Part shown: positions 1 to 64,000 of the stretch, piece after piece
Position numbering within the stretch: position 1 is the first letter of the stretch
Layout of the letters: the number at the start of each line of letters is the position of its first letter
Source of the DNA: Camelus dromedarius
Lineage: Eukaryota
NCBI RefSeq assembly: GCF_036321535.1
Contig: NC_087436.1
Coordinates: 11,346,001 to 11,410,000, forward strand
Length of the DNA: 64,000 bases
Reading direction: 5' to 3'
The notes under the pieces: generated by a model
Databases searched by the model: none
Told to the model about the DNA's origin: nothing
The model's input: the letters and a program-made list of their open reading frames with translations, nothing else
Translations under genes and position numbers: made by a program

Positions 1-1230
1 CAGTAACTGTCAATAGTCATGAGTGTGGCAATGGCACACATCTAAGCAGGGCAGGGTGTTGTAACAGGAGTGCAGGGGAACCTGTGGTGGTCACGGTGGT
101 CCAGAGTCTCCAGGAAGCACAAGGAAGTTGCTGAAGCCCCACAGAGATGTTCCTGGGGCACTCATAGGAGCACTTAACGGATTCCAACTTTGACAGATTC
201 TAGAGCCCTCATTGGAAGGGGCCTCATTAAAGGTGGGCTGATTTGCAAGTAACACTATGAATGGCCTTGAGTAAGACTGATAAACGAAGAATATATTGCC
301 TCCAAAACCCAAAAAGGCCTAAAAGACATTGGGCTTGTTTCCACATCGTGGGTTTTGAGAGGGTCAACAGTTACTTCTCAACAGTGTCAGGGATAGCGGT
401 GCTCTCAGTTTACCAAGTAATTGTCAGGAAATTAACCAAGACTGAGTGTTCAAATGATTCTCTGAAGAAGGGCATCAGAAATGTAAATCAACTGTACTCC
501 CAGAGAAAGCTGGATGAAGTGAAAATCTTGCCCCCACACACTGCCTGCCCTAGCAAGGTTGTTGAAGTTCCTGGGATTGCCTGGTATCCTGCTGTAAGTA
601 AAGGAAAATTACGGCTGGGAAGCTGTTGAAATAAGCTCTGATTAGAACATACTGGCCAAACGTATAACAGTCAGATATTTACCAGTTGCTGATTGGATGG
701 AACCAGTAATTAGACAATACTGGGTGAGAACACAGCATTTAGGTTGTGGTCATTCACTGTGAGATACCCTCTTCTCAAGTTAAAAAACAGGCAAAATTTA
801 AGTAAAACAAAAGCAGTGGGGATAATTAAACTTTACCCAAAATAGATCTTGCACAGTGAATTTCAAAATGTTGAAATTCCATGGGATCCCATTTTGTGAA
901 GCCAATTTGTAGGTGCCAACGGTTCGATTTAATTTTTATCTATTTCTCACGGTTTAGATCAGCCATGCCTTCTCTTGGACAGTTTATGACAATATGTGCT
1001 ATGAACTGGGGGAATTCAGGCACGGCCACAGTTCCCATGGATAAGATGCTGCATACCTCTTTGATGTCCACTTTATGTTCAGTAACGTACTAACATCGTT
1101 GGGGGCACCGGGTTTTAACTTAGTGGGAGCACAAAAGAGAATCTCACACTTTTAAGTTTTTCGTTCAAAAAATTGAGTATATCATGGATTTCCAATTAGG
1201 TCAAATTGTGGACCTCTTTTCTAGTTGTTT
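1..1230 (-). mobile_element. Degenerate ERV-L (class III)-like pol remnant
   Basis: The reverse complement encodes broken RT-region motifs (..KQAQCLLGLFGFWRQYI..) and is homologous to the plus-strand remnant at about 54480-55650. Confidence 0.6.
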
Positions 1231-1972
1231 CCTCCTCAGGTTTCCATCTTTCTTCCTTCTGTGTTCCCCTCCCCCCACCCAACCCTGGGAGGGGACACCA
1301 TTAAGGCTGGGCTGATTCGCAAGCAAAGGCATAAAAGCTCAAAGTGTATGCTTGCTTTGGGGCAGCAGAGCCAGTCTGAAGCCAAACCAGAGGAGAAATG
1401 CCTGCCCAGAGTGCCAAATGTTAGGACTAGGGTCTGTGGCCAGGGTGGGTCCTCGCCCAAAATCTGGTTCAGTGTGGGCGGGACTGATGATGCCACACAT
1501 ACCAGAAGAATATGAAAACGTTTATTATTCCCACAATAAGGTTTATGGGGTGACCACAGTGGTTACCAAGTAGGTGCAAGATGAATGAGAGAGAAGGGAG
1601 ACTAACTTGGGGTTTTGTTTTATTTTGCTGGTTACTGGGTGGGGCTGGTGTGAGGGTTCTGGCACTACTGGGGTCCTGCTTGCTTTGAAGCTCCCCCTGC
1701 ACACAGACTTTCTTATCAGCTCTCCCAGGTGTGGGGGAAAGGAATAAAGAAAGGTGAGTCCTAAAAGTCTGGATGCAGACACCACTTCTATCTTAAACAT
1801 ACCGGGAAACACAGTGTGGAGCCCTCAGTTCCTCGCTCCCGACACTTGCAGAAAAGCAAGAGACCCACTGAAAAGTGTCCCCGCACAATTGTCTTCTCTC
1901 CCACCTGGAACGCGTAAGGTGCTTATAAAACAGGTAAAGTGCAGGTAGACGAAACATGCAAATGTTCACAAG

Positions 1973-1978
1973 TTTATT
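1973..1978 (-). terminator. Polyadenylation signal AATAAA of TRIM75
   Basis: TTTATT on the + strand, about 55 nt beyond the TRIM75 stop codon. Confidence 0.7.
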
Positions 1979-2032
1979 GCAGCTGTGAAACTACAGTTTC
2001 ACACGCTCCCACGTTAGAGTTCTGGAAACACT

Positions 2033-3478
2033 TCAGTTATCTGCAGGTCCCTGTTGGCTGGGATCACCCCCGTAGTCTCTCACCGCGCAGACTGTGAGAG
2101 AGTCGCTCCTGATGCAGAAGTAGGGCTTCAGGACTTCCGAAAACGCCGCGGAGAAGGAGTGGAGGTGAGACCTGTCGTCCACACTGTAGAAGGACACGGC
2201 GCCCAGCTCGTAGTCCAGGTACACGCCCACCCCGCCGGGCCGGTCCTTCAGCTCCAGGGGGACGGCGCCCCCGGGCCCCTGCGCCTCGTACGCCCCGCCG
2301 CGCAGCCGCACCGTCCAGCGGCCGCCGGGTCCCGCCGGGCGCCCCGCGCGCGTCCCGGGGGCGGGGTCCGCGGGGTCCGCGCAGACGCCCACCGCCCACG
2401 CCGGCCCGCCCAGCCGCACCTCCCAGTACCGCCGGCCGCGCGCGAAGCCCTGGGCGCCCAGCACCGCCGGCTCCGCGCTGAACCTCCGCGCGCCGCGGGG
2501 CGCCCTCCGCTTCCTCCCCAGGAACGTCGCGGACTTCCTGTCCTCGGACACCAGCAGGCTGGGGTGCGCCGTCTCGGGGTCCAGGCTCACGTCCTCCCGG
2601 AACGTCTGGATGATTTTGCGCAGAGCCGAGTGCTGCGGGGGGAGGCTGCAGCCTTCGCGGCGCAGCTGGAAGGAGTAGACGGCGGGGCACCGCAGGCCCT
2701 CGCACCTGCGCAGGACGCCCCCGATGCCTCTCAGCAGCCTCACGCCGGGCAGCACGCTCCGCTCGGCCACCTCCTGCAGGAGGCCCTTCAGGGTGGAAAT
2801 GTGGTCCGAGAAGGCGGCCACGTTGGCGCCCAGCTGCTCCTGGATGTCCCGCTCCTCCTGGACCAGCCTCTCCAGGACGGCCTCCTGCTCGCGGTCCACA
2901 GCCCGGTTCAGCTGCCCGAACTCCAAGGCCAGCTCCCGCCGCTGGCGCTGCACCTGCTCCCGCAGCTCCAGCAGCTTCCTGTCCTGCGCGGCCACCAGGC
3001 TCTGAGCGTCGGCCACCCGCGTCTTCAGGGGCTCCACGTAACTGCCGAGCCTCTTGCGGTGGTGAGCGGCGGCCTCGCCCACGGACCTCACCACGTGGCC
3101 CTGGTGCTCAGGGGGCTGCGTGCACAGGGGACACAGCAGCTCCAGGTCGTCCTCGCAGAAGAGGCCCAGGACCTGGTGGTGCCGCTCGCACAGGCGCGGC
3201 TCCTCGCGCCTCCTCCTCTTGCTCCTGCGGCCGCCCAGCTGTCTGGCGATGTCGATCATCCTGCCCAGCTGGGTGTTGCTCCTGACGTGCCGCTCCTGGC
3301 ACGGGTGGCGGCACACGGGGCAAGGGAACCTGTCCTCCAGGTGAGCCCAGGACTGCTGGATGCAGCGGCGGCAGAAGTTGTGCCCACAGTCGATGGTGAC
3401 GGGGTCGCTCAGGCCGTCCAGACACACGGGACAGTTGGCTTCTGCCTGGAGTCCAGCCAGGGCCGCCGCCACCGCCAT
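2033..3478 (-). CDS. TRIM75: Tripartite motif protein 75 (RING/B-box2/coiled-coil/PRY-SPRY), 481 aa, uninterrupted CDS
   Basis: ATG at 3478 begins MAVAAALAGLQAEANCPVCLDGLSDPVTIDCGHNFC, which matches the TRIM75 N-terminus as I recall it (MAVAAALTGLQAEAKC...RSNTQLGRMI...LCPLCTQPP.HQGH). It has a C3HC4 RING, a B-box, LDPETAHP (PRY) and YLDYELG (SPRY). The ORF-track start at 3673 is a non-ATG extension. Confidence 0.9.
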   Translation of the reverse strand: MAVAAALAGLQAEANCPVCLDGLSDPVTIDCGHNFCRRCIQQSWAHLEDRFPCPVCRHPCQERHVRSNTQLGRMIDIARQLGGRRSKRRRREEPRLCERHHQVLGLFCEDDLELLCPLCTQPPEHQGHVVRSVGEAAAHHRKRLGSYVEPLKTRVADAQSLVAAQDRKLLELREQVQRQRRELALEFGQLNRAVDREQEAVLERLVQEERDIQEQLGANVAAFSDHISTLKGLLQEVAERSVLPGVRLLRGIGGVLRRCEGLRCPAVYSFQLRREGCSLPPQHSALRKIIQTFREDVSLDPETAHPSLLVSEDRKSATFLGRKRRAPRGARRFSAEPAVLGAQGFARGRRYWEVRLGGPAWAVGVCADPADPAPGTRAGRPAGPGGRWTVRLRGGAYEAQGPGGAVPLELKDRPGGVGVYLDYELGAVSFYSVDDRSHLHSFSAAFSEVLKPYFCIRSDSLTVCAVRDYGGDPSQQGPADN

Positions 3479-5322
3479 CGGGGCTGCACCGAGGTGGGTT
3501 TTCTCTGGAGGCCGGGCTGCAGGGTCTCCGCGCTGACAAGCAGGCGCACCCTCGGTTCTCACTCCTTGTCCAGGACGCTGCGCTCCGAAGGGCCGTCGGA
3601 ACTCGGTGGCGCGGGCAGTGGCCAGAGTGGCTTCCTTCACTTCCTGCAGCTGATCACAGAGCAGCTGGGCCACTCACTGCTCTCAGCAACTCTCTGGGTC
3701 AGAAAGCAGACACAAGTCGAAAGTGCCTTTTCCTTCCTGGGGATGAGAAAAATAATCCTGCCTGTGAAAAGGCTGCCCTGTGTTGTGGGACCAGCTCGCT
3801 GCCACCTTGAGGAATCTGCTGACCCTCCCCTCCACCACGATCCACTTACACCCGCAGGGACCACTGGCTGATGTGACGGTGTCCTGGGAGTTGAAATGTG
3901 TGTGGGCTTGGGGATGAGAGCCCCAGGCCTGGGTGGGGGGTCCCCCTCAGTCAACAGCTTATCTGTGGACCTGGGCAAAGTCACATAGCATCCCTGATTC
4001 TAAGAGGATCTGGTTAAAGGACAAAATTCTCAGCTTCAATCATTTCAGTGTTGTCAAAAATCTAATAAAAGAACCTGCTACTTTTTGGCTTAAACCACAG
4101 ATATTTCTGACAGCACTCAATTCATAATACATAAAAATTTACTTTTCACTTAAGGTTCTCAACTACAGGATATATCAGATACATCAGACTGTGTGCATAA
4201 GTGGATTTGATTTGGACTAGAAGAAATTTATCTGGACACCCTGCCAGGTCAGAAAACTCTTCACATCAGGCACAGTATGAGATTGAGATCAGGATTTTAT
4301 TGTGAGTTGAAGCTGAGAAACACACATACACATAACTACTCCCTGACATCTTTGGTGAGCTGCCAGCTAGTGAAGCTTTGTGAGGTCAGAATCTCTACAA
4401 GGATGTGTGGCACTTTCCCTTAGAAGCTGCTGCTGATTCTCAAAGAGCTGAGAGGCCAACTCAGGGCACCCACAGAGGATATGTCCTGGTAAACTCCCCA
4501 GACTTTCCTCTGAGATCAGTGAAGTGATCCCAAAGCTGGACGCTGAGTATCCATGGCCGATGCGGGGAGGTGTCAGGGAGTCTATTGATTTAATTATCTT
4601 GGTGCCTGATTGGTTTAAAACAGTATTTTGATCCAGAATGATGGACAAATGAATTTCAGAGTGTTCTAGCCTCTGATTGCCCAGCCCACGACCACCCTCT
4701 GGGCCCCCTCCAGTCTCCTGCCACCCACACCCAGATCTAGTCACACCCCCTCCCACAGGGCTCTCCTGTAGGACTGCGTTTCATCTAGAGGACCCCGTCC
4801 TTCCCTCAGCTCCAGCTTCCCCAGCACCAGGCTCTCACCTCCTACCCTCCTGTAGTATGTTCAGCTCCTCTGGCCCCAGTGCCTTTGTACCAGCAGAGCC
4901 CTCAGTGGTCTCCGGTGCTGCCCGACTCAGAGCTCACTGTCACTTCTTCCAGATCCCAGCTTCCCCGCTGCATGAGGGTCACCTCCCCAACAAAATGTGA
5001 CAGAGCAGTAAGGACAGGATCGTGAGCTCTTTTCACTCTGACTGCTGTAGATTTACAGATTTGGAAAAACTGCATCCCACACAGAGCTGTCACCTCCGTG
5101 CTGTCTGCCATGATTGCATCTCCAAAAATCACCTCAGTCCCTGGCTAAGCTGTAGAGGCACTAAAATCCTGCCAGGTTTCCGGGTCTCCCATAGGGACTG
5201 AGTGACTCTGGGGTAACCTGCTTCTGCTCTGCCTGTCTGCAGGCAGGCGTGGTGAGATGGAGGAAGACCAAATTCCTCCCAGGCCCCCAGAGCTCTAATC
5301 GTTGTCCCTCCCCACCTGCACA

Positions 5323-5790
5323 CTGATGAGATTTAAAGTTCCTTAAAAGTCAAAATGGAGCCGGTGGCCAATGTGGATGTGGTTTCAGACACATCCCTGC
5401 ACCAGTAACAACCTGACTTTTCTGAACTGGATCAAACTCAAGGACACCACCAGCTGTTTACAAAGCAGTACCTGCTGACAGCTCTAGCTGCAACCTTGTA
5501 GTTTCAAACCCCTCCCCACCCCCACCCTCACAATTGTGTTATCAATTTGAGCAACAACCAGTCCTTCTCTGTTTAACCATCACCCTTCTTGCCAGGTCCA
5601 TCCTAATTATTGACAGCCAACTGATGGAGCCTTGCAGGTTTCATGCCTTTATAAGCCTTCCCCATTGTGTATCCTGGGGACACAATTCAAGTGCTTTTTG
5701 AATCTGTGTCTCCGGGGCTGCAGTCCTAACGACCCCCAATAAACGTCTCTATTTCAGTGAGGTCTGGGTTTCTGGGGTTTTGGTTAACAC
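5323..5790 (+). mobile_element. Solo ERV LTR within the putative TRIM75 intron 1
   Basis: TG...AACA termini, CAAAATGGAG motif, TATAAG and AATAAA in LTR order, about 470 bp. Confidence 0.55.
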
Positions 5791-6104
5791 TCCACACTTC
5801 CCAGGACTGAGACATCCTGGAGGGGGATCCCACAGCTTCAGACCAACCTTTGGGGGATTGTCACACACAAGTATTTTCATCCTCAGGCCCCCAGGACAGG
5901 GTAGGAACTTGGCATCTGTGCTCTCAGTACGCATTTAGGTGACTTAGGACAAGGCAGGCTGAGGGACTGGGAACTCTGATAAAGGACAGGTTTTAGCAGA
6001 AGTCAAACCTGAGCCTCGATTCCTTGGGAGGTGGGTCCCTAGGCTGGGCCCAGAGCAGGGACTCAGGAAGCCCTGGCCTTGTCACCTCCCCACTCCTGCT
6101 CCCC

Positions 6105-6275
6105 ACTTACCTGGTGCGGCTCTGGCGGTGTCCCAACGCCTGGTCCTCAGTCTGCTGTCCCACCAAATAGTGTGGGCGGGGATGTGACCCGAGCATATAT
6201 ACACCACCAGGAGGGTGGAGCTATTGGGGTCCCGCCCTAAAGGCTGTGGCTCCTCCCCCGGAGAGTGGATTGGAT
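6105..6275 (-). promoter_or_regulatory. Candidate TRIM75 core promoter and short non-coding exon 1
   Basis: On the minus strand: CCAAT boxes (6269-6273, 6223-6227), a GC box GGGCGGG (6231-6237), TATATAT (6195-6201) and a perfect donor CAG|GTAAGT at 6111/6110. A matching acceptor TTTTTCTCATCCCCAG| lies at about 3737, upstream of the CDS. Confidence 0.55.
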
Positions 6276-9200
6276 GAGAGTGTTTAGAGGTGCTGCTCAG
6301 AGTTGAGGGGGGGAAGGGGGGGGAGGACCCAGCCTGGGATGAGGCCAAGCTGATGGGCGGCCGCTGTCCCGGTGATAACAGGATCCCAGCTGCAGATTTG
6401 AGATCCTCCCATGATCCTTTCAACGCCACTTAACTTTAATCTTCTCCGATGGGGGAAATGAACTCTGAAAGGCGCTGTGAGTCTGTCCATTTCCTCCCCA
6501 GGGAGGTGTGACTCCCCCGCCCTTCCCGATCTCCAGCTCCGCGTGCACGCGGAGGGGCAGCCGCCCCTCTCACGGTCCGGGGTCTGGGTGAGTCCATCCC
6601 GGGCCCCCTGCACCCTCACGACGAGCAGTTTCCTATTCCAGGACCGCTGAACCCCGACCGCAGACAGGGCAGTGTACAGAGCCCAGGTCCGGACCTGCCT
6701 GACACACAGAAGACAAACTGTGCGAAGTTCCGGCCCCCGAGACAGTTGTGCCGCTGCGGATGGTTCAGGTTCCCGGCGTGATTGTCTCCCAGAGACGAGG
6801 GCGCTGCGGGGAGGGGCCCCTTGGGAGGAGACGCGCACCCAGGAGAAGCCCGGAGTGAGGCAGGAACCGCAGGGCCAGAGGGCAGCAGGGCCGGAGGGCG
6901 GTGGCCTCTGAGCGTCTGCCAACTCTGTTCCTGGCGCGCCCCGCGGCCTCAGCGCAGCAGGGATTAGAATTCCAGGGCCTTGATGAAAATTTGAAAAGAC
7001 GATGTTTGGGGGTAAAACCCTCTAATTTTGATGTATTTTGCTTTGGAACTGCCAAAGCAGTTTGCATTTGTTTCCTGCAACATTTCTGTAAAATAAGCCT
7101 GGTAAGTAACATAGTCAGTGAGGACAGACAGAAAATGGCTGTCTTCCAGGTGGCAAATAACAAAACACCTGCACTAGCTTTGCAGCTTCCTGTGAAAATA
7201 CAATTGTTTCTAAACAAGTTAAAACAAATACACAACCAAAACCCCAAACACCATCTAATTCTTGAGATTATATTATCCCACAGTTATTAATTGTATTAAT
7301 TTGCATAATGTTCTCATGAACCATAGAGGAAAAGTACCAACCGGGAAATGTCTCCCAGGTGGGTCCAGTAGAGAAATAAGCCCTACATTTTCCTCGAAAA
7401 GTATTGGTGTAAGTATTTTTGCTCTGATATGAGAGCTGTTATTCAAAGTACAAAATGAAACCTCTCCCAACTCATAATTTAGAAAGCGCCAGTCCCCCTG
7501 GACTTTGGTGTATGCGGTGCAACACAGGAGTTAAGACCAGAGAAAGATTTGTCAGCTTCCCCTTTGAGGGACAGCAGAGCCATAGCATCCCAGGGGACGG
7601 ACCCCTACAGACACCATGGCCCCTTCACCACTGCCTCCTTCTCCACCAACTAATGATGCCAACCCTCTGAAGACTCAGGGCAGCCGGTAAACAAGTAACC
7701 TTGTGAGATTGTGTGGACAGCGTGGTTTCACGGTTTCCACTGTCATGCCTTTTCTGTCTTCTGAGGTGGGAAGACTGGGAACTCAAGTTTCAGTATCAAG
7801 GGTCAAATTGACCGTGGAAAGGTTGATTTTACACTTTCTGTAGGTTAAAATGTTTTCAAGAGATGGATCCATTTTTCTCCCATTCCTATGAAAGGACCGC
7901 TGGAGGGTCTAGATCTCCATACCTGCTGGAGACACTTTCAGCCCCTGGGAGCAAGTCCAGGTCTGACCCCGCCCCACTTCTCTTCAGTCTGGAGGCTGCC
8001 CACCCCACTTCCAGTCCCCTAGAATGTGCCAACGTGACCTGGTTTCCCTTGACAACTCCTGTCAGGAGGGTCCTTTCCAGGCCTGTCCCCTTTGTAGAGG
8101 GTCAGGGGGAGCTGGCTGCCCCGCGGGGTGCAGTAAGGGAGGTGCAGGAGTCACGTGTTTAGGGCTGTACCTGGATCTGGACTTTGGGAGCGGGTCTATT
8201 TTCAAACTATTCTGATGGGTCAGGAGATCCGGGGTCTGTCAGACACAGACGACTCCTCTCAGTTGACAGCAGAGGGGAATGGCTGCCGGGTCTTGACCTT
8301 CAGTCCTGTGCTTTGCCCACATCTTCTTCATAGACCCAATCATCTCCTGATCGGCTTATCACCTAGTCCCCCACCCAGCCAGCCTCCGGAGCTCTCTCAC
8401 TCACTTCATAGTTAGAGTCCTGGAGCCAGAGACATGAGTGTCATCCCAGCTGGGCCTATGACCGTCCAGGGAGCAGAGACATAGGAAAGCAGGGCATATT
8501 TGCCTCCTTGCCCCGTTTCAGTGTGGATGACCTTCCCATCCGGAGAGAGGATGAGGCTTTGCTTCTCATCAGGAACAGACATTGCCCCCCTCCTGCAGAT
8601 CCTGCACCAAAATGTCTGGTACCATCTGTTGGAAAACGTTTGAACAACCAAACCCACACGATTAGATCAAAAATAACACTGGGCAGTTGAGCCCCTGCGG
8701 CCACAGCAATGCGTGTCCAGGACCACGGGGCGGAGCGTTCCCAGCTCCTGGTCAGCCCGGAGCGGCCTGCGCACACACAGGAGGCGGCTGTTCCCTCTTT
8801 TAAACCACGGCTGAGGACAGGTGTCCTCCAACCCCAGCCCAGCCCCTTCTGTTCACTGAACTCAGGGTCTCAGAAACTGTTCCACATCCACACACATATT
8901 TCACTATGAGCAGAAGCCTGAATGGAAAGTGTTGCATCCATGGTGGGAACAGAAGTTTCTGGAAGAAGGACAGTCTTTGCGAGGTCAGCGTTCCCTCCAG
9001 TGTTCTTCCGCCCTCTCAGTTTCAAATCAGAGGTGTCGCCTACTGAGTGCTTTACCAGGTTAGACTGCGTGCTCTGTGCTTTACTCAAACATCCTGTGAA
9101 AACTTCACGAGAATTCTCTACTGTGGGAGGACTTGCCTCCCATAGACAAAAGTGGAAAGGGAGGGTTAGAGTGGTGACGTCCGCGGGGCCACCGGGATGG

Positions 9201-11159
9201 AGTGTCACCCCTCTGTGGCCACAACAGCCCGTCTCTTTCAAAATACTTAAGAGTATTTCAAAATACTTTTTTTAAAAAGTATAATTTCCATTTTGTTGTT
9301 TTGTTTTGCAGAGAACAAGATTTCTTCAGTCATTAAGGACTTAGCTCCTTACATGGGCTCTGGTGGAGGCCGTGGGGCGGCACCTGCAGGTCTAAATCTG
9401 GGTGGGCATGTTCGGTCCTTCCGGGCTTCACGAGGACTCCTGACCACCTTGCTGTGCGTGGCACAGCTCACGTAGTAGTGCAGTTCCACAGACAGCTTGG
9501 GAGGCACGTAGGCGTGGAGACGCTTGCTTCAGAAACGTCCCTGATGGCTGCGGCCTCTACTGTGTTTTGAATGACAAACTTCTCAGTGACCGTGTCCTTG
9601 GGCAGGCATCTGGCACAGCGAATAAACTGCACAAGGCTGCAGGCCTTTTTGGCAAGACCATCGTTCCCTCTTTGCCTGGTCACCAGGCGAGGACACGAGA
9701 GAGCCAAAATACATTTTATTCCCACTGGCCAGCTAATTCCCGATTTGAGAATACTCTCCCAAAAGTCCAAAAAGAAAAAAGTTATGATTCATAACATTTC
9801 CATGCAAGGAGCGTTTATCAGACGGCAGGAGGAGAGACACGCCCTGCGCAGGGGAAGCAGCCCGAGCCTGAGCTTTGGGGCAACCTCGGCTGTCTGCCAA
9901 ATGGGTGTAAGACAGAAGTCACTGCGATGTGGTTAACAGTCTTGTATATTATCCGGCACAAAACAGTATCAGGAGCAACACAGTTATTCTGTAAATATCA
10001 GCATTAGGTCAGTGGATCAGCGCCCTCAAAGGTTTTAACCACCAGTGACGAACTCAGCAGGCTCAGTGATGGTGTTGGGGGGGCAGATGGAGGTTCTCTA
10101 ATTCTGCGCCCCTACACTTCACTGCTGGCATCTTCCCTAAAGAAGACCTTTCCCTCCCTGACGTCCCCTTCTGTGTTTTTAGAGGCACCCCCTGGACTCA
10201 TGAATTCTCTTCCTCTCCAACGTGTATACCCATCATTCTCCTTGCTGAGGTCCAGAGAGCCCCACGTGGAGCCGGCCGTGCTCCCTATGCTGCCTCTGCA
10301 TCCTCTTGGCCAGTCCTCGCTAGTCTTTGAGCTCATCCCTGCTGTGAGATACAGGAGCCTTCATTCCCATCTTTTATTCTCCTGAGACCAGACCTAGAAC
10401 CAATATTTTCTCTGTGACACTCTGTTGGGCTTTATTGATGAAGGATAATGAAAAATTAAGATCTGGTGGAGTAAACGCTTTTAAATGTGTGATGTAAAAC
10501 AAATGAGGGTGTATGTGTTAAGAACTATGAAGGATGTGAGATTTACCTTATTTTTGAGCTGACAAGTTAGCCTGCCCCTGTATGATGGATGCTGGCCGAA
10601 GACACAAAGCACTTTCTTACTCGTGGCACAGTGGTGGCATGAACTCTATGTTAGTCTCAGTACCCGGGGTCCTTCCATCCGTGGGGTGAGCCTAGATGGA
10701 TGCGGTGCACACAGGGGATTTGCAGCACAGATGGGAATTCCCAGCCCAGGACATCCGGATCCTCACTGCGCTGTGGGCAAAACTGCCCAGACTCTGCCCC
10801 AAAGGGAGGCATAGCCTTCAACATGATGTACAGCAGTCACACCTCCCTCTGCTCTGCAGGGTGACTCTCCAGCTTCTGAAGCAGCTCCTCAGGAAGCATC
10901 CTTGGAAATATAGTGCAGAACCAAATGGCAGCCAGTGCCTCTGCTCACAGGATGTGCAGAAGCCCTCAGACTCACAGAATGTTCTCCCAACATTGCCCAG
11001 ACCAGGAAGCAGCATTACAACAGGAACTGAGACAACTCTTCTGTGGGCGTGGACATCTGGGTCTCTGAGGACATTATTAAGAAGACTTTTAGGAATTGGG
11101 AAGGGGAGGTGTGGAGAAGGGCCAGGGAGGACACCTCTGCAAGAAGGGGTCTGCACAGG

Positions 11160-11348
11160 GGTCTCTAAGCATGCTCTCCAGACCAGTAGCATCATGACCA
11201 TGTAGACATTTATTAAAATATAGGTTCCTGGGCCCCACCTCCAACCTACTGACTCAGAAATAATGGGGTGGGGGACGGAGCCCAGAAACCACTGTTACCG
11301 ACAGCCTACCGGTGACCCTGGTGCACCCCAACCTTTGAGAACCATTCA
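11160..11348 (+). mobile_element. MER5-like (hAT-Charlie) DNA transposon fossil
   Basis: Resembles the MER5A consensus (..CCTGGGCCCCACCTCCAACCTACTGACTCAGAA...TTTGAGAACCA). Confidence 0.5.
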
Positions 11349-11364
11349 TCTGGAAGTTGCATTT

Positions 11365-11790
11365 CAAGGAAACTAGAATATGTCACCCCAAAATATGCCT
11401 TTATGACACAAAAATTATATTGAGCTGAAGGCAATTAAGAAGCAGCAAACCCGCAAACCCTCCCCTTCTCTGGCTAGTGGTGGGATACAAATTCTCGTCT
11501 TAGTGGCCGCAGACCCTTGTCAGCCCAGGGAGGGCGCCAGAGGAAGCTGCAAACAAACCTTACTCCATTAATTCTCCTCCATGGATTGAATTTCCCACAT
11601 CCTGCCTCCCTTGAAAGCCTAAATCTGTTCCCAGCTCCTCTCTCTGGTCGAGAAATGACCTGTTTGTCGAAGCTGCTTTATAAGCTGGGGTTCTGAGCCT
11701 CCACGGGGGTTCCGTTTCCTTTAGGTTCCTCCAGCGAGGGGGTGCTGCGGCCCCCATTCCCTGCCTCCCTCTTGCTAATTTCTCTGAGAG
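11365..11790 (+). mobile_element. Old ERV1 LTR (MER34-like)
   Basis: AATATGTCACCCCAAAATATGCC...TTGAGCTGAAGGCAATTAAGAAGCAGCA opening, typical of MER34-group LTRs. A similar element lies at about 42340-42830. Confidence 0.45.
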
Positions 11791-12819
11791 ACTGCCAGGG
11801 GCAAGCAGAGTAGGGCGGGGGCTGCACTTGCCTGCAGGGCGCGTCCAGAGCAGACATTCAGTCCCCGCCCTGCTGGGTGATTCCGCCCGCAGGAGGCCCC
11901 AGCAGATGACACGGGTAGGTCACACAGCAGGGGAGGATCCTGGGTTAAAAGAGGATGTTTTTGCTTTTTTCTGACAGGAGGAGCACTGAGAGGCGAGATT
12001 CTCTGAATGAAAATTGGATATGTGAAAAAAGAGTTATTTTTGGAGTAAAACCAGGAGGGATGGCACATCGGAGAGCTCGCGGACGCTCAGGTGTCAGCCA
12101 CTCTGAAGACTTCAGCCGCCGTCTCTCTCTTAAAGGGTCTGGAGTCCGTGTTTGTAGCTTCAGCCTCAGTAAATCCAAGTGCAAACTAGGTCCTTCTGTT
12201 TCTTCGAGGACCAGACACGCCTTGTGCTTAAACTGCACTCACTTCCCCTCAGTTCTGCCCTGGTCCCGCGCTGTCACCTACGTGGCTGAAGCTCTTGCCT
12301 TGGGGTCCCTCTCCACCCTTTACTGAACTCCTGGGTGCACTTCCCACCTCGTCCACCAGGCGGCCTCAGGGCACCATGGGTCCAGCGGGAGCCTCCTGCT
12401 GCCCAGTCTGTATCCACTGGCTGCTGTATCCACCTCTTATCCACCAAGATTAGGGTGCAGCCCGGAGAGCTGTTCAAAAGTCCCTGCTGCTCTCGGGGTC
12501 CCTCTGCCTGAAATCCGCCACTGGCTCCCACTGTTCTCAGGGTCCAAATCTGAAATTCCTCTCACGGCCCCTGGCCAGCTGTCTCTCGCCTCACATACTG
12601 GTTTCAGGGGAGTAAATCTCGGTGCCCTCATTTCGGGGAAAATAATGTCACCATAACTTCTCAGTTTGCCAAAGCACACAGGCCTTTGAGGGGAAACCTC
12701 TGACTCCTGAATTACTTCTCCCCACACTCTGAACCCCACGGAAAGGAGTTGCCACGGCCCCCAAGTAGTTGGACTTCTCAGCCAAGCTCCCTCCTGATCT
12801 TCCCATTTGATCTCTCTCT

Positions 12820-13420
12820 CTCTTTTTTAAATGAAGTATAGGCAGTTACAATGTATCAATTTCTGGTGTACAGCATAACCTCTCAGTCATGCATATATGC
12901 ATGTATTCATTTTTATATTATTTTTCATTAATGGTTATTACAATATACTAAATATAGTTCCCTGTGCTATAGAGAAGAAATTTATTTTATTCATTTTTAT
13001 ATATAGTGCTTATCATTTGCAAATCTCAAACACCCAAATTTATCCTTTCCTGCCCCATTCCCCGGTAACCACAAAGCCACAGGATTGTTTTCTATGTCTG
13101 TGAGTCTGTTTCTTTGGTAGATAAGATCATTAATGTTCTCTTTTCTTTTTCTTCTTGTTTTTAGATTTATACTTATGAGTGATATCCTGTATTTTTCTTT
13201 TTCTGGCTTATTTTACGTAGAATGACAATCTTAAGCTCCCTTCATGTTGCTGCAAATGGCATTATTTTAATCTTTTTATGGCTGAGTAGTATTCCATTGT
13301 ATAAACATACCACAGCTTCTTTATCAGGTCCTCTGTTGATGGACATTTAGGTTGTTTCCATGTCTTAACTATTGTAAACAGTGCTGCTGTGAACATTGGG
13401 GTGCAGGTATCTTTTTCATT
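12820..13420 (-). mobile_element. LINE-1 3' end fragment
   Basis: Antisense L1 3'UTR motifs (TTTATGGCTGAGTAGTATTCCATTGT, GATGGACATTTAGGTTGTTTCCATGTC, GCTGCTGTGAACATTGGGGTGCAGGTATC). Confidence 0.8.
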
Positions 13421-13489
13421 TTGAGTGAATTTCTTTGTCAAATACTTTGTTGAGCATAATTTCTAAGCTGGTGGTTGTAGGGTGCCCCG

Positions 13490-13600
13490 GAGAGGGACAG
13501 GGACAGCCCAGTGGTAGAGCACGTGCTTAGCATGCACAAGGTCCTGGGTTCAATCCTTGGTACCTCCACTAAAAAAAGAAGATAAACATAAAATTTAAAC
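13490..13600 (+). mobile_element. tRNA-derived SINE (camelid vic-1 type)
   Basis: A/B-box tRNA-like head CAGTGGTAGAGCACGTGCTTAGCATGCACAAGGTCCTGGGTTCAATCC followed by an A-rich tail. Confidence 0.75.
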
Positions 13601-16600
13601 AAGACACTGTGACCAAGGAAAAAGCTGTCACAGAACTTCCAGTTTCACAGGTGAGAGGATAACGACGACCACCAGATTCAGGAGTCAGTGCGAGGGGCTG
13701 GCAGGGGGTGCTGGGGCTTCCCAAGGGCCCTGCCCCTGCAGCCTGCGGGCTGTTAAGTGAAGGAGAGTTACTGAGAGGGAACAAGGCCGCGCTGCGCACG
13801 GGTCTGAGCATTCCCGGCTGGGAGCGAGGATTTACTACGACCCTTTCACACGCAGTTACACGACTGGGACCAGGCTCAGCTGCCTTACTCCCCGGAGAAG
13901 AGGGGCAGGGGCTCCTCCGCCCCCTGAAAGTCGTTGCCGGTTGTGAGTGGAGGACAGTAATCGTGTTGACACGTAGAGTGTCTCTGGCCCAATAACCAGA
14001 AGTTCAGTAAATATTTCAGGTGAGAATGTGTGCAAAGTGCGTACAATCACACGAAGCGCTCCTTTTCTGAGTGCCGTTACTGCACTGTTAGGATTAATAT
14101 TATTTCTAGTATTATTTTATTTGACGACAGGAGAAGAAAGATGTAAAAACGTATTGGAAGACCAACAGGGGGCGATAATCAGCCATAAACCTACACTTTG
14201 ATACATCAGGATTCATGTTCTCAGCTGTGTGCTCTCAGAAATGTTCCTATATCCACATCTTTATGTTTTCATGTGACAGATTATTTAGCATAAATTGCAG
14301 TATATTTTACATACAGTTCCTTAACCCGGTTCCCTCCACTTACCATTATATTAAATGGCATCCTTTATTGTCATAAAATCCTTCTATAATAGGAATTATA
14401 TATTTTTGAAGTAATATATATTGGTAATATGTATAAAGGACCAAAAAAGAAGTCTACCAATGCCACCAATAATTTCTGTGAATGGCTTAATTTAAGCATT
14501 TTTGTAAAATATATACTGTACTCTCACGGACAATTTCTACTGTATTTATGTATGTTCACATCAGCATCAGATAGCTACTAAGTGTCCATGATGTTCAGGG
14601 AAACTGCAGTGACCACAACCAAGTTTCTGGTCTCCTAGAGCAGTGCGGATGGAAACCAAAATTGCAAGTCTTGTGCATATATTCAGGGTAGAAAAAAGTT
14701 TTAACACTTTTCCTAACATCTGACCAGTACAAACATAATGTGTCAGGTGAAGACAGTGGACATAAAGAAAAATGAGACAGGACATTGGTTCAAACCCCTT
14801 GGAAATCATTTGGCTCTTTCTACTTAAGCTGGGTGTGCAAGTACCTACCCTACGTATGGCTCAGCAATTCCACTCCCAGGATTTACATGTGGAAACGTGG
14901 CCCGTAAGCAAGAATTCTCATAGCAGCAAAAAACCCACAGGGCAAATCGGGAAACAACCCAGGGATTCAGCAACAGAAAGACATACTGAACAGCGGTGCA
15001 GGCACACAGGCGAGCACTACTCACCAAGGAAAAGGATCTGAAACATGGAAATAAGAATGAACCCACCACCCATCATATTCAGCACAAGATCCCAGAAATA
15101 AAATAAAACACCCTGTATGTTTCCCCTCATATGAAGGTCACAACCAGGCCAGACCAGTGTGTGCTTCAGCAGCAGGTGGTGGTTATCTTTGGGGAGGAGG
15201 GTGGAGACAGTGATGGAGAGTGGGGGTGGGGGTGGGGGAGGCAGCAGGTACTGTTTTGTGGGTGGACTTGGTGGAGGTTTCAGGGCTGTGTTTGCTTTGT
15301 AATCCTGCATCAGGTGATGCAAAAGCATCAGTGTGTGTCTGTCTGTGTGGTCTCCATCCGTAAAGGTTTACTTAAAAAAAGAAACTGCTTCTGGTACGTT
15401 TCCACAAATGGGCCAGGGAACCTGCATTTGCACCAAGCATTCTGGTGCCCGCCAGCAACTGGAAACCCGTGAAAGGGACTGACTTCCAAGTGCAGTGAGA
15501 GGAAACCGCGATAAGACTCCTGGACGCTCACTGACTGACTGTGTGACCAAAGATGTGGGTCACAGTGGGGCCTCACGTAGCCTTCCTTCCAGCCCAACCT
15601 CTAAGCTGCCCAGCGCACCCTGCCCGCTGCCCCGTCCCCGGTGGCAGGGCAAGTGGTCAGTGTGGGAGTGGACACTGGAAGGAGAGTCTGGGCTGGAGCC
15701 CAGGATCTGCTGGTGGTCAGCTGTGAGCTGTGAGCTGTGAGCTCCAGAGCCTGGTGAGCTCAGCACCGAGCCTCGAGTCCCTCCCCTGCACAGGGAGTGA
15801 GTGGAGACCCTCTTCCCAGGGCAGTGACAGGGCTCACAGCAGTCAGAGCACAGACAGGGCGGATGAGGGGCCCCTGTCAGGAGGGGACTGTCATCGCCCC
15901 TGAGCAGGTGCACTTCTGAGGCTCTGCTGAGAAGCTCAGATCTGGATAGAAACTTCTGGATAGGATCCCTCACTTACTTTAGTCTGAGTCCCTACTAGCA
16001 GTTCAGTGCCTTGCACATTTCGAGGGACACAATGTAGATTTTCCAGCAAGTGGGGGGCAGACCTGAGTTGGACCTCCTCACCCTGAGAGAACTGATGGGA
16101 ACACTGAGTTGTTCGACTTTGGTGGCATCGGGAATGACCACTCTGAGTTCCAGGCATCGACCCCACGCCCATGATCCAGTTCCCACTCTCCTCACACTTC
16201 CGGTCCTACCTTTCCACCCAGATGGTTCCTCGTGGGGACTCTGCCTCCTCCACTGACATGTCATGACCTGAGGATGCAGGACCTGGACCTTGTCACCCAG
16301 TCTCAGCGACTCTCTCAGTAGCTGTTTCTCGTTGGCTTATCTTCCTGACGGCGCTGTGCCTGTGGTCCCCAGGGTCTGCCCTGGGCTCACTGTCACCTTC
16401 CAGCAGGTCCCTCCACCTGTGCTCTGCCCCACAGGCTGCTGTGCACGGAGACAAGCACTTCTCATCCCTGCCCAGAGACCCTTAGGAGTGGGAGCCTGGA
16501 CGAGAAACGCCCGCCCTGCCCCCCCGGAGCGGGAGCTGCCTGGCACCCTCCGCTCCATCCTGCGGGTCTCCTGGGGACGTCCACAATGTCACAGAGCAGC

Positions 16601-18574
16601 ACCGTCGTCCCTTACGGCCACTCTGTGACTCTGGTGGACAAGATGAAACAAGAGCACTCTAGACCCAAGTCCAGGCGCAGACAAAACATGAATATTCCTC
16701 AAACCACAGAAATGACCCAACACCCAGGACAGACCCCCCTGTCCTGGCCCACAGGAGTGACGGCTGTGACTTTGCCCGTCCGTCACAGCGTCAGCCTCTA
16801 GCCTTCCTTCCTTCTGCAGGAGGTTTAGCAAGACACCCAATCATAGAATGACATCTCCTCCTGGCAGCATCCTGTCACGGCAGCGTCCCTAACCCTTCCC
16901 CAAGTCACATAACAGACCCAAATCCTAACATAACGCTTTCTAACACCCCCCTCCTGTGGTGCTCTAGAATTCCCCATGGGGTCTGTTCTCCGTTGCCCAC
17001 AGCAGTGAACCAGGTGCTCAAATGCAGGCGATTCCTGGTCGTTTGGCTTAAGAGTGCTGACAGGGACGGAGGAGAGATAGAACTTGTGGGAAGGGAGGGC
17101 AGAGCCAGGGTTCCCTCCGTGCAGGGGGAGGGCCTGGGGCAGGTGGGCGGGTGGTGAAGGAAGACAAGATTCTGCTGCGTCCACAGTCACTGCCGTCCAG
17201 CCAGGGCCCCAGCCCTGCTCCACATGCTGAGTGGCAGGGCTGGTCCAGGGGGAGGCAAGCCAGGGACTCAGCCCAGGAGCACAATTGGAAGGGTGCCGAA
17301 ACACTCAGGAATCAAGACCGATACTTCGGAATATTTTTAAAAATCAAAATCAATGTAAAAGATCCATGATGAACAAAATGTCAAAATCTTATATAAAGAC
17401 AGGATCAGCATTACTAACTTTTCCTTCATACGTGCTTCCTCACCAAGCTCATGAGGAACTAATCATGTATCACTGATACCTGATACAATTTGTCACATTT
17501 GATTCAATATTTAATATTCAGAAAAATTTAGTATTACAGACAATTCTGAGGTACCACAGTCCATTCCTCATTCTCATTCCTTATGCAGCTGAGTTTAGTT
17601 TGTACCTCTCAGTCCACTGTAAAACTAATTATCATGAAAAATCTCAGAGATACAGAGAAGCAGAGAAGCGTGTATTAAAAAAAAATTTCCATCAACTCAC
17701 ATTCAACATTTATTAAAGTTTCATTAATTCATTTTCTTTTCTTCCCTTTTTGGTTACTCTCATTACACACCTGTCTCCCTCAACCCAACTAAAATATGGA
17801 CATTTTAAAATAAAGCCTCTACAGTACCTAGAAAACAAGTCACACCCCCTTAATAGCATTTACTATCTAATATGGATTCAAAATTCCCCAGTTGGCTCAT
17901 GAATATCTTTTTAAAGTTGGTTTCCTCAAATCAGGATGCTAAGAAGTTTCATGTTTGACATGTACAAATTTTTTTCAGTTTCAACTCTCTCTGTCTTTTT
18001 TTTTTTTTTTTTTTTTTTTCATTTTAACCCCATCATTTACCTGTTGAGGAGACCAGGTCATTGTTCGACAGTATTTCCCACATTTTGTGCTGTTTCTTTT
18101 AAGTTCATTAACTTATTCCTCCTCTACTGCCTCCATTTACCATAAACTGAGAGGACGCTACAAAGGCTCCTGAATTCAGGCTCAACGTCCTGTGGCCAGG
18201 AGAATTCAGAGGCGATGCAGTCTAGCTCCACAGACGTCAACTACGCGAGCACGGAACCGGGAGCGGCCCGCTGGGGATGCTGTGATTGGTGGGGGAGGTC
18301 GCCGAGGCCTGAGAGCCTGGGTGTCACGTCCCCGCCAGAGCGGCTACCAGCTCAGGACGCTGATGCTGGAAGAGGCCCAGGCACTGAGAGAAAGAAGCCA
18401 AGCTCTCATTATTTGCAAAAGATATGACTGTCTTTTAGGAAACTCGAAGAAACTGAAGAAAAATTGTAAAGGCTTCAGGGGATTATGGCAAGGTTATTTT
18501 GTAAAAAATCAATACATATATATTTTTTAAGTATATCAACATGTGAGCAACAAACAGGAAAATGTAGTGCTGAA

Positions 18575-18845
18575 AGTGAATCTCTTCCTCACAAATACAG
18601 AGAACAAACTAGTGGTCACAGTGGGGAGAGGGAAGGGGGAGGGGTGCGAAGGGGGAGGCGGAAAGAGGTACAAGCTCTGATGGATAAAAGAAGCTGCAAG
18701 TATAAACAGTACAACTCGGGAAACATAGCCAACATTATATAGTAACTACAAAAGGAGTCCAACCGTTGAAAATTGTGAATCACTATATTGTGCAGCCATC
18801 ACTTACACAATATTGTGCAGCAGCTCCACTTCGGTAAAGAAAAAG
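18575..18845 (+). mobile_element. LINE-1 3' end fragment
   Basis: CTCACAAATACAGAGAACAAACTAGTGGT...AAAATTGTGAATCACTATATTGT, typical of an L1 3'UTR. Confidence 0.65.
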
Positions 18846-20439
18846 GAGTCAAAAGTGAATCTTTTACAACTGCATCAAAATGTAAAATAGGTTTTAATGA
18901 GTCTAAACATGAAAAGCAAAAGTTTCATGAACAAAATCATAAACATTCAGCTGAAGAGATTAAAGAAGACACTTACAAATGTAAAAATACAGCAAAACCC
19001 CACGCATTGGATGATTCAGCGTAAGTTTCAGTTCTCTCCAGTTTGGAGTGCAGCATCCATGAAATCCCCAATAAAATCCACAAGGACCTTGTGTTAATAA
19101 TCAAACATGGTTTTAATTGCTAAACTGATAGCCGTATTCAGCGATAAACTAGGGGACAAATCATCAGGGGAACATTATTTTAGAGGAGAGGGTAGCCTAT
19201 GGGGGAGCCTCAGGAAAGATGGGTTCCACTTACACAATGTTCTTAGTGTTGGCAACACGTTTTACCAACGCAGTGCAATGAAGGAGAAAAATAAGTGCAA
19301 AATAGGAAGTTGAAGATGCCACAAATTGCCCTCGCTTGCAGATACACACAGGGGAGTGTTCTGTACAAAGTGGACACCACGCAAGCGCTGAGTTTTGTGT
19401 GTACAGACTACTTGGGAAGGTTCATCAAAAAGCCATTAATCAGGATTCGTCTAGAAAGGGAAACAGAGGGAGGAGGCCACCATGTGATGCTTCCACCTGG
19501 GGAGACTTTTCTGGCATCGGCACCATCTCATTGTTCCCTGAAACACTTTTAAGCAGGATGGCTCTGGAGTGCAGGCCTGTGTGCTCCTGAGTGAGAAAAC
19601 CTTCCTGCTGTCCTCGGAGTGGACGGCTGTCCTCGTGGACACCAGGGGAACCTTCCCTCTGGGCCCATCGCCCTCCATGGGGACCACAGCTGCCTGCCTG
19701 TGGGGAAGGTGCTGGGATCCTCGGGTCCCAGGCTGCGGGTCAGAGTTCATGGACAGGAGCGCTCGACAGGTGTGACGGTGACACAGGAGGGACTGGGCTG
19801 TCAGGGAGGGGACGGCCTGGAGGCGACCCTGCTACAGTAACTTAAGTCTTCTAGGAACACAGAGATTTGAGAAGGGTCAGATCCGGAGGCGGACACTCAG
19901 GATTACTGAGGAACCCACAGAACGTCAGCGTCACCAGTGGGACTTCTTTAAACTACATTCAAGGCCTCCCCAAGGAAAACTTCTGATTCACTGCATCCAG
20001 GGCCTCCTGCTCCCCTGCCTGTGCTGGTGATGCTCCGGCATAGCCCCTCCCCCACCGGCTCCAACACCCCCCAGATTGCCCACCGCCTGAAGGGGAGGGG
20101 CTGCTCCTGAGAGCTTGTCAGCTGCCTGAGGGTCTGCCACGTGGACAACTGCAGAAAGCCCTTGGAAATGCACAAAGCAGAGGTGACGCCAGACTCCAGA
20201 AACACCTCTTTCCAGGGGCAGATGGAATTCCAACAAGCTCTGAAGGGACAGGCCAAGACTGCTGAGCAATTTCACTGGAGAGAAGCAAAGCGAGGACTTT
20301 CCAAAGTATTGGATGGTGTCATAAACTTGATCTCTGATGAAATTAGCTAGAGGGGATTAAGGTGGGTGTGTCTTATCCTACACTGGATAGAAGATGCAAT
20401 CAGAGGAGGATGGGAGGTTCCCAAGGCTGACTGCATCCG

Positions 20440-20700
20440 AGCTCTGTCCAATGGGAGTGAAGGAGAGGACCCTCCCTCCAGGCATTTATAAAGCCCAAGG
20501 GGACACATTCTGGCCCCAGTAGTGAACTGAGAACCCGGGCTGTGTCGAGTGCTCAGACTGCATGGAGGAAGGTCATCTGCTCTGAGAGGAAGAGAGGAGA
20601 CCAGAGTCCCAGTGTGGGGAGTGGAAGGCACGCCGGGGCCTTGAGGACACAGCGCAGCTCCCCCAGCACAGAGCCAGGACCCAGGAGCTGGGCAGGTGAG
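20440..20700 (+). promoter_or_regulatory. Candidate promoter and non-coding exon 1 for TRIM paralog A
   Basis: CCAAT (20448-20452), TATAAA (20487-20492) and donor CAG|GTGAGC at 20695/20696. A candidate acceptor TTCTTTCCCCCGTGTTAG| lies at 28675, upstream of the 29077 ATG. Confidence 0.4.
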
Positions 20701-21944
20701 CGCGACTCCGGGGGGGACAGAATTCCCCGGGGGCCTGAGTGGGGACAACTGAGCTGCCCAGGGTGCTGGGTGATCCCACTGTGGTGTGGGGGGATGCCGG
20801 CCAAGCTGGGGTGGCCTGGGAGGTCTGAGGGTGGGAGGTGCTTACTGGATTCGTTAACAACAGACTCCTGCCAGCTGAGTGGGTGATTCCCTGTGTGCAG
20901 AGGAGGACTGGGTTGGGGGAGGGAAGCTCCAGCTGTGGGTGTGGTTGTGGCCTGACCTCTGCCTCTCACCTGGACCACACCTGCGGGAGCCGTGGGCCAC
21001 TCCCAGGGCCTCCTGCCTGGGGAGCCCTTGTGCCAGGCACCGTGCTCACTGCTGTTCTATTTTCTTTCTCAATATGTGGACTCACTACTTAAGGTTTTAT
21101 GTACCTACATGTGTGGTCACTTTATGGAACAGAAATACTTGCTGGCTTTTTCATAAGGACATATACACACAGTTTCCTTTTATGTTGTAATCAACTTCCT
21201 GGAATTTCTTTTGGTGATAATCACACTGGATTTTAGGTCTTCCAGGGAATTCAACATGATTTTGTTGACTGTTAATGTAGTTTTGAGAACTGTGTTGAGA
21301 ATAGTCAGGAAATCTATAATTCAGCAACCCAAATGAGGACCAGAAGTGATACAAACACCCTGAAATTCTGTGTCACACCAGTTTCTTGCTGTTCAAAACC
21401 AAACTATTCCAGGAGGCCTTGTCATATCTGTACTTAGGCCCACACACAAATGAGAGGGAAGATGAGGACAGTTCCCCATCTTCCCTGTGTCCCTGAAAGG
21501 GTGGGGGACCCAGGAAGCGCCCTGAATGGCCCCGGCTCTGAGACCAGGCCTGGACGCTGCCCCCCAGCACCCGAGCACATGGACCCTCTGCTGCCTCCAT
21601 CTCCCTTCAGTCTCAACCTGGGAGATTTGGGGAGGTTAGTGGAGTGGGCGGGGGAGGCAAGGGGGTTGCAATGGGAGGAGAGCCGGGCAGATGTGAATCA
21701 GCTGTGAGAAACAGGAGACGGATCCTCAAGGATCAGAGATCCCCGACATGGAAGGGAAGCTCAAAAAGGAGGGGAGAGGGACGTGGAAGCCAACCCCTGG
21801 CATCTGAAGATTCATCTGTGAAGATGTCCTTATGTGTCACCTGGAAGATATTTTTCAATGAAGGTGTCTAATACCGTGGTTACCACTTAAGATAATTATC
21901 TAATATTTTTATAGCATCAGATAGACACCTTCCAAAATGGAGTT

Positions 21945-24900
21945 GTTACTGGACCCTTTCCAGATTCTTGGAGAGCAATGCCATAAAAATGAATATCATT
22001 TCCACAAGACTCTTAGACAAGCAAAGGTTTTTATTATAAGTGATCACTTCTGCACAAGGGAGAAGGCAGGGAAAGCGTGTCTACTCTGGTAGGAGAAGGG
22101 GTAAGAGTTGGTTTTATAACAAAATGGGTGGGGGCTGTCTCATGATCAGTGATAGTTTCCAGAAATAATCAAAGCTATTTGCTCAGCAGTAGGTGGCTCC
22201 TGGAGACCATCAGGACCAGGGAGCACTTCTGGGAGGGGAAAGGAATGCGTCAGAACGTTCTCCAAGAAAACACAGCAGACAAGGTTAGAAGTTGCAGTTG
22301 AGCTTCTGGTCTTGTGGCAGTTAGGTACACTCCTGAGTGTCACTGAGATAAGGTTAATCTTTTAATCCTTTTTTTCTTCTTTTGGGACTCATGCCCCAGG
22401 GCTTTTGATTTTTAGCCTGCAAAGTGGGTTTTTCCAAGACCAATCTGGGGTCCTTTTCCAAAACTGCTGTGCTCTGACTTCCTGTCTCTTTCCCCACAGA
22501 CTTTATGTCCCGTCATTTTTGTTTTCATTCTTAAACTGTATTTATGTATTTATTTTACAATATCATATTTTTAAATTGAAGTATAGCTGATGTACGACAT
22601 TATATGTTACAGGTATACAGTGTAGTAATTCACAAGTTTTAAAGGTTATACCCCATTTGTAGTTATTATGAAATATTGGCTGTGTTCCCCATGTTATACA
22701 GCACAGCCTTGAGGCTTATTTTACACCTGATACTCTGTACCCCTCAATCCTCCACCTCCATCTTGCCCCTCCCCCTTCCCTCTCCCCACTGGTAACCACT
22801 AGTTTCTTCTCTACATCTGTGAGTCTGTTTCTTTTCTGTTATATTCACTAGTTTCCTGTATGTTTTTAGATTCCACATGTAAGTGGTATCTTACACTATG
22901 TGTCTCTATGTCCCCTCATTCTTAAGGGATCGTTGGAGGCCGCAGGTGGGTCTTCTGCAGTGGCATCAAGGCTGACTTAGGGCCTGGATGCTACCTGACA
23001 GGAAGCAGACAAGTCTCAAACTACCTGGCTTGGATGAGGCCGGGGCTGGGCCACATAGAATATTTGAAATCTCCTGGGATTCTTTGGTAAAACAGGCCTT
23101 GTCTATATCCTATACAACATTTACACCTAGCTCTACAAACCAGGGCAACTACACAGAAGACAAGAATCCTAAGTTCAGGTCCCACTGACACGGCTCCTCG
23201 AGTCAGAACACAGCCACCCAGAGGGTCCCCTGCCAGCACTGTCGTGCTCTTTAGTGAGGCCAGTTACATGCTTTCCCCCTTGATTTACTGTAAACAAGTG
23301 GTATTTCTTGTGTTATTTCTGAACAGTGGTGGTGTTTCTTGGACTAACAACCTGAAGTGTTTTTCTGGCCATTGAGCCTCCATTAGACTGATTTCCAGAA
23401 GTAGAGACAAACTGGTTTCTAGAAATAGCTTGTCTTTCAGCATCTAGGCTGTTAAAAGTCTTACTCACTTGGAACAAAAAAGGTTTCTCGTGGGCTGAGT
23501 GCTGTAGCAGATTCTTGTCCTTCTGACATTAACAGTTTTATTTTTATAAGTCAGAGAGCACCACGGTTTCACTGAGCCTGCCTTCCTAGCATAACTGTTC
23601 TTTCCCCATCACCAGATAGCGTTTCGTACTGGAGTCTCCACGATGGGCCAGGCTGGAGTGTCCTCTGAGCCCTACTGTGTTTAGGGTACCAAATACTGCT
23701 TTTCAGGGTGGAGCTGAGCACTGACTGGCATCCAGATTTGGGGTTCAGTCTTACCTAACAGAAGCCAGGGGCTCCCCATGGGGAGTATGCATTGTTTTTG
23801 AACTGTATTTCCTGTTTCAACCAACAGTACCACTGGGTATAGCTGCTTTTAACTAATTCAGGGAACTGAATTACTCAGGGCACAAAAATGAAGGTTCCAG
23901 TTACCAGTTATCCCATAGTCTTGGGGGACAGTAAGTCTCCTAGGTGAGTCTCTGGCCTTCCGAGACTGGTAGGGTGGGCCATTGTTTGGGTGTCACTTCT
24001 GATTTTATAGGTACCTTGTGGCCATAAGGTTGCAGTTGGCAGTTGCTAGCAGATACTGTTCTGAGAACAGTTGGTGGTGTCCTTAAATGTGCTGTAGCTG
24101 AGAAATTCAGATTCTCGGTAACACCAGGAATGTGTGTGAGACCTCGTCCACAATGGCCATCCAGCTCTATTTTGAATGTTTTAGCCACAGTTACTCTGCT
24201 TTAATTTTTAAATGTACTTTTTCTTTAAATGGTTAAAGCAGATGTACAATGCATGTTTAATTGGCCACAAACAAACTGTTTTGGATAGTCTAAAGTGACA
24301 AAAGATTTTAAAAGCAATTATAGATCACTTAAAGGCAAAGTAATTGACAAAATCTGTTATCAAAAGCAGTATTCTAATAAAACTTTGTTCTTTTAACAGA
24401 AAGATAAAACCAAACTCCAGTCTTCTATCAGCTTACTTTTAAGAACACATTTCATTTACCTAATTAAATGCAATCGAATCTTAACCAACGTTGACCATGT
24501 ACAGAACTCTTCTCTCAAGGCTCCTTTTCCACACGCTTTCCATCACTTTTATCCACCTTTAGGATAAAACTATTCCCCTCTTTTTCTCCAACAAATGTAT
24601 TTCCACTTTTCACATCTTCTACCATCAACAATGTATTTCCTACTTTTTTACACACTGAAATGCTTCCTTTATTGTTTTAGTAACTTCAATTACACATTAT
24701 AATTTTTGACCCTTAAAAAAAACACCTTAATCTCTAGTGAAAACCAAGAAGCAAGCAAATGCAACCTGTTTGTCCTGCCAGAATTTCCTGATTAGCAAAC
24801 AACATATTCCATAACCTCTAAAAACATACTTTTATTTCATAGCATAATTTCCCTTTTTAATGTGGTACCAGTTGCGTGTCTAATAAACCCAAACATCTTT

Positions 24901-27680
24901 AGATTTTTTTTTTCTCTCACAAGAAGGCAAAAGGGGGCAAACTTAAACTTGCTTAACAGTAAATGTTTCAATATTTTATCTTAATTAAAATGATCTAGAC
25001 CTTTTCTTTTTGATGGCTTAAGTATATTATCTTGATAAAAATGACCCAGGCTTTTTAGGAATTTTGATCAATTAACTTAATTTAGCAAAACTCTCTAAGG
25101 TTTCAAGTTACTAAGAATCTGGAAAAGCTAAAACATTTTTTCTAAACAGTTTATCTAAAAGCTTTTACATTATTTATCTCTATTTTATTACTTAAGACAG
25201 TATTGTCATACTGAGTTAATTTTCTTGCTGGCATTTTTCAACATACATAAAGTGAGTTTATTGACTTTCAGTAAACCTGGGTACAATAAAAGTAATATAC
25301 TTAATAATGATGACTTTAAAGATGTCTGTATTAATTAACAAACCTTAATTCTAATACTAGATAGTAATTTAAATACTGAATATTCACCAGATCATGTGAA
25401 CCTGAAATTTATTTTGGTTAATTTTTTTTTTTTTTTGTATTTAGAAATGTTTGATTTGTAAGCCCTTCCTTACCTTTTTTTAAAAAAATCCAATTGAAAA
25501 GAGCTCCTTTGCAAAACAAATTTCCCTTTTTGTAACAATAAACAACATGCAAATGGAAAGATAAGAAATCATGACCACCCATGTTATGGCAATTTACCTG
25601 CAAGGTGTAAGACCAAAATTAACAGTTGGAATAAGTTAAATTTACTTACTTGAGTTTAAAAAGCCTCTTTCCTGCTTCTTTTCCTTTGGTTTGAAGTTTT
25701 ACTAAATAACCCATTGCTTTACTCTCAGGCAACGTGGGCTGTGCTTATTTTTTAAGGACATGATGAGATCTGTAACTTCAGGGTTTCTCCTAGGAATATT
25801 TTTGTTCCCTCAGGGTCAAAATTATGGGGAAAAAAAGAAGTGTTTTATCAAGCCAAACTTTTTAACCTGTATATACAAAAAGAATCAGTTTTGGGTTTTT
25901 TTTTTTTTTTTTTGCATGCCGAGTTTAAAGAATATTACGGCTACTTAAGGTTAAGGAAAAAAGTATCTTCTTCCTAAACGTAATTAAAGCTCTCCCAGTT
26001 TTTGCAAAATACACCCTATGGAACAAGAGCAGGATGGAACAGGGCTCTCATTTCCCATTGTTCTTTCAAGAGGCTGGTGTGACCAGAAACAGACAGGTCA
26101 GGACTAAAGCCCTGTTTCTTTCACCCCAGAACTGAAAGCTCTGTGGGCAGCAATGCCTGGTCAGAGGCAGCAGTCAGCACTGTCCCTGAGACAGAAGTGC
26201 TCAGGTAGCTGCTGGACAGAATCCCAGAGCCACTGGCCAGGGGCCAATGCTCCACAGGCAACAGGCCCAATTAACATGGAGCCCAGGACAAAAGTGGTCC
26301 CCAGTTACTCCCATAGACCTGCTCTAACAAACCCCAGGCCACTGGCCACTGCAGAGAGCACTGCTGCCTCAGACCTTGACCTTCCCATCAATTTTTAACA
26401 ATATACACTGTAGACCAGGTCCAATCCCTGCTTCATTATATGTAACAGTCTATACCACTCACTAAGCAGACAAGGAGAGAAATCACAGGAGTACATGGCT
26501 CAGAAATGTTCCCAGGTGGGGAATAACTGATTTTCCCAGAAATAGCAGTGAGCTGAGAGCAGTCTGTAGCCTCTACGGCTCCACTGACTTACATAGTCAC
26601 AAAGGTCCTTTCCCCACAAATACTGACTTTGCTTAGAAAAATAGCATTGGGGCTTACAACGTGAAGTCAAACAAGGACAGTCATCCAGGTGCACCACAGT
26701 CAAAGAGACATGCAGAGGGGAAGCAATTCCAATGGTGCCTGAACCAGCCCCTGGGGATCAGTCTTGGATTTTCAGATTCAGGCCAACCTTCCCAGTCAGC
26801 AGAATAGACAACTGAAGAGAACAGACCAGACACAACAGAGCAGATGAAGGACTCCCGCCTCCTTGCTAAGAAAAAAAAAAGGGGGGGAAAGGAAAAGAAG
26901 GGGAGTAAGAGAAAGAGAAGAAAGGGGAGAAGCCATGCCTGCCTGTGACAGATGGACCAAAGCCAAAGCCCCGGCAGTGTAGCAGCCGCCCCAAGGACAC
27001 TGAAACAAAAGCGCTTCAGGCAGCTCTGCCCTCTGCCCCAGAAGGAATCTCCTCCTCTGGGATCCCGGGAGCCTGGGGGCCCAAAGAGGTCCTGGCTCAG
27101 CCTCCCTCCTAGAAGGGCTCCCCATCTTACGTCACTAGGCCCTTTCCAGATTCTTGGACAGCAATACCAGAGAAATGACTATCATTTCCACAGGACTCTT
27201 AGGCGAGCAGAGCTTTGTATTAAAAGAGATCCCTTGTGCACAAGGGAAAAGGTGGAAAAACGTTACACCTCCTCGAGCAGAAGGGGCAAGTTTTGCTTTT
27301 ATAACAAAAAGGGAGGGGTTTGTTTCATGATCACAGACATTTCCATAATGTGTCAAACTTCTTTGATCAGCACCAGAAGGCTCCCCAGTGACTATCAGGA
27401 ATGGGGAGTGTTTCTGTGAGGGGGGAAAGGAGGCATGAGAATTTTCTGCAGGAAAACACAGGGACAAAAGGAACAGGAAATTGATAGTTGAACTTCTTGT
27501 CTTGTGGCAATTATGTGCACTTGTTAGTGTCACAGAGATAAAGTTATTCTTTAAGCCTGTTTCTTTTTTGTTTCTTTGCTTCTAGGACTCAGGCCCCCAG
27601 GGCCTTTGTTCTTGAGCCTAAAGGCATGCTTTGCTCAAATTGCTATCCAAAATGACTGTGCTCTTCTCTTCCTGTCTCAG
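21945..27680 (-). mobile_element. Old non-autonomous ERV provirus with two LTRs (about 21945-22495 and 27130-27680) and an AT-rich internal region
   Basis: Two ~550 bp direct repeats, both beginning ..CCCTTTCCAGATTCTTGGA.AGCAAT..TATCATTTCCACA.GACTCTTAG and ending CTTCCTGTCTC, roughly 70% identical by eye. The internal region is AT-rich with no long ORF, like MER4-group internals. Confidence 0.7.
22545..22910 (-). mobile_element. LINE-1 3' end inserted in the ERV internal region
   Basis: ATTGAAGTATAGCTGATGTAC...CCCACTGGTAACCACTAGTTT...TAGATTCCACATGTAAGTG, an antisense L1 3'UTR. Confidence 0.75.
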
Positions 27681-29642
27681 AAAGAAAGTATTGTTGTCAA
27701 GTATTTGAAATGGCAGCCAACTCAGGTCAGTTACTTGTAATGGTAGGTCTGGCTTTGGGATTGCTGTAATCCCAGCATTTCCCTAAGAGACAGAGACAGA
27801 AAGGATCTGGACCCTTGGATTAGAGGGAGAGTGTGGCTCACAGAAGGGAGAGGAGCTGGCCTGTTGCCTGGGGCAGGAGCCCACTGGGAACAGTGGCTGG
27901 TGACCCTTGTGAAACTGTATCCACACAGAACATGTTCAGCCTGTAAAATAACAGATACAGAGTAGAGCAATGTATTCCTTTCCAAGGGCTGCCATGCAGA
28001 ACACCGCACATAGCTGGGGTGACTTCAACAATAGACACTGATTCTGTCACAATTCTGGAGGCTGGAAGCTGCCGATCAAAGGGCCAGGAGGTTCACTTAC
28101 CCCTGAGCCCTGGCTCGGGGACTCCCAGGGGGCTGCTTCCTGCCTGGGACCTCCTTTCCTCCGTGGGTGCCTGTCCCAGACGTCTCTTCCAAGGTGACCA
28201 GTCAGTGTTGAACTAGGGCCTCTCCCCAGCAGCCTCATTTTAACTTAATCAACATTTTACAGCCCTTCTCACCACAAAGAGTCCCATTCCGATGTGCTGA
28301 GATTTACAGATTCAATATAGGAACTGTGCATGGGGGGAGGGGAGGACACACGGTTCAGCCAACATGTCCCATGTTCACATCCAGTGAGTCTCCCCCACCC
28401 TTCCCTGCTCCTCCTCACTGTGAAGCCGGTCCTGGTATCACAGGGTTTTATATGTAAACAGTGTACTGTGTAGCTTTCCTGTTGAGTCTCTTTTCATTAA
28501 CAAAATCACATTAATTAACCATTACCAGGCATCTGCTGTCCTAACTGACTACAGTTGCTTTTTGTTTGGAAATGTATGTATTTGAATCCAGGAAAAAAAA
28601 AAAAAACTGGTAAAACACTGTCGATTATGTACATGGTGTTTATCTCCTTAATGTGTGTTCTTTCCCCCGTGTTAGCATTTTCTGGAAGGAGCTGCTGAGC
28701 TGTGCGGAGACTGGCCCACGTCTGGATGTGCTGACTGGCCCACGCTGGGGATCCTCACGGCCACCTGGAGCTGGGCTGTCCCTGAAGGAGAGGACGACCT
28801 CTCAGGCCTCGATTTCCGGCCACCGAGTGAAAGGGACCAAGGTGCCCAAGGCAGCGGAGGCTCCTGGGGCTCCGGGCCCTGCGGCTGCGGCTGTGGAGGT
28901 GAAGGAAGGGGCAGGACTCGGCCCCACTGCACACAGCTCCCTGGGTCCTGGGAGACCCACGGGCGGGCGTGAAGGCCAGAGAGAAGGTGGCGGGTCGGAA
29001 GCTTGTCCCTGTCCCAGCCCCTGGAGAGCCGGGCTTCTCTGAGGGCGTCTCCCCTGACAGGACCCCTCCCGGCACGATGGCCCTGGCGGCCTCCCTGGCG
29101 CAGCTGCACGCGGAGGCCAGCTGCCCCATCTGCCTGGACTGCCTGACGGACCCGGTGACCACGGGCTGTGGGCACAACTTCTGTCACGCCTGCCTCCAGC
29201 AGCGCTGGGAGGGGCTCCGGGACCTCTTCCCCTGCCCGCTCTGCCTGCAGCCCTGCCCTGAGCGCAGCTGCAGGAGGAACAGCCAGTTAAGCCACCTGGC
29301 TGACGCTGTGAGGCAGCTTCCCAGCACGAGGGCCAAGAGGGGCCGGCAGGGGGAGGCCCCCCTGTGTGAGAAGCACAGTCAGGCCCTGAGCCTGTTCTGT
29401 GAGGAGGACCTGGAGCTGCTGTGTCCCCAGTGCAGGCTCTCCTCTGAGCACCGCCACCACCCCCTAGTGCCCGTGGAGCAAGCTGCAGTGTGTCACAGGA
29501 GGAGGCTCAAGGGCTACCTGGAGCCCCTGACAAAGCAGCTGGAAGCTGCTGAAAAGGGCTTAGAAATGCAAGTCTCCAAGTCATTTGAGTTGGTGTCCAA
29601 CATGGAGAATCAAAGGAGCAAACTGCACTCTGAAGTTGAACA
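26998..29642 (+). repeat. Inverted duplication arm A (near-identical to 61367-64000)
   Basis: The reverse complement of 61367-64000 aligns along the whole stretch, with about 25 substitution or indel events by eye. I see only 2 between about 28660 and 29640. Confidence 0.95.
27970..28365 (-). mobile_element. MLT1 (ERVL-MaLR) LTR; mirrored copy at about 62635-63022
   Basis: Antisense MLT1 hallmarks: AGGGCTGCCAT..., CACAATTCTGGAGGCTGGAAG, CCTCATTTTAACTTAAT, GGACAC..TTCAGCC. Confidence 0.7.
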
Positions 29643-30462
29643 CTTTAAGCGTTTCTTGGGAACAGAGCATGACGAAATTCATGTTAAGCTGCTAAATGAA
29701 GAAAAGAGTGTTGTAGATAAAATAACTGGGAAAAAAATCCAAATATCAGACCACGGATCCACGTTGAAAAGTCTGCTTTATGAAATAACCAACAAGTGTT
29801 CCCAGACTGACCTGGATTTACTCACAGGCATTGAAAGAATCCACAGAAGCTATGAAAATTTAGAGAGCCCAGCAGCCTTTTGGTCTGAAGTGAAGAAGGA
29901 GGTTTTCACTCTCCCCCCACAGTATTTTGGCTTGCACAAAATGATCAGCACCTTTCAGGTCCATTTGACACTGGAGCCTGAAACTGCTCACCACAGCCTC
30001 CAAATTTCACAAGATCGGAAAACTGCAACTTTTCGATGGATGGAACCAAACTGTGTTCATCCTCCCCAAGTGTTTACTTCTTACCCCGCTGTCCTGAGTT
30101 CAGAGGGTTTTGATGCTGGCAGGCATTTTTGGCAGGTAGAAGGCAGAGGCAGTGGGGAATGGTCCTTAGGGGTGTGTAAAGAATCTTTCCCTAGAAATTC
30201 TCTTGTGTCACCTTCCCCAAGCAATGGCTGCTGGCAAATTCAGCTCTGGGGAACCACCCGTGACACACGGGTTTCAGGAAATGCCTGTCGGATTGGCATT
30301 TTTCTGGACTATGATTTGGGAGAAGTTTCTTTTTACAATTTGAATGATAGGTCTCCTTTGTATATATTCAGTGACATTTTTACAGAAAAACTTATGCCCT
30401 ATTTCTCTATTAGACCTTCTTCTAAATCACTTACAATAAGTATAGTTGAAGATGAGTGCTGA
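29077..30462 (+). CDS. TRIM60/TRIM75-like paralog A, 461 aa (RING/B-box2/CC/PRY-SPRY), uninterrupted CDS
   Basis: ATG in a strong context (ACGATGG) begins MALAASLAQLHAEASCPICLDCLTDPVTTGCGHNFC. It has a B-box (CEKH..C....CPQC....H..H), LEPETAH and IGIFLDYDLGEVSFYN. AATAAA lies at 30524-30529. Confidence 0.9.
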   Translation: MALAASLAQLHAEASCPICLDCLTDPVTTGCGHNFCHACLQQRWEGLRDLFPCPLCLQPCPERSCRRNSQLSHLADAVRQLPSTRAKRGRQGEAPLCEKHSQALSLFCEEDLELLCPQCRLSSEHRHHPLVPVEQAAVCHRRRLKGYLEPLTKQLEAAEKGLEMQVSKSFELVSNMENQRSKLHSEVEHFKRFLGTEHDEIHVKLLNEEKSVVDKITGKKIQISDHGSTLKSLLYEITNKCSQTDLDLLTGIERIHRSYENLESPAAFWSEVKKEVFTLPPQYFGLHKMISTFQVHLTLEPETAHHSLQISQDRKTATFRWMEPNCVHPPQVFTSYPAVLSSEGFDAGRHFWQVEGRGSGEWSLGVCKESFPRNSLVSPSPSNGCWQIQLWGTTRDTRVSGNACRIGIFLDYDLGEVSFYNLNDRSPLYIFSDIFTEKLMPYFSIRPSSKSLTISIVEDEC

Positions 30463-32529
30463 GCCACTTTGGAAGACTTTCTGTATGATCCACGTTCTTG
30501 CTATGTTCTTGGCAAGTCCTTGCAATAAAGAGTCTGAGTCCATCTTTGATGTCTGACTGCTGATGTCTTTTCACCCTCACCCTCGGGCCTCCCCTGTGCC
30601 CCACATCTGGGCAAGCTGTCAGGACAGCCTGGAGGCTCCTTCACTGGGCTAAGCAAGGCGGTTCTCACCCAGGACGGTCCTGGCTACAGAGGAGCTTTCC
30701 CCAGCAACAACCCCCTCAGACTAGTGGCTTTTCTCTTTTCTCTGAAGACACTTCTGGACCAGTGGCCGCCCTGATTTCACACAAGGCCTCAGTGAGTGGT
30801 AATAAACGGTATGTTGTGGCAGTCTTGACACAGGTAAATTTTGAGTGGCTGGGGTTTTGCCTCAGTGGGTTGACCAGAGCACTCCTTAGAATATCGTTTG
30901 ATTCCAGTTTTTCAGATATTCGGATCCCAGGGGGATGCTACATTCATCTTTGTTTTTCAAGTATCAGAAGACAGGTAGTTTTAGCCTTTGTTTTTTAAAA
31001 CTATATTTGTGATTCCCATTTCTCCACAGAAAGGTGTGGGTGGGATTCTGTTACAAATTCCTTGAAATTTTTAGTTACAAAAATAATGTTTCACAACCGG
31101 TTCTTCTGAAAATTTCTACCACAAGACATCTAATTTGTCTTACATTGCAGTGAATGTCAGTGAATGTTGAAAAATAATACATGTAGATCGACATGGACAA
31201 CTATGAAAAAGCTCTCTGAAATGCATGGTTTTAGCTATTGTAAGTAAATGGCAGGTGCAGATGGGTTCATTAAAATGTCCTTCCTAACAAAGTTAAGGAC
31301 CTTCACAACAGAGTAAAGGATGACTCTCTGATAGGAACAACTGAAGGAAATTTGTGATCTACACATGGGTTTTGAGGCCATGGCACTAGTTTATACAGAC
31401 AAATTTGGATTTGAAGTCAGGTCCTGCAAAATCTCCAGTAACAGGACCTAAATCTTTTGCCAAATAATATCTCTGTACGATTAAATAACGTGATTGCCAC
31501 AGACACAAACATATTAAAAATAAAGCATAAATTGACTATTAATTTATCACCTATCAGGTTTATCTGTGAAATTTATTATTACTTTACACCCACACTTTCA
31601 AGGGAAATCTGAAATTTAGGTTTGCTTGTTGTAATTTTGTCATATTTCCTGTTTTTAACCCAATGATCATTTTTTGCAAGTATCAGCAAATAAGTTTCCT
31701 TTCCTTTTTTTTTTTCTTGTAGCTCTAGATAATAGGTATATCTATTAATAGGTAAATGTGGTATATACAGTGTGGTATACTTTTAAAAATACTGATTAAT
31801 ATTCATTATTTTTAAAAGTTACCTGATTATAGTACAAATATAAAAATTACAGTATATAAGGTCATAATGGTCTCCCACTATGCTGGATCTCCCAGTCACA
31901 TATTTTTACTTTTCACAGATAAACATTTCCTAGATCTTCATGTATACCACACATATTTTAAACACATATGTACTAACACAAACACATCCACACATTCAAA
32001 TGGTGGTATATTACACACCATTATGATTGTTTTTCATTTTTATTTTGTTTACACCTTTACATTATTTTGGAAATTGATATTTCAATACATATAAATGGTC
32101 ATTCTACTTAAAGCATCATCAGTCCAATTTGGATGCACTATAATTCACTTAAGCAATCCTCCAATGATGAACTTCACTTGTGACAGTATTTTCTCAAAAT
32201 CAGTAGGACAACAAATAACCTTGGGTATCTATCTTTCACATGTATGGGACACCACTTTATGAAAAATTCCTTAAAACCTCAGAATCCTTAACACAGCATT
32301 CTAGGCCTCGCCGCTACAAATCAATCAGCACTGTCCTGAGATGAAGCCTGTTTGTCATTATTGGCATAGCAAGTAATCCATATAATTTAATGTCCATTTC
32401 CTTCTCAAAAACAAACAAACAAACAAAAGATTTCAGGAGATACCTGTCGGATTGGTGTTTTGGATTGCTGAGTCAACGGTACACGCTGCATTTCCAATGC
32501 TCATACTGGCAGATTGCCCCGTGAGTAGG

Positions 32530-32680
32530 ATATTGGCAAACTACTGCCTGCAGACTGAATCCAGCCCAGTACGTGCTTTGGTAAAAAGGGCTGAATTGGA
32601 ACACGGCAGGCCATTATTTGCTGTATTATCTATGGCTGCTTTCATGCTACAGTGGCAGCACTGAGTAACTGCCAAGAGAT
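32530..32680 (+). mobile_element. MER58-like DNA transposon fossil; inverted paralogous copy at about 59340-59490
   Basis: GGCAAACTAC...AATCCAGCCC...TTGGAACAC...TCTATGGCTGCTTTCATGCTACAGTGGCAG resembles MER58A. Confidence 0.6.
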
Positions 32681-33239
32681 CATATATACTATATAAAAAA
32701 TTCTTAAAGAATATTAAGTTACTCTCTCCCTCAAAAGTCTCTAAGGACCATTTCATAGACTACAACAATGCCTATCATGGCCTTGTGACCCTACCAAAAA
32801 AAAAAAAAAAAAAGGTTGGCTCTCCCTCTAACTCACCTCTCTGATCTCACTGTTAACTTTTTCCACTTCACTGACTTCCTCTATGTGTTGGCCTCCTTGC
32901 TGTCCCGGGCTTGCCAATCCCATCCCCATAACATTTGCTCTAGCCATTCATTCTGCAGTGCTCCACCAATGCTATTCCCTCATCCAGTTTGCATTCTTTA
33001 TTCTCTAAGACGCCTACCCTGACCGCCAGTCTTCACGGCTGACCCTTTCCCACACACAGTACTCTCGTGCTGTTGACACTGATCAGCTTCTCCCTGTTCC
33101 TACAGCACTTTCTCAGCCTGAAAGAACTGTAGCAATCATTTATTATTTGATTGTCTTTTTTCTCCATTCTAGAAGTACACTGCTCCAGGACAGGAATCTT
33201 TTGTTTTGCTCAGCTAGTACAATTCTGGATTGAAGGTAT

Positions 33240-33545
33240 CTGCTTAGTTTTATATGTCAGTGTTGCTGGGCCTTGGTGCCCATACATGTTGTCAAATAGT
33301 ATTCTAGCTATTTCTCTGAGACTGCATTTGGATGAGGTTAACATTTAAATTGGTGGACTTTAAGCAGACTGCCATCCAAAGTGTGGGGGAGCCTCACCCA
33401 ATCTGAATAGAACAGAAGACTGACCTACAACGAACAAGAGGGAGTTCAGCCAAAGGATGACTTTCGGATTTCAGCTGCAGCCTAGAGTCTTCTCTGGTTA
33501 ACAGTATACGTCCTATTGCTTGTTTCTCTGGAGAATCCTGACAAA
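33240..33545 (+). mobile_element. MLT2-like (ERV-L) LTR, internally deleted
   Basis: TTTTATATGTCA...GGATGAGGTTAACATTTAAATTGGTGGACT...TTTCTCTGGAGAATCCTGAC resembles MLT2 ends. Confidence 0.6.
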
Positions 33546-34417
33546 TGGAGTATCTCAGAATTCAGCAAGATAAATGAACAAACAAAACTCAAACTTTTAG
33601 GAATAAAAATATTTAAACACTATAAAAAAAATCAGTATCCAAAGTATCAAGAATCAGACTGGTATCACACTTCTCAAAAACAACGATAATGAATTATATG
33701 GAAACATTTTCATCACAACACTCCAAAATGAAGAGAAACAAGCAGGAAGATACAGGATTAAACCAATAAGGAATCCAAGATTGGAGGACAAGTCCCAGGA
33801 TAGTGGGGTGGGATGATAACTATATATATATAGCTTGTCCAGATTGCAACATGAGATTCAGAACCATGTTCACAAGGGAAAAAAACCTTAAGATTACCTA
33901 TGATTTGCATAAATGTGTATAGGGAAAGGGTTTTTAATAGGCAAAAATCCTCATTATTCATAAGTATCAGTCAGTTGTGTCAACTGGTAACAGACACATA
34001 AAGAACAGAACATGATATTAAGGTATATAAGATATACGGAGGTAAACAGAAAAATCCACTAAAAAGAAAGGTAGGTATGTGGTAAGGAGGACTGTTGACA
34101 AGATTTATATCACTGTAAAGAAATAACTGTAACTAAAAAACAATTTACGGGCAATTTCAACAGCAAATCATTTATTGGATGTGTCAAGTAATATAATTCT
34201 CAACTACTTCATCTTAGAAATAAACAGAACTTGAAAACTGATACCTATAATACCTATGAAATTGGCATTACTACCATGTTTTTATTGTTACTGAAAATGC
34301 AGACTACAAATCTATTCTGGTTTTCAGCAGCAATCCTTAAAAACAGTCCCAGGATTACTGAAGCTAAATTTCCTAAGTTGTCGCTAAACACTGATGCTGT
34401 ACTGTTTCCCAGGTACT

Positions 34418-35833
34418 TCAACTTTCATCAGCTGTTACTGAAGATATTTTAAGAGGTTCCGAATCGATCCCAGTATAGAAGTAGGGGCAAATGGCTTCTG
34501 TAAATGAATCACTAAAACTATAGAGAAGAGATCTGTCACTCAGATTGTAAAAGGAAACCTCACCCAAGTCATAGTCCAGAAAAATGCCAATCTTACTGGG
34601 TCCTACCATGGGCAGGAGACGGTTTCTCTTAGGACCCGACACAACATAAATACTCTCAGCATACCGCCCAACTGCCCAGAATCCACCCTCAACCACTGGC
34701 TGACTCCGCCAGTTCCTAGGAAACCAGTCTTGACACACCCCCAATGTCCATTTAGGCTTGTTTCCCACTTCTACCTCCCAGTAATGCCTACCAGAATGGA
34801 ATCTGTTACAACCCAGGACAGCAGGGCAGAGATAAAATCTCCTTGGGTTATAACAAAGGCTTTGTTTTCTCTTCTCATATCGCACAATTTTTCTATCCTC
34901 AGAGACAATAAGCTGCGGATGTGCTGTTTCAAGGTCTAGAATCACATCTACTTGAAATGGCTTGATAATTCTGTCAAAGCCAGAATACTGTGGAGGAAGG
35001 TTAAACCCATATTTCTTTAGTTGGAATGAAAAGCGTTCAGGAGGGGTTAGGTTTTGATACCTGTGGTGGATACTCTTAACCTGCCTCAGTACTTCCAGGT
35101 CTGACTGCACACACTTACCCTCTACCTCCCTCAGCAGATGTTTCAATGAGGAAACATGATCTGTAAATGTTACAAAGTTTTCATTTAGTTTTGCTAAAAT
35201 CTCCATCTCTTCATCTTCCATCTGCCGAAGAATATCCTCTTGCTGATTTTGTAGAAACAGTCTAAGTTGCTCAAATTCAGAATGTATTTCTTCTCTCCTA
35301 TATTTCACCTGCTTTCTCAGTTCAACTGATTTGCTGGCTTGCAGAGTTAGCACTTTTTCAACTTGTTCCATATTATCCTTCAAGGGCTTAATGGTACATT
35401 CCAGGATTTTCCTGTGATGAGAGGCAGCTTTCTTAATGGGGCAAATGCAGTGTTTCTGGTGCTGAATGGAGAAACTGCACTGTGTACATAAAACCTCTAG
35501 GTCCTTCCCACAAAAAAGGGTCAGAAGCTGGTTGTGCGTCTCACACATGGAACTCTCTTCCTGCCTCTTCCTCTTGCTCCTTCTGATCTGCAGCAGCTTA
35601 GCAATTTCAGTCAAATGGCTGAGCTGGGAGTTGCTCCTGATATTCCTGTCTTGAAAGCAAACACGGCAGACAGGACAGTGGGCGGGAGCACCCAGGCCCT
35701 TCCAAGTCCTGCTGATGCATGAGCGACAGAAGTTGTGCCCACAGTTGATCGTTACCGGGTCTTTCAAGTAGTCCAGGCAGATGGGGCAGCTAGACTCCTC
35801 CTGGAGCTGTACCAGCGCTGTCACAAACTCCAT
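34418..35833 (-). CDS. TRIM60: Tripartite motif protein 60, 471 aa, uninterrupted CDS
   Basis: MEFVTALVQLQEESSCPICLDYLKDPVTINCGHNFCRSC, IRRSKRKRQ, WEVEVGNKPKW and PSKIGIFLDY match TRIM60 as I recall it, including the length. Candidate AATAAA signals at 34281-34286 and 34171-34176; candidate acceptor TTTTTTCTTCCTTAG| at about 36119. Confidence 0.95.
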   Translation of the reverse strand: MEFVTALVQLQEESSCPICLDYLKDPVTINCGHNFCRSCISRTWKGLGAPAHCPVCRVCFQDRNIRSNSQLSHLTEIAKLLQIRRSKRKRQEESSMCETHNQLLTLFCGKDLEVLCTQCSFSIQHQKHCICPIKKAASHHRKILECTIKPLKDNMEQVEKVLTLQASKSVELRKQVKYRREEIHSEFEQLRLFLQNQQEDILRQMEDEEMEILAKLNENFVTFTDHVSSLKHLLREVEGKCVQSDLEVLRQVKSIHHRYQNLTPPERFSFQLKKYGFNLPPQYSGFDRIIKPFQVDVILDLETAHPQLIVSEDRKIVRYEKRKQSLCYNPRRFYLCPAVLGCNRFHSGRHYWEVEVGNKPKWTLGVCQDWFPRNWRSQPVVEGGFWAVGRYAESIYVVSGPKRNRLLPMVGPSKIGIFLDYDLGEVSFYNLSDRSLLYSFSDSFTEAICPYFYTGIDSEPLKISSVTADES

Positions 35834-36825
35834 GGAGTCTTACCACAACAATGCTCCCTTTGGCAAGGATGGCCTCAAGCTCAAGCCCAGAGGAGGAGTA
35901 GCTATCCTCGCTCAGAGATCGCAGACTGACCAGCTCTGGGTGTCACTGGACCAGCCTGCCGAGCAGCCACTGAAGTCTTGTCTAGCCCCCTGCACCTCAA
36001 CGTGAAGGGCAAGTAGGTTCACTGCTTGTAGCTCTATCACAAATTAGCCGATCTACATTTAACATGAAAGACTTGCTTCTTGAAGAAAGTAGCCACAGGT
36101 TCAAGCAAGCAGTCATTTCTAAGGAAGAAAAAAGTTTTTAATTTCTACATTTCCCAGGCTTGCAATTGCAATATCCTAATTCAGATAAAAATCAACGACT
36201 GCCGAAACCCTAAGGTAAAATTTCCTGGGTTATAATATATTCATACATCTCAAAATATCACCCCAAGAATTACAGTTCCTTTACAGAGAGACAAAGTAAG
36301 TGCCTTTACAATATAGAGATCTAGAGAATACCTCATCAATGAAGGGACAAACTGATGGCCTGCAATGGGAAGAAAATCAATTATGGAACATTTCTGCCAG
36401 CCCACCACTGCCAAAAAATCTAATCACAGGGGAGTAATCACTAAAATCCAAACCACTGCAACATTCAATAAGACAATAGTCTTAAAAGTCTGCATAAACA
36501 ACAATGGACTGAAAAACATAGGGGAAATATTCTACATTAAATAGACTAAACAACTAGGAGAAATTTATGATCTTAAGCTTTGATTCGAGATAGTCAGAAA
36601 AACTGCCATAAAGTCAATAGTATGGTACAATGGGAAAATTTTGGATATGTACTATTTATTAGATAACAATATTATCAAAGTTAAGCTTCCTGAATTCAAT
36701 CATTACACTTTAGCTACATTAAGAAATTATCCTACTCTTAGGAAATACCTCCTGAAACACTTATGGATGACGGGTCATGATCTCTGAATGTTACTCTGAA
36801 ATATTACTTTAAAAAAAGTGGATGG

Positions 36826-37129
36826 GGGGGTGGGGAGGTATAGCTCAAGTGGTAGAGTACATGCTTAGCAAGTACAAGGTCCTGGGTTCAATCCCCAGTA
36901 CTCCTTCTGAAAAAATAAATAACTAAACCTAGTTACCATCCTCCCCCAAAATAAAGAATTTTAAAATTTTTACAAAGGGGGGAAGGTATAGCACACACAG
37001 TAGAGTGTGCTTAGCATGCACTAAGTCCTGGGTTCAATCCCCAGTACCTCCACTAAAAAATAAAATAAAAAATTAATTAAAAAATACATAAAGAAACCTA
37101 ATTACCCCCACCTCCAAACTTTTTTTTTT
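36826..37129 (+). mobile_element. Two head-to-tail vic-1-type SINEs
   Basis: Two tRNA-like heads (GGTATAGCTCAAGTGGTAGAG...GTCCTGGGTTCAATCCCCAGTAC), each with an AAACCTA.TTACC tail. The pair is flanked by AAAGTGGATGG (36815-36825) and AAAGTGGGTGG (37130-37140). Confidence 0.85.
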
Positions 37130-37918
37130 AAAGTGGGTGGCATGCTTTTGGTCTGAAGTGGGAGTGACATGGGTGTGACTACAGGAGGGTAGTACAAAAG
37201 ACTTCAAAGAGATAGAAAGTTCTGTAACTTGACTTTGCTGGCAGCTATATGCATCTGTATGTGCTAAGTGTCACAGAACTATACATATTCATTTTACCAA
37301 TATCAAATTTCTGGTTTTGATATTATATTGTTAAGAAACATGAGAACATGCACAGTGGGTATCAGGGTGTACTATCTCTGTACTATCTTGAGAAGTTCCT
37401 GTGAATCTATAATTATTTCAAAATATTAAGGCTTTAGGAAAATCACCTGCAGGCTCATCCAAATGTTTAACCCAGAGGGAAGTGGTGCAGTTCATTCTAT
37501 ACAGTTCCCTGGGACACATGATCCATTACTATGTCCCTTGCTTTTTCTACTCATTGATTGTACATTTTGGGGGCAGTCTGCTACCTTGTGAGATACATGG
37601 ACACAGTATAGAGGCCCCACCCAGACCAAGCTGCCATCAGCTCTTGTACCACCGTCTCTACCTGGTCAGCCTGCTTCCACTCTCGCTCCCTTGCATCCAT
37701 TCACCACTCAGCAATCACATTTTTCCATTGAATAGACAACTTAGAATCTCTCTCTCCAGTGCTTACATTCCTTCAGTATCTGAATCCTCATCTTCTCAAC
37801 ACAGTATACAAAGCCCTATAAAATACTGACCCCTCCTAGTCACTTTGAGCTGGAGTCCTATCATTCTTCCTACCTCGGTACACTGCAGCGACAATTATCT
37901 TGTTGTGGTTGAATATGC

Positions 37919-38418
37919 TGTAGATGAAAAGTCAATTCATGATCAAGTTAAGAAGAGGGGGAATTTTATTCAAGCCAAACTGAGGATTATAACCCAGAAG
38001 ACAGACTCTCAGAAAGCTCTGGGAACTGTTCCACCTGCTAGAAGTTGAAGGCCCAGTTATATACATTTTCAAGACAAAGGATCATACAGCAAAATGATAT
38101 ACTGACATTTTACAAAAAGTTCACCAAGGATGCATAGTTCAAGTAAGCGTGTACAAAGGAAGCAGCAAGTCATTACGACCTCCTACAGAGTTGGGAAAGA
38201 ATGCTATTCTTTTAAGTTATATTGCTAGGGTCAGAAAAAAGGTAAAAATTTGGTCTTTAAGTCGGAGCAGGCACTCCCATCTTTGCGGAGCCCTGGTTAA
38301 TGTGTAATGCTGCACATACTGCACTATGAGGAAGGAGAGAGGTGGCCTAAACAGAGAGAGAGAATTTCATGCTTAAATTTTCTTGTCCTGCCTTAAAATA
38401 TAAATTTTATTTCATCAA
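37919..38418 (-). mobile_element. Solo ERV1-type LTR
   Basis: TGTAGATGAAAA...TTTATTCAAGCCAAACTGAGGATTATAACCC...CTCTCAGAAAGCTCT...AAATTTTATTTCATCA, with TG/CA ends and AATAAA on the minus strand. Confidence 0.6.
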
Positions 38419-39269
38419 TGCTGAGGTCATTGCTACGGAGTGGAGCATTCTCTTCAGGAACCTTTGTACACCTCTGTCTTTCTCTTCAGGTCTTCTCTCT
38501 CAAATGCTGTCTCCTTAGGGAAACAGTTTCTACTCACCCAATCTGACTGCCTTCTTCTCCCTACACTCTCTTGCTATCTCTATTTTCTTCCATAGAATGC
38601 AATCATAATCTGAAATTGTCTACTTCATGTATTTGCTTGTTAGTTACTCTCTCTTTTGGCCATGAATATTGAATAAGTACATTCTTAGTCTACCTTTTTC
38701 ATTGGCATGTAGAAAATACTCAAGGACTTTTTATTAAAAACTGAGTAACAATAATGCATACATAAATGAATAAACCCTAAAAAACACAAATATTAAAAAA
38801 GTCAATGTTATATAAAATAAAAAAGTGGGAAGACTGTTCAAGATTACGAGAGTTTAAAGAGACAACCAAATGTAATGTGTGATATCTGACTATAACTGGG
38901 AACAGAGAGAAAGTTATAAAGATCACTGTGAACATAACTGAGAATACTTAAACATGAACCTGTATTAGATAATTAAGGTATATCAATATAAACTGGGTAC
39001 AATAAAGTTTTATAATGAAAAAGGAAACTATCCATATTCTCAAGAAATATTAGCTTAAATATTTAAGGGAAAACTGACATATCTGTAATATAAACTGTTC
39101 AAAAGAGTCTATTTTACACTCATACACACACTAGCACTCATATGTAGAAAGAATACTGGTCATCCCAAATCTTAAAAAACTGGACACTCTAACAAGGGAA
39201 TAAGAGGGTTTACTACATTATTCTTTTAACATCGCTGTAGGTTTGAAAAATTTCCAAAAAGTTAAAAGA

Positions 39270-39620
39270 AAAAAGAGGACACTAATGAACTCACCTATAA
39301 AAGAAACAGATTTGCAGACATAGTAAATAGTCTTGTGGTTACCAGGGAAAGGGGGTGGGACGGGATAAATCTGGCAGTTTGAGATTTGCAAATGTTAAGC
39401 ACTATATGTATAAACAGATAAAAAATTTCTCCTGTATAGCACAGGGAACTATATTCAATATTTTGTAATAACCGTTAATGAAAAAGAACATGAAAACAAA
39501 TATATATGCATGATTGGGAGGTTATACTGTATAACAGTTACAATTGACACATTGTAACTGACTATATTTCAATTAAAAAAAAAGATTATAACTCAAAAAA
39601 AAAATGTTAAAAAAAAAGGT
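39270..39620 (+). mobile_element. LINE-1 3' end with A-rich tail
   Basis: AATGAACTCACCTATAAAAGAAACAGA...CTGTATAGCACAGGGAACTATATTCAATA...ACATTGTAACTGACTATA.TTCAAT followed by poly(A). Confidence 0.8.
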
Positions 39621-40544
39621 TAGAGAAACTTCTAGTTGATTTATCTATTCTATCATGCCCAATTTCCAGGCAGAGTTATTTTCTCAAATAGTGGCTACTC
39701 AGTACACTGTTCTTTTCCTTCTCCCTCACACTACCAGGCACCATTCTTTTAAATTTTCCTGCTGCTCACATTTCACATAAAATGAGGCTTGAACATAGTA
39801 AAATTGTCTTGATTTCACATTTGATGTTGGATTTGTCTTTATGACCAAGAGGAAATCACCTCATTCTGACTCCCAATTCTAAACTACATCTTATTTTAAA
39901 ATTAGTAAAATGTGAAAAAAGTGCATCTTAGAATTGGTTATATATACTTGTCGTGCATTTAACATCCTCTCCTCACCCATTTTAACTAACTCACTTTAAG
40001 AGAACATCAGGCTTAAGAGTCCTGAAGGAACTTAGACAAGCCAGTTGGACTGAGTGTGGCCTGCCTTCCTGAATATACATGCAGGTAGCCCAGGTAACCC
40101 TATTCTAGAGGTAAATCACACCACCCACACCCTCCCCGCCCCACCCCCAACCCAGCCAATACATACCTTGAGTCTGATTTACTTGCCAGATATTTTGGCT
40201 ACTATTATCCATGCATGTTTGTTTGGAAAGCAGGGCTTGTGTCAGGTGTGTGAATGGTAGGAATGGGCTGGTAGAGGTGGGTTTTCAAACGGACTGACCC
40301 ACAACTCCTATTTCCTTTTCCTCTGATCTAGCAGGGCTCAGTATTTCTTAGACCCTCAGTTAATCTCCCATCTGTGCAAAAATTATTCCCTTTCCTCACT
40401 TTTTCCCTGAGTTGAGTTGAGGCTTTTTGGAAGGAATTCAAGTCACCTTCTCTGGTAAGGCTGGCTGTGTGTCAGGCACTGTGGTAGGTGTGTGGAAACA
40501 CAGTCACTGATTCTCACTTAAACACAACTTTGTGAAATTAGTGC

Positions 40545-41526
40545 CAGGAGAGGCAATTCATCATAGGCCCTGAGCATCTCTGCATTCATCCTCTACATTT
40601 GCCAGGAATGCAGGGCCCTGATTTCCCTTCACCCAGGCCATTTCTCAGGGTTGTCTGAAGAAAGCACCCTTGAAACAGGAGGTAAAGTCTCCCTGTGGAA
40701 CCAAAAACAGGTTTTCTCTAAAAGTGGATCCCCCAAACTCAGGGTTACTTGGCTGTGTTACAAACCCACGGTGTACACGGCGTCCACGTGGCCCCTCCAG
40801 CACCTCTGTGGGACTTGAGAGGTATGGGGACCTGATGCAAACGTGATGCTCATGTTGCTGGCTCTGCCGGTACTAAGAGTCCTCTGTGTCTGACCCAGGA
40901 GTTTGTGTCACCTGGCACCAACTATGAAACATTAACAGGCTAACTTATCAGCTTCCTAGTAGAGTAAAACCACAAACTTTGACAGTTGGGAGACAAGTCC
41001 TCATTGCAGCTGTGAAATTTGAGAATCTGAACAGGCTTATCCAAAGTCATAATTAATTGGTGTAACTACTGCCATTACTCTAAACCATTAAGCATCCTCT
41101 ACTTCTTGTTACTTCTGTACCTAATAAATACGAATTTGGTCTTCCTATCAGGTTCCTAACACAGGGCTCTGAACACCCTGAAATCTCCCTAGTGACAAGA
41201 GTGTGTTTTGCAAGCTAAGTGATGGCCAAGGACTCCTAAACAGCTTCAGAATGGAGGCAAGTCGCCAGAAAGATCAAGGTATGATTAGAGATGAGACTTA
41301 CACTTCTAACCTGTGACTTCCTGGGGAGAGGAACTGGAGATTGAGGTAATCACCAATGGCCAAAGATTTAATAAACCATGTCTACATAATGAAACCTCCA
41401 TTAAAAAAAAAAATCCCTAAATGTTGGGGTTCAGAGAACTTCTGGGTTGATGAATACACCATGGTGCTGTGGGAACAGCATGCAGTACCTAACCCAGAAC
41501 AGATGCTGAATAAGTGGTATTGTACC

Positions 41527-41557
<31 letters not shown>

Positions 41558-42830
41558 CCTGCTTGAAAGGCTGGCCCTTGGCTGTCTGGGAACTTGGATT
41601 TTGTAAGGATACCCACCATTCCCTGATAATGCTTTACTGCGCTCAAGAGTAGATTTCAATGACGTGGCTTATGCTAACCACCAGAATTTCTTCTGAGAAT
41701 CTGGAAATTTGATACATGCTAGGCAGAGGCTGACTACATAGCCTGTTCCCCCCCCAAATTCTTGGGCAACAAGCCTCTAAAGAGCTTCCCTGGCAGACAT
41801 TTTGTGCATTTTGCCACAACTTGTTGCAGGAGGTATTAAGTGGGTCTTGTGTGACTCTACCGGGAGAGGATTCCTGGAAGTTAGCCTTGGTTTCCTCCAG
41901 ACTTCACCTCATGCATCTTTTCCCTTTGCTGATTTTGCATGTATCCATTCACTATAATCAATCATAGTTCTGAGTACACTTCATGCTGAGCCCCATAAGT
42001 CCTCCTAGTAATGGCTGAACCTAGGTGCAGTCTTGGGGACCCCTAGACACAAGTATTATTAGAGCTTATAAAATTTCAAAGTCAAAAAAGTTCTTAGAAA
42101 TCAAGCACAACTGCCTAGATTTTTATTATAGTATGTAATATTATATTAAAGTATATACTATAGCACTATTTCAGTCTAAAAGCTACTACATATGTTGGTA
42201 CTGCTTGCTCTTTAGTGAGGATAAAAGGTGTTAACTGCTCATAGCAGTAGTTAGGCAAATAAAGTGTGCATACATTCCAGTTATGAAGAAGCTGTAAGGT
42301 ATCATTCCTTTAAAATTCTTTTTTAATATACTGTAATTGAATAGCAGAAGAAAATGCCACTGCAAAGTATGCTCATTGGCATAAGGACGATTTTGAGAAA
42401 CTGCAGACACAGCAGCACTCAGAAAAGAGTAGAAGGTAGCCTTCTGTAAAGAAAATTTACATTAAAAAGGGAGTCTGTACGTGGAAGAGATCTATTACAA
42501 AGATCACTTTTCCACCTGACTTATTTACATGGCAGAGCAAATTATGTTCACCAACTATTTACTCTTCCAATGAACTGTCTTCCTCCTATTTGAAACCCCA
42601 TACACCCCCCCCCCCCCTTAGCTCAGTATGGTATATAAGCCTCAATTGCCTGGCTGCCTTTTGAGTCTCATTCCTTTGTGGAGCTCCTGCAGGTACATTA
42701 TGTTCATAGATAATTAAAACTGGTTTGGTTTTTTTTTCTTCTGTTAACCTTTTTTATTATGGGACGGGGTAGAGGTATCTCAGGAAACAGCCTACCAGAG
42801 GGGAAAATATTTTTCCTTCCCTCCAATATA
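40545..42830 (+). mobile_element. Cluster of old LTRs (about 40545-40985; MER21-like about 41115-42050; MER34-like about 42340-42830)
   Basis: MER21-type motifs (GGTTCCTAACACAGGGCTCT...CATAATGAAACCTCCAT...GTCTTGGGGACCCC) and a MER34-type opening and ending. Boundaries are approximate. Confidence 0.5.
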
Positions 42831-43839
42831 AAAAGGAATGTATTAAGTAATGAAAATGTGTCTTCTAACCTTCTGACCTTCCAACCTAATTTTTATAAAT
42901 AACACTGTCACATCACATGGGTTCCTAATCCTTGTTTAAAATTCCTTCCAGATTTTACAAAGGCACTTTAACAGAGTAAAATATACAGAGAAAGTTTTAA
43001 GAATGTTGCCAAGACTATAATACAGGTAGCACATTTCAAAGCAGGATTGAAAATTTTGGAATCAGAAGGAAGAGTTATATTGCTTTAAAAAGAGTTATTT
43101 CATTTAAATTAGTGTTTCCGTACAGATTTCAAATGGGTCCTCCCTTCCCCCTATAGTTACCTCCCCTAACCCACTTTCTAGACTCAGGCCGTGGAGTGAA
43201 AAGAACAGCGTTGGGGGGCACTTTCGCGGTCCAAGCTACAAACATAGGCCGACTATTCTGACTACCGTCTCCTACTCCATGTCATGAGTCCCTCAACAAT
43301 ACAGCATTCTAAACTCAAATATAACCTTCCGACCTCCCATTTCAAGCACTGCAAGCCCTTCTCCTTACTGTAAGAACAGCAAGATCCGGAGTACACGGCC
43401 ATCCTGCCCCTACTCTCATTTCCCGGGCCCACGCATCTCTCACACCACAAGTCACAGTTCGGATTTCCCATTCATTTTTCTCAACCTTTGGTTAATGACA
43501 CTAGAATGTACGGTTCAGGGTCTGAATGCTTCCCTATTTCTCCTCAAAACTGATTACTTATTCTATTCTTGGAGCTGCTGAAAAGTGTTGGCGAGTGTGA
43601 GCTCCATAAATATCAGGTATGTGAAGCATCATCTAAAGTCACTGCCTGTGACTTTAGATGATGTTTAACATACCAGAGCCTCCACCCTCTCACCTGCTGA
43701 AAAGAAGACAACCTCCTGGACACAACAGTGCGGAGTACCGGATGGCTCAACCCGCCTGGTTGGAGAGCCTCCCCTAATTCCCCACAGTAATGCCTCTGAG
43801 GCCTGCCACCTCCCAAACCTCCGTCCAGGTCAGTCTCTG

Positions 43840-44400
43840 TCACTGTGCGCCGTCCGCCACGCCCCCCCCCCCCACAGTCTGAGGAGACCCCGCGGTCCGG
43901 CGCCGGGAGACGCCCAGCAAGCCCCGCTCAGCGAAGCCCCCCTCGGCCCTTCCTCTCGCCCTCCCGGCTCACCTGGAGCGCGTGGCTCGACCCTCTCAGG
44001 CCAGCGAATATGAGGAGCCTCCAGGCGTGGGCCCAGGGCGCAGGCTTCGCGCCACCGAGCGGCCGGTCTCGCGAAATGGAGCGCACTGGGCGCGCGGTGA
44101 TTGGCGGTTCCCCCAGAAGTGGGCGGGGATGGGCCTGCGCATGCTCAGTGACGGGGCGGGAGCACCAGGAGGAGCGCCTGAGCTTGGGGAATGCGGTGGA
44201 GGACATTTCCAAAGTGGTCGGGCCAACGTTAACTTCTGCCGATCATCTAGTTCCCGGTGGGGACTTTTCACATTGTTATTGCTTCGAGTCCCATGAGCAA
44301 GCTGAGAGTCAAAGTAAGGTTGGGGTAGTTGTGAAAAGCGTCACCGCCACCTCCCGTCTAACCGCTTCTGGTGGTCTGCGGTCGCAGGACGCAGCAGGGG
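43840..44400 (-). promoter_or_regulatory. CpG island: likely TRIM60 promoter and non-coding exon 1
   Basis: CpG-dense, with TCTCGCGAAA (44067-44076), CCAAT on the minus strand (44100-44104), a GC box (44121-44128), an NRF1-like TGCGCATGCT (44136-44145) and a minus-strand donor CAG|GTGAGC at 43973/43972. It lies about 8 kb upstream of the TRIM60 CDS. Confidence 0.65.
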
Positions 44401-44852
44401 AGGGGTGGTTTTGTTTCAGAAAGTGAAGAACAGTCTCCTGCCGGATCCATTGCCTCAGGGTGGGTGACTGGGTGGGTCTGCCCCTGCCCTATATACAGTG
44501 TGTCCCACCTGGACCCGGGCTCCCTGAGGCCTCTCCTGAGGAAATAATATTTAAGGTGGAATTTAAGGAAAGAATGTGAATTAGATGGACAAACTTAAGG
44601 GTAAAGTCTTAAAGGCTGAAGCACTTGTAATTGAAAAGCTTCTTGGCTCTAGTGACTTCATGCCTGTGGGACTGAAAGAGGCTACTATTTGCAGGAGAAA
44701 TATTAAAATTTGCATATCACTTTTCTGTTGAAATCATAGTGCTGGATTCCCAGAGTAGCCTATTGTTCTGTGATCTGATATTTAGTGGAAGAATAGGACT
44801 CAATTAGGGAGAGCCATTGTGTGTTATTGCAGCTTCGTTGATAGGCGTGATA

Positions 44853-45635
44853 CTGTGATTCATAAGAACTGTGTATTTACTCATTCAGATGACTAAAATA
44901 AATATTTCTCACATATATTTAACCTTCATCCATGGTTTCTGGGTTATAGCTCCAAGGATCCTTGGAATTCCCTGAGTAATTGGAGCATCTATTGTTATAA
45001 TTTTTGGTCACATGCCTTCAATTCCTGAACGATTCAGAGTCCGAGGTGACATGGGTGTCTTGTTATTCACAAGCAGCTCCTCCCCACCACTGCTGGGTCT
45101 ATGTTAATAAAGTGACTTTTGGAAATTCCCTGAAGGGGGTGGGCATCTGCCTGCTGGTTGCCTGGGGAATGAACTGTGAATAACACTTGTTTTGAACTGC
45201 TCTGCCAGACCCGAACTCCACAAGGACAGAAACTCCCTTGTTTGGGGCCTGGCCCTGTGTTTGCATTCACCTGGCTGTTGATTCATATCCTTTAATGTCC
45301 TTTGTGATAAACTGGTAATCTAGTGAGTAAAGTGGTTTCCTAAATTCTGTGATCTACTTTAACAAATTAATTGAACCCAAGGTGGGGGTTGTGGGAACCT
45401 CTGATGTATAGCCATTTATAGGTAAGAAGCGAAGGTAGCAACCTGGATTTGGAATGAGTGCCTGAGGTAGGAGGCAGTTTTAACGGATTGGGCCTTAATC
45501 GGTGGAATCTGATGCTGTCTCCAGTAGACGATGTCGGAATTGAGTTGAATTGTAGGAAATCCAGTTGGTGTCAAGAGCACTGCTTGACAGTGTGGGGAAA
45601 ATTGCCCCCCTGTTGGAACTGGCGCTGGAATCATC
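44853..45635 (+). mobile_element. MER21-like LTR
   Basis: CCTTGGAATTCCCTGAGT..., AATTAATTGAACCCAAGG.GGGGGTTGTGGGAACCTC, GGAATCTGATGCT.TCTCCAGTAGA...GAATTGAGTTGAATTGTAGGA. Confidence 0.6.
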
Positions 45636-45995
45636 TCCACGGGGACAGGGAACTATCTGTCTGTGAGGCCCCTGTTTCGGGAAAGATAAAGGGTGAATTG
45701 GACAAAATGAGAGCAGCGTTGTTGTTAAAGCAGAGGGAACCTACTGGAAAGGTCAGTCATGGGCAAAAAAGAGACTGGCTGCAGAAGCAGGTTGGAATGG
45801 AGGCCAGAGCATTTTAGGCCATGTTGAATTTTGCACTTAGTCCAAGAGCAATAAAAAACTATTGAAACTAAGTCCCCCTGAAACCAAGTTCCTCTGCTGA
45901 GTTTATGATTAACTTCTCTATCCAAAATGTTATTCTCTTTCTTGTCCAACACATGTTCCCTTCAGGATTGAGGCATAGCAAAGAAAAGGGGGGTT

Positions 45996-47131
45996 TGAAA
46001 CCAAGCAGGACCATGTGGGGCCCTCCCAGGTACAAAAGCCTTTCTGGGTACCTTATTTCTTGTCTGTAGAAAATGGTTTCAGCCTCATAGATCTTTCCTG
46101 AGTTCCAAGGAGTGGATTCAAGCTCCTACTGATTAGGGAAGTGAGGGAATGCAGAAACAAAGGGAAAATAGTAAAGAAACAATAGTGCAGCGATAACAGA
46201 GTCCTAGTTCCTCTTCAAGGAATATACATACCAATATATTTTGAGTTCTGCGGAACTAAGGCCCCCACCCAGGTGGAGGATGGTAACTGTGGGCTGAGCA
46301 CCAGATTTCTAGAACACCACCCTGTTACCTCACCATCAACCAATCAGAAGAAAGTCATGCATCCTGCAGTCCTCACCCCAAATTTTGCCTATAAAAACTT
46401 CCCCAAAAACCAAGGGGGAGTTTGGGTCTTTTGAGAAGTTGCCCATTTTCCTTGCAAGGGCCTTGCAATAAACCTTTCTCTGCTCCAAACTCTGAACTTC
46501 AGTTTGTTTGACCTCACTGTGCATCAGGCACTTGGACTTGGGTCTGATAACACTATTGCAATGTTTGAAAGACAAATGATAGCATGATCAGGATTGCTGG
46601 GTAAAAGGAGATGGTTTACTAGAACCCAAAGTGTGGGCCGTGCCAACTGGAAATTGTCATCTGCCACCTGGTTCTGTACGACTGAAGTCATGAGCCACTG
46701 CAGTCACTGACCTTCACCATGCCCTGAAAGGGGTTTAGGGTGGAGATCAGGAATGAGGTACTCTGTGCTCTGAGAAAAACTGGCAAAACAGGCCTTCAGG
46801 TGGTTAGATATTTTTGGAAGATTTTATGAGCCCAATGTCTTGCATCTTCTCATGTTTAGAAAAGCACAAGCACGTAAGTCACGTATAGAGACGTCTGCTC
46901 CTCACGACTAGCAGTAACCTTGTGATAAGCAGGAATCTTCTGCCAAAATGTGTGCTTCATTGTACGTATCCCCCCTTCACCAAAATCACGTATATATTGA
47001 CCTCCCCACTTACCTCTTCAGAGCAATTCCTCAGAGCTATCTGAGGGGCTGTCCACCAGGCTATAATCCCGATTTTGCCCCAAATAAAACTTAACTCACT
47101 ACTCTAACATTGTGCACTTTTTTTATAACAC
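45996..47131 (+). mobile_element. Two adjacent solo LTRs (about 45996-46552 and 46615-47131)
   Basis: First: TGAAACCAAGCAGGACC...CCAATCAG...CTATAAAA...AATAAACC...TAACA. Second: ends AATAAAACTTAACTC...ATAACA. Confidence 0.6.
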
Positions 47132-49482
47132 TTGGGAAAAAGTTATTGGAAATACAGAGGTAGACCTGATGCCAACTTTGGATGATCTCTTGGACTGCAT
47201 AGATTGAATTCAGTTGGCTACACTATCTTGACTCACTGTGGTGTGGGAGATGATAAATATTTACGGTTAGTGGTTTATTGAAGGGCTTAACTTGGTATGG
47301 GGTAAACATGAATGAATGTAATCCCATATTTTATTACTGGGATTCCCCTATAAGCCTGTATCTGTTACCATCTAATCCAGTCCTCTAAATTTTATCAAAA
47401 TTACCTCAAATACTTGTAAAAATTCTGAGACCTAGAAGTCACCTTAGAGCTAGTTTGTCGTAAGTGGGGATTCCCTAGTAAGGGATGAGTTTTTGATGAG
47501 AAGACCAGAAGACAAGAAGGATTAGAGTTCTTGAGAGCCCACTAGGTAAGTAACTCTAAGCCCCATAAAATGCATTTTATTTAATTCTTACAACAAGTGT
47601 GAATATTTATACATGGTCAGGCTGAAACTCAAGAAAGGTTGAATATCACTTAAATAATTGATTAAATTTCATTGATAAGAATTTTAACAGAAAAATCTTT
47701 ATGACAATGCCCAGTGAAACACAGTCATTATGCCACAATTACTTTTTCAGAATTCATTATGAGTTTATGGTGATCACTTTCATTTTTGGGGAACAGAATT
47801 CTTAAAAACCTACATGGTCCATTCATGCTTTTGTCCAACATCTACCTTTTAGGAATGGGTGTGTGAATCAGATTGCTCAGATCACAGGTCAAATATATAA
47901 ATAAGAAATCTCTGGATTGTAGCATTGTATTTATAGACCTCGAGAATCATAACATTTGCACTCAGAATTAGATATTCTTTAAATGGTTTTCTTTTCTGCT
48001 GAACATCCATCTTTTTCAATTATAAGAAAAAGACTGCTTATGTTTCCAAGTTTTCCTCTAGCATTTTGTGTGTGTGTGTTTATGTAACTTTCAATCTCTT
48101 AAGTATCCTAAAATTGTTTTTTTGCATATATAAACACAGAATCTTTTTTCTAACAAATTAAATGTGTTCTGCAACTTGCCTTTTCACTTAGTGATATATC
48201 TTACAAATTGTTTAATATCCGTGCATATTAATATACTGCACTTTTTGGAAACCGTTTGTTCCTTGTTCCCTTGCCTAAATGAGAAATGTTGATAGGACAG
48301 TATTTGTATTGTATCCTTTGTCTGTATCACTGTTATATAATTTTTTCCTTCCCCAATGCTTTTATTATAAAATCTAATTCTGAGAAGTTGGGATTTTAAA
48401 AGTATTTTCACCACTTTTACATGATATGTGATAAAGTGATTTTAGAGAACATTCTATTTTAGATCTGTATATTTACATTTTAATTATATTTCATTTTAAT
48501 AACATAGTCTTCAAAAATATTTATTTTTTTCTTTTCCATGTTAGCAGGATACATGATGCCTGTTGCTTTACATTTTTATGAATAATTATTTCCTGGTAAA
48601 TAAAGTAACAAAAAACCCAGAATCATAATGGATTTAGGGAAAGAATAAAAAATAAACTGCCTGTATTAAAACAGATCACAACTGCATCCATGATCTGATA
48701 TTTAATGATATTTATATTCGATTTTTAAAATACAGTTAGTTGTGTAATTTAAAATGACAAAATAAGAATCTTCCAGGATGCTATTTGGAAACTATTTTTA
48801 GTAAATAACAGGGTTCGGTTTTTTTGTAACAAGTCTGTATTTTCAAAGAAAAAATGGGAATGGTTATATTTTTGCTTTAAAAAGAAGTCTTCTTTCTAAT
48901 TAATTTGAAAGAAATTTGAAAACAAAGTTCTGAGAATAGACAATTATAATATTTTGTAATATGTCTAAGTCTCCTTAAAAAAAGAAGACATGAAACATCA
49001 CAGATAAAGATAATTGGATATCTGTACTCATAGAAATTGTGTTTAACGTGTATAAATTAATACATTCACATATACATATCTATAAGGTATGTAATCTTTA
49101 TATATTTGTATTAAATTACGTATGGTATGGTATCACACTATATACTTACACATTGTTTTTTCTGTCAACATTTTGTTTGAGAGCGTGGGAGAGATGATGG
49201 TGACTTGAAAAGTTAGTATCACTAGAGATATGGCAGTTGAGTACAATGTCTATGCTTGTATATTTTAACTTTTTATTATGGAAAATTTGCAAAATGTAGC
49301 AAAGTGTAGAAATGGTATAATAGACCCCCCCACAGACCTGTCACACAGCTTCAACAATTAACATGATCAATATTTTTTTTAATCAATTCCATGCCCTTTC
49401 CACCTTCCCTAAAACATTTTGATGTAGACTTCAAAAATCATTATCATCTCATCTGTTAAGTACTTTATTTAATTTTATTTTT

Positions 49483-49680
49483 GGGGGGAGGGTATAGCCT
49501 AGTGGTTAAGGGCCTGCCTAGCATGCTTGAGGTCCTGGCTTCAATCCCTAGCACCTCCATAAAAAAAGAAAAAAATTTTTATTTTTAATTTTTTGAGGGG
49601 GAGAGATAATTAGGTTTATTTATTTATGTATTTGTAGAGGAGGTACTGGGGATTGAACCCAGGACCTCATGCATGCTAAA
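49483..49680. mobile_element. Two vic-1-type SINEs in opposite orientation (plus about 49483-49575; minus about 49590-49680)
   Basis: GGGGAGGGTATAGCCTAGTGG...TTCAATCCCTAGCACCTCC, followed by GGAGGTACTGGGGATTGAACCCAGGACCTC (the reverse complement of a SINE head). Confidence 0.8.
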
Positions 49681-51019
49681 TGACAAAATAGCCCTGTGAC
49701 CTTGGATAAACTGCCCTTTCTAGGGCTCACTATCCTCTTCCCTATTTTGAGATAATGATCACTACTTCACTGGCTGCATTGAAAATCCATTGTTTAGGTG
49801 AAACATTTGACACAGTGCATGTAACCTAGTTAATAACTCAGTAAATGGAAGGTATTTTTAGCTAACAAATTGAAGACAAAATATTAGGGAAATAGTAAAG
49901 AAGAGGAGAGGACAGCCTACAAGCTTTCCAAAAAACATTGTTTGTAATACAGCTCATTTAGATATGTACCCAAGTTTGCAACACATTTTAAAATATAACG
50001 AACTACATGGACAATCTCCTGAATAAAAAGAGAAACAGACATTTCTTATTATTTCACAGAAGAGATTGCAAATACTCTTCAGAAATTTTTAAAATCTCTG
50101 CCACACCAAATTGTTTTAAACCAAGTGTTCCAAGAGGCTTATCTATACTCACGCCAAGTTAAAAGAGAAGGTGAGTGTAGATATCCTTGTAACCTGTGTC
50201 CCTGAAAGAGTGGGGGAATCAAGCAACCAGTCCCCAATGACACGTGTAGTCTGAAATCAGACCTGGAATCCAACCTACATGATATTCAAGCACATGGAAC
50301 CCTGTGCCTGCTTGGTCTTCCCCCAATCTCAATTTATCTCAGTTTGGGAGAGGAGAGGTGGGGTAAGAAGTGGGGACAGGGAAGAAGAAGATGGACTGGA
50401 TTGGAAAAGAAAGGAGACAGGTTTGTGATAATTGTGAGGAGGAAGAAAGAAGGCACTGGAAGAATCTGAGAGCTTGGAGATGGAACAAATATTAAAGAAG
50501 AGAGTAAGAGAAGCTGGCTCAGCTAGAATGGAGCAGAGATAGTGAATTCAAAAATTGTTTGTAAGGGATGATTTAATTATAAAATATTTTAGTCATATAT
50601 AATAATAGAGAGAATATTATAAAGACCTGATACACCAAGAATCCAGCTGCTCTGAAATTGTAAACTTTTGTCCTACCTTTAGTCCTACCAACTTCTTGCC
50701 ATTATTTTGAAGGAAATTCTTAGATACAATATGACTGCATTCATAAAATATTTCATTATGTATTTCTTTAAAAAAAATTATTGAAGTGTAGTTGATTTAC
50801 AATGTTAGTTTCAGGTATACAGCAAAGTGATTCAGTTATATATGTATTTTTTCTTTTCAGATTCTTTTCCATCATATGCTATTACAAGAAATTGAATGTA
50901 GTTCCCTGTTCTATACAGTAGGTCCTTGCTGTTTATCTATTTTGTGTCATTATGTGTTTCTAAAGGAGACTTTTCAGGAGGGAGGGTATAGCTGAGTGGT
51001 AGAGTGCCTGCCTAGTGTG

Positions 51020-53320
51020 TTATCTCTGACAAACTTCCCCAAACCAAATTCTAAATGAGTCAAACATTTAACCATGCCATTTAAAGTCATTGTCATTTAT
51101 AGATAGATATTGTTTTATTCTGATGCTTTTAACCAAAAAAAAAAAAAAAACCTTAAGATTCATAGAAAGGATTTTTTCGATGAACGTAGGTTTCTGATAA
51201 CTTTCAGATCATAATACTGAACTGGGTAAGAAATTACAGAACTCTAATGGAAAAATAGATGGCTTCATAAAACTAACAAAAGATCAAAATCGACAAGAAT
51301 TAATTCCACAGGACTGAATGAACTAATGAATATGATTATAATATTTATGACATTTTGTCTGAAAGATTACTGGCTTTTTAACTTTTCCAGATATAAGGAA
51401 ACCTTTCCTCTTAAGCTAACCATGATTTACAGCAATTTGGTAAATTATACTTTTGCAAATAGAATTGAAACACTTATCTTTTTCTCCCTACCTTATTGCT
51501 CCAGAATATGGAATCTCTTAGTGAGTATTCTTATATTCATGGCAATATATTTATGTACACGAGTTCACTAAGAATCTGTTTTCCTTGTAACAGGACATAA
51601 TTGAAAACATTGGTTATATTACCAAGGCTTGACTGAAATGCCATATTTGAGAATGTGCATTGAATCAGTTATGACCAGGCAGCTTTAACGAACAGAGATT
51701 GACTTTATGGGGTCGTTAAGCCCCTTGGAAGAACAGCCTGGTACCTTGCTACCAGGGTTCCCAGCAGCCTTACCAGGTGAGGAAGGAAAGACTTCCTGGC
51801 AGGTGCAGGAACCTCAGGATATTTTGGAGACCTTGAGAGGAATTTGCTCAAATCTATACGTACTACAGGCAAGTCTGATGACAAGTCTTTTGCTTGGCCT
51901 CCTGGCCTCAAGAGGCATTTAAAGTTCAGTTTAGAGATTCCTTATGAAAACTTCCAGCAAAGTAGATATCAACAAGCCTATGTGGTCAATTGCTATTTTT
52001 GCTGGACTTACATAAATAATCAGGCCAAGATTGATGAAACTAAACTGATTATGCAAACAAATTACTCTTACTTTGGCTATCATTGGTAAAAAGGAAGGTG
52101 ACTTTAGAGAGAAGAAAAGTTCCAATAAAAACTATCATGTACAATTGTGAATATTAAATTCTAGTTCTGTGAAATGTCTTTGTTTTTAAGGTTTTGTTTT
52201 TCAGTCCATAAACTGGACTGGACCCTAAATTCTAGTTTCTGCAAATACTTGGCTATAACTAATGTTTCCAGTTTTTCTCCCACTATTGACTTGGAATCAT
52301 TGAGATCTAAAGCTGCCTTTTTCCGGAAGCCCTGCAAACGGAGGTTGAATGACTTGATATAACCCTAAGAGCCATGAGCACAATAGGCCATTCCAGTGAG
52401 TCACTCAGTGTTCCTGGGTCTCTTCTATGTACACTTGTTATTAAACCTTGTTTGATTTTTCTCCTTTAACCTGTCTCATGGCAATTTAATTCCTAGACCA
52501 GCCAGAAGAACTTAGAAAAGTAAAGGGAATATTCTTCCTTCTCAACAAAATAAATTATACAACAGTAACAAAAAAGGATGCTTGTAAATCAACTATTTCA
52601 ATGTAAAAAAGAGGGGGTGCTGATTGGCTTTTGTTCCTCGACAACCTAGATGCAGTTTTAACTCCAGCGTCTGCTGGAGTGTAACAATTAGAAAATGATC
52701 GTGAACTTAACCAGTACTGGGCCTCAGGTTTATTACACATGGAGATCCCATTACATTTAAAGAGGAGACCGTTAAAATTGTTGAGACCAAGAGCAGGCTG
52801 CCAGAGAGTATACCTCAACGGCATATTGATTATTTTGGATGAAGTTTACTTAAGATACAAGAGGGACACTCTGACCATCCTTTCTTTCTCCCTGAAAACT
52901 GGAAGTAAATCTCCCTGGGAAAAGTGCGCTCCCTGCGTCTGGAGCTGGAAGGGCACCCTCATCTCCAGAGACAGGGAATTCGGGCAGAGAAGCCTGAATA
53001 AGCAAACCATGTCACTTCTTAATTTACTACCTCAAGCCCAAACTCTGTTTAAAGCCTCGCTAATTAAACCCCCTAAAGCTTAATTTTCTTAAGTTTCTTT
53101 GTCCTGTCAATTCCTCACAAATTCATTATATTTTTGTCTAAAAAGTGTAAAAGGTGCCTTTTTTGGCCGTTTGTTAGGTTCCATTCCTATGAGACCTCCG
53201 TGCACGTGAATTAAAATTTGTTTCCTTTTCTCCTGTTAGTGTGTTTAGTGTCAATTTTATTATTAGTCTAACCATAAGAGCTCAAGATGGGTAGAGGGAG
53301 AAATTTCCCTCCCCCAGAAA
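51020..53320 (+). mobile_element. ERV1 non-autonomous internal fragment plus LTR pieces (about 52400-52545 and 52680-53320)
   Basis: AT-rich MER4-group-like internal sequence, preceded by a truncated SINE head (about 50977-51018). Two LTR 3' ends of the type TTTTCTCCT..A...TGT....G.CAATTT.ATT..TAG.C. Confidence 0.5.
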
Positions 53321-53349
53321 TCTTAGTGATGTCCGTGAATTTAACATAC

Positions 53350-54430
53350 AGGTCACTGTCTGGCCGCCCTTCCGCCAGGAGGGTACCACCATGTTCTCTT
53401 GGGGGGCGGGGGGCGTCGTGGGGCTCTCGGCCTGGGCTGTGCAGCTGCAATGGATCCAAGTTCAAAATACGGCAACCTTGAAAGATATTACCAGGTGACT
53501 AAAGTTGATCAAAAACATACAGAAAGTTACCAACTGTATCAAAATGGTAGCAGGAGCAAAATAAGCCCGAGCTGAGAGGGAGCTGAAACCAGCCGAGTGC
53601 AGGGAGTAGGATCCTTGGCTCTGCGTGCAAAGGCTGACGTAAAAGCGCCTGAAGACAAGAAGAAACACCTCCTCATCGGTGTGTCCTCAGACTCGGGGCT
53701 TTGTGGTGCTGTTCACTCCTCGGCTGCTAAACAGATAAAGCATGAGGTGGCCAACCTCCCAGCAGCTGGGAAAGAAGTGAAGATTGTTGGCGCTGGTGAC
53801 AAAATCAGGGGTCTACTTCACAGGACTCAATCTGACCAGTTTCTGGTGACATTCAAAGAAGTGGGAAGATGCATCAGTCATCACCCTTGAATCGTTAGAT
53901 CCTGGATATGAATTTGATGAAGGGTCTGTCATCTTAAACCAGTTCAGGTCTGTCGTCTCCTACAAGACAGAAGAAAAGCCCCATCTTTTCCATTGATGCC
54001 ACCGCAAGTGCTGAGAGCAGGCGTGTCTATGACGACACTGTGCTGACATGCAGCAGAACTCCCAGGGGTACAGCCTGGCCGTCGTCTGCTACTCGCCAGC
54101 GAGCAGACCGCCAGGATGATGGCCGTGGACAGCGCCAGCAGGGACACTTCTGAGATAGTTGACAAATTGACTTTGACATTCAGTCGTACCCGCCAAGCTG
54201 TCATCACAAAGGAGTTGATTGAAATCGGCTCTCGTGCTGCAGCTCTGGATTAATGAAAATCAAGTTTCATCCTCAGACAAGGGGTAAAGAAGAAAAATTC
54301 AGCCAGCTGGTTCTGTTTTTAGCTTACTGCTGTCCTTGTCGGAAGAAATTGTCGGTCCAGTGTTTGAATTACTAAAGACAGCAAGATATTTGTAAATTAT
54401 CTTACAATAAACCACTCACCATAAGAAAAT
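53350..54430 (+). pseudogene. ATP5F1C: Processed pseudogene of mitochondrial ATP synthase F1 gamma subunit (ATP5F1C)
   Basis: Intronless. ATG at 53391 is followed by [50 protein letters not shown] and AAALD-TAA (54251-54253). It carries stops, frameshifts and deletions, with AATAAA at 54406-54411 and a decayed A tail. Confidence 0.95.
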
Positions 54431-54449
54431 AAATTGACAAAATACAGTT

Positions 54450-56200
54450 CAAAGAGATAAGCCTCATCTTAACCTTCAGAACAATTACCTTGCCCAAATT
54501 CCCATAAGCACAGGGTACGTGGCCCTAAATATTTCAGAGAAGGTATGATTGCTCTGACCTGATGTAATAAATTAAAATTTAATTGATTTTTTGGAGATTA
54601 CTAATTCGCTTCACTAATGGGACCCCATGGGTGCTCCTACACCCAGTGAAAATAGATAATGTCACTAAATGTTAATTAAAACAGAGCATTCAAGTTTGAA
54701 ATCCATAATGCAAGACTTATTTAGAGTAGAAGTGGTTAGCCTGACTTCTCCAGATAACCCCAATTTGATCCGTTCTTAGACTTGAAAAGAGGGAATGGAA
54801 TCTCACAGTGCATGACCACAACCTAAATGCTGTGTTCTCACCCAATGTTGTCTACTTCCTGCTTCCATTCAACCAGCAGCTGGTAAATATCTGGCTGTTA
54901 TAGATTTGGCCCATATGTTCTGTTCAGGGCTTATTTCAACAGCTTCCCAGCCATAAATTTCCTTCACCTCCAGAGGGAAACCACGCACCTCTACCTGGCT
55001 ATCCCAGCGCCTCAACAGCCTTGCCTTGGCCCATGTCTTTGCAGGCAAAATCTAAACTGCAATCAACTTCTCCAGAGGCACAAATATGACTTACCTTGTT
55101 GATATCATCCCCCACAGAGATCAATTTGAAAAACTCAGGACGCACAAAGGACTCACAAAGGAGTTTACAGCAGGGGAATGAGTCATCGCCCCACACATAT
55201 TGCAAGGTCCTCCTACTTTGTTGAAACTCTTGAAAATTATTTGGTAACTGAGGGCAGCTTTGTCCTAGACACTGTCAGGAGATAGCTAGTGACCCTTTCC
55301 GCACCCAGAACGTGAAAACAAGCCCAACATCTTCTAGGACTTTTTGGGTTCTGAAGGCAACATATTCCTCATTATAAATTTTACTTCAGGCTGTTTATGA
55401 TGTTACTTGGGGATCAACCCACGTTGAATGGGACTGCCACCATGAAAAGGCTCTAGACACTGTCTAGGCTGGAATCCCATTAGTGCCCCAGGGACATCTT
55501 CTCTGTGGGGCTTCAGCAACTGCCTCATGCTTCCTGGAGACTCTGGACCACAGTGACAGCCACAGGTTCCCCTGGGCTCCTGGTGCTGCACCCTGACCTG
55601 CTTGGATATGTGCCGTGGCCGTTGTCGACGTAACCCTCCATCCCAGCCGCCCACAGTGCCTTAAATTATGGGCCAGAAGCCCACCAGCACACCACAGCTA
55701 CCCAGACCACCTTGCTACCAAACGGAGCCAACCCCAGACCCTCTGGCACATCACCCCTGCAGGAGGGATGGTCTTTCCTCTTCTCAGTTGCTACTTTGCA
55801 TCATGCTGTGGTATTAAAGGAGGTCACCCCTCCCAGACTGCTTGGTTAGCAGGGAGCTGCTTGGGGCCACTTGAGGGAACAGCAGTGAGCGTTCCTATAC
55901 TGCATGGATGGTACCACCTCGGTCACACATAATGAGCTCAGGGGAGATTTGTTGCTTTTCACTCTTTTACAGGACTGTTACTGACAAGTGATGGAACCCA
56001 AGGATCAGTATAATTGGCTGAACCTCAGACAGTCATTCTAGCACACATTTAACCAATAATCAGCCCACATGCACATTTTTACAGACTCTGGGGCCATTGC
56101 CTGTAAAGAGTTGCCCCCTCCGGGTCAAGAGCTCTGACTTCACAGATACTCAAGATATCAGTCAGTGTCACAGAGACCTCTACAGGTACCACAGCCTGAA
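54450..56200 (+). mobile_element. Degenerate ERV-L-like pol remnant
   Basis: An RT-like stretch VIDLAHMFCSGLISTASQP*ISFT at about 54897, and KQAQHLLGLFGF* at about 55316; many stops. Confidence 0.65.
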
Positions 56201-57129
56201 TGCAAGTCCTCCCCTGGGCACTCTTCTTCCCCTATGGAGTTTCAGACATTCCTGATGGTGACCAAAGACTCATTTCCCTTCTGGGAGTACACCATGCTGA
56301 ATTCCTGAACAAGGCATTTGCTGGAACTTCCTACCAGATGCATCAGCTGGAAATCTGTTAGAAATGCAAGTTGCCAGTCCTCACTGCAGACCTGATGAAT
56401 CCAGAATCTCTGGGCTTGACCCAGCAATCTGTTTTCAGTAGCCCTCCAGGGAATTCTGACTCTGGCTCAACTTGATCAAAAGCATCATTTTCAGGGCTGA
56501 ATAGTGAACAACTATATGACCAAAATACAGTTTACTTAATGCATTCTACTGTCCATGCAAGGATCTTTATGACATCTGCTAAAAAACAAAATTCAAGTAT
56601 GTAAATTTGAAGACTCAGGTGACTTTATTCAAAGATTCATGAATCAGGCAGCATCCTATCTGGAAACTAGAAGGGCACTTAGGTAGTAAATCTAGGTCTG
56701 GTGTCATGGCTTTTAGCATGAGTGACGTCATTCTGGGACCGCGGTTTCCATTTTACACATCTTACCTTGTGTCTTTCTTTCACTGTGCCAAGTGGAACAC
56801 TCATCTTTAAAGGTCCTTTCATTTGAAATCCTGGCTGGAGGCATAGTTTTTTTGCATTTCAAAGAATCATGCAGAACAAACTTGTTATGAATGAAAAATA
56901 AGACAGAAAATGAGAAAGAGAGAGGTGTTGGGGTAAGGGTGAGGTACAGCCACTTTACATGAAATCTTCACGGAAAACCATTACAAAAGTGACATTAGAA
57001 CAAAGCCCCAAAGGAAATGTGGGAGTGAGGGCTACAGATGATGGAGAGAAGTGTGGTCCAGGAAGAGGGAAGTGCAACAGCAAACACCCTGAGGCAGGAC
57101 CATGCCCCACATGTCAAAACAGGAAGGAG

Positions 57130-57792
57130 TATAACTGAGCAGGACCCTATGGGGGATTCTGGGGACACCCCCGCCCCGCCCCCACCGTGTCCTCTGCCTG
57201 TCTCTTGTTTATAAAAACACTGTAGTCTCCCAAGCCTCCCCTGAGTCACAGAAGCCTGGCTTAAGCGTTAACGATTGAAAGAATATGAACATGTAGTGAC
57301 AACAGAATATTGGCAGTTGGGCCAGAAGAACTGGTAACAATTTAAATAGTAAATCAGCCTTACAGCAGTCACAGAATCTTTAGTTCCTCCCTGAAGGGCA
57401 TAGATAGCAGTGTCTGATGCACATTCCTGAGTTGTTTTACAGATACTGAAACCTCTACCAGATGGAGGAAGTGACTGCACATCAGCATGGAGCAACCAGA
57501 GCAGCTGGAGTCTGAGGGCCGATGATGGTTACCCCTGTGACTCCACCCTGTTACCTCACCATCAGCCAATCAGAGGACTGTGCACGAACTGACCGTGTGC
57601 CCTGGGATGCCCCGTTTCACCTTATCTTTACAAATGCTTCCCTGAAGCCCATTGGGGAATTTGGTCTTTTGAGCATTAGCTGCCCCAAATCCTTGCTTGG
57701 CACCTGCAGTAAACACTGCACGTTCCTTCAACACACTCAGTAGATTGCCTTTCTCTGTGTAGGCAAGTGAACCCAAGTTTGGTTCAGTAACA
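57130..57792 (+). mobile_element. Solo ERV LTR
   Basis: TATAACTGAGCAGGACCCTATGGGG...CCAATCAGAG...AGTAAAC...GAACCCAAGTTTGGTTCAGTAACA, related to the LTR at about 45996. Confidence 0.65.
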
Positions 57793-59837
57793 GGTGGATT
57801 CAGCAGAGTAATTAAAGGGAGGAGAAATACTCTGTGACTGCAAAAGGTGGCAATGACCAGGTTGTACTGGCTTGGAGACCACGTGACAAGTTGACATGAT
57901 TTCTGAGTGAGATGAAGTTTTGAGAAGACGAATGACAATGTTTGGTTTATGTTTAAGGGATCACCCTAACTGTTGGTCTGCACAGGGACTACAGTGAGGA
58001 ACAGGGCAGGAGGCAGAGGAAGCAGGGAAACTCCCTAGGAGGCTATTGCAATATTCTGAGCATTTCATGATTGTAACTTGAACTAGCCAGGTCATTGCAG
58101 ATGGAGAGGTAATAAGAGATCCAATCTTGGTTTATTGCAAGAATTATCGTATAATGATCTGATCACTAATGTGCTCATCCAATCTGTAAAGAACTATTCT
58201 AGGGATCTGGGAAGCTTACAAACTAGAAACTAGTCTAATTTTCACGCTGTCCAGAAACTCCTGGAAAACTCTGCTAAGCCAGCTTCCCCATTCTAGGCTG
58301 AGATGGACTAAAATAACCTACTTCTGGAGGCAGCCTCAGGTCTCAGGGACTCAGCCTGGTTTGATCCATGTCTGGTAGCTCTCAGATTTCTCTCAGTGTC
58401 TTGGTTCTCCTGAACATAACCCCACCCCTTCAACCTTAATTCAGAATCAGTCTCTGTCTCCTTGGCTACTGGAAAACGGGACATTGGAGAAGAGCATGCT
58501 CTGATTTAATTTTTAAAAGAACACTTGGTTATTAAGGATAAAAACAGTGTGAAAGCACAGAAAGCATTTAGGAGACTTTTATAGGAATCTAGACAAGACA
58601 GGATGATGGCAGAGTCTAGAATGTTAGAGTAGAGATTGCAAGCTGAAAGATTCAGCAAGTGTCTGAAGAACTTTTTAGTGGAAAGGATAATTGAAGAGTA
58701 AGAGAAAAAAAGAAATGAAGCATAAAACCTACCATTTTTGGCTTCAGCAAATGGATAAGTGTGGCCATTGTTGGTAAACATGTTGACAGATTGGAGGAAC
58801 CCAGGCTTATGGGGGAGATATCAAAAGCTGTGATTTTCCCACAGACGGTACAACGGCACATCTATCTGCATCCATCTGTGCGCCGTGTATGGCTATCCAC
58901 ACACACTCCCCTCGACAAATGTTAATGTGGAGGAATAGAGAAAGGATTACAGGGGTATAAACCAAGTTTTAATCCTATTACCCACTCCTAAGGAAAGTAA
59001 GATTAGAACTGAGTAAAGAAGGAAGCTTTACAATTTTTACCTATATTTGTATGAGAAGGTTCTAATGGTTTTATAATTCAAACATTAAATAATAACAGCT
59101 GCAGTTGTGATAGTATCACTGAAAATTCTAATCTGAAATAAAAATCAGCACAATACCGTAGTCTGCCTAGTTCCCTGATAAATCTTAAGTTTGATAAGGC
59201 ACTGGGCTTCTAAAGATATGAAGAAACAAAGTACTTTCTTATATTTCTGGTGAAAGTGTATGTTGATAAAACTATAGTTGAGGTGGGAAAATTGTCACTA
59301 AAAGTATCAGGGAGTATTTAAGATTTTGTGAGCCATAGGATCTCTACAACAACTGCTCTACGTGGCCACTGTAGCATGAAAGGAAGTCCTGGACAATACA
59401 GCACCAAATGACAAGGCTGTGTTCCAGTTCAGCCCTTGTACCGAAGCCTGCCCTGGGCTGGATTCAGTCTGCAGGCAGTAGGTTGCCAATATCCTACTCA
59501 AGAGGCAATCTGCCAACATATATCAACATTGTAAGTGTGGCATGTACCTTTGACTCAGCAGTTGATTTTGTTATACAAATTTTGAGGAGAAAATGTTGGG
59601 ACAATTTAGAAGGCCATCATGAAAGGATTGCCTAAATGAACTACAGCACGTCCAATTGGAGTGATGACACTTTAAGTAGAATGAGTATTTACAAGCGTTG
59701 ATATGTTGTCATGTTTAAGACAATGTGAAGGCATTAACAAAACTAAGCATAAAACATAGTCAGAATGGTGTATATAACACACCATCATTTGACTGTGTGT
59801 GTTTGTGGCTACATTTGTGTTTAAAATATGTATGGTA

Positions 59838-59870
59838 ATACATACATACATACATACATACACACATACA
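59838..59870. repeat. (TACA)n microsatellite
   Basis: ATACATACATACATACATACATACACACATACA. Confidence 0.8.
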
Positions 59871-60287
59871 AATAAATTTAAAAAGCAAAAACACCAAATA
59901 AAATATGTATGGTATACATGACCAGCCAGGAAGTGTTTATCTCTGAAAAAAAAAAAATGTGGCTGAAGGATCAGATTAGTGGGATTCAATTATAACTTTA
60001 CATCCTTTTGTAATTTTTATACTTGTACTATAATCCAGTGACTTCTAAAAATAGTTAATTTTTAAAATATAAATCCTATATATTACAGTATTTCAAAATA
60101 TTAACTATCTTTAAAGTATGTACCTACACATGCCACATGAATATAGCTATGTCCTTTGCATGCAGGACCTTCCTGAGTTGGAACCACCCTCCTCAGCCCA
60201 GTGAAGGAGCCCCCAGGCTGTCCTGACGGCTTGCCCAGATGTGGGGCAGAGGGGAGGCCCGAGGTTGAGGGTGAAAAGACATCAGCA

Positions 60288-60439
60288 GGGAGTAAGGCTG
60301 CACTTCAAGTGGTAGAGCACACGCTTAGTCTGCATGAGGTCCTGGTTTCAGTCCCCAGTATCTCCTTTAAAAACAAACAAACAAACCCAAATTACCTCCT
60401 CACAAAAATAAACAAAAAATAAAATTAAAAAAAAAAAAC
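60288..60439 (+). mobile_element. vic-1-type SINE with target-site duplication, downstream of paralog B
   Basis: CAAGTGGTAGAGCACACGCTTAGTCTGCATGAGGTCCTGG head plus an A tail. TSD AGACATCAGCA (60277-60287) / AGACATCATCA (60440-60450). Confidence 0.85.
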
Positions 60440-60546
60440 AGACATCATCAATCAAGACATCAAAGGTGGACTCAGACTCTTTATTACAAGGACTTCCCAC
60501 AAACATAGCAAGATCATGGATCATATAGAAAGTCTTTCAAGTTAGA

Positions 60547-61932
60547 TCAACACTCATTTTCAACTATACTTATTGTAAGTGATTTAGGAGAAGGTCTAAT
60601 AGAGAAATAGGCCATAAGTTTCCCTGTAAAAATTTCACTGAATGTATATAAATGTGATCTATCATTCAAATTGTAAAAGGAAACTTCTCCCAAATCGCAG
60701 TCCAGAAAAACGCCATACCGCCAGGGGTTTCCTAAAACCCGCGTGTCCTGTATCACAGCCCAGAGCTGAATTTGCCAGCAGCCGTTGCTTGGGGAAGGTG
60801 AGACAGGAGAATTTCTGGGGAAAGATTCTTTACACACCCCTAAGGACCACTCCCTCATGCCTCTGCCTTCTACCTGCCAAAAATGCCTGCCAGCATCAAA
60901 CCCCTCCGAACTCAGGACAGCGGGGTAAGAAGCAAATGCCTGGGGAGGATGAACACAGTTTGGTTCCATCCTTTGAAAGGTTGCAGTTTTCTGATCTTGT
61001 GAAATTTGGAGGCTCTGGTGAGCAGTTTCAGGCTCCAGTGTCAAATGCACATGAAAGTTGCTAATCATTTTGTGCAAGCCAAAATACTGTGGGGGGAGAG
61101 TGAAAACCTCCTTTTTGACTTCATATGAAATGGGTGCTGGGCTCTCTAGGTTTTCATAGCTTCTGTGGATACTTTTAATGCCTGTGAGTAAATCCAGGTC
61201 AGACTGGGAACACTTGTTGGTTATTTCATAAAGCAGACTTTTCAACGTGGATCCATGGTCTGATATTTGGGTTTCTTTGTCAATTATTTCATACTGAACA
61301 CCTTTCTCTTCAGCCTGTAACACGAAGTCAATTACATTGTGCTCTGTTTTCAAGAAATTCTTAAAATGTTCAACTTCAGAGTGCAGTTTGCTCCTTTGAT
61401 TCTCCATGTTGGACACCAACTCAAATGACTTGGAGACTTGCATTTCTAAGCCCTTTTCAGCAGCTTCCAGCTGCTTTGTCAGGGGCTCCAGGTAGCCCTT
61501 GAGCCTCCTCCTGTGACACACTGCAGCTTGCTCCACGGGCACCAGGGGGTGGTGGCGGTGCTCAGAGGAGAGCCTGCACTGGGGACACAGCAGCTCCAGG
61601 TCCTCCTCACAGAACAGGCTCAGGGCCTGACTGTGCTTCTCACACAGGGGGGCCTCCCCCTGCCGGCCCCTCTTGGCCCTCGTGCTGGGAAGCTGCCTCA
61701 CAGCGTCAGCCAGGTGGCTTAACTGGCTGTTCCTCCTGCAGCTGCGCTCAGGGCAGGGCTGCAGGCAGAGCGGGCAGGGGAAGAGGTCCCGGAGCCCCTC
61801 CCAGCGCTGCTGGAGGCAGGCGTGACAGAAGTTGTGCCCACAGCCCGTGGTCACCGGGTCCGTCAGGCAGTCCAGGCAGATGGGGCAGCTGGCCTCCGCG
61901 TGCAGCTGCGCCAGGGAGGCCGCCAGGGCCAT
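60547..61932 (-). CDS. TRIM60/TRIM75-like paralog B, 461 aa (497 aa if the upstream in-frame ATG at 62040 is used)
   Basis: Protein identical to paralog A over the first 191 aa, then diverged; frame intact. AATAAA on the minus strand at 60480-60485. Confidence 0.9.
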   Translation of the reverse strand: MALAASLAQLHAEASCPICLDCLTDPVTTGCGHNFCHACLQQRWEGLRDLFPCPLCLQPCPERSCRRNSQLSHLADAVRQLPSTRAKRGRQGEAPLCEKHSQALSLFCEEDLELLCPQCRLSSEHRHHPLVPVEQAAVCHRRRLKGYLEPLTKQLEAAEKGLEMQVSKSFELVSNMENQRSKLHSEVEHFKNFLKTEHNVIDFVLQAEEKGVQYEIIDKETQISDHGSTLKSLLYEITNKCSQSDLDLLTGIKSIHRSYENLESPAPISYEVKKEVFTLPPQYFGLHKMISNFHVHLTLEPETAHQSLQISQDQKTATFQRMEPNCVHPPQAFASYPAVLSSEGFDAGRHFWQVEGRGMREWSLGVCKESFPRNSPVSPSPSNGCWQIQLWAVIQDTRVLGNPWRYGVFLDCDLGEVSFYNLNDRSHLYTFSEIFTGKLMAYFSIRPSPKSLTISIVENEC

Positions 61933-64000
61933 CGTGCCGGGAGGGGTCCTGTCAGGGGAGACGCCCTCAGAGAAGCCCGGCTCTCCAGGGGCTGGGACAG
62001 GGACAAGCTTCCGACCCGCCACCTTCTCTCTGGCCTTCATGCCCGCCCGTGGGTCTCCCAGGACCCAGGGAGCTGTGTGCAGTGGGGCCGAGTCCTGCCC
62101 CTTCCTTCACCTCCACAGCCGCAGCCGCAGGGCCCGGAGCCCCAGGAGCCTCCGCTGCCTTGGGCACCTTGGTCCCTTTCACTCGGTGGCCGGAAATCGA
62201 GGCCTGAGAGGTCGTCCTCTCCTTCAGGGACAGCCCAGCTCCAGGTGGCCGTGAGGATCCCCAGCGTGGGCCAGTCAGCACATCCAGACGTGGGCCAGTC
62301 TCCGCACAGCTCAGCAGCTCCTTCCAGAAAATGCTAACACGGGGGAAAGAACACGCATTAAGGAGATAAACACCATGTACATAATCGACAGTGTTTTACC
62401 AGTTTTTTTCTGGATTCAAACACATACATTTCCAAACAAAAAGGAATTGTAGTCAGTTAGGATAGCAGAGCCTGGTAATGGTTAATTAATGTGATTTTGT
62501 TAATGAAAAGAGACTCAACAGGAAAGCTACACAGTACACTATTTACATATAAAACCCTGTGATACCAGGACCGGCTTCACAGTGAGGAGGAGCAGGGAAG
62601 GGTGGGGGAGACTCACTGGATGTGAACATGGGACATGTTGGCTTAACCGTGTGTCCTCCCCTCCCCCCATGCACAGTTCCTATACTGAATCTGTAAATCT
62701 CAGCACATCGGAATGGGACTCTTTGTGGTGAGAAGGGCTGTAAAATGTTGATTAAGTTAAAATGAGGCTGCTGGGGAGAGGCCCTAGTTCAACACTGACT
62801 GGTCACCTTGGAAGAGACGTCTGGGACAGGCACCCACGGAGGAAAGGAGGTCCCAGGCAGGAAGCGGCCCCCTGGGAGCCCCCGAGCCAGGGCTCAGGGG
62901 TAAGTGAACCTCCTGGCCCTTTGATCAGCAGCTTCCAGCCTCCAGAATTGTGACAGAATCAGTGTCTATTGTTGAAGTCATCCCAGCGGTGTTCTGCATG
63001 GCAGCCCTTGGAAAGGAATACATTGCTCTACTCTGTATCTGTTATTTTACAGGCTGAACATGTTCTGTGTGGATACAGTTTCACAAGGGTCACCAGCCAC
63101 TGTTCCCAGTGGGCTCCTGCCCCAGGCAACAGGCCAGCTCCTCTCCCTTCTGTGAGCCACACTCTCCCTCTAATCCAAGGGTCCAGATCCTTTCTGTCTC
63201 TGTCTCTTAGGGAAATGCTGGGATTACAGCAAACCCAAAGCCAGACCTACCATTACAAGTAACTGACCTGAGTTGGCTGCCATTTCAAATACTTGACAAC
63301 AATACTTTCTTTCTGAGACAGGAAGAGAAGAGCACAGTCATTTTGGATAAGGACCCCAGAAGCAATTTGAGCAAAGCATGCCTTTAGGCTCAAGAACAAA
63401 GGCCCTGGGGGCCTGAGTCCTAGAAGCAAAGAAACAAAAAAGAAACAGGCTTAAAGAATAACTTTATCTCTGTGACACTAACAAGTACACATAATTGCCA
63501 CAAGACAAGAAGTTCAACTATCAATTTCCTGTTCCTTTTGTCCCTGTGTTTTCCTGCAGAAAATTCTCATGCCTCCTTTCCCCCCTCACAGAAACACTCC
63601 CCATTCCTGATAGTCACTGGGGAGCCTTCTGGTGCTGATCAAAGAAGTTTGACACATTATGGAAATGTCTGATCATGAAACAAACCCCTCCCTTTTTGTT
63701 ATAAAAGCAAAACTTGCCCCTTCTGCTCGAGGAGGTGTAACGTTTTTCTACCTTTTCCCTTGTGCACAAGGGATCTCTTTTAATACAAAGCTCTGCTCGC
63801 CTAAGAGTCCTGTGGAAATGATAGTCATTTCTCTGGTATTGCTGTCCAAGTATCTGGAAAGGGCCTAGTGACGTAAGATGGGGAGCTAGGAGGGAGGCTG
63901 AGCCAGGACCTCTTTGGGCCCCCAGGCTCCCGGGATCCCAGAGGAGGAGATTCCTTCTGGGGCAGAGGGCAGAGCTGCCTGAAGTGCTTTTGTTTCAGTG
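61367..64000 (-). repeat. Inverted duplication arm B (runs off the window end)
   Basis: The last window bases reverse-complement to 26998 onward (CACTGAAACAAAAGC.CTTCAGGCAGCTCTGCC). The ORF track gives mirrored, near-identical peptides for both arms. Confidence 0.95.

Follow-up and report, generated by a model that had tools for sequence, protein, structure and literature searches.

Inverted repeats flanking a segment of DNA are the basis of bacterial switches such as Hin, the shufflons and the constant/variable systems, in which a constant 5' part is joined to alternative 3' parts. These invertible switches depend on a dedicated site-specific recombinase acting at short specific sites, and are reversible within a cell population. 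On the mammalian X and Y chromosomes, palindromes have inverted arms of tens of kilobases that carry protein-coding gene families, and the spacer they enclose holds a gene; arm-to-arm conversion is GC-biased, and intrachromatid NAHR flips the spacer (PMC8327919; PMC8981503). Among the primate X palindromes, about half of the comparisons between species show an inverted spacer (PMC8327919). Human RHD and RHCE are tail-to-tail paralogs ~30 kb apart with TMEM50A between them, where gene conversion and inversion-recombination create hybrid genes (PMC12962860). Human CTRB1 and CTRB2 are oppositely transcribed, near-identical paralogs in which a 16.6-kb inversion swaps the promoter, exon 1 and intron 1, changing the isoform expression ratio and leaving the mature proteins unchanged; both orientations are documented and are associated with disease (PMC6145291).

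The camel TRIM60/61/75 cluster shares features with these systems. In the 64,000-nucleotide stretch of dromedary DNA analysed here (the window), two TRIM60-like paralogs, A and B, converge on TRIM60 between them, a layout that is nearly that of the RH pair. They lie in an inverted segmental duplication which, as in the X/Y palindromes, carries gene families in its arms and a gene in its spacer. We use the term palindrome here for an old inverted duplication with patchy conversion; its arms form a patchwork of 83-100% identity with a mean of 95.9%, and are not homogeneous along their whole length as in the classical sex-chromosome palindromes, which exceed 99%. A further difference from these palindromes is that conversion in the camel stops inside an open reading frame, so that two different specificity halves persist. 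Hybrids of the RH genes, which have many exons, alter antigens, whereas the exchanged 5' halves of the camel genes code for the same residues and their hybrids would leave the proteins unaltered. The CTRB1-CTRB2 inversion is the known form of what a first-pass annotation of the window had proposed for A and B; in the camel, by contrast, the proximal upstream DNA is itself homogenised. Compared with the bacterial switches, the camel repeats are kilobase-scale homologous DNA with no recombinase ORF in the window, and a flip in the camel, if any, would occur rarely, by NAHR in the germline.

The accessible literature on TRIM60/TRIM61/TRIM75 gene conversion or segmental duplication yielded no published description of the camelid palindrome. 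PMC10145180 names TMEM192 and APELA as flanking markers of the cluster and cites reports of testis expression of TRIM60 in other species.

Architecture of the camel TRIM60/61/75 locus

Self-blastn of the window plus its flanks, 164 kb containing no N, revealed arms of ~31 and ~42 kb. The arms, the spacer and the genes are as follows.

1795..32656, no strand: left arm (self-blastn of the window plus flanks), with collinear inverted blocks at 1795-13415, 13424-13741, 13738-20755, 19443-24287 and 24292-30571 and weaker inner matches to 32656
32657..59364, no strand: spacer holding TRIM60, 26.7 kb
59365..64000, no strand: in-window part of the right arm, which extends past the window to ~101655 in window-frame coordinates (~11447655 on contig G000:C1)
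2033-3478, minus strand: TRIM75-like copy a, 481 aa (ORF; RING, B-box, PRY and SPRY; named TRIM75 or TRIM75-like in the source)
29077-30462, plus strand: paralog A, TRIM60-like, 461 aa, intact (ORF; RING, B-box, PRY and SPRY by Pfam)
34418-35833, minus strand: TRIM60, 471 aa, in the spacer (ORF; Pfam domains; named TRIM60 or TRIM60-like in the source)
60547-61932, minus strand: paralog B, TRIM60-like, 461 aa, intact (ORF; RING, B-box, PRY and SPRY by Pfam)
99974-101419 in window-frame coordinates, plus strand, outside the window: TRIM75-like copy b, mirror of copy a

The overall identity of the two arms was measured across 28433 aligned bases, and no inverted match was found by blastn inward of 32656 and 59365 at E <= 1e-20. 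The right arm is the longer of the two because it contains a tandem duplication with a third paralog, C, and an insertion of ~2.7 kb. C combines the common 5' part with a B-type coiled coil and an A-type SPRY. All seven genome matches to paralog A at E <= 1e-40 fall in one cluster, spanning ~105 kb on a single contig, and none of them is a separate haplotig copy in which the other orientation might be present. The palindrome is presumably autosomal, given the synteny with the human chromosome 4 cluster (PMC5737536).

Within the window, a repeat finder returned seven inverted pairs of 217-1080 nt with 88-100% identity, and blastn aligned 26998-30571 to 64000-60437 at 95.2% over 3587 columns (E = 0). 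The first-pass annotation had placed the repeat at 26998 to 64000. The inverted repeat is real, but position 26998 was set only by the end of the window; the near-identical tract starts at ~26267 and the repeat at ~1795. The annotation had also suggested extending the alignment past 64000, where the right arm could be followed to its end; the arms run ~27 kb further outward, to the duplicated TRIM75. It had held that outer arms identical through the promoters would make a swap inconsequential, which largely describes what we observed. Paralog C and the palindrome as a whole had escaped it.

A, B, TRIM60 and TRIM75 copy a each carry RING, B-box and PRY-SPRY in that order, as class IV TRIM E3 ligases do, above the curated Pfam cut-offs, and a coiled coil probably lies between the B-box and PRY-SPRY in all four. 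The closest named relatives of these genes are TRIM60-like, TRIM61 and TRIM75-like. Six window ORFs reach at least 150 aa, comprising four TRIMs and two without a Pfam family; the ORF list and Pfam gave no recombinase-like ORF among the six, as the first-pass annotation had also seen, and a recombinase or mobile element as the agent was rejected since none occurs among the ORFs found.

The identity step within paralogs A and B

That A (+) and B (-) face each other with near-identical outward parts and divergent inward halves was correctly noted earlier. From the upstream DNA to codon ~185 the two are ~99% identical, followed by a sharp drop to ~87%. In steps of 100 columns, 98-100% of aligned bases match as far as ~29586, and 78-94% beyond it. 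The segments on either side of the step are listed below.

24292..26266, no strand: unconverted outer arm block, differing from its mirror by ~10% (187 of 1860 aligned bases mismatched)
26267..29640, plus strand: homogenised tract on the A side (codons 1-188 with 2.8 kb of upstream DNA), 27 of 3350 aligned bases mismatched (99.2% identity)
29641..30571, plus strand: unconverted 3' half of A, covering PRY-SPRY and most of the coiled coil, with 118 of 931 bases mismatched to B
60437..61368, minus strand: unconverted 3' half of B, with mismatch, dS and GC3 data as for the 3' half of A
61369..64000, minus strand: homogenised tract on the B side, continuing to ~64730 beyond the window

The longest perfect runs in the homogenised tract are 496, 336 and 314 bp, and none of 10000 shuffles of the mismatch positions reached a mismatch-free run of 496 bp (shuffle maximum 277). 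Over codons 1-185, A and B differ by one synonymous change and no amino acid (dS 0.008), and over codons 186-461 dS is 0.28, dN 0.10 and dN/dS 0.36. The contrast in dS, together with identity reaching 2.8 kb into non-coding DNA, shows that the 5' identity is not the result of purifying selection, which we rejected as the cause since synonymous sites and upstream DNA are equally identical. The interval 28580-29640 is common to A, B and C with three differences, and the 3' half of B is near-identical to C across the coiled-coil part. A single G/A difference between the paralogs gives B, and only B, an in-frame upstream ATG at 62040.

The same patchwork extends along the arms. In bins of 500 columns, high blocks of 98-100% identity include 1933-3900, 15729-19700, 21900-24287 and 26267-29640, with low blocks of 83-91% at 12393-13340, 14238-15729, 24292-26266 and 29641-30571; there are at least seven separate high-identity blocks. 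TRIM75 copies a and b share a perfect run of 1431 bp, with 0-1 mismatch per 500-column bin over 1933-3432.

Camelid proteins and GC content

The cross-species evidence comes from predicted proteins in public annotations, some of them superseded versions, and is at the protein and not the DNA level. In residues 1-175, paralogs within one species differ at 0-2 sites and camel differs from alpaca at 6-7. Sites 99, 109, 124, 157 and 159 have one state in all alpaca copies and the other in all camel copies, and site 153 is K in four of four dromedary-type copies and E in four of four bactrian/ferus copies. In the N-terminal tree, the dromedary-labelled copies (A and B of the window and P0134) are identical, as are the two bactrian copies, and the two alpaca copies pair together (85/86). 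Paralogous halves are more alike within than between species, the pattern of concerted evolution, observed here for the protein N-terminal halves.

The C-terminal halves sort by ortholog. A-A comparisons gave 0-5/105 and 1-4/171 differences, against 21-24/105 and 28-31/171 for A-B. The orthologs of the A half are P0121 in bactrian/ferus and P0125 in alpaca, and those of the B half are P0133 in bactrian and P0003 in alpaca. The C-terminal tree recovers an A clade (95/93) and a B(+C) clade (100/100), both within a camelid clade (100/98). The C copy of bactrian/ferus has an A-type coiled coil, unlike the B-type coiled coil of the C copy described above. For both of these mosaic copies the donor type is still present elsewhere, which indicates non-reciprocal transfer. 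The end of the tract also varies between records, falling at codons 175-179 in some and 185-192 in others; the other dromedary-labelled record (P0134/P0132) differs from B of the window at codons 179-185 and at four further residues. In the bactrian and the second dromedary annotation, consecutive accession numbers fit the order A-TRIM60-B, which speaks to order and not to orientation.

A compositional signature accompanies the conversion. In A, B and C, GC3 is 0.83-0.84 over codons 1-185 (the converted half) and 0.40-0.42 in the unconverted half; the fully homogenised TRIM75 pair has 0.92 throughout, and TRIM60 and its relative, which lie outside the arms, have 0.54-0.61 and 0.30-0.40. In this within-genome comparison, converted coding sequence has a GC3 of 0.83-0.92 against 0.30-0.61 for unconverted sequence, and the jump coincides with the A/B identity boundary. 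TRIM60 itself shows a milder gradient from 5' to 3' (0.61 versus 0.40), so part of the contrast may be an effect of gene position.

Probable arm-to-arm gene conversion and the alternatives

We consider it very probable, at roughly 0.85, that A and B are mirror members of an old inverted duplication under long-running, GC-biased gene conversion from arm to arm, confined within A and B to the RING/B-box half. Gene conversion explains the identity step because the 5' half evolves in concert across species and GC3 jumps at the boundary. On this model the arms would recombine repeatedly and non-reciprocally, resetting some patches to 98-100% while others retain an old divergence of 9-17%. One converted patch would take in, for all three of A, B and C, the half that encodes RING, B-box and early coiled coil together with 2.8 kb of DNA upstream of it, and the remaining coiled coil and PRY-SPRY would have stayed unconverted since before the camel/alpaca split. 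Each species would then combine a catalytic half of its own, common to the paralogs, with specificity halves that stay separately A-type and B-type. The mechanism is likely to be heteroduplex repair between arms on one chromatid, and divergence, selection or both may stop conversion past codon ~185-190. Conversion and past double crossovers are indistinguishable from one genome.

By analogy, crossover resolution of conversion intermediates would be expected to invert the middle of the palindrome, and this bears on the earlier proposal that the pair is an invertible cassette, in which germline polymorphic flips of ~32 kb re-pair the outer promoters with the other coiled-coil/SPRY to functional effect. 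The geometry itself held up: a crossover would invert ~32-38 kb by standard NAHR, keep both ORFs open and reverse TRIM60, and the length of the inverted tracts (3.35 kb at 99.2%) with their long perfect runs makes it feasible. Frequent conversion also implies frequent pairing between the arms, and there are precedents in the X palindromes (PMC8327919), CTRB1-CTRB2 (PMC6145291) and RHD/RHCE (PMC12962860). The identity step that had suggested a cassette is, however, accounted for by gene conversion, and the claimed consequence of re-pairing is weakened. Because the two paralogs do not differ in their 185 N-terminal residues, the proteins made from the two chimeras would be exactly the A and B of today; the 2.8 kb upstream of the ATG, including the GC-rich 28600-29077, lies inside the ~99% tract, and the arms are paralogous for ~24 kb further. 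Judged roughly from the blocks, this tract accounts for only about one quarter of the near-identical sequence in the arms, and most flips would therefore carry entire genes with them; the mosaics that we observed appear non-reciprocal. A consequential cassette is very unlikely; a flip of the middle may be possible and would change almost nothing. A related suggestion, that the palindrome flips recurrently in camelids and that crossovers in the tract re-pair the ~10% diverged distal flank (such as 24292-26266) with the other coiled-coil/SPRY as a CTRB1/2-like expression switch that alters the time or place at which each specificity module is expressed, with selection holding the boundary at codon ~185-190 so that one catalytic module serves two recognition modules, also seems very unlikely to us. 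The outer block 24292-26266 is the nearest diagnostic flank with which to type an inversion.

Gene conversion must also be weighed against the possibility that collapse or cross-polishing of paralogs in this assembly produced the 5' near-identity or the entire patchwork. The differences between P0134/P0132 and B of the window would fit such an artefact, as would an old C. ferus gene model (P0001) that repeats the N-terminal half twice and marks the locus as hard to assemble, and polishing or gap filling could have sharpened some of the 100% blocks. Yet proteins labelled bactrian, ferus and alpaca, and those labelled as a second dromedary assembly, show the N-terminal identity of the paralogs as well, full A-type proteins that begin with the common N-terminus are found on four independent short-read contigs of 2.3-4.5 kb (P0002, P0129-P0131), the GC3 step is compositional and beyond what polishing can create, and the examined sequence is free of N; we regard an artefact as highly improbable. 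That the tract has a single sharp boundary on its inner side, near 29640, and a single one on its outer side, near 26267, could instead reflect a single recent partial duplication that pasted the 5' half and upstream DNA of one copy over the other, with no recurrent conversion. This has next to no probability and was rejected, given the number of separate high-identity blocks along the arms, the 28580-29640 core common to three copies, the varying tract end, and homogenisation observed independently in the alpaca, bactrian/ferus and dromedary lineages with lineage-specific states.

On this evidence the camelid TRIM60/61/75 cluster is organised as a gene-converting palindrome. Concerted evolution acts on half of an E3 ligase gene, and the target-recognition half has been divergent for as long as camel and alpaca have been separate. 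Orthology assignments and selection scans would be misled unless they treat the two gene halves separately. Structural polymorphism is also likely at this locus, by inversion or by deletion or duplication between B and C. The idea of a switch adds little to this, as flips are already known from the X palindromes, RH and CTRB1/2 and in the camel the proteins would stay the same. Outside the window, a 338-aa ORF appears LINE-like by eye.

Extent and gene content of the palindrome

Self-comparison of the window (contig positions 11346001-11410000) and 100 kb of flanking DNA using blastn (164 kb examined, with no N anywhere) revealed an inverted duplication whose left arm spans ~1795-32656 and whose right arm reaches from ~101655 back to 59365, where window-frame positions above 64000 lie on the same contig to the right of the window. 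The A and B pair of TRIM60-like paralogs is one corner of this much larger structure. Extension past 64000, as the first-pass annotation had proposed, thus gave arms far larger than the pair it described. Weaker arm matches continue inward of 30571 to 32656.

1795-13415, 13424-13741, 13738-20755, 19443-24287 and 24292-30571: collinear inverted blocks (self-blastn)
2033-3478, minus strand: TRIM75-like ORF, outermost gene of the left arm
29077-30462, plus strand: A, intact 461-codon ORF with RING, B-box, PRY and SPRY
32657-59364: spacer, containing TRIM60
34418-35833, minus strand: TRIM60 (named from public sources), the third TRIM gene, on which A and B converge
60547-61932, minus strand: B, intact 461-codon ORF with RING, B-box, PRY and SPRY
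79978-81288 (contig ~11425978-11427288, locus L010), minus strand, beyond the window: C, with its end disrupted and TAA as codon 437
99974-101419 (contig ~11445974-11447419), plus strand, beyond the window: TRIM75-like ORF, outermost gene of the right arm
Contig ~11342256-11343677 (locus L015), plus strand, just left of the window and palindrome: further intact TRIM60-like gene, 473 aa

A tandem duplication carrying C, together with an insertion of ~2.7 kb, accounts for the greater length of the right arm. The two TRIM75-like ORFs are essentially identical, with a 1431-bp perfect run in common, and the arms end ~240 bp past their stop codons. A genome-wide search with protein A gave seven matches at E ≤ 1e-40, and these are the seven genes of this TRIM cluster. 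The L015 gene shares 77% DNA identity with the spacer TRIM60 in inverted relative orientation, a sequence relationship that may reflect an older inverted duplication enclosing the present palindrome.

Direct and inverted copies of a ~500-bp element (21945-22488, 27131-27619 and 63315-63872; 73-75% identity) also lie within the arms. These are probably interspersed repeats, since neighbouring arm DNA (24000-26997) gives many 65-79% matches across the genome. Two plus-strand ORFs, 10696-11205 (169 aa) and 26952-27419 (155 aa, within the homogenised tract), matched no Pfam family and are probably chance frames.

Patchwork identity and a mosaic third copy

Overall the arms are 95.9% identical over 28433 aligned bases. 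In 500-column bins identity switches between two states along their length: bins at 98-100% include 1933-3900, 15729-19700, 21900-24287 and 26267-29640, and those at 83-91% are 12393-13340, 14238-15729, 24292-26266 and 29641-30571. A repeat search of the window returned seven inverted pairs. The inverted, near-identical A and B pair of the first-pass annotation proved real, with both ORFs intact and 26998-30571 matching 64000-60437 at 95.2% over 3587 columns (blastn, E = 0). Its near-identical part is likewise a real block, but one of several, with its outer end at ~26267, a point whose mirror falls past the window edge of arm B.

In 100-column steps the aligned bases of the A and B copies are 98-100% identical up to ~29586 and 78-94% thereafter. 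Mismatches between the arms number 187/1860 in 24292-26266, 27/3350 in 26267-29640 and 118/931 in 29641-30571. The longest mismatch-free run is 496 bp; permuting the mismatch positions 10000 times never gave one as long (maximum 277). Over codons 1-185 A and B differ by a single synonymous change; over codons 186-461 dS is 0.28 and dN 0.10 (dN/dS 0.36). One G/A difference (62040 / 28969) creates an in-frame upstream ATG, adding 36 codons, in B and not in A. The same extension sits on an A-type protein in P0129-P0131, short-read contig proteins from other camels.

Three-way DNA comparison with C, in A coordinates, gave the following segments:

28580-29640: all three copies alike apart from 3 differences
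29643-30070: B = C, A apart
from ~30070 on: A nearer C, B apart

C is therefore a mosaic, with the common 5' half followed by a B-type coiled coil and then an A-type SPRY.

Concerted evolution and probable GC-biased conversion

We compared predicted proteins from Camelus ferus, C. bactrianus, C. dromedarius and Vicugna pacos. Within residues 1-175 only 0-2 sites vary among paralogs from the same species, against 6-7 between camel and alpaca. Sites 99, 109, 124, 157 and 159 carry one residue in every alpaca copy and another in every camel copy, and site 153 is K in 4/4 dromedary-type and E in 4/4 bactrian/ferus copies. In the N-terminal maximum-likelihood tree window A, window B and P0134 (a predicted protein labelled dromedary) are identical, as are the two bactrian copies, and the two alpaca copies pair (85/86).

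The C-terminal part groups by type. A-type copies differ across species at 0-5/105 and 1-4/171 sites, and A-type from B-type at 21-24/105 and 28-31/171, both within and between species. In the corresponding tree the A copies (95/93) and the B and C copies together (100/100) form separate clades, both inside the camelid clade (100/98), which places the duplication in the camelid lineage, ahead of the camel/alpaca split.

The tract end varies among records. Codons 179-185 are A-like in window B and C, and B-type in P0134, P0132 (also labelled dromedary), bactrian B and alpaca B. The coiled coil of C is A-type in bactrian/ferus and B-type in the window. These differences represent either segregating conversion tracts or, for codons 179-185, an assembly difference. 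P0134 and P0132, which are B-type, also depart from window B at four further residues, a few of which agree with C or A; patchy conversion that is polymorphic would account for this, as would a difference between assemblies. The Camelus ferus gene model P0001 (754 aa) carries the upstream and N-terminal segment twice ahead of a C-terminus of A type, and the doubling most likely comes from an older assembly in which the repeated tract was wrongly assembled or modelled.

In A, B and C, GC3 is 0.83-0.84 over codons 1-185 and 0.40-0.42 over the remainder, a step that coincides with the identity boundary. The fully homogenised TRIM75 pair has 0.92 and 0.93; for the spacer TRIM60 and the related L015 gene the values are 0.54-0.61 and 0.30-0.40. 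This pattern is the expected product of long-term GC-biased conversion, which PMC8981503 describes for X-chromosome palindromes. We consider it highly probable (about 0.85) that the locus is a real, well-defined inverted duplication whose arms have long undergone patchy, GC-biased gene conversion with each other, so that the catalytic half of the TRIM60-like family is homogenised and two old recognition halves are left distinct.

Possible inversion across the spacer

The first-pass annotation had read the pair as an invertible cassette swapping coiled-coil/SPRY halves between two 5' ends. It had the geometry right, in that crossing over within the tract would flip 32-38 kb, but no observation supported the switch. 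Such an inversion would be a case of ordinary NAHR, for which close precedents exist. In primate X palindromes, spacers are inverted by NAHR within a chromatid; passages of PMC8327919 report that orientation differs between species in about half of comparable spacers, and that 18% of European X chromosomes carry one of the spacers in inverted orientation. As a close precedent for an A-TRIM60-B inversion, the tail-to-tail genes RHD and RHCE, separated by 30 kb that includes TMEM50A, form inversion-recombination hybrids (passages of PMC12962860).

The swapped 5' parts of A and B encode identical residues, and an inversion switch would be silent at the protein level. Because 2.8 kb of upstream DNA, including the GC-rich stretch 28600-29077, falls within the tract and the arms stay paralogous ~24 kb farther out, up to TRIM75, the outer arms are largely alike through the presumed promoters, an arrangement that the first-pass annotation had named as making a swap inconsequential. 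The consequences of inversion at A and B would be small. On a rough reading of the 500-column bins this tract holds only ~1/4 of the near-identical arm sequence, so most flips would carry whole genes. Crossovers between A and C (~50 kb inversion), or between B and C, which are direct repeats ~19 kb apart (~19 kb deletion or duplication), would be equally possible. By analogy with these precedents a neutral inversion polymorphism at the locus is likely. Consecutive accession numbers in a bactrian annotation and a second dromedary assembly, which give order and not orientation, are consistent with A-TRIM60-B. TRIM60 is reported to be testis-specific in other species, according to work cited in a passage of PMC10145180.

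Follow-up and report, generated by a model that had tools for sequence, protein, structure and literature searches.

Probable recurrent gene conversion between two inverted TRIM60/61-like paralogs of the dromedary, bordered by a diverged coiled-coil island

Introduction

Mosaic concerted evolution has been described for the mammalian gene pairs BMP8A/B (an inverted pair), DDX19A/B, and TUBG1/2 (PMC2720389). As in the camel locus reported here, these are neighboring old paralogs of which one part groups by species and another by paralog, with GC3 raised in the concerted part and conversion repeated. The camel genes differ in being intronless, with a break that falls within one exon and varies between living animals, in having three copies, one of them broken, and in age: the published pairs exceed 100 My (PMC2720389), whereas the camel duplication can be said to be just older than the camel–alpaca split.

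A divergence peak under conversion, as treated by the Teshima–Innan model, is known from exon 5 of the primate red/green opsins (PMC3924837). In the camel pair, likewise, highly diverged coding sequence forms a narrow island amid more homogenized sequence, and inside the island orthologs are closer than paralogs; unlike the opsins, for which the selected residues are known, the camel island is read from sequence alone and its dN/dS is below 1. According to the same source, the build-up of differences or indels can by itself bring conversion to a stop (PMC3924837).

Among TRIM genes, the young primate chromosome 11 members include the tail-to-tail pair A1/A2 (TRIM49-like) in inverted segmental duplications, for which conversion was proposed and a GARD breakpoint reported (PMC3228819). 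The camel paralogs share the inverted, tail-to-tail arrangement and the proposed conversion, but belong to another TRIM clade; conversion in A1/A2 is described as whole-gene or limited, and ‘not extensive’, and the accessible part of that report shows no counterpart of the persistent camel coiled-coil island. The mammalian TRIM60/TRIM61/TRIM75 cluster, expanded in bats (PMC10145180), matches the camel locus in family, cluster, and copy-number variation; in contrast to our reading, the main text of the bat paper contains neither ‘conversion’ nor ‘recombination’. Bat TRIM60/75 show little expression and no interferon induction (PMC10145180), arguing against taking an antiviral arms race as this cluster's default. 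A literature search found no paper on the camel locus, which appears undescribed. The process itself—gene conversion between paralogs—is already known, and the camel pair is a clear new example rather than a new mechanism.

Results

We analyzed a window of 64,000 nucleotides from Camelus dromedarius (NC_087436.1, positions 11,346,001–11,410,000); positions above 64000 carry the window numbering past its end. The two oppositely oriented genes A and B are intronless camelid TRIM60/61-like ubiquitin-ligase genes (Table 1), with the domain order RING, B-box, coiled coil, PRY, and SPRY of the TRIM family. Pfam matches above cut-off cover the RING (residues 16–56), B-box (94–133), PRY (297–345), and SPRY (349–454), and the coiled coil is placed both by a helix (133–241) in a low-confidence structure model and by a match to the TRIM5 coiled coil; with a mean pLDDT of 39.5, the AlphaFold2 model of A is unusable except for the long helix. 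Gene B has an additional in-frame ATG upstream, at 62040, giving 497 aa. Homologs carry the database names ‘TRIM60-like’, ‘TRIM75-like’, and ‘TRIM61’. A further ORF in the spacer is presumably TRIM60-like, and the arm that holds A also contains a TRIM75-like ORF differing from its copy at 99974 by 1/1446 bases. RNA run X15 contained just a 35-base piece of another paralog, its records being filtered and without bearing on expression either way.

Table 1 Features of the TRIM60/61-like locus (window coordinates; values above 64000 lie beyond the window)
Feature	Position	Strand	Remarks
Gene A	29077..30462	+	Intronless RING/B-box/coiled-coil/PRY-SPRY ORF, TRIM60/61-like, 461 aa
Gene B	60547..61932	-	Intronless TRIM60/61-like inverted paralog; 461 aa from homologous ATG
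Spacer ORF between A and B	34418..35833	-	Unconverted control for GC3
TRIM75-like ORF, same arm as A	2033..3478	-	GC3 0.84–1.0 over most of length
Left arm of large inverted duplication	1795..31141	+	Partners 60.1–101.7 kb; 0.3–14% divergence outside peak
Putatively unconverted 5′ flank	24292..26005	+	11.0% diverged from 66615–64992 (outside window)
Putative conversion tract, A side	26006..29642	+	29 mismatches/3613 columns (0.8%)
Putative conversion tract, B side	61367..64000	-	Continues past window to 64991
Divergence peak in A	29643..29738	+	Codons 189–221, central coiled coil; 34/96 bases differ (35%)
Divergence peak in B	61271..61366	-	
Rest of coiled coil, linker, PRY-SPRY, 3′ flank	29739..30693	+	10.4% diverged from B 61270–60152
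Segment without B counterpart	30694..31780	+	
Far 3′ flank of duplicated unit	31781..32656	+	19% diverged from B 60067–59365
B counterpart of far 3′ flank	59365..60067	-	
164-bp segment in B, missing from A	60293..60456		Resembles dispersed repeat

Comparison of A with B delimits a near-identical tract that comprises, on the A side, ~3 kb of upstream DNA and codons 1–188. It is limited on both sides by colinear homologous DNA (Fisher p ~1e-60 for each flank), its 5′ end at 26005/26006 being visible only with DNA beyond the window. Change-point analysis gave a best 2dLL of 114 versus a maximum of 17.7 in 200 permutations, arguing that the strata are not a product of chance. Within the window, the by-eye estimates of the initial annotation held: ~99% identity between 26998–29642 and 64000–61367 (19 substitutions and 6 indels in ~2.6 kb, ~99.3%), a sharp break at codons 189–192 (the diverged block starts with a synonymous difference at 29643 in codon 189, and the protein first changes at codon 192), and about 50 amino-acid differences beyond it (52/273 in codons 189–461). 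The same is true of the diverged 3′ flank, where the alignment reaches 30693/60152 with an interruption by the 164-bp insertion in B, of the ~1 kb lacking a counterpart in B, and of the ~70–80% identity of the far flank (81%, with 117 mismatches over 607 ungapped columns; 73–81% in BLAST pieces). The stepwise strata proposed there are distinct but form no staircase, since identity is not monotonic and is lowest in the 96-bp peak at the tract edge. With flanks 10–19% diverged on both sides versus 0.8% in the tract, an old duplication with a recently re-homogenized 5′ part, as originally proposed, fits the data.

The far flank finds its best genome match in B and ends in a dispersed repeat (~32520–32690) with many genomic matches, which the initial annotation likened to MER58, a hAT-Charlie element. 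Copy C, a third copy introduced below, retains 30762–31141 (64 mismatches in 368 columns, 83%), and at least part of the gap therefore arose by loss from B. Homogenization in the tract covers synonymous and noncoding sites: codons 1–188 show 0 amino-acid differences and 1 synonymous difference (1/132 synonymous), and the 3 kb upstream are ~99% alike, a dispersed repeat included. Synonymous divergence, whose uniformity along the coding sequence would speak against conversion, amounts to a dS of 0.008 in codons 1–188 versus 0.27 in codons 189–461. Positive selection in the peak or the SPRY was rejected, dN being below dS in every segment.

If conversion acted on the 5′ part, 5′ halves should group by species and 3′ halves by paralog, a switch predicted by the initial annotation and observed on camelid proteins (the cross-species evidence being proteins, not orthologous DNA). 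In the camel/alpaca quartet, residues 1–175 contain 5 species-grouping versus 0 paralog-grouping sites, residues 189–461 0 versus 34. Rather than both halves clustering by paralog, residues 1–175—in which paralogs are closer than orthologs—yield a best tree with a camel A+B clade (support 84/75, unstarred), although the source assemblies of the database proteins could have collapsed 5′ parts. The species clade is rejected for 176–226 (p-AU 0.00036) and 296–461 (p-AU 7.9e-49), where A and B each form ortholog clades (support 98/98 to 100/99); for segment 227–295, p-AU was 0.068 for the species clade and 0.048 for the A clade. At one site, E153 is found in A, B, and the third copy of Bactrian and wild camels, and K in dromedary and alpaca. 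A duplication older than the camel–pig split, suggested by shared residues, is not claimed: camelid monophyly stays compatible with the trees of 176–226 (p-AU 0.26) and 189–222 (p-AU 0.35), and a camel-B + suid clade had support of 52/21.

Copy C, which is broken, lies beyond the window and escaped the initial annotation, as did the large inverted duplication around the pair and the variable 3′ boundary of the tract. It is a patchwork of A and B, being B-like at 74 and A-like at 58 of 132 sites, and these informative sites are clustered (27 runs vs 66 expected; runs test, p ≤ 5e-5). The A/B pair itself resides inside a ~100-kb inverted duplication (an imperfect palindrome), its copies 30 kb apart, and mosaicism was significant in 5/5 arm blocks tested. 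Recurrent crossovers between the inverted repeats, toggling the spacer by inversion or exchanging A, B, and C unequally, would form chimeras too, with homogenization as a by-product. Their substrate is suitable (3.6 kb at 99.2% inverted identity), the coiled coil of the third copy is A-type in Bactrian and wild-camel records yet B-type here, and the deeper coiled-coil type differs between the short-read runs X1 and X14, depth not being copy number. A single crossover, however, swaps flanks and does not leave both loci identical within a bounded tract, and conversion is the better fit for the numerous short patches that alternate in C and in the arms. While we consider the crossover account improbable, the two routes are compatible and not mutually exclusive, and double crossovers or inversion toggling may form part of the route.

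The 3′ boundary of the tract varies among camels, lying at codon 179 or 189. Other camel B proteins diverge from A at codon 179, whereas B here equals A through 188; among public short-read runs (run X2, possibly the source of the DNA, being left out), X1 branches at 61398 (codon 179) and X14 at 61367 (codon 189). One X14 contig equals B with 0 differences over 61276–61396, its 30 letters on the 5′ side falling 1 short of the 31-letter bridging rule. Camel B alleles also carry single A-type residues at codons 306/309; together with the mosaic copy C, these qualify the earlier claim that the 3′ portion escaped, which stands for its grouping by paralog but not as full escape. In public short-read runs, the near-identical part is merged into a single contig, as it would be if assembly collapse or polishing had made the 5′ parts look alike. 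This is very unlikely: 29 substitutions plus indels survive in the tract, collapse needs near-identity beforehand, X1 and X14 independently show one common 5′ contig splitting into parallel 3′ contigs, and alpaca and Bactrian records repeat the pattern with residues of their own.

Considering the window alone, a recent duplication of a 3.6-kb segment, inserted beside the 3′ half of an older paralog, would paint the same 5′-young/3′-old picture. Homologous colinear DNA 5′ of the tract, at 89% identity, contradicts it and argues that the segment took its homolog's place in register; homogenizing alpaca and camels separately would, moreover, need repeated events, and we give this scenario hardly any credence. 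Next to negligible is the chance that strong purifying selection on RING/B-box preserved the likeness of the 5′ halves and adaptive change drove the 3′ halves apart: RING/B-box is the more conserved part in the family (between-order distance 0.23–0.42 vs 0.53 for 176–222), but the equal likeness of synonymous sites and 3 kb of noncoding DNA refutes the idea, orthologs differ more than paralogs in 1–175, and the 3′ part has a dN/dS under 1 (0.10/0.27).

GC3 is 154/188 in the tract versus 110/273 outside; the spacer gene, as a control, has 113/188 in the part matching the tract versus 114/283, and the tract lies above that matching part (p = 4.5e-6). A directional GC test via amino-acid changes, a proxy that uses no outgroup DNA, gave 9 versus 3 (p = 0.15, not significant), and 9 versus 4 outside the tract. 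GARP/FYMINK counts for residues 1–175 were 49/17 in camel A versus 28–47/27–44 in 17 non-camelid proteins, and arm divergence correlated weakly with GC (rho −0.26, p = 0.012, 97 windows). Conversion at this locus may be GC-biased.

The divergence peak occupies the coiled-coil center, placed from PMC5667893 and PMC9471973. It stands above the adjoining segment (34/96 vs 99/955, p = 1e-9) and also exceeds the far noncoding flank (34/96 vs 117/607, p = 7e-4), both p-values being optimistic for a window chosen by segmentation. Residues 176–226 hold 20 fixed A/B differences with core positions conserved, and 7/10 equivalents of TRIM75 dimer contacts differ between A and B (post hoc p = 0.036). An A:B coiled-coil heterodimer (132–292) was predicted with a score of 0.56 (best of 3 controls, 0.00), in a range (0.60 or below) that holds all 4 passing mismatches and only 5/78 solved complexes; runs agreed in at least 80% of contacts, with a partner pLDDT of at least 76. 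As solved TRIM dimers exist, the prediction speaks to likeness only and does not distinguish homo- from heterodimer preference; it hints weakly at a possible heterodimer.

Segment 176–222 is the fastest between orders too (distance 0.53–0.54), and the A/B peak may thus simply reflect true age. As a mammal-wide rule the peak was rejected: among 23 species with paralog sets, taken from the best 120 of 1459 matches plus cluster members (90% clustering hides close paralogs), divergence relative to baseline peaked at 189–222 in just 4, compared with 136–175 in 9, 176–188 in 1, and other segments in 9. In suid paralog pairs we saw a like pattern, with RING identical, coiled coil diverged, and SPRY near-identical.

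Discussion

The camel locus combines a bounded tract, a tree switch, a mosaic third copy, and two boundary positions among camels. In our view, it is highly probable that recurrent non-allelic gene conversion between the old inverted TRIM paralogs A and B homogenized the front 3.6 kb, with the coiled-coil island left diverged; of the localized gene conversion first proposed, conversion is upheld and a single localized event is not. A and B would derive from a duplication tens of millions of years old, predating the camel–alpaca split. The arms of the imperfect palindrome would pair by homology, patches being repeatedly copied from one arm to the other, presumably by non-crossover conversion. 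The upstream region, RING, B-box, and proximal coiled coil would have been converted often, and independently in the lineages of alpaca, Bactrian camel, and dromedary, with the 5′ part evolving in concert as a result. Tracts would end at or near the island of strong heterology that codons 179/189–221 form in the central coiled coil, and the linker and PRY-SPRY would be converted occasionally, remaining paralog-specific.

Why the island persists may be explained by selection against conversion at the peak, a plausible reading. That, over perhaps 50 My or more, selection kept conversion out of a ~100–140-bp central coiled-coil island, with RING/B-box held identical, is a tentative and rather doubtful proposal. 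If true, A and B would be E3 ligases whose catalytic heads are interchangeable and whose dimer-center surfaces are paralog-specific (for partner choice or SPRY positioning), the suid likeness may make the pattern a recurrent rule of the cluster, and the conversion alleles segregating in camels that intrude into the island (codon 189 vs 179) would be a natural test.

Trees built from whole genes, names assigned by orthology (TRIM60-like, TRIM75-like, TRIM61), and dN/dS scans in this cluster will go astray on mosaic histories of this kind, and short-read genotyping collapses the 5′ part. With a variable boundary beside a sharp island, selection against conversion can be set against a neutral heterology barrier in a test at the population level, and from the 3.6 kb of near-identical inverted repeats one would predict that the 30-kb spacer may be polymorphic for inversion.

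Near-identical tract between paralogs A and B

Global alignment of the oppositely oriented, intronless TRIM60/61-like paralogs A and B found six indels and 19 substitutions over 26998–29642, followed by a sharp break at 29643 (codon 189), in agreement with the initial annotation, which had described ~99% 5′ identity ending near codon 189–192. Codons 1–188 hold a single, synonymous difference, and 52 residues differ across codons 189–461 (dS 0.27, dN 0.10), where about 50 had been estimated. The diverged 3′ flank, the ~1-kb stretch lacking a B counterpart and the far flank (~81% identity) were likewise recovered as described; since the far flank finds its best genomic match in B, it is part of the duplicated unit rather than just a pair of independent repeat copies. 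Change-point segmentation yielded A/B divergences of 11.0% (24292–26005), 0.8% (26006–29642), 35.4% (29643–29738) and 10.4% (29739–30693), the best split reaching a 2dLL of 114 against a permutation maximum of 17.7 (n = 200). The ~99% identity is thus confined to a tract with older colinear homology at either end. The identity strata do not form a staircase: the 96 bases adjoining the tract are the most diverged part.

Coordinates of the three paralogous copies
Feature	Position	Strand	Description
Gene A	29077–30462	+	461 aa ORF
Gene B	60547–61932	-	461 aa ORF
Copy C (L003/L010)	G000:C1:11425954–11427288	-	from search of the source genome itself

Species versus paralog grouping

Gene conversion had been predicted to group 5′ halves by species and 3′ halves by paralog, and this switch was found in camelids, the cross-species comparison being made on protein sequences alone. 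In the quartet of camel and alpaca A and B, residues 1–175 contain five species-grouping and no paralog-grouping sites, residues 189–461 none and 34, respectively. When trees were built from 22 proteins of the 27 in the alignment (excluding fin whale, narwhal, the truncated wild-camel copy and two tamarin rows), camel A and B fell in one clade for residues 1–175 (support 84/75, unstarred). That clade was rejected for residues 176–226 (p-AU 0.00036) and 296–461 (p-AU 7.9e-49), both of which strongly supported an A and a B ortholog clade; segment 227–295 does not settle species versus paralog grouping.

Residue 153 of A and B is K, matching dromedary-labelled records, and E153 is common to all Bactrian and wild-camel copies; sharing at this one site suggests that conversion followed the Old World camel split (4.4–7.3 My, as given in the available text of PMC7305198). 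With a rate of 2.2e-9 substitutions/site/year, derived from the scaling in that text, we infer rough ages of ~1.8 My for the tract on average, ~0.4 My for its coding part, 25–27 My for the near flanks and ~51 My for the far flank.

A boundary that varies among camels

B proteins from other dromedary and Bactrian records depart from A at codons 179, 180, 182, 184 and 185, all positions at which the window's B equals A. Public sequencing runs X1 and X14 were used here, with X2, possibly the source of the window's DNA, not counted: the shared 5′ contig of X1 runs to 61398 (codon 179), that of X14 to 61367 (codon 189). The boundary therefore differs between animals. X1 also holds a B-type contig with eight other letters over 61225–61427, probably the older allele judging from the branch point. 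In X14, one contig is identical to B across 61276–61396 and three run in parallel near 61084–61233; the window's form is therefore not peculiar to this assembly. Together with the alternation in copy C (below), these sequences point to recurrent and ongoing A/B conversion.

The divergence peak in the coiled coil

Within the 96-base peak, 34 bases differ (dS ~1.1 over 21 sites, dN 0.29), a higher density than in the remaining 3′ part (99/955, p = 1e-9) or in noncoding DNA of the far flank (117/607, p = 7e-4), with the peak window chosen post hoc for both p values. By predicted model and sequence alignment, the peak falls within the long coiled-coil helix. It overlaps the equivalent of the TRIM5alpha central region (residues 186–201), which mediates dimer and linker/SPRY packing according to the available part of PMC5667893, and all seven positions mapped to TRIM5alpha central residues are conserved between A and B (an alignment-based mapping, with rhesus numbering fixed from residues named there). 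Equivalents of TRIM75 dimer contacts carry fixed A/B differences at 7/10 positions vs 13/41 for the remaining positions (post hoc p = 0.036), the contacts coming from a fragment structure (PMC9471973, in the part available) whose register may differ from the full protein.

The island may persist by itself as a heterology barrier, or selection may remove conversion tracts crossing it, which we consider the less likely reading. Several points count against a special role for the peak: between orders, no segment of the family evolves faster; paralogs of 23 species do not show the peak as a rule; and the comparisons made do not establish an A/B age predating the camel–pig split.

In pig and warthog pairs, too, the RING parts are identical and the coiled coils have diverged. 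In these pairs (proteins P0137/P0140 and P0008/P0012, respectively), residues 1–83 are identical or nearly so and 84–226 diverged; SPRY residues 346–461 of the pig pair match at 111/116. The suid pairs are a different mosaic in the same TRIM cluster.

GC content

GC3 of gene A is 154/188 in converted codons vs 110/273 outside. Because the spacer gene also shows a gradient (113/188 and 114/283 in matching parts), this is partly a family trait; A's converted codons are still higher (p = 4.5e-6). By GARP minus FYMINK over residues 1–175, the top 8 of 91 comprise four camelid proteins and four mole paralogs. The mole proteins (P0065, P0069, P0074, P0088) are as GARP-rich as the camelid ones or more, possibly through parallel GC-biased conversion. 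A directional amino-acid GC test gave 9 vs 3, short of significance. GC-biased conversion at A/B is likely.

For the coiled coil of the presumably TRIM75-like ORF at 2033–3478, the best structural-sequence match is mouse TRIM75 (7UG2). This minus-strand copy and its plus-strand partner at window-frame 99974–101419 differ at 1/1446 bases, 98 kb apart; GC3 stays at 0.84–1.0 along most of the reading frame, and its product shows a strong GARP shift (GARP/FYMINK 168/48; hyena homolog 101/91). The pair is a stronger candidate than A/B for GC-biased arm-to-arm conversion.

Inverted duplication and copy C

Self-comparison of 154 kb showed that 1795–31141 has an inverted duplicate at window-frame 60–102 kb and that B and C, a third copy beyond the window, are direct repeats of each other. 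All four arm blocks other than the A/B block are mosaic as well, with divergence from 0.3% to 14%. The reading frame of copy C is interrupted by a stop (codon 437) and a frameshift (codon 444), and its sequence alternates between A-like and B-like states (27 runs vs 66 expected over 132 sites that separate A from B and at which C equals one of the two, p ≤ 5e-5). Compared with the left arm, its upstream unit carries a 7.6-kb deletion that brings the homolog of ~20755 directly up against that of ~28407. Among Bactrian, wild-camel and alpaca records (P0125, P0126, P0027) are 339-aa frameshifted forms; in those from camels, unlike in copy C of this genome, an A-type coiled coil is joined to a B-type PRY, so the third copy varies among species or haplotypes.

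The 64-kb window holds four single-exon long ORFs with RING, B-box, PRY and SPRY; the nearest database relatives of A and B are camel and alpaca proteins labelled TRIM60-like, TRIM75-like or TRIM61, which identifies the genome as Camelus. Shortly before the window starts, a further intact TRIM60-like ORF (L016, G000:C1:11342261–11343667, plus strand) shares 77% identity in inverted orientation with the ORF at 34418–35833, which we take to be TRIM60-like, and the two may form an older layer of inverted duplication. A decayed PRY-SPRY-like remnant with four stops lies at 7426–7824 (minus strand).

Relation to known systems

Mosaic concerted evolution with raised GC3 has precedents among mammals, for instance the inverted pair BMP8A/B, as described in the accessible portion of PMC2720389. 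Divergence peaks under conversion are reported for opsins (PMC3924837), and conversion between tail-to-tail TRIM genes for primates (PMC3228819), each in the text available. In the available part of PMC5737536, TRIM60/75 are treated solely as an orthology artefact; the main text of PMC10145180 on this cluster, as far as available, does not mention conversion, and titles and abstract openings in mostly open-access literature yielded no work on this TRIM cluster in camelids. A/B conversion is a real, well-supported new instance of a known process. Because a 30-kb spacer carrying the TRIM60-like gene lies between two near-identical stretches in opposite orientation, 26006–29642 and 61367–64000(+991), a polymorphic inversion is predicted as a possibility.
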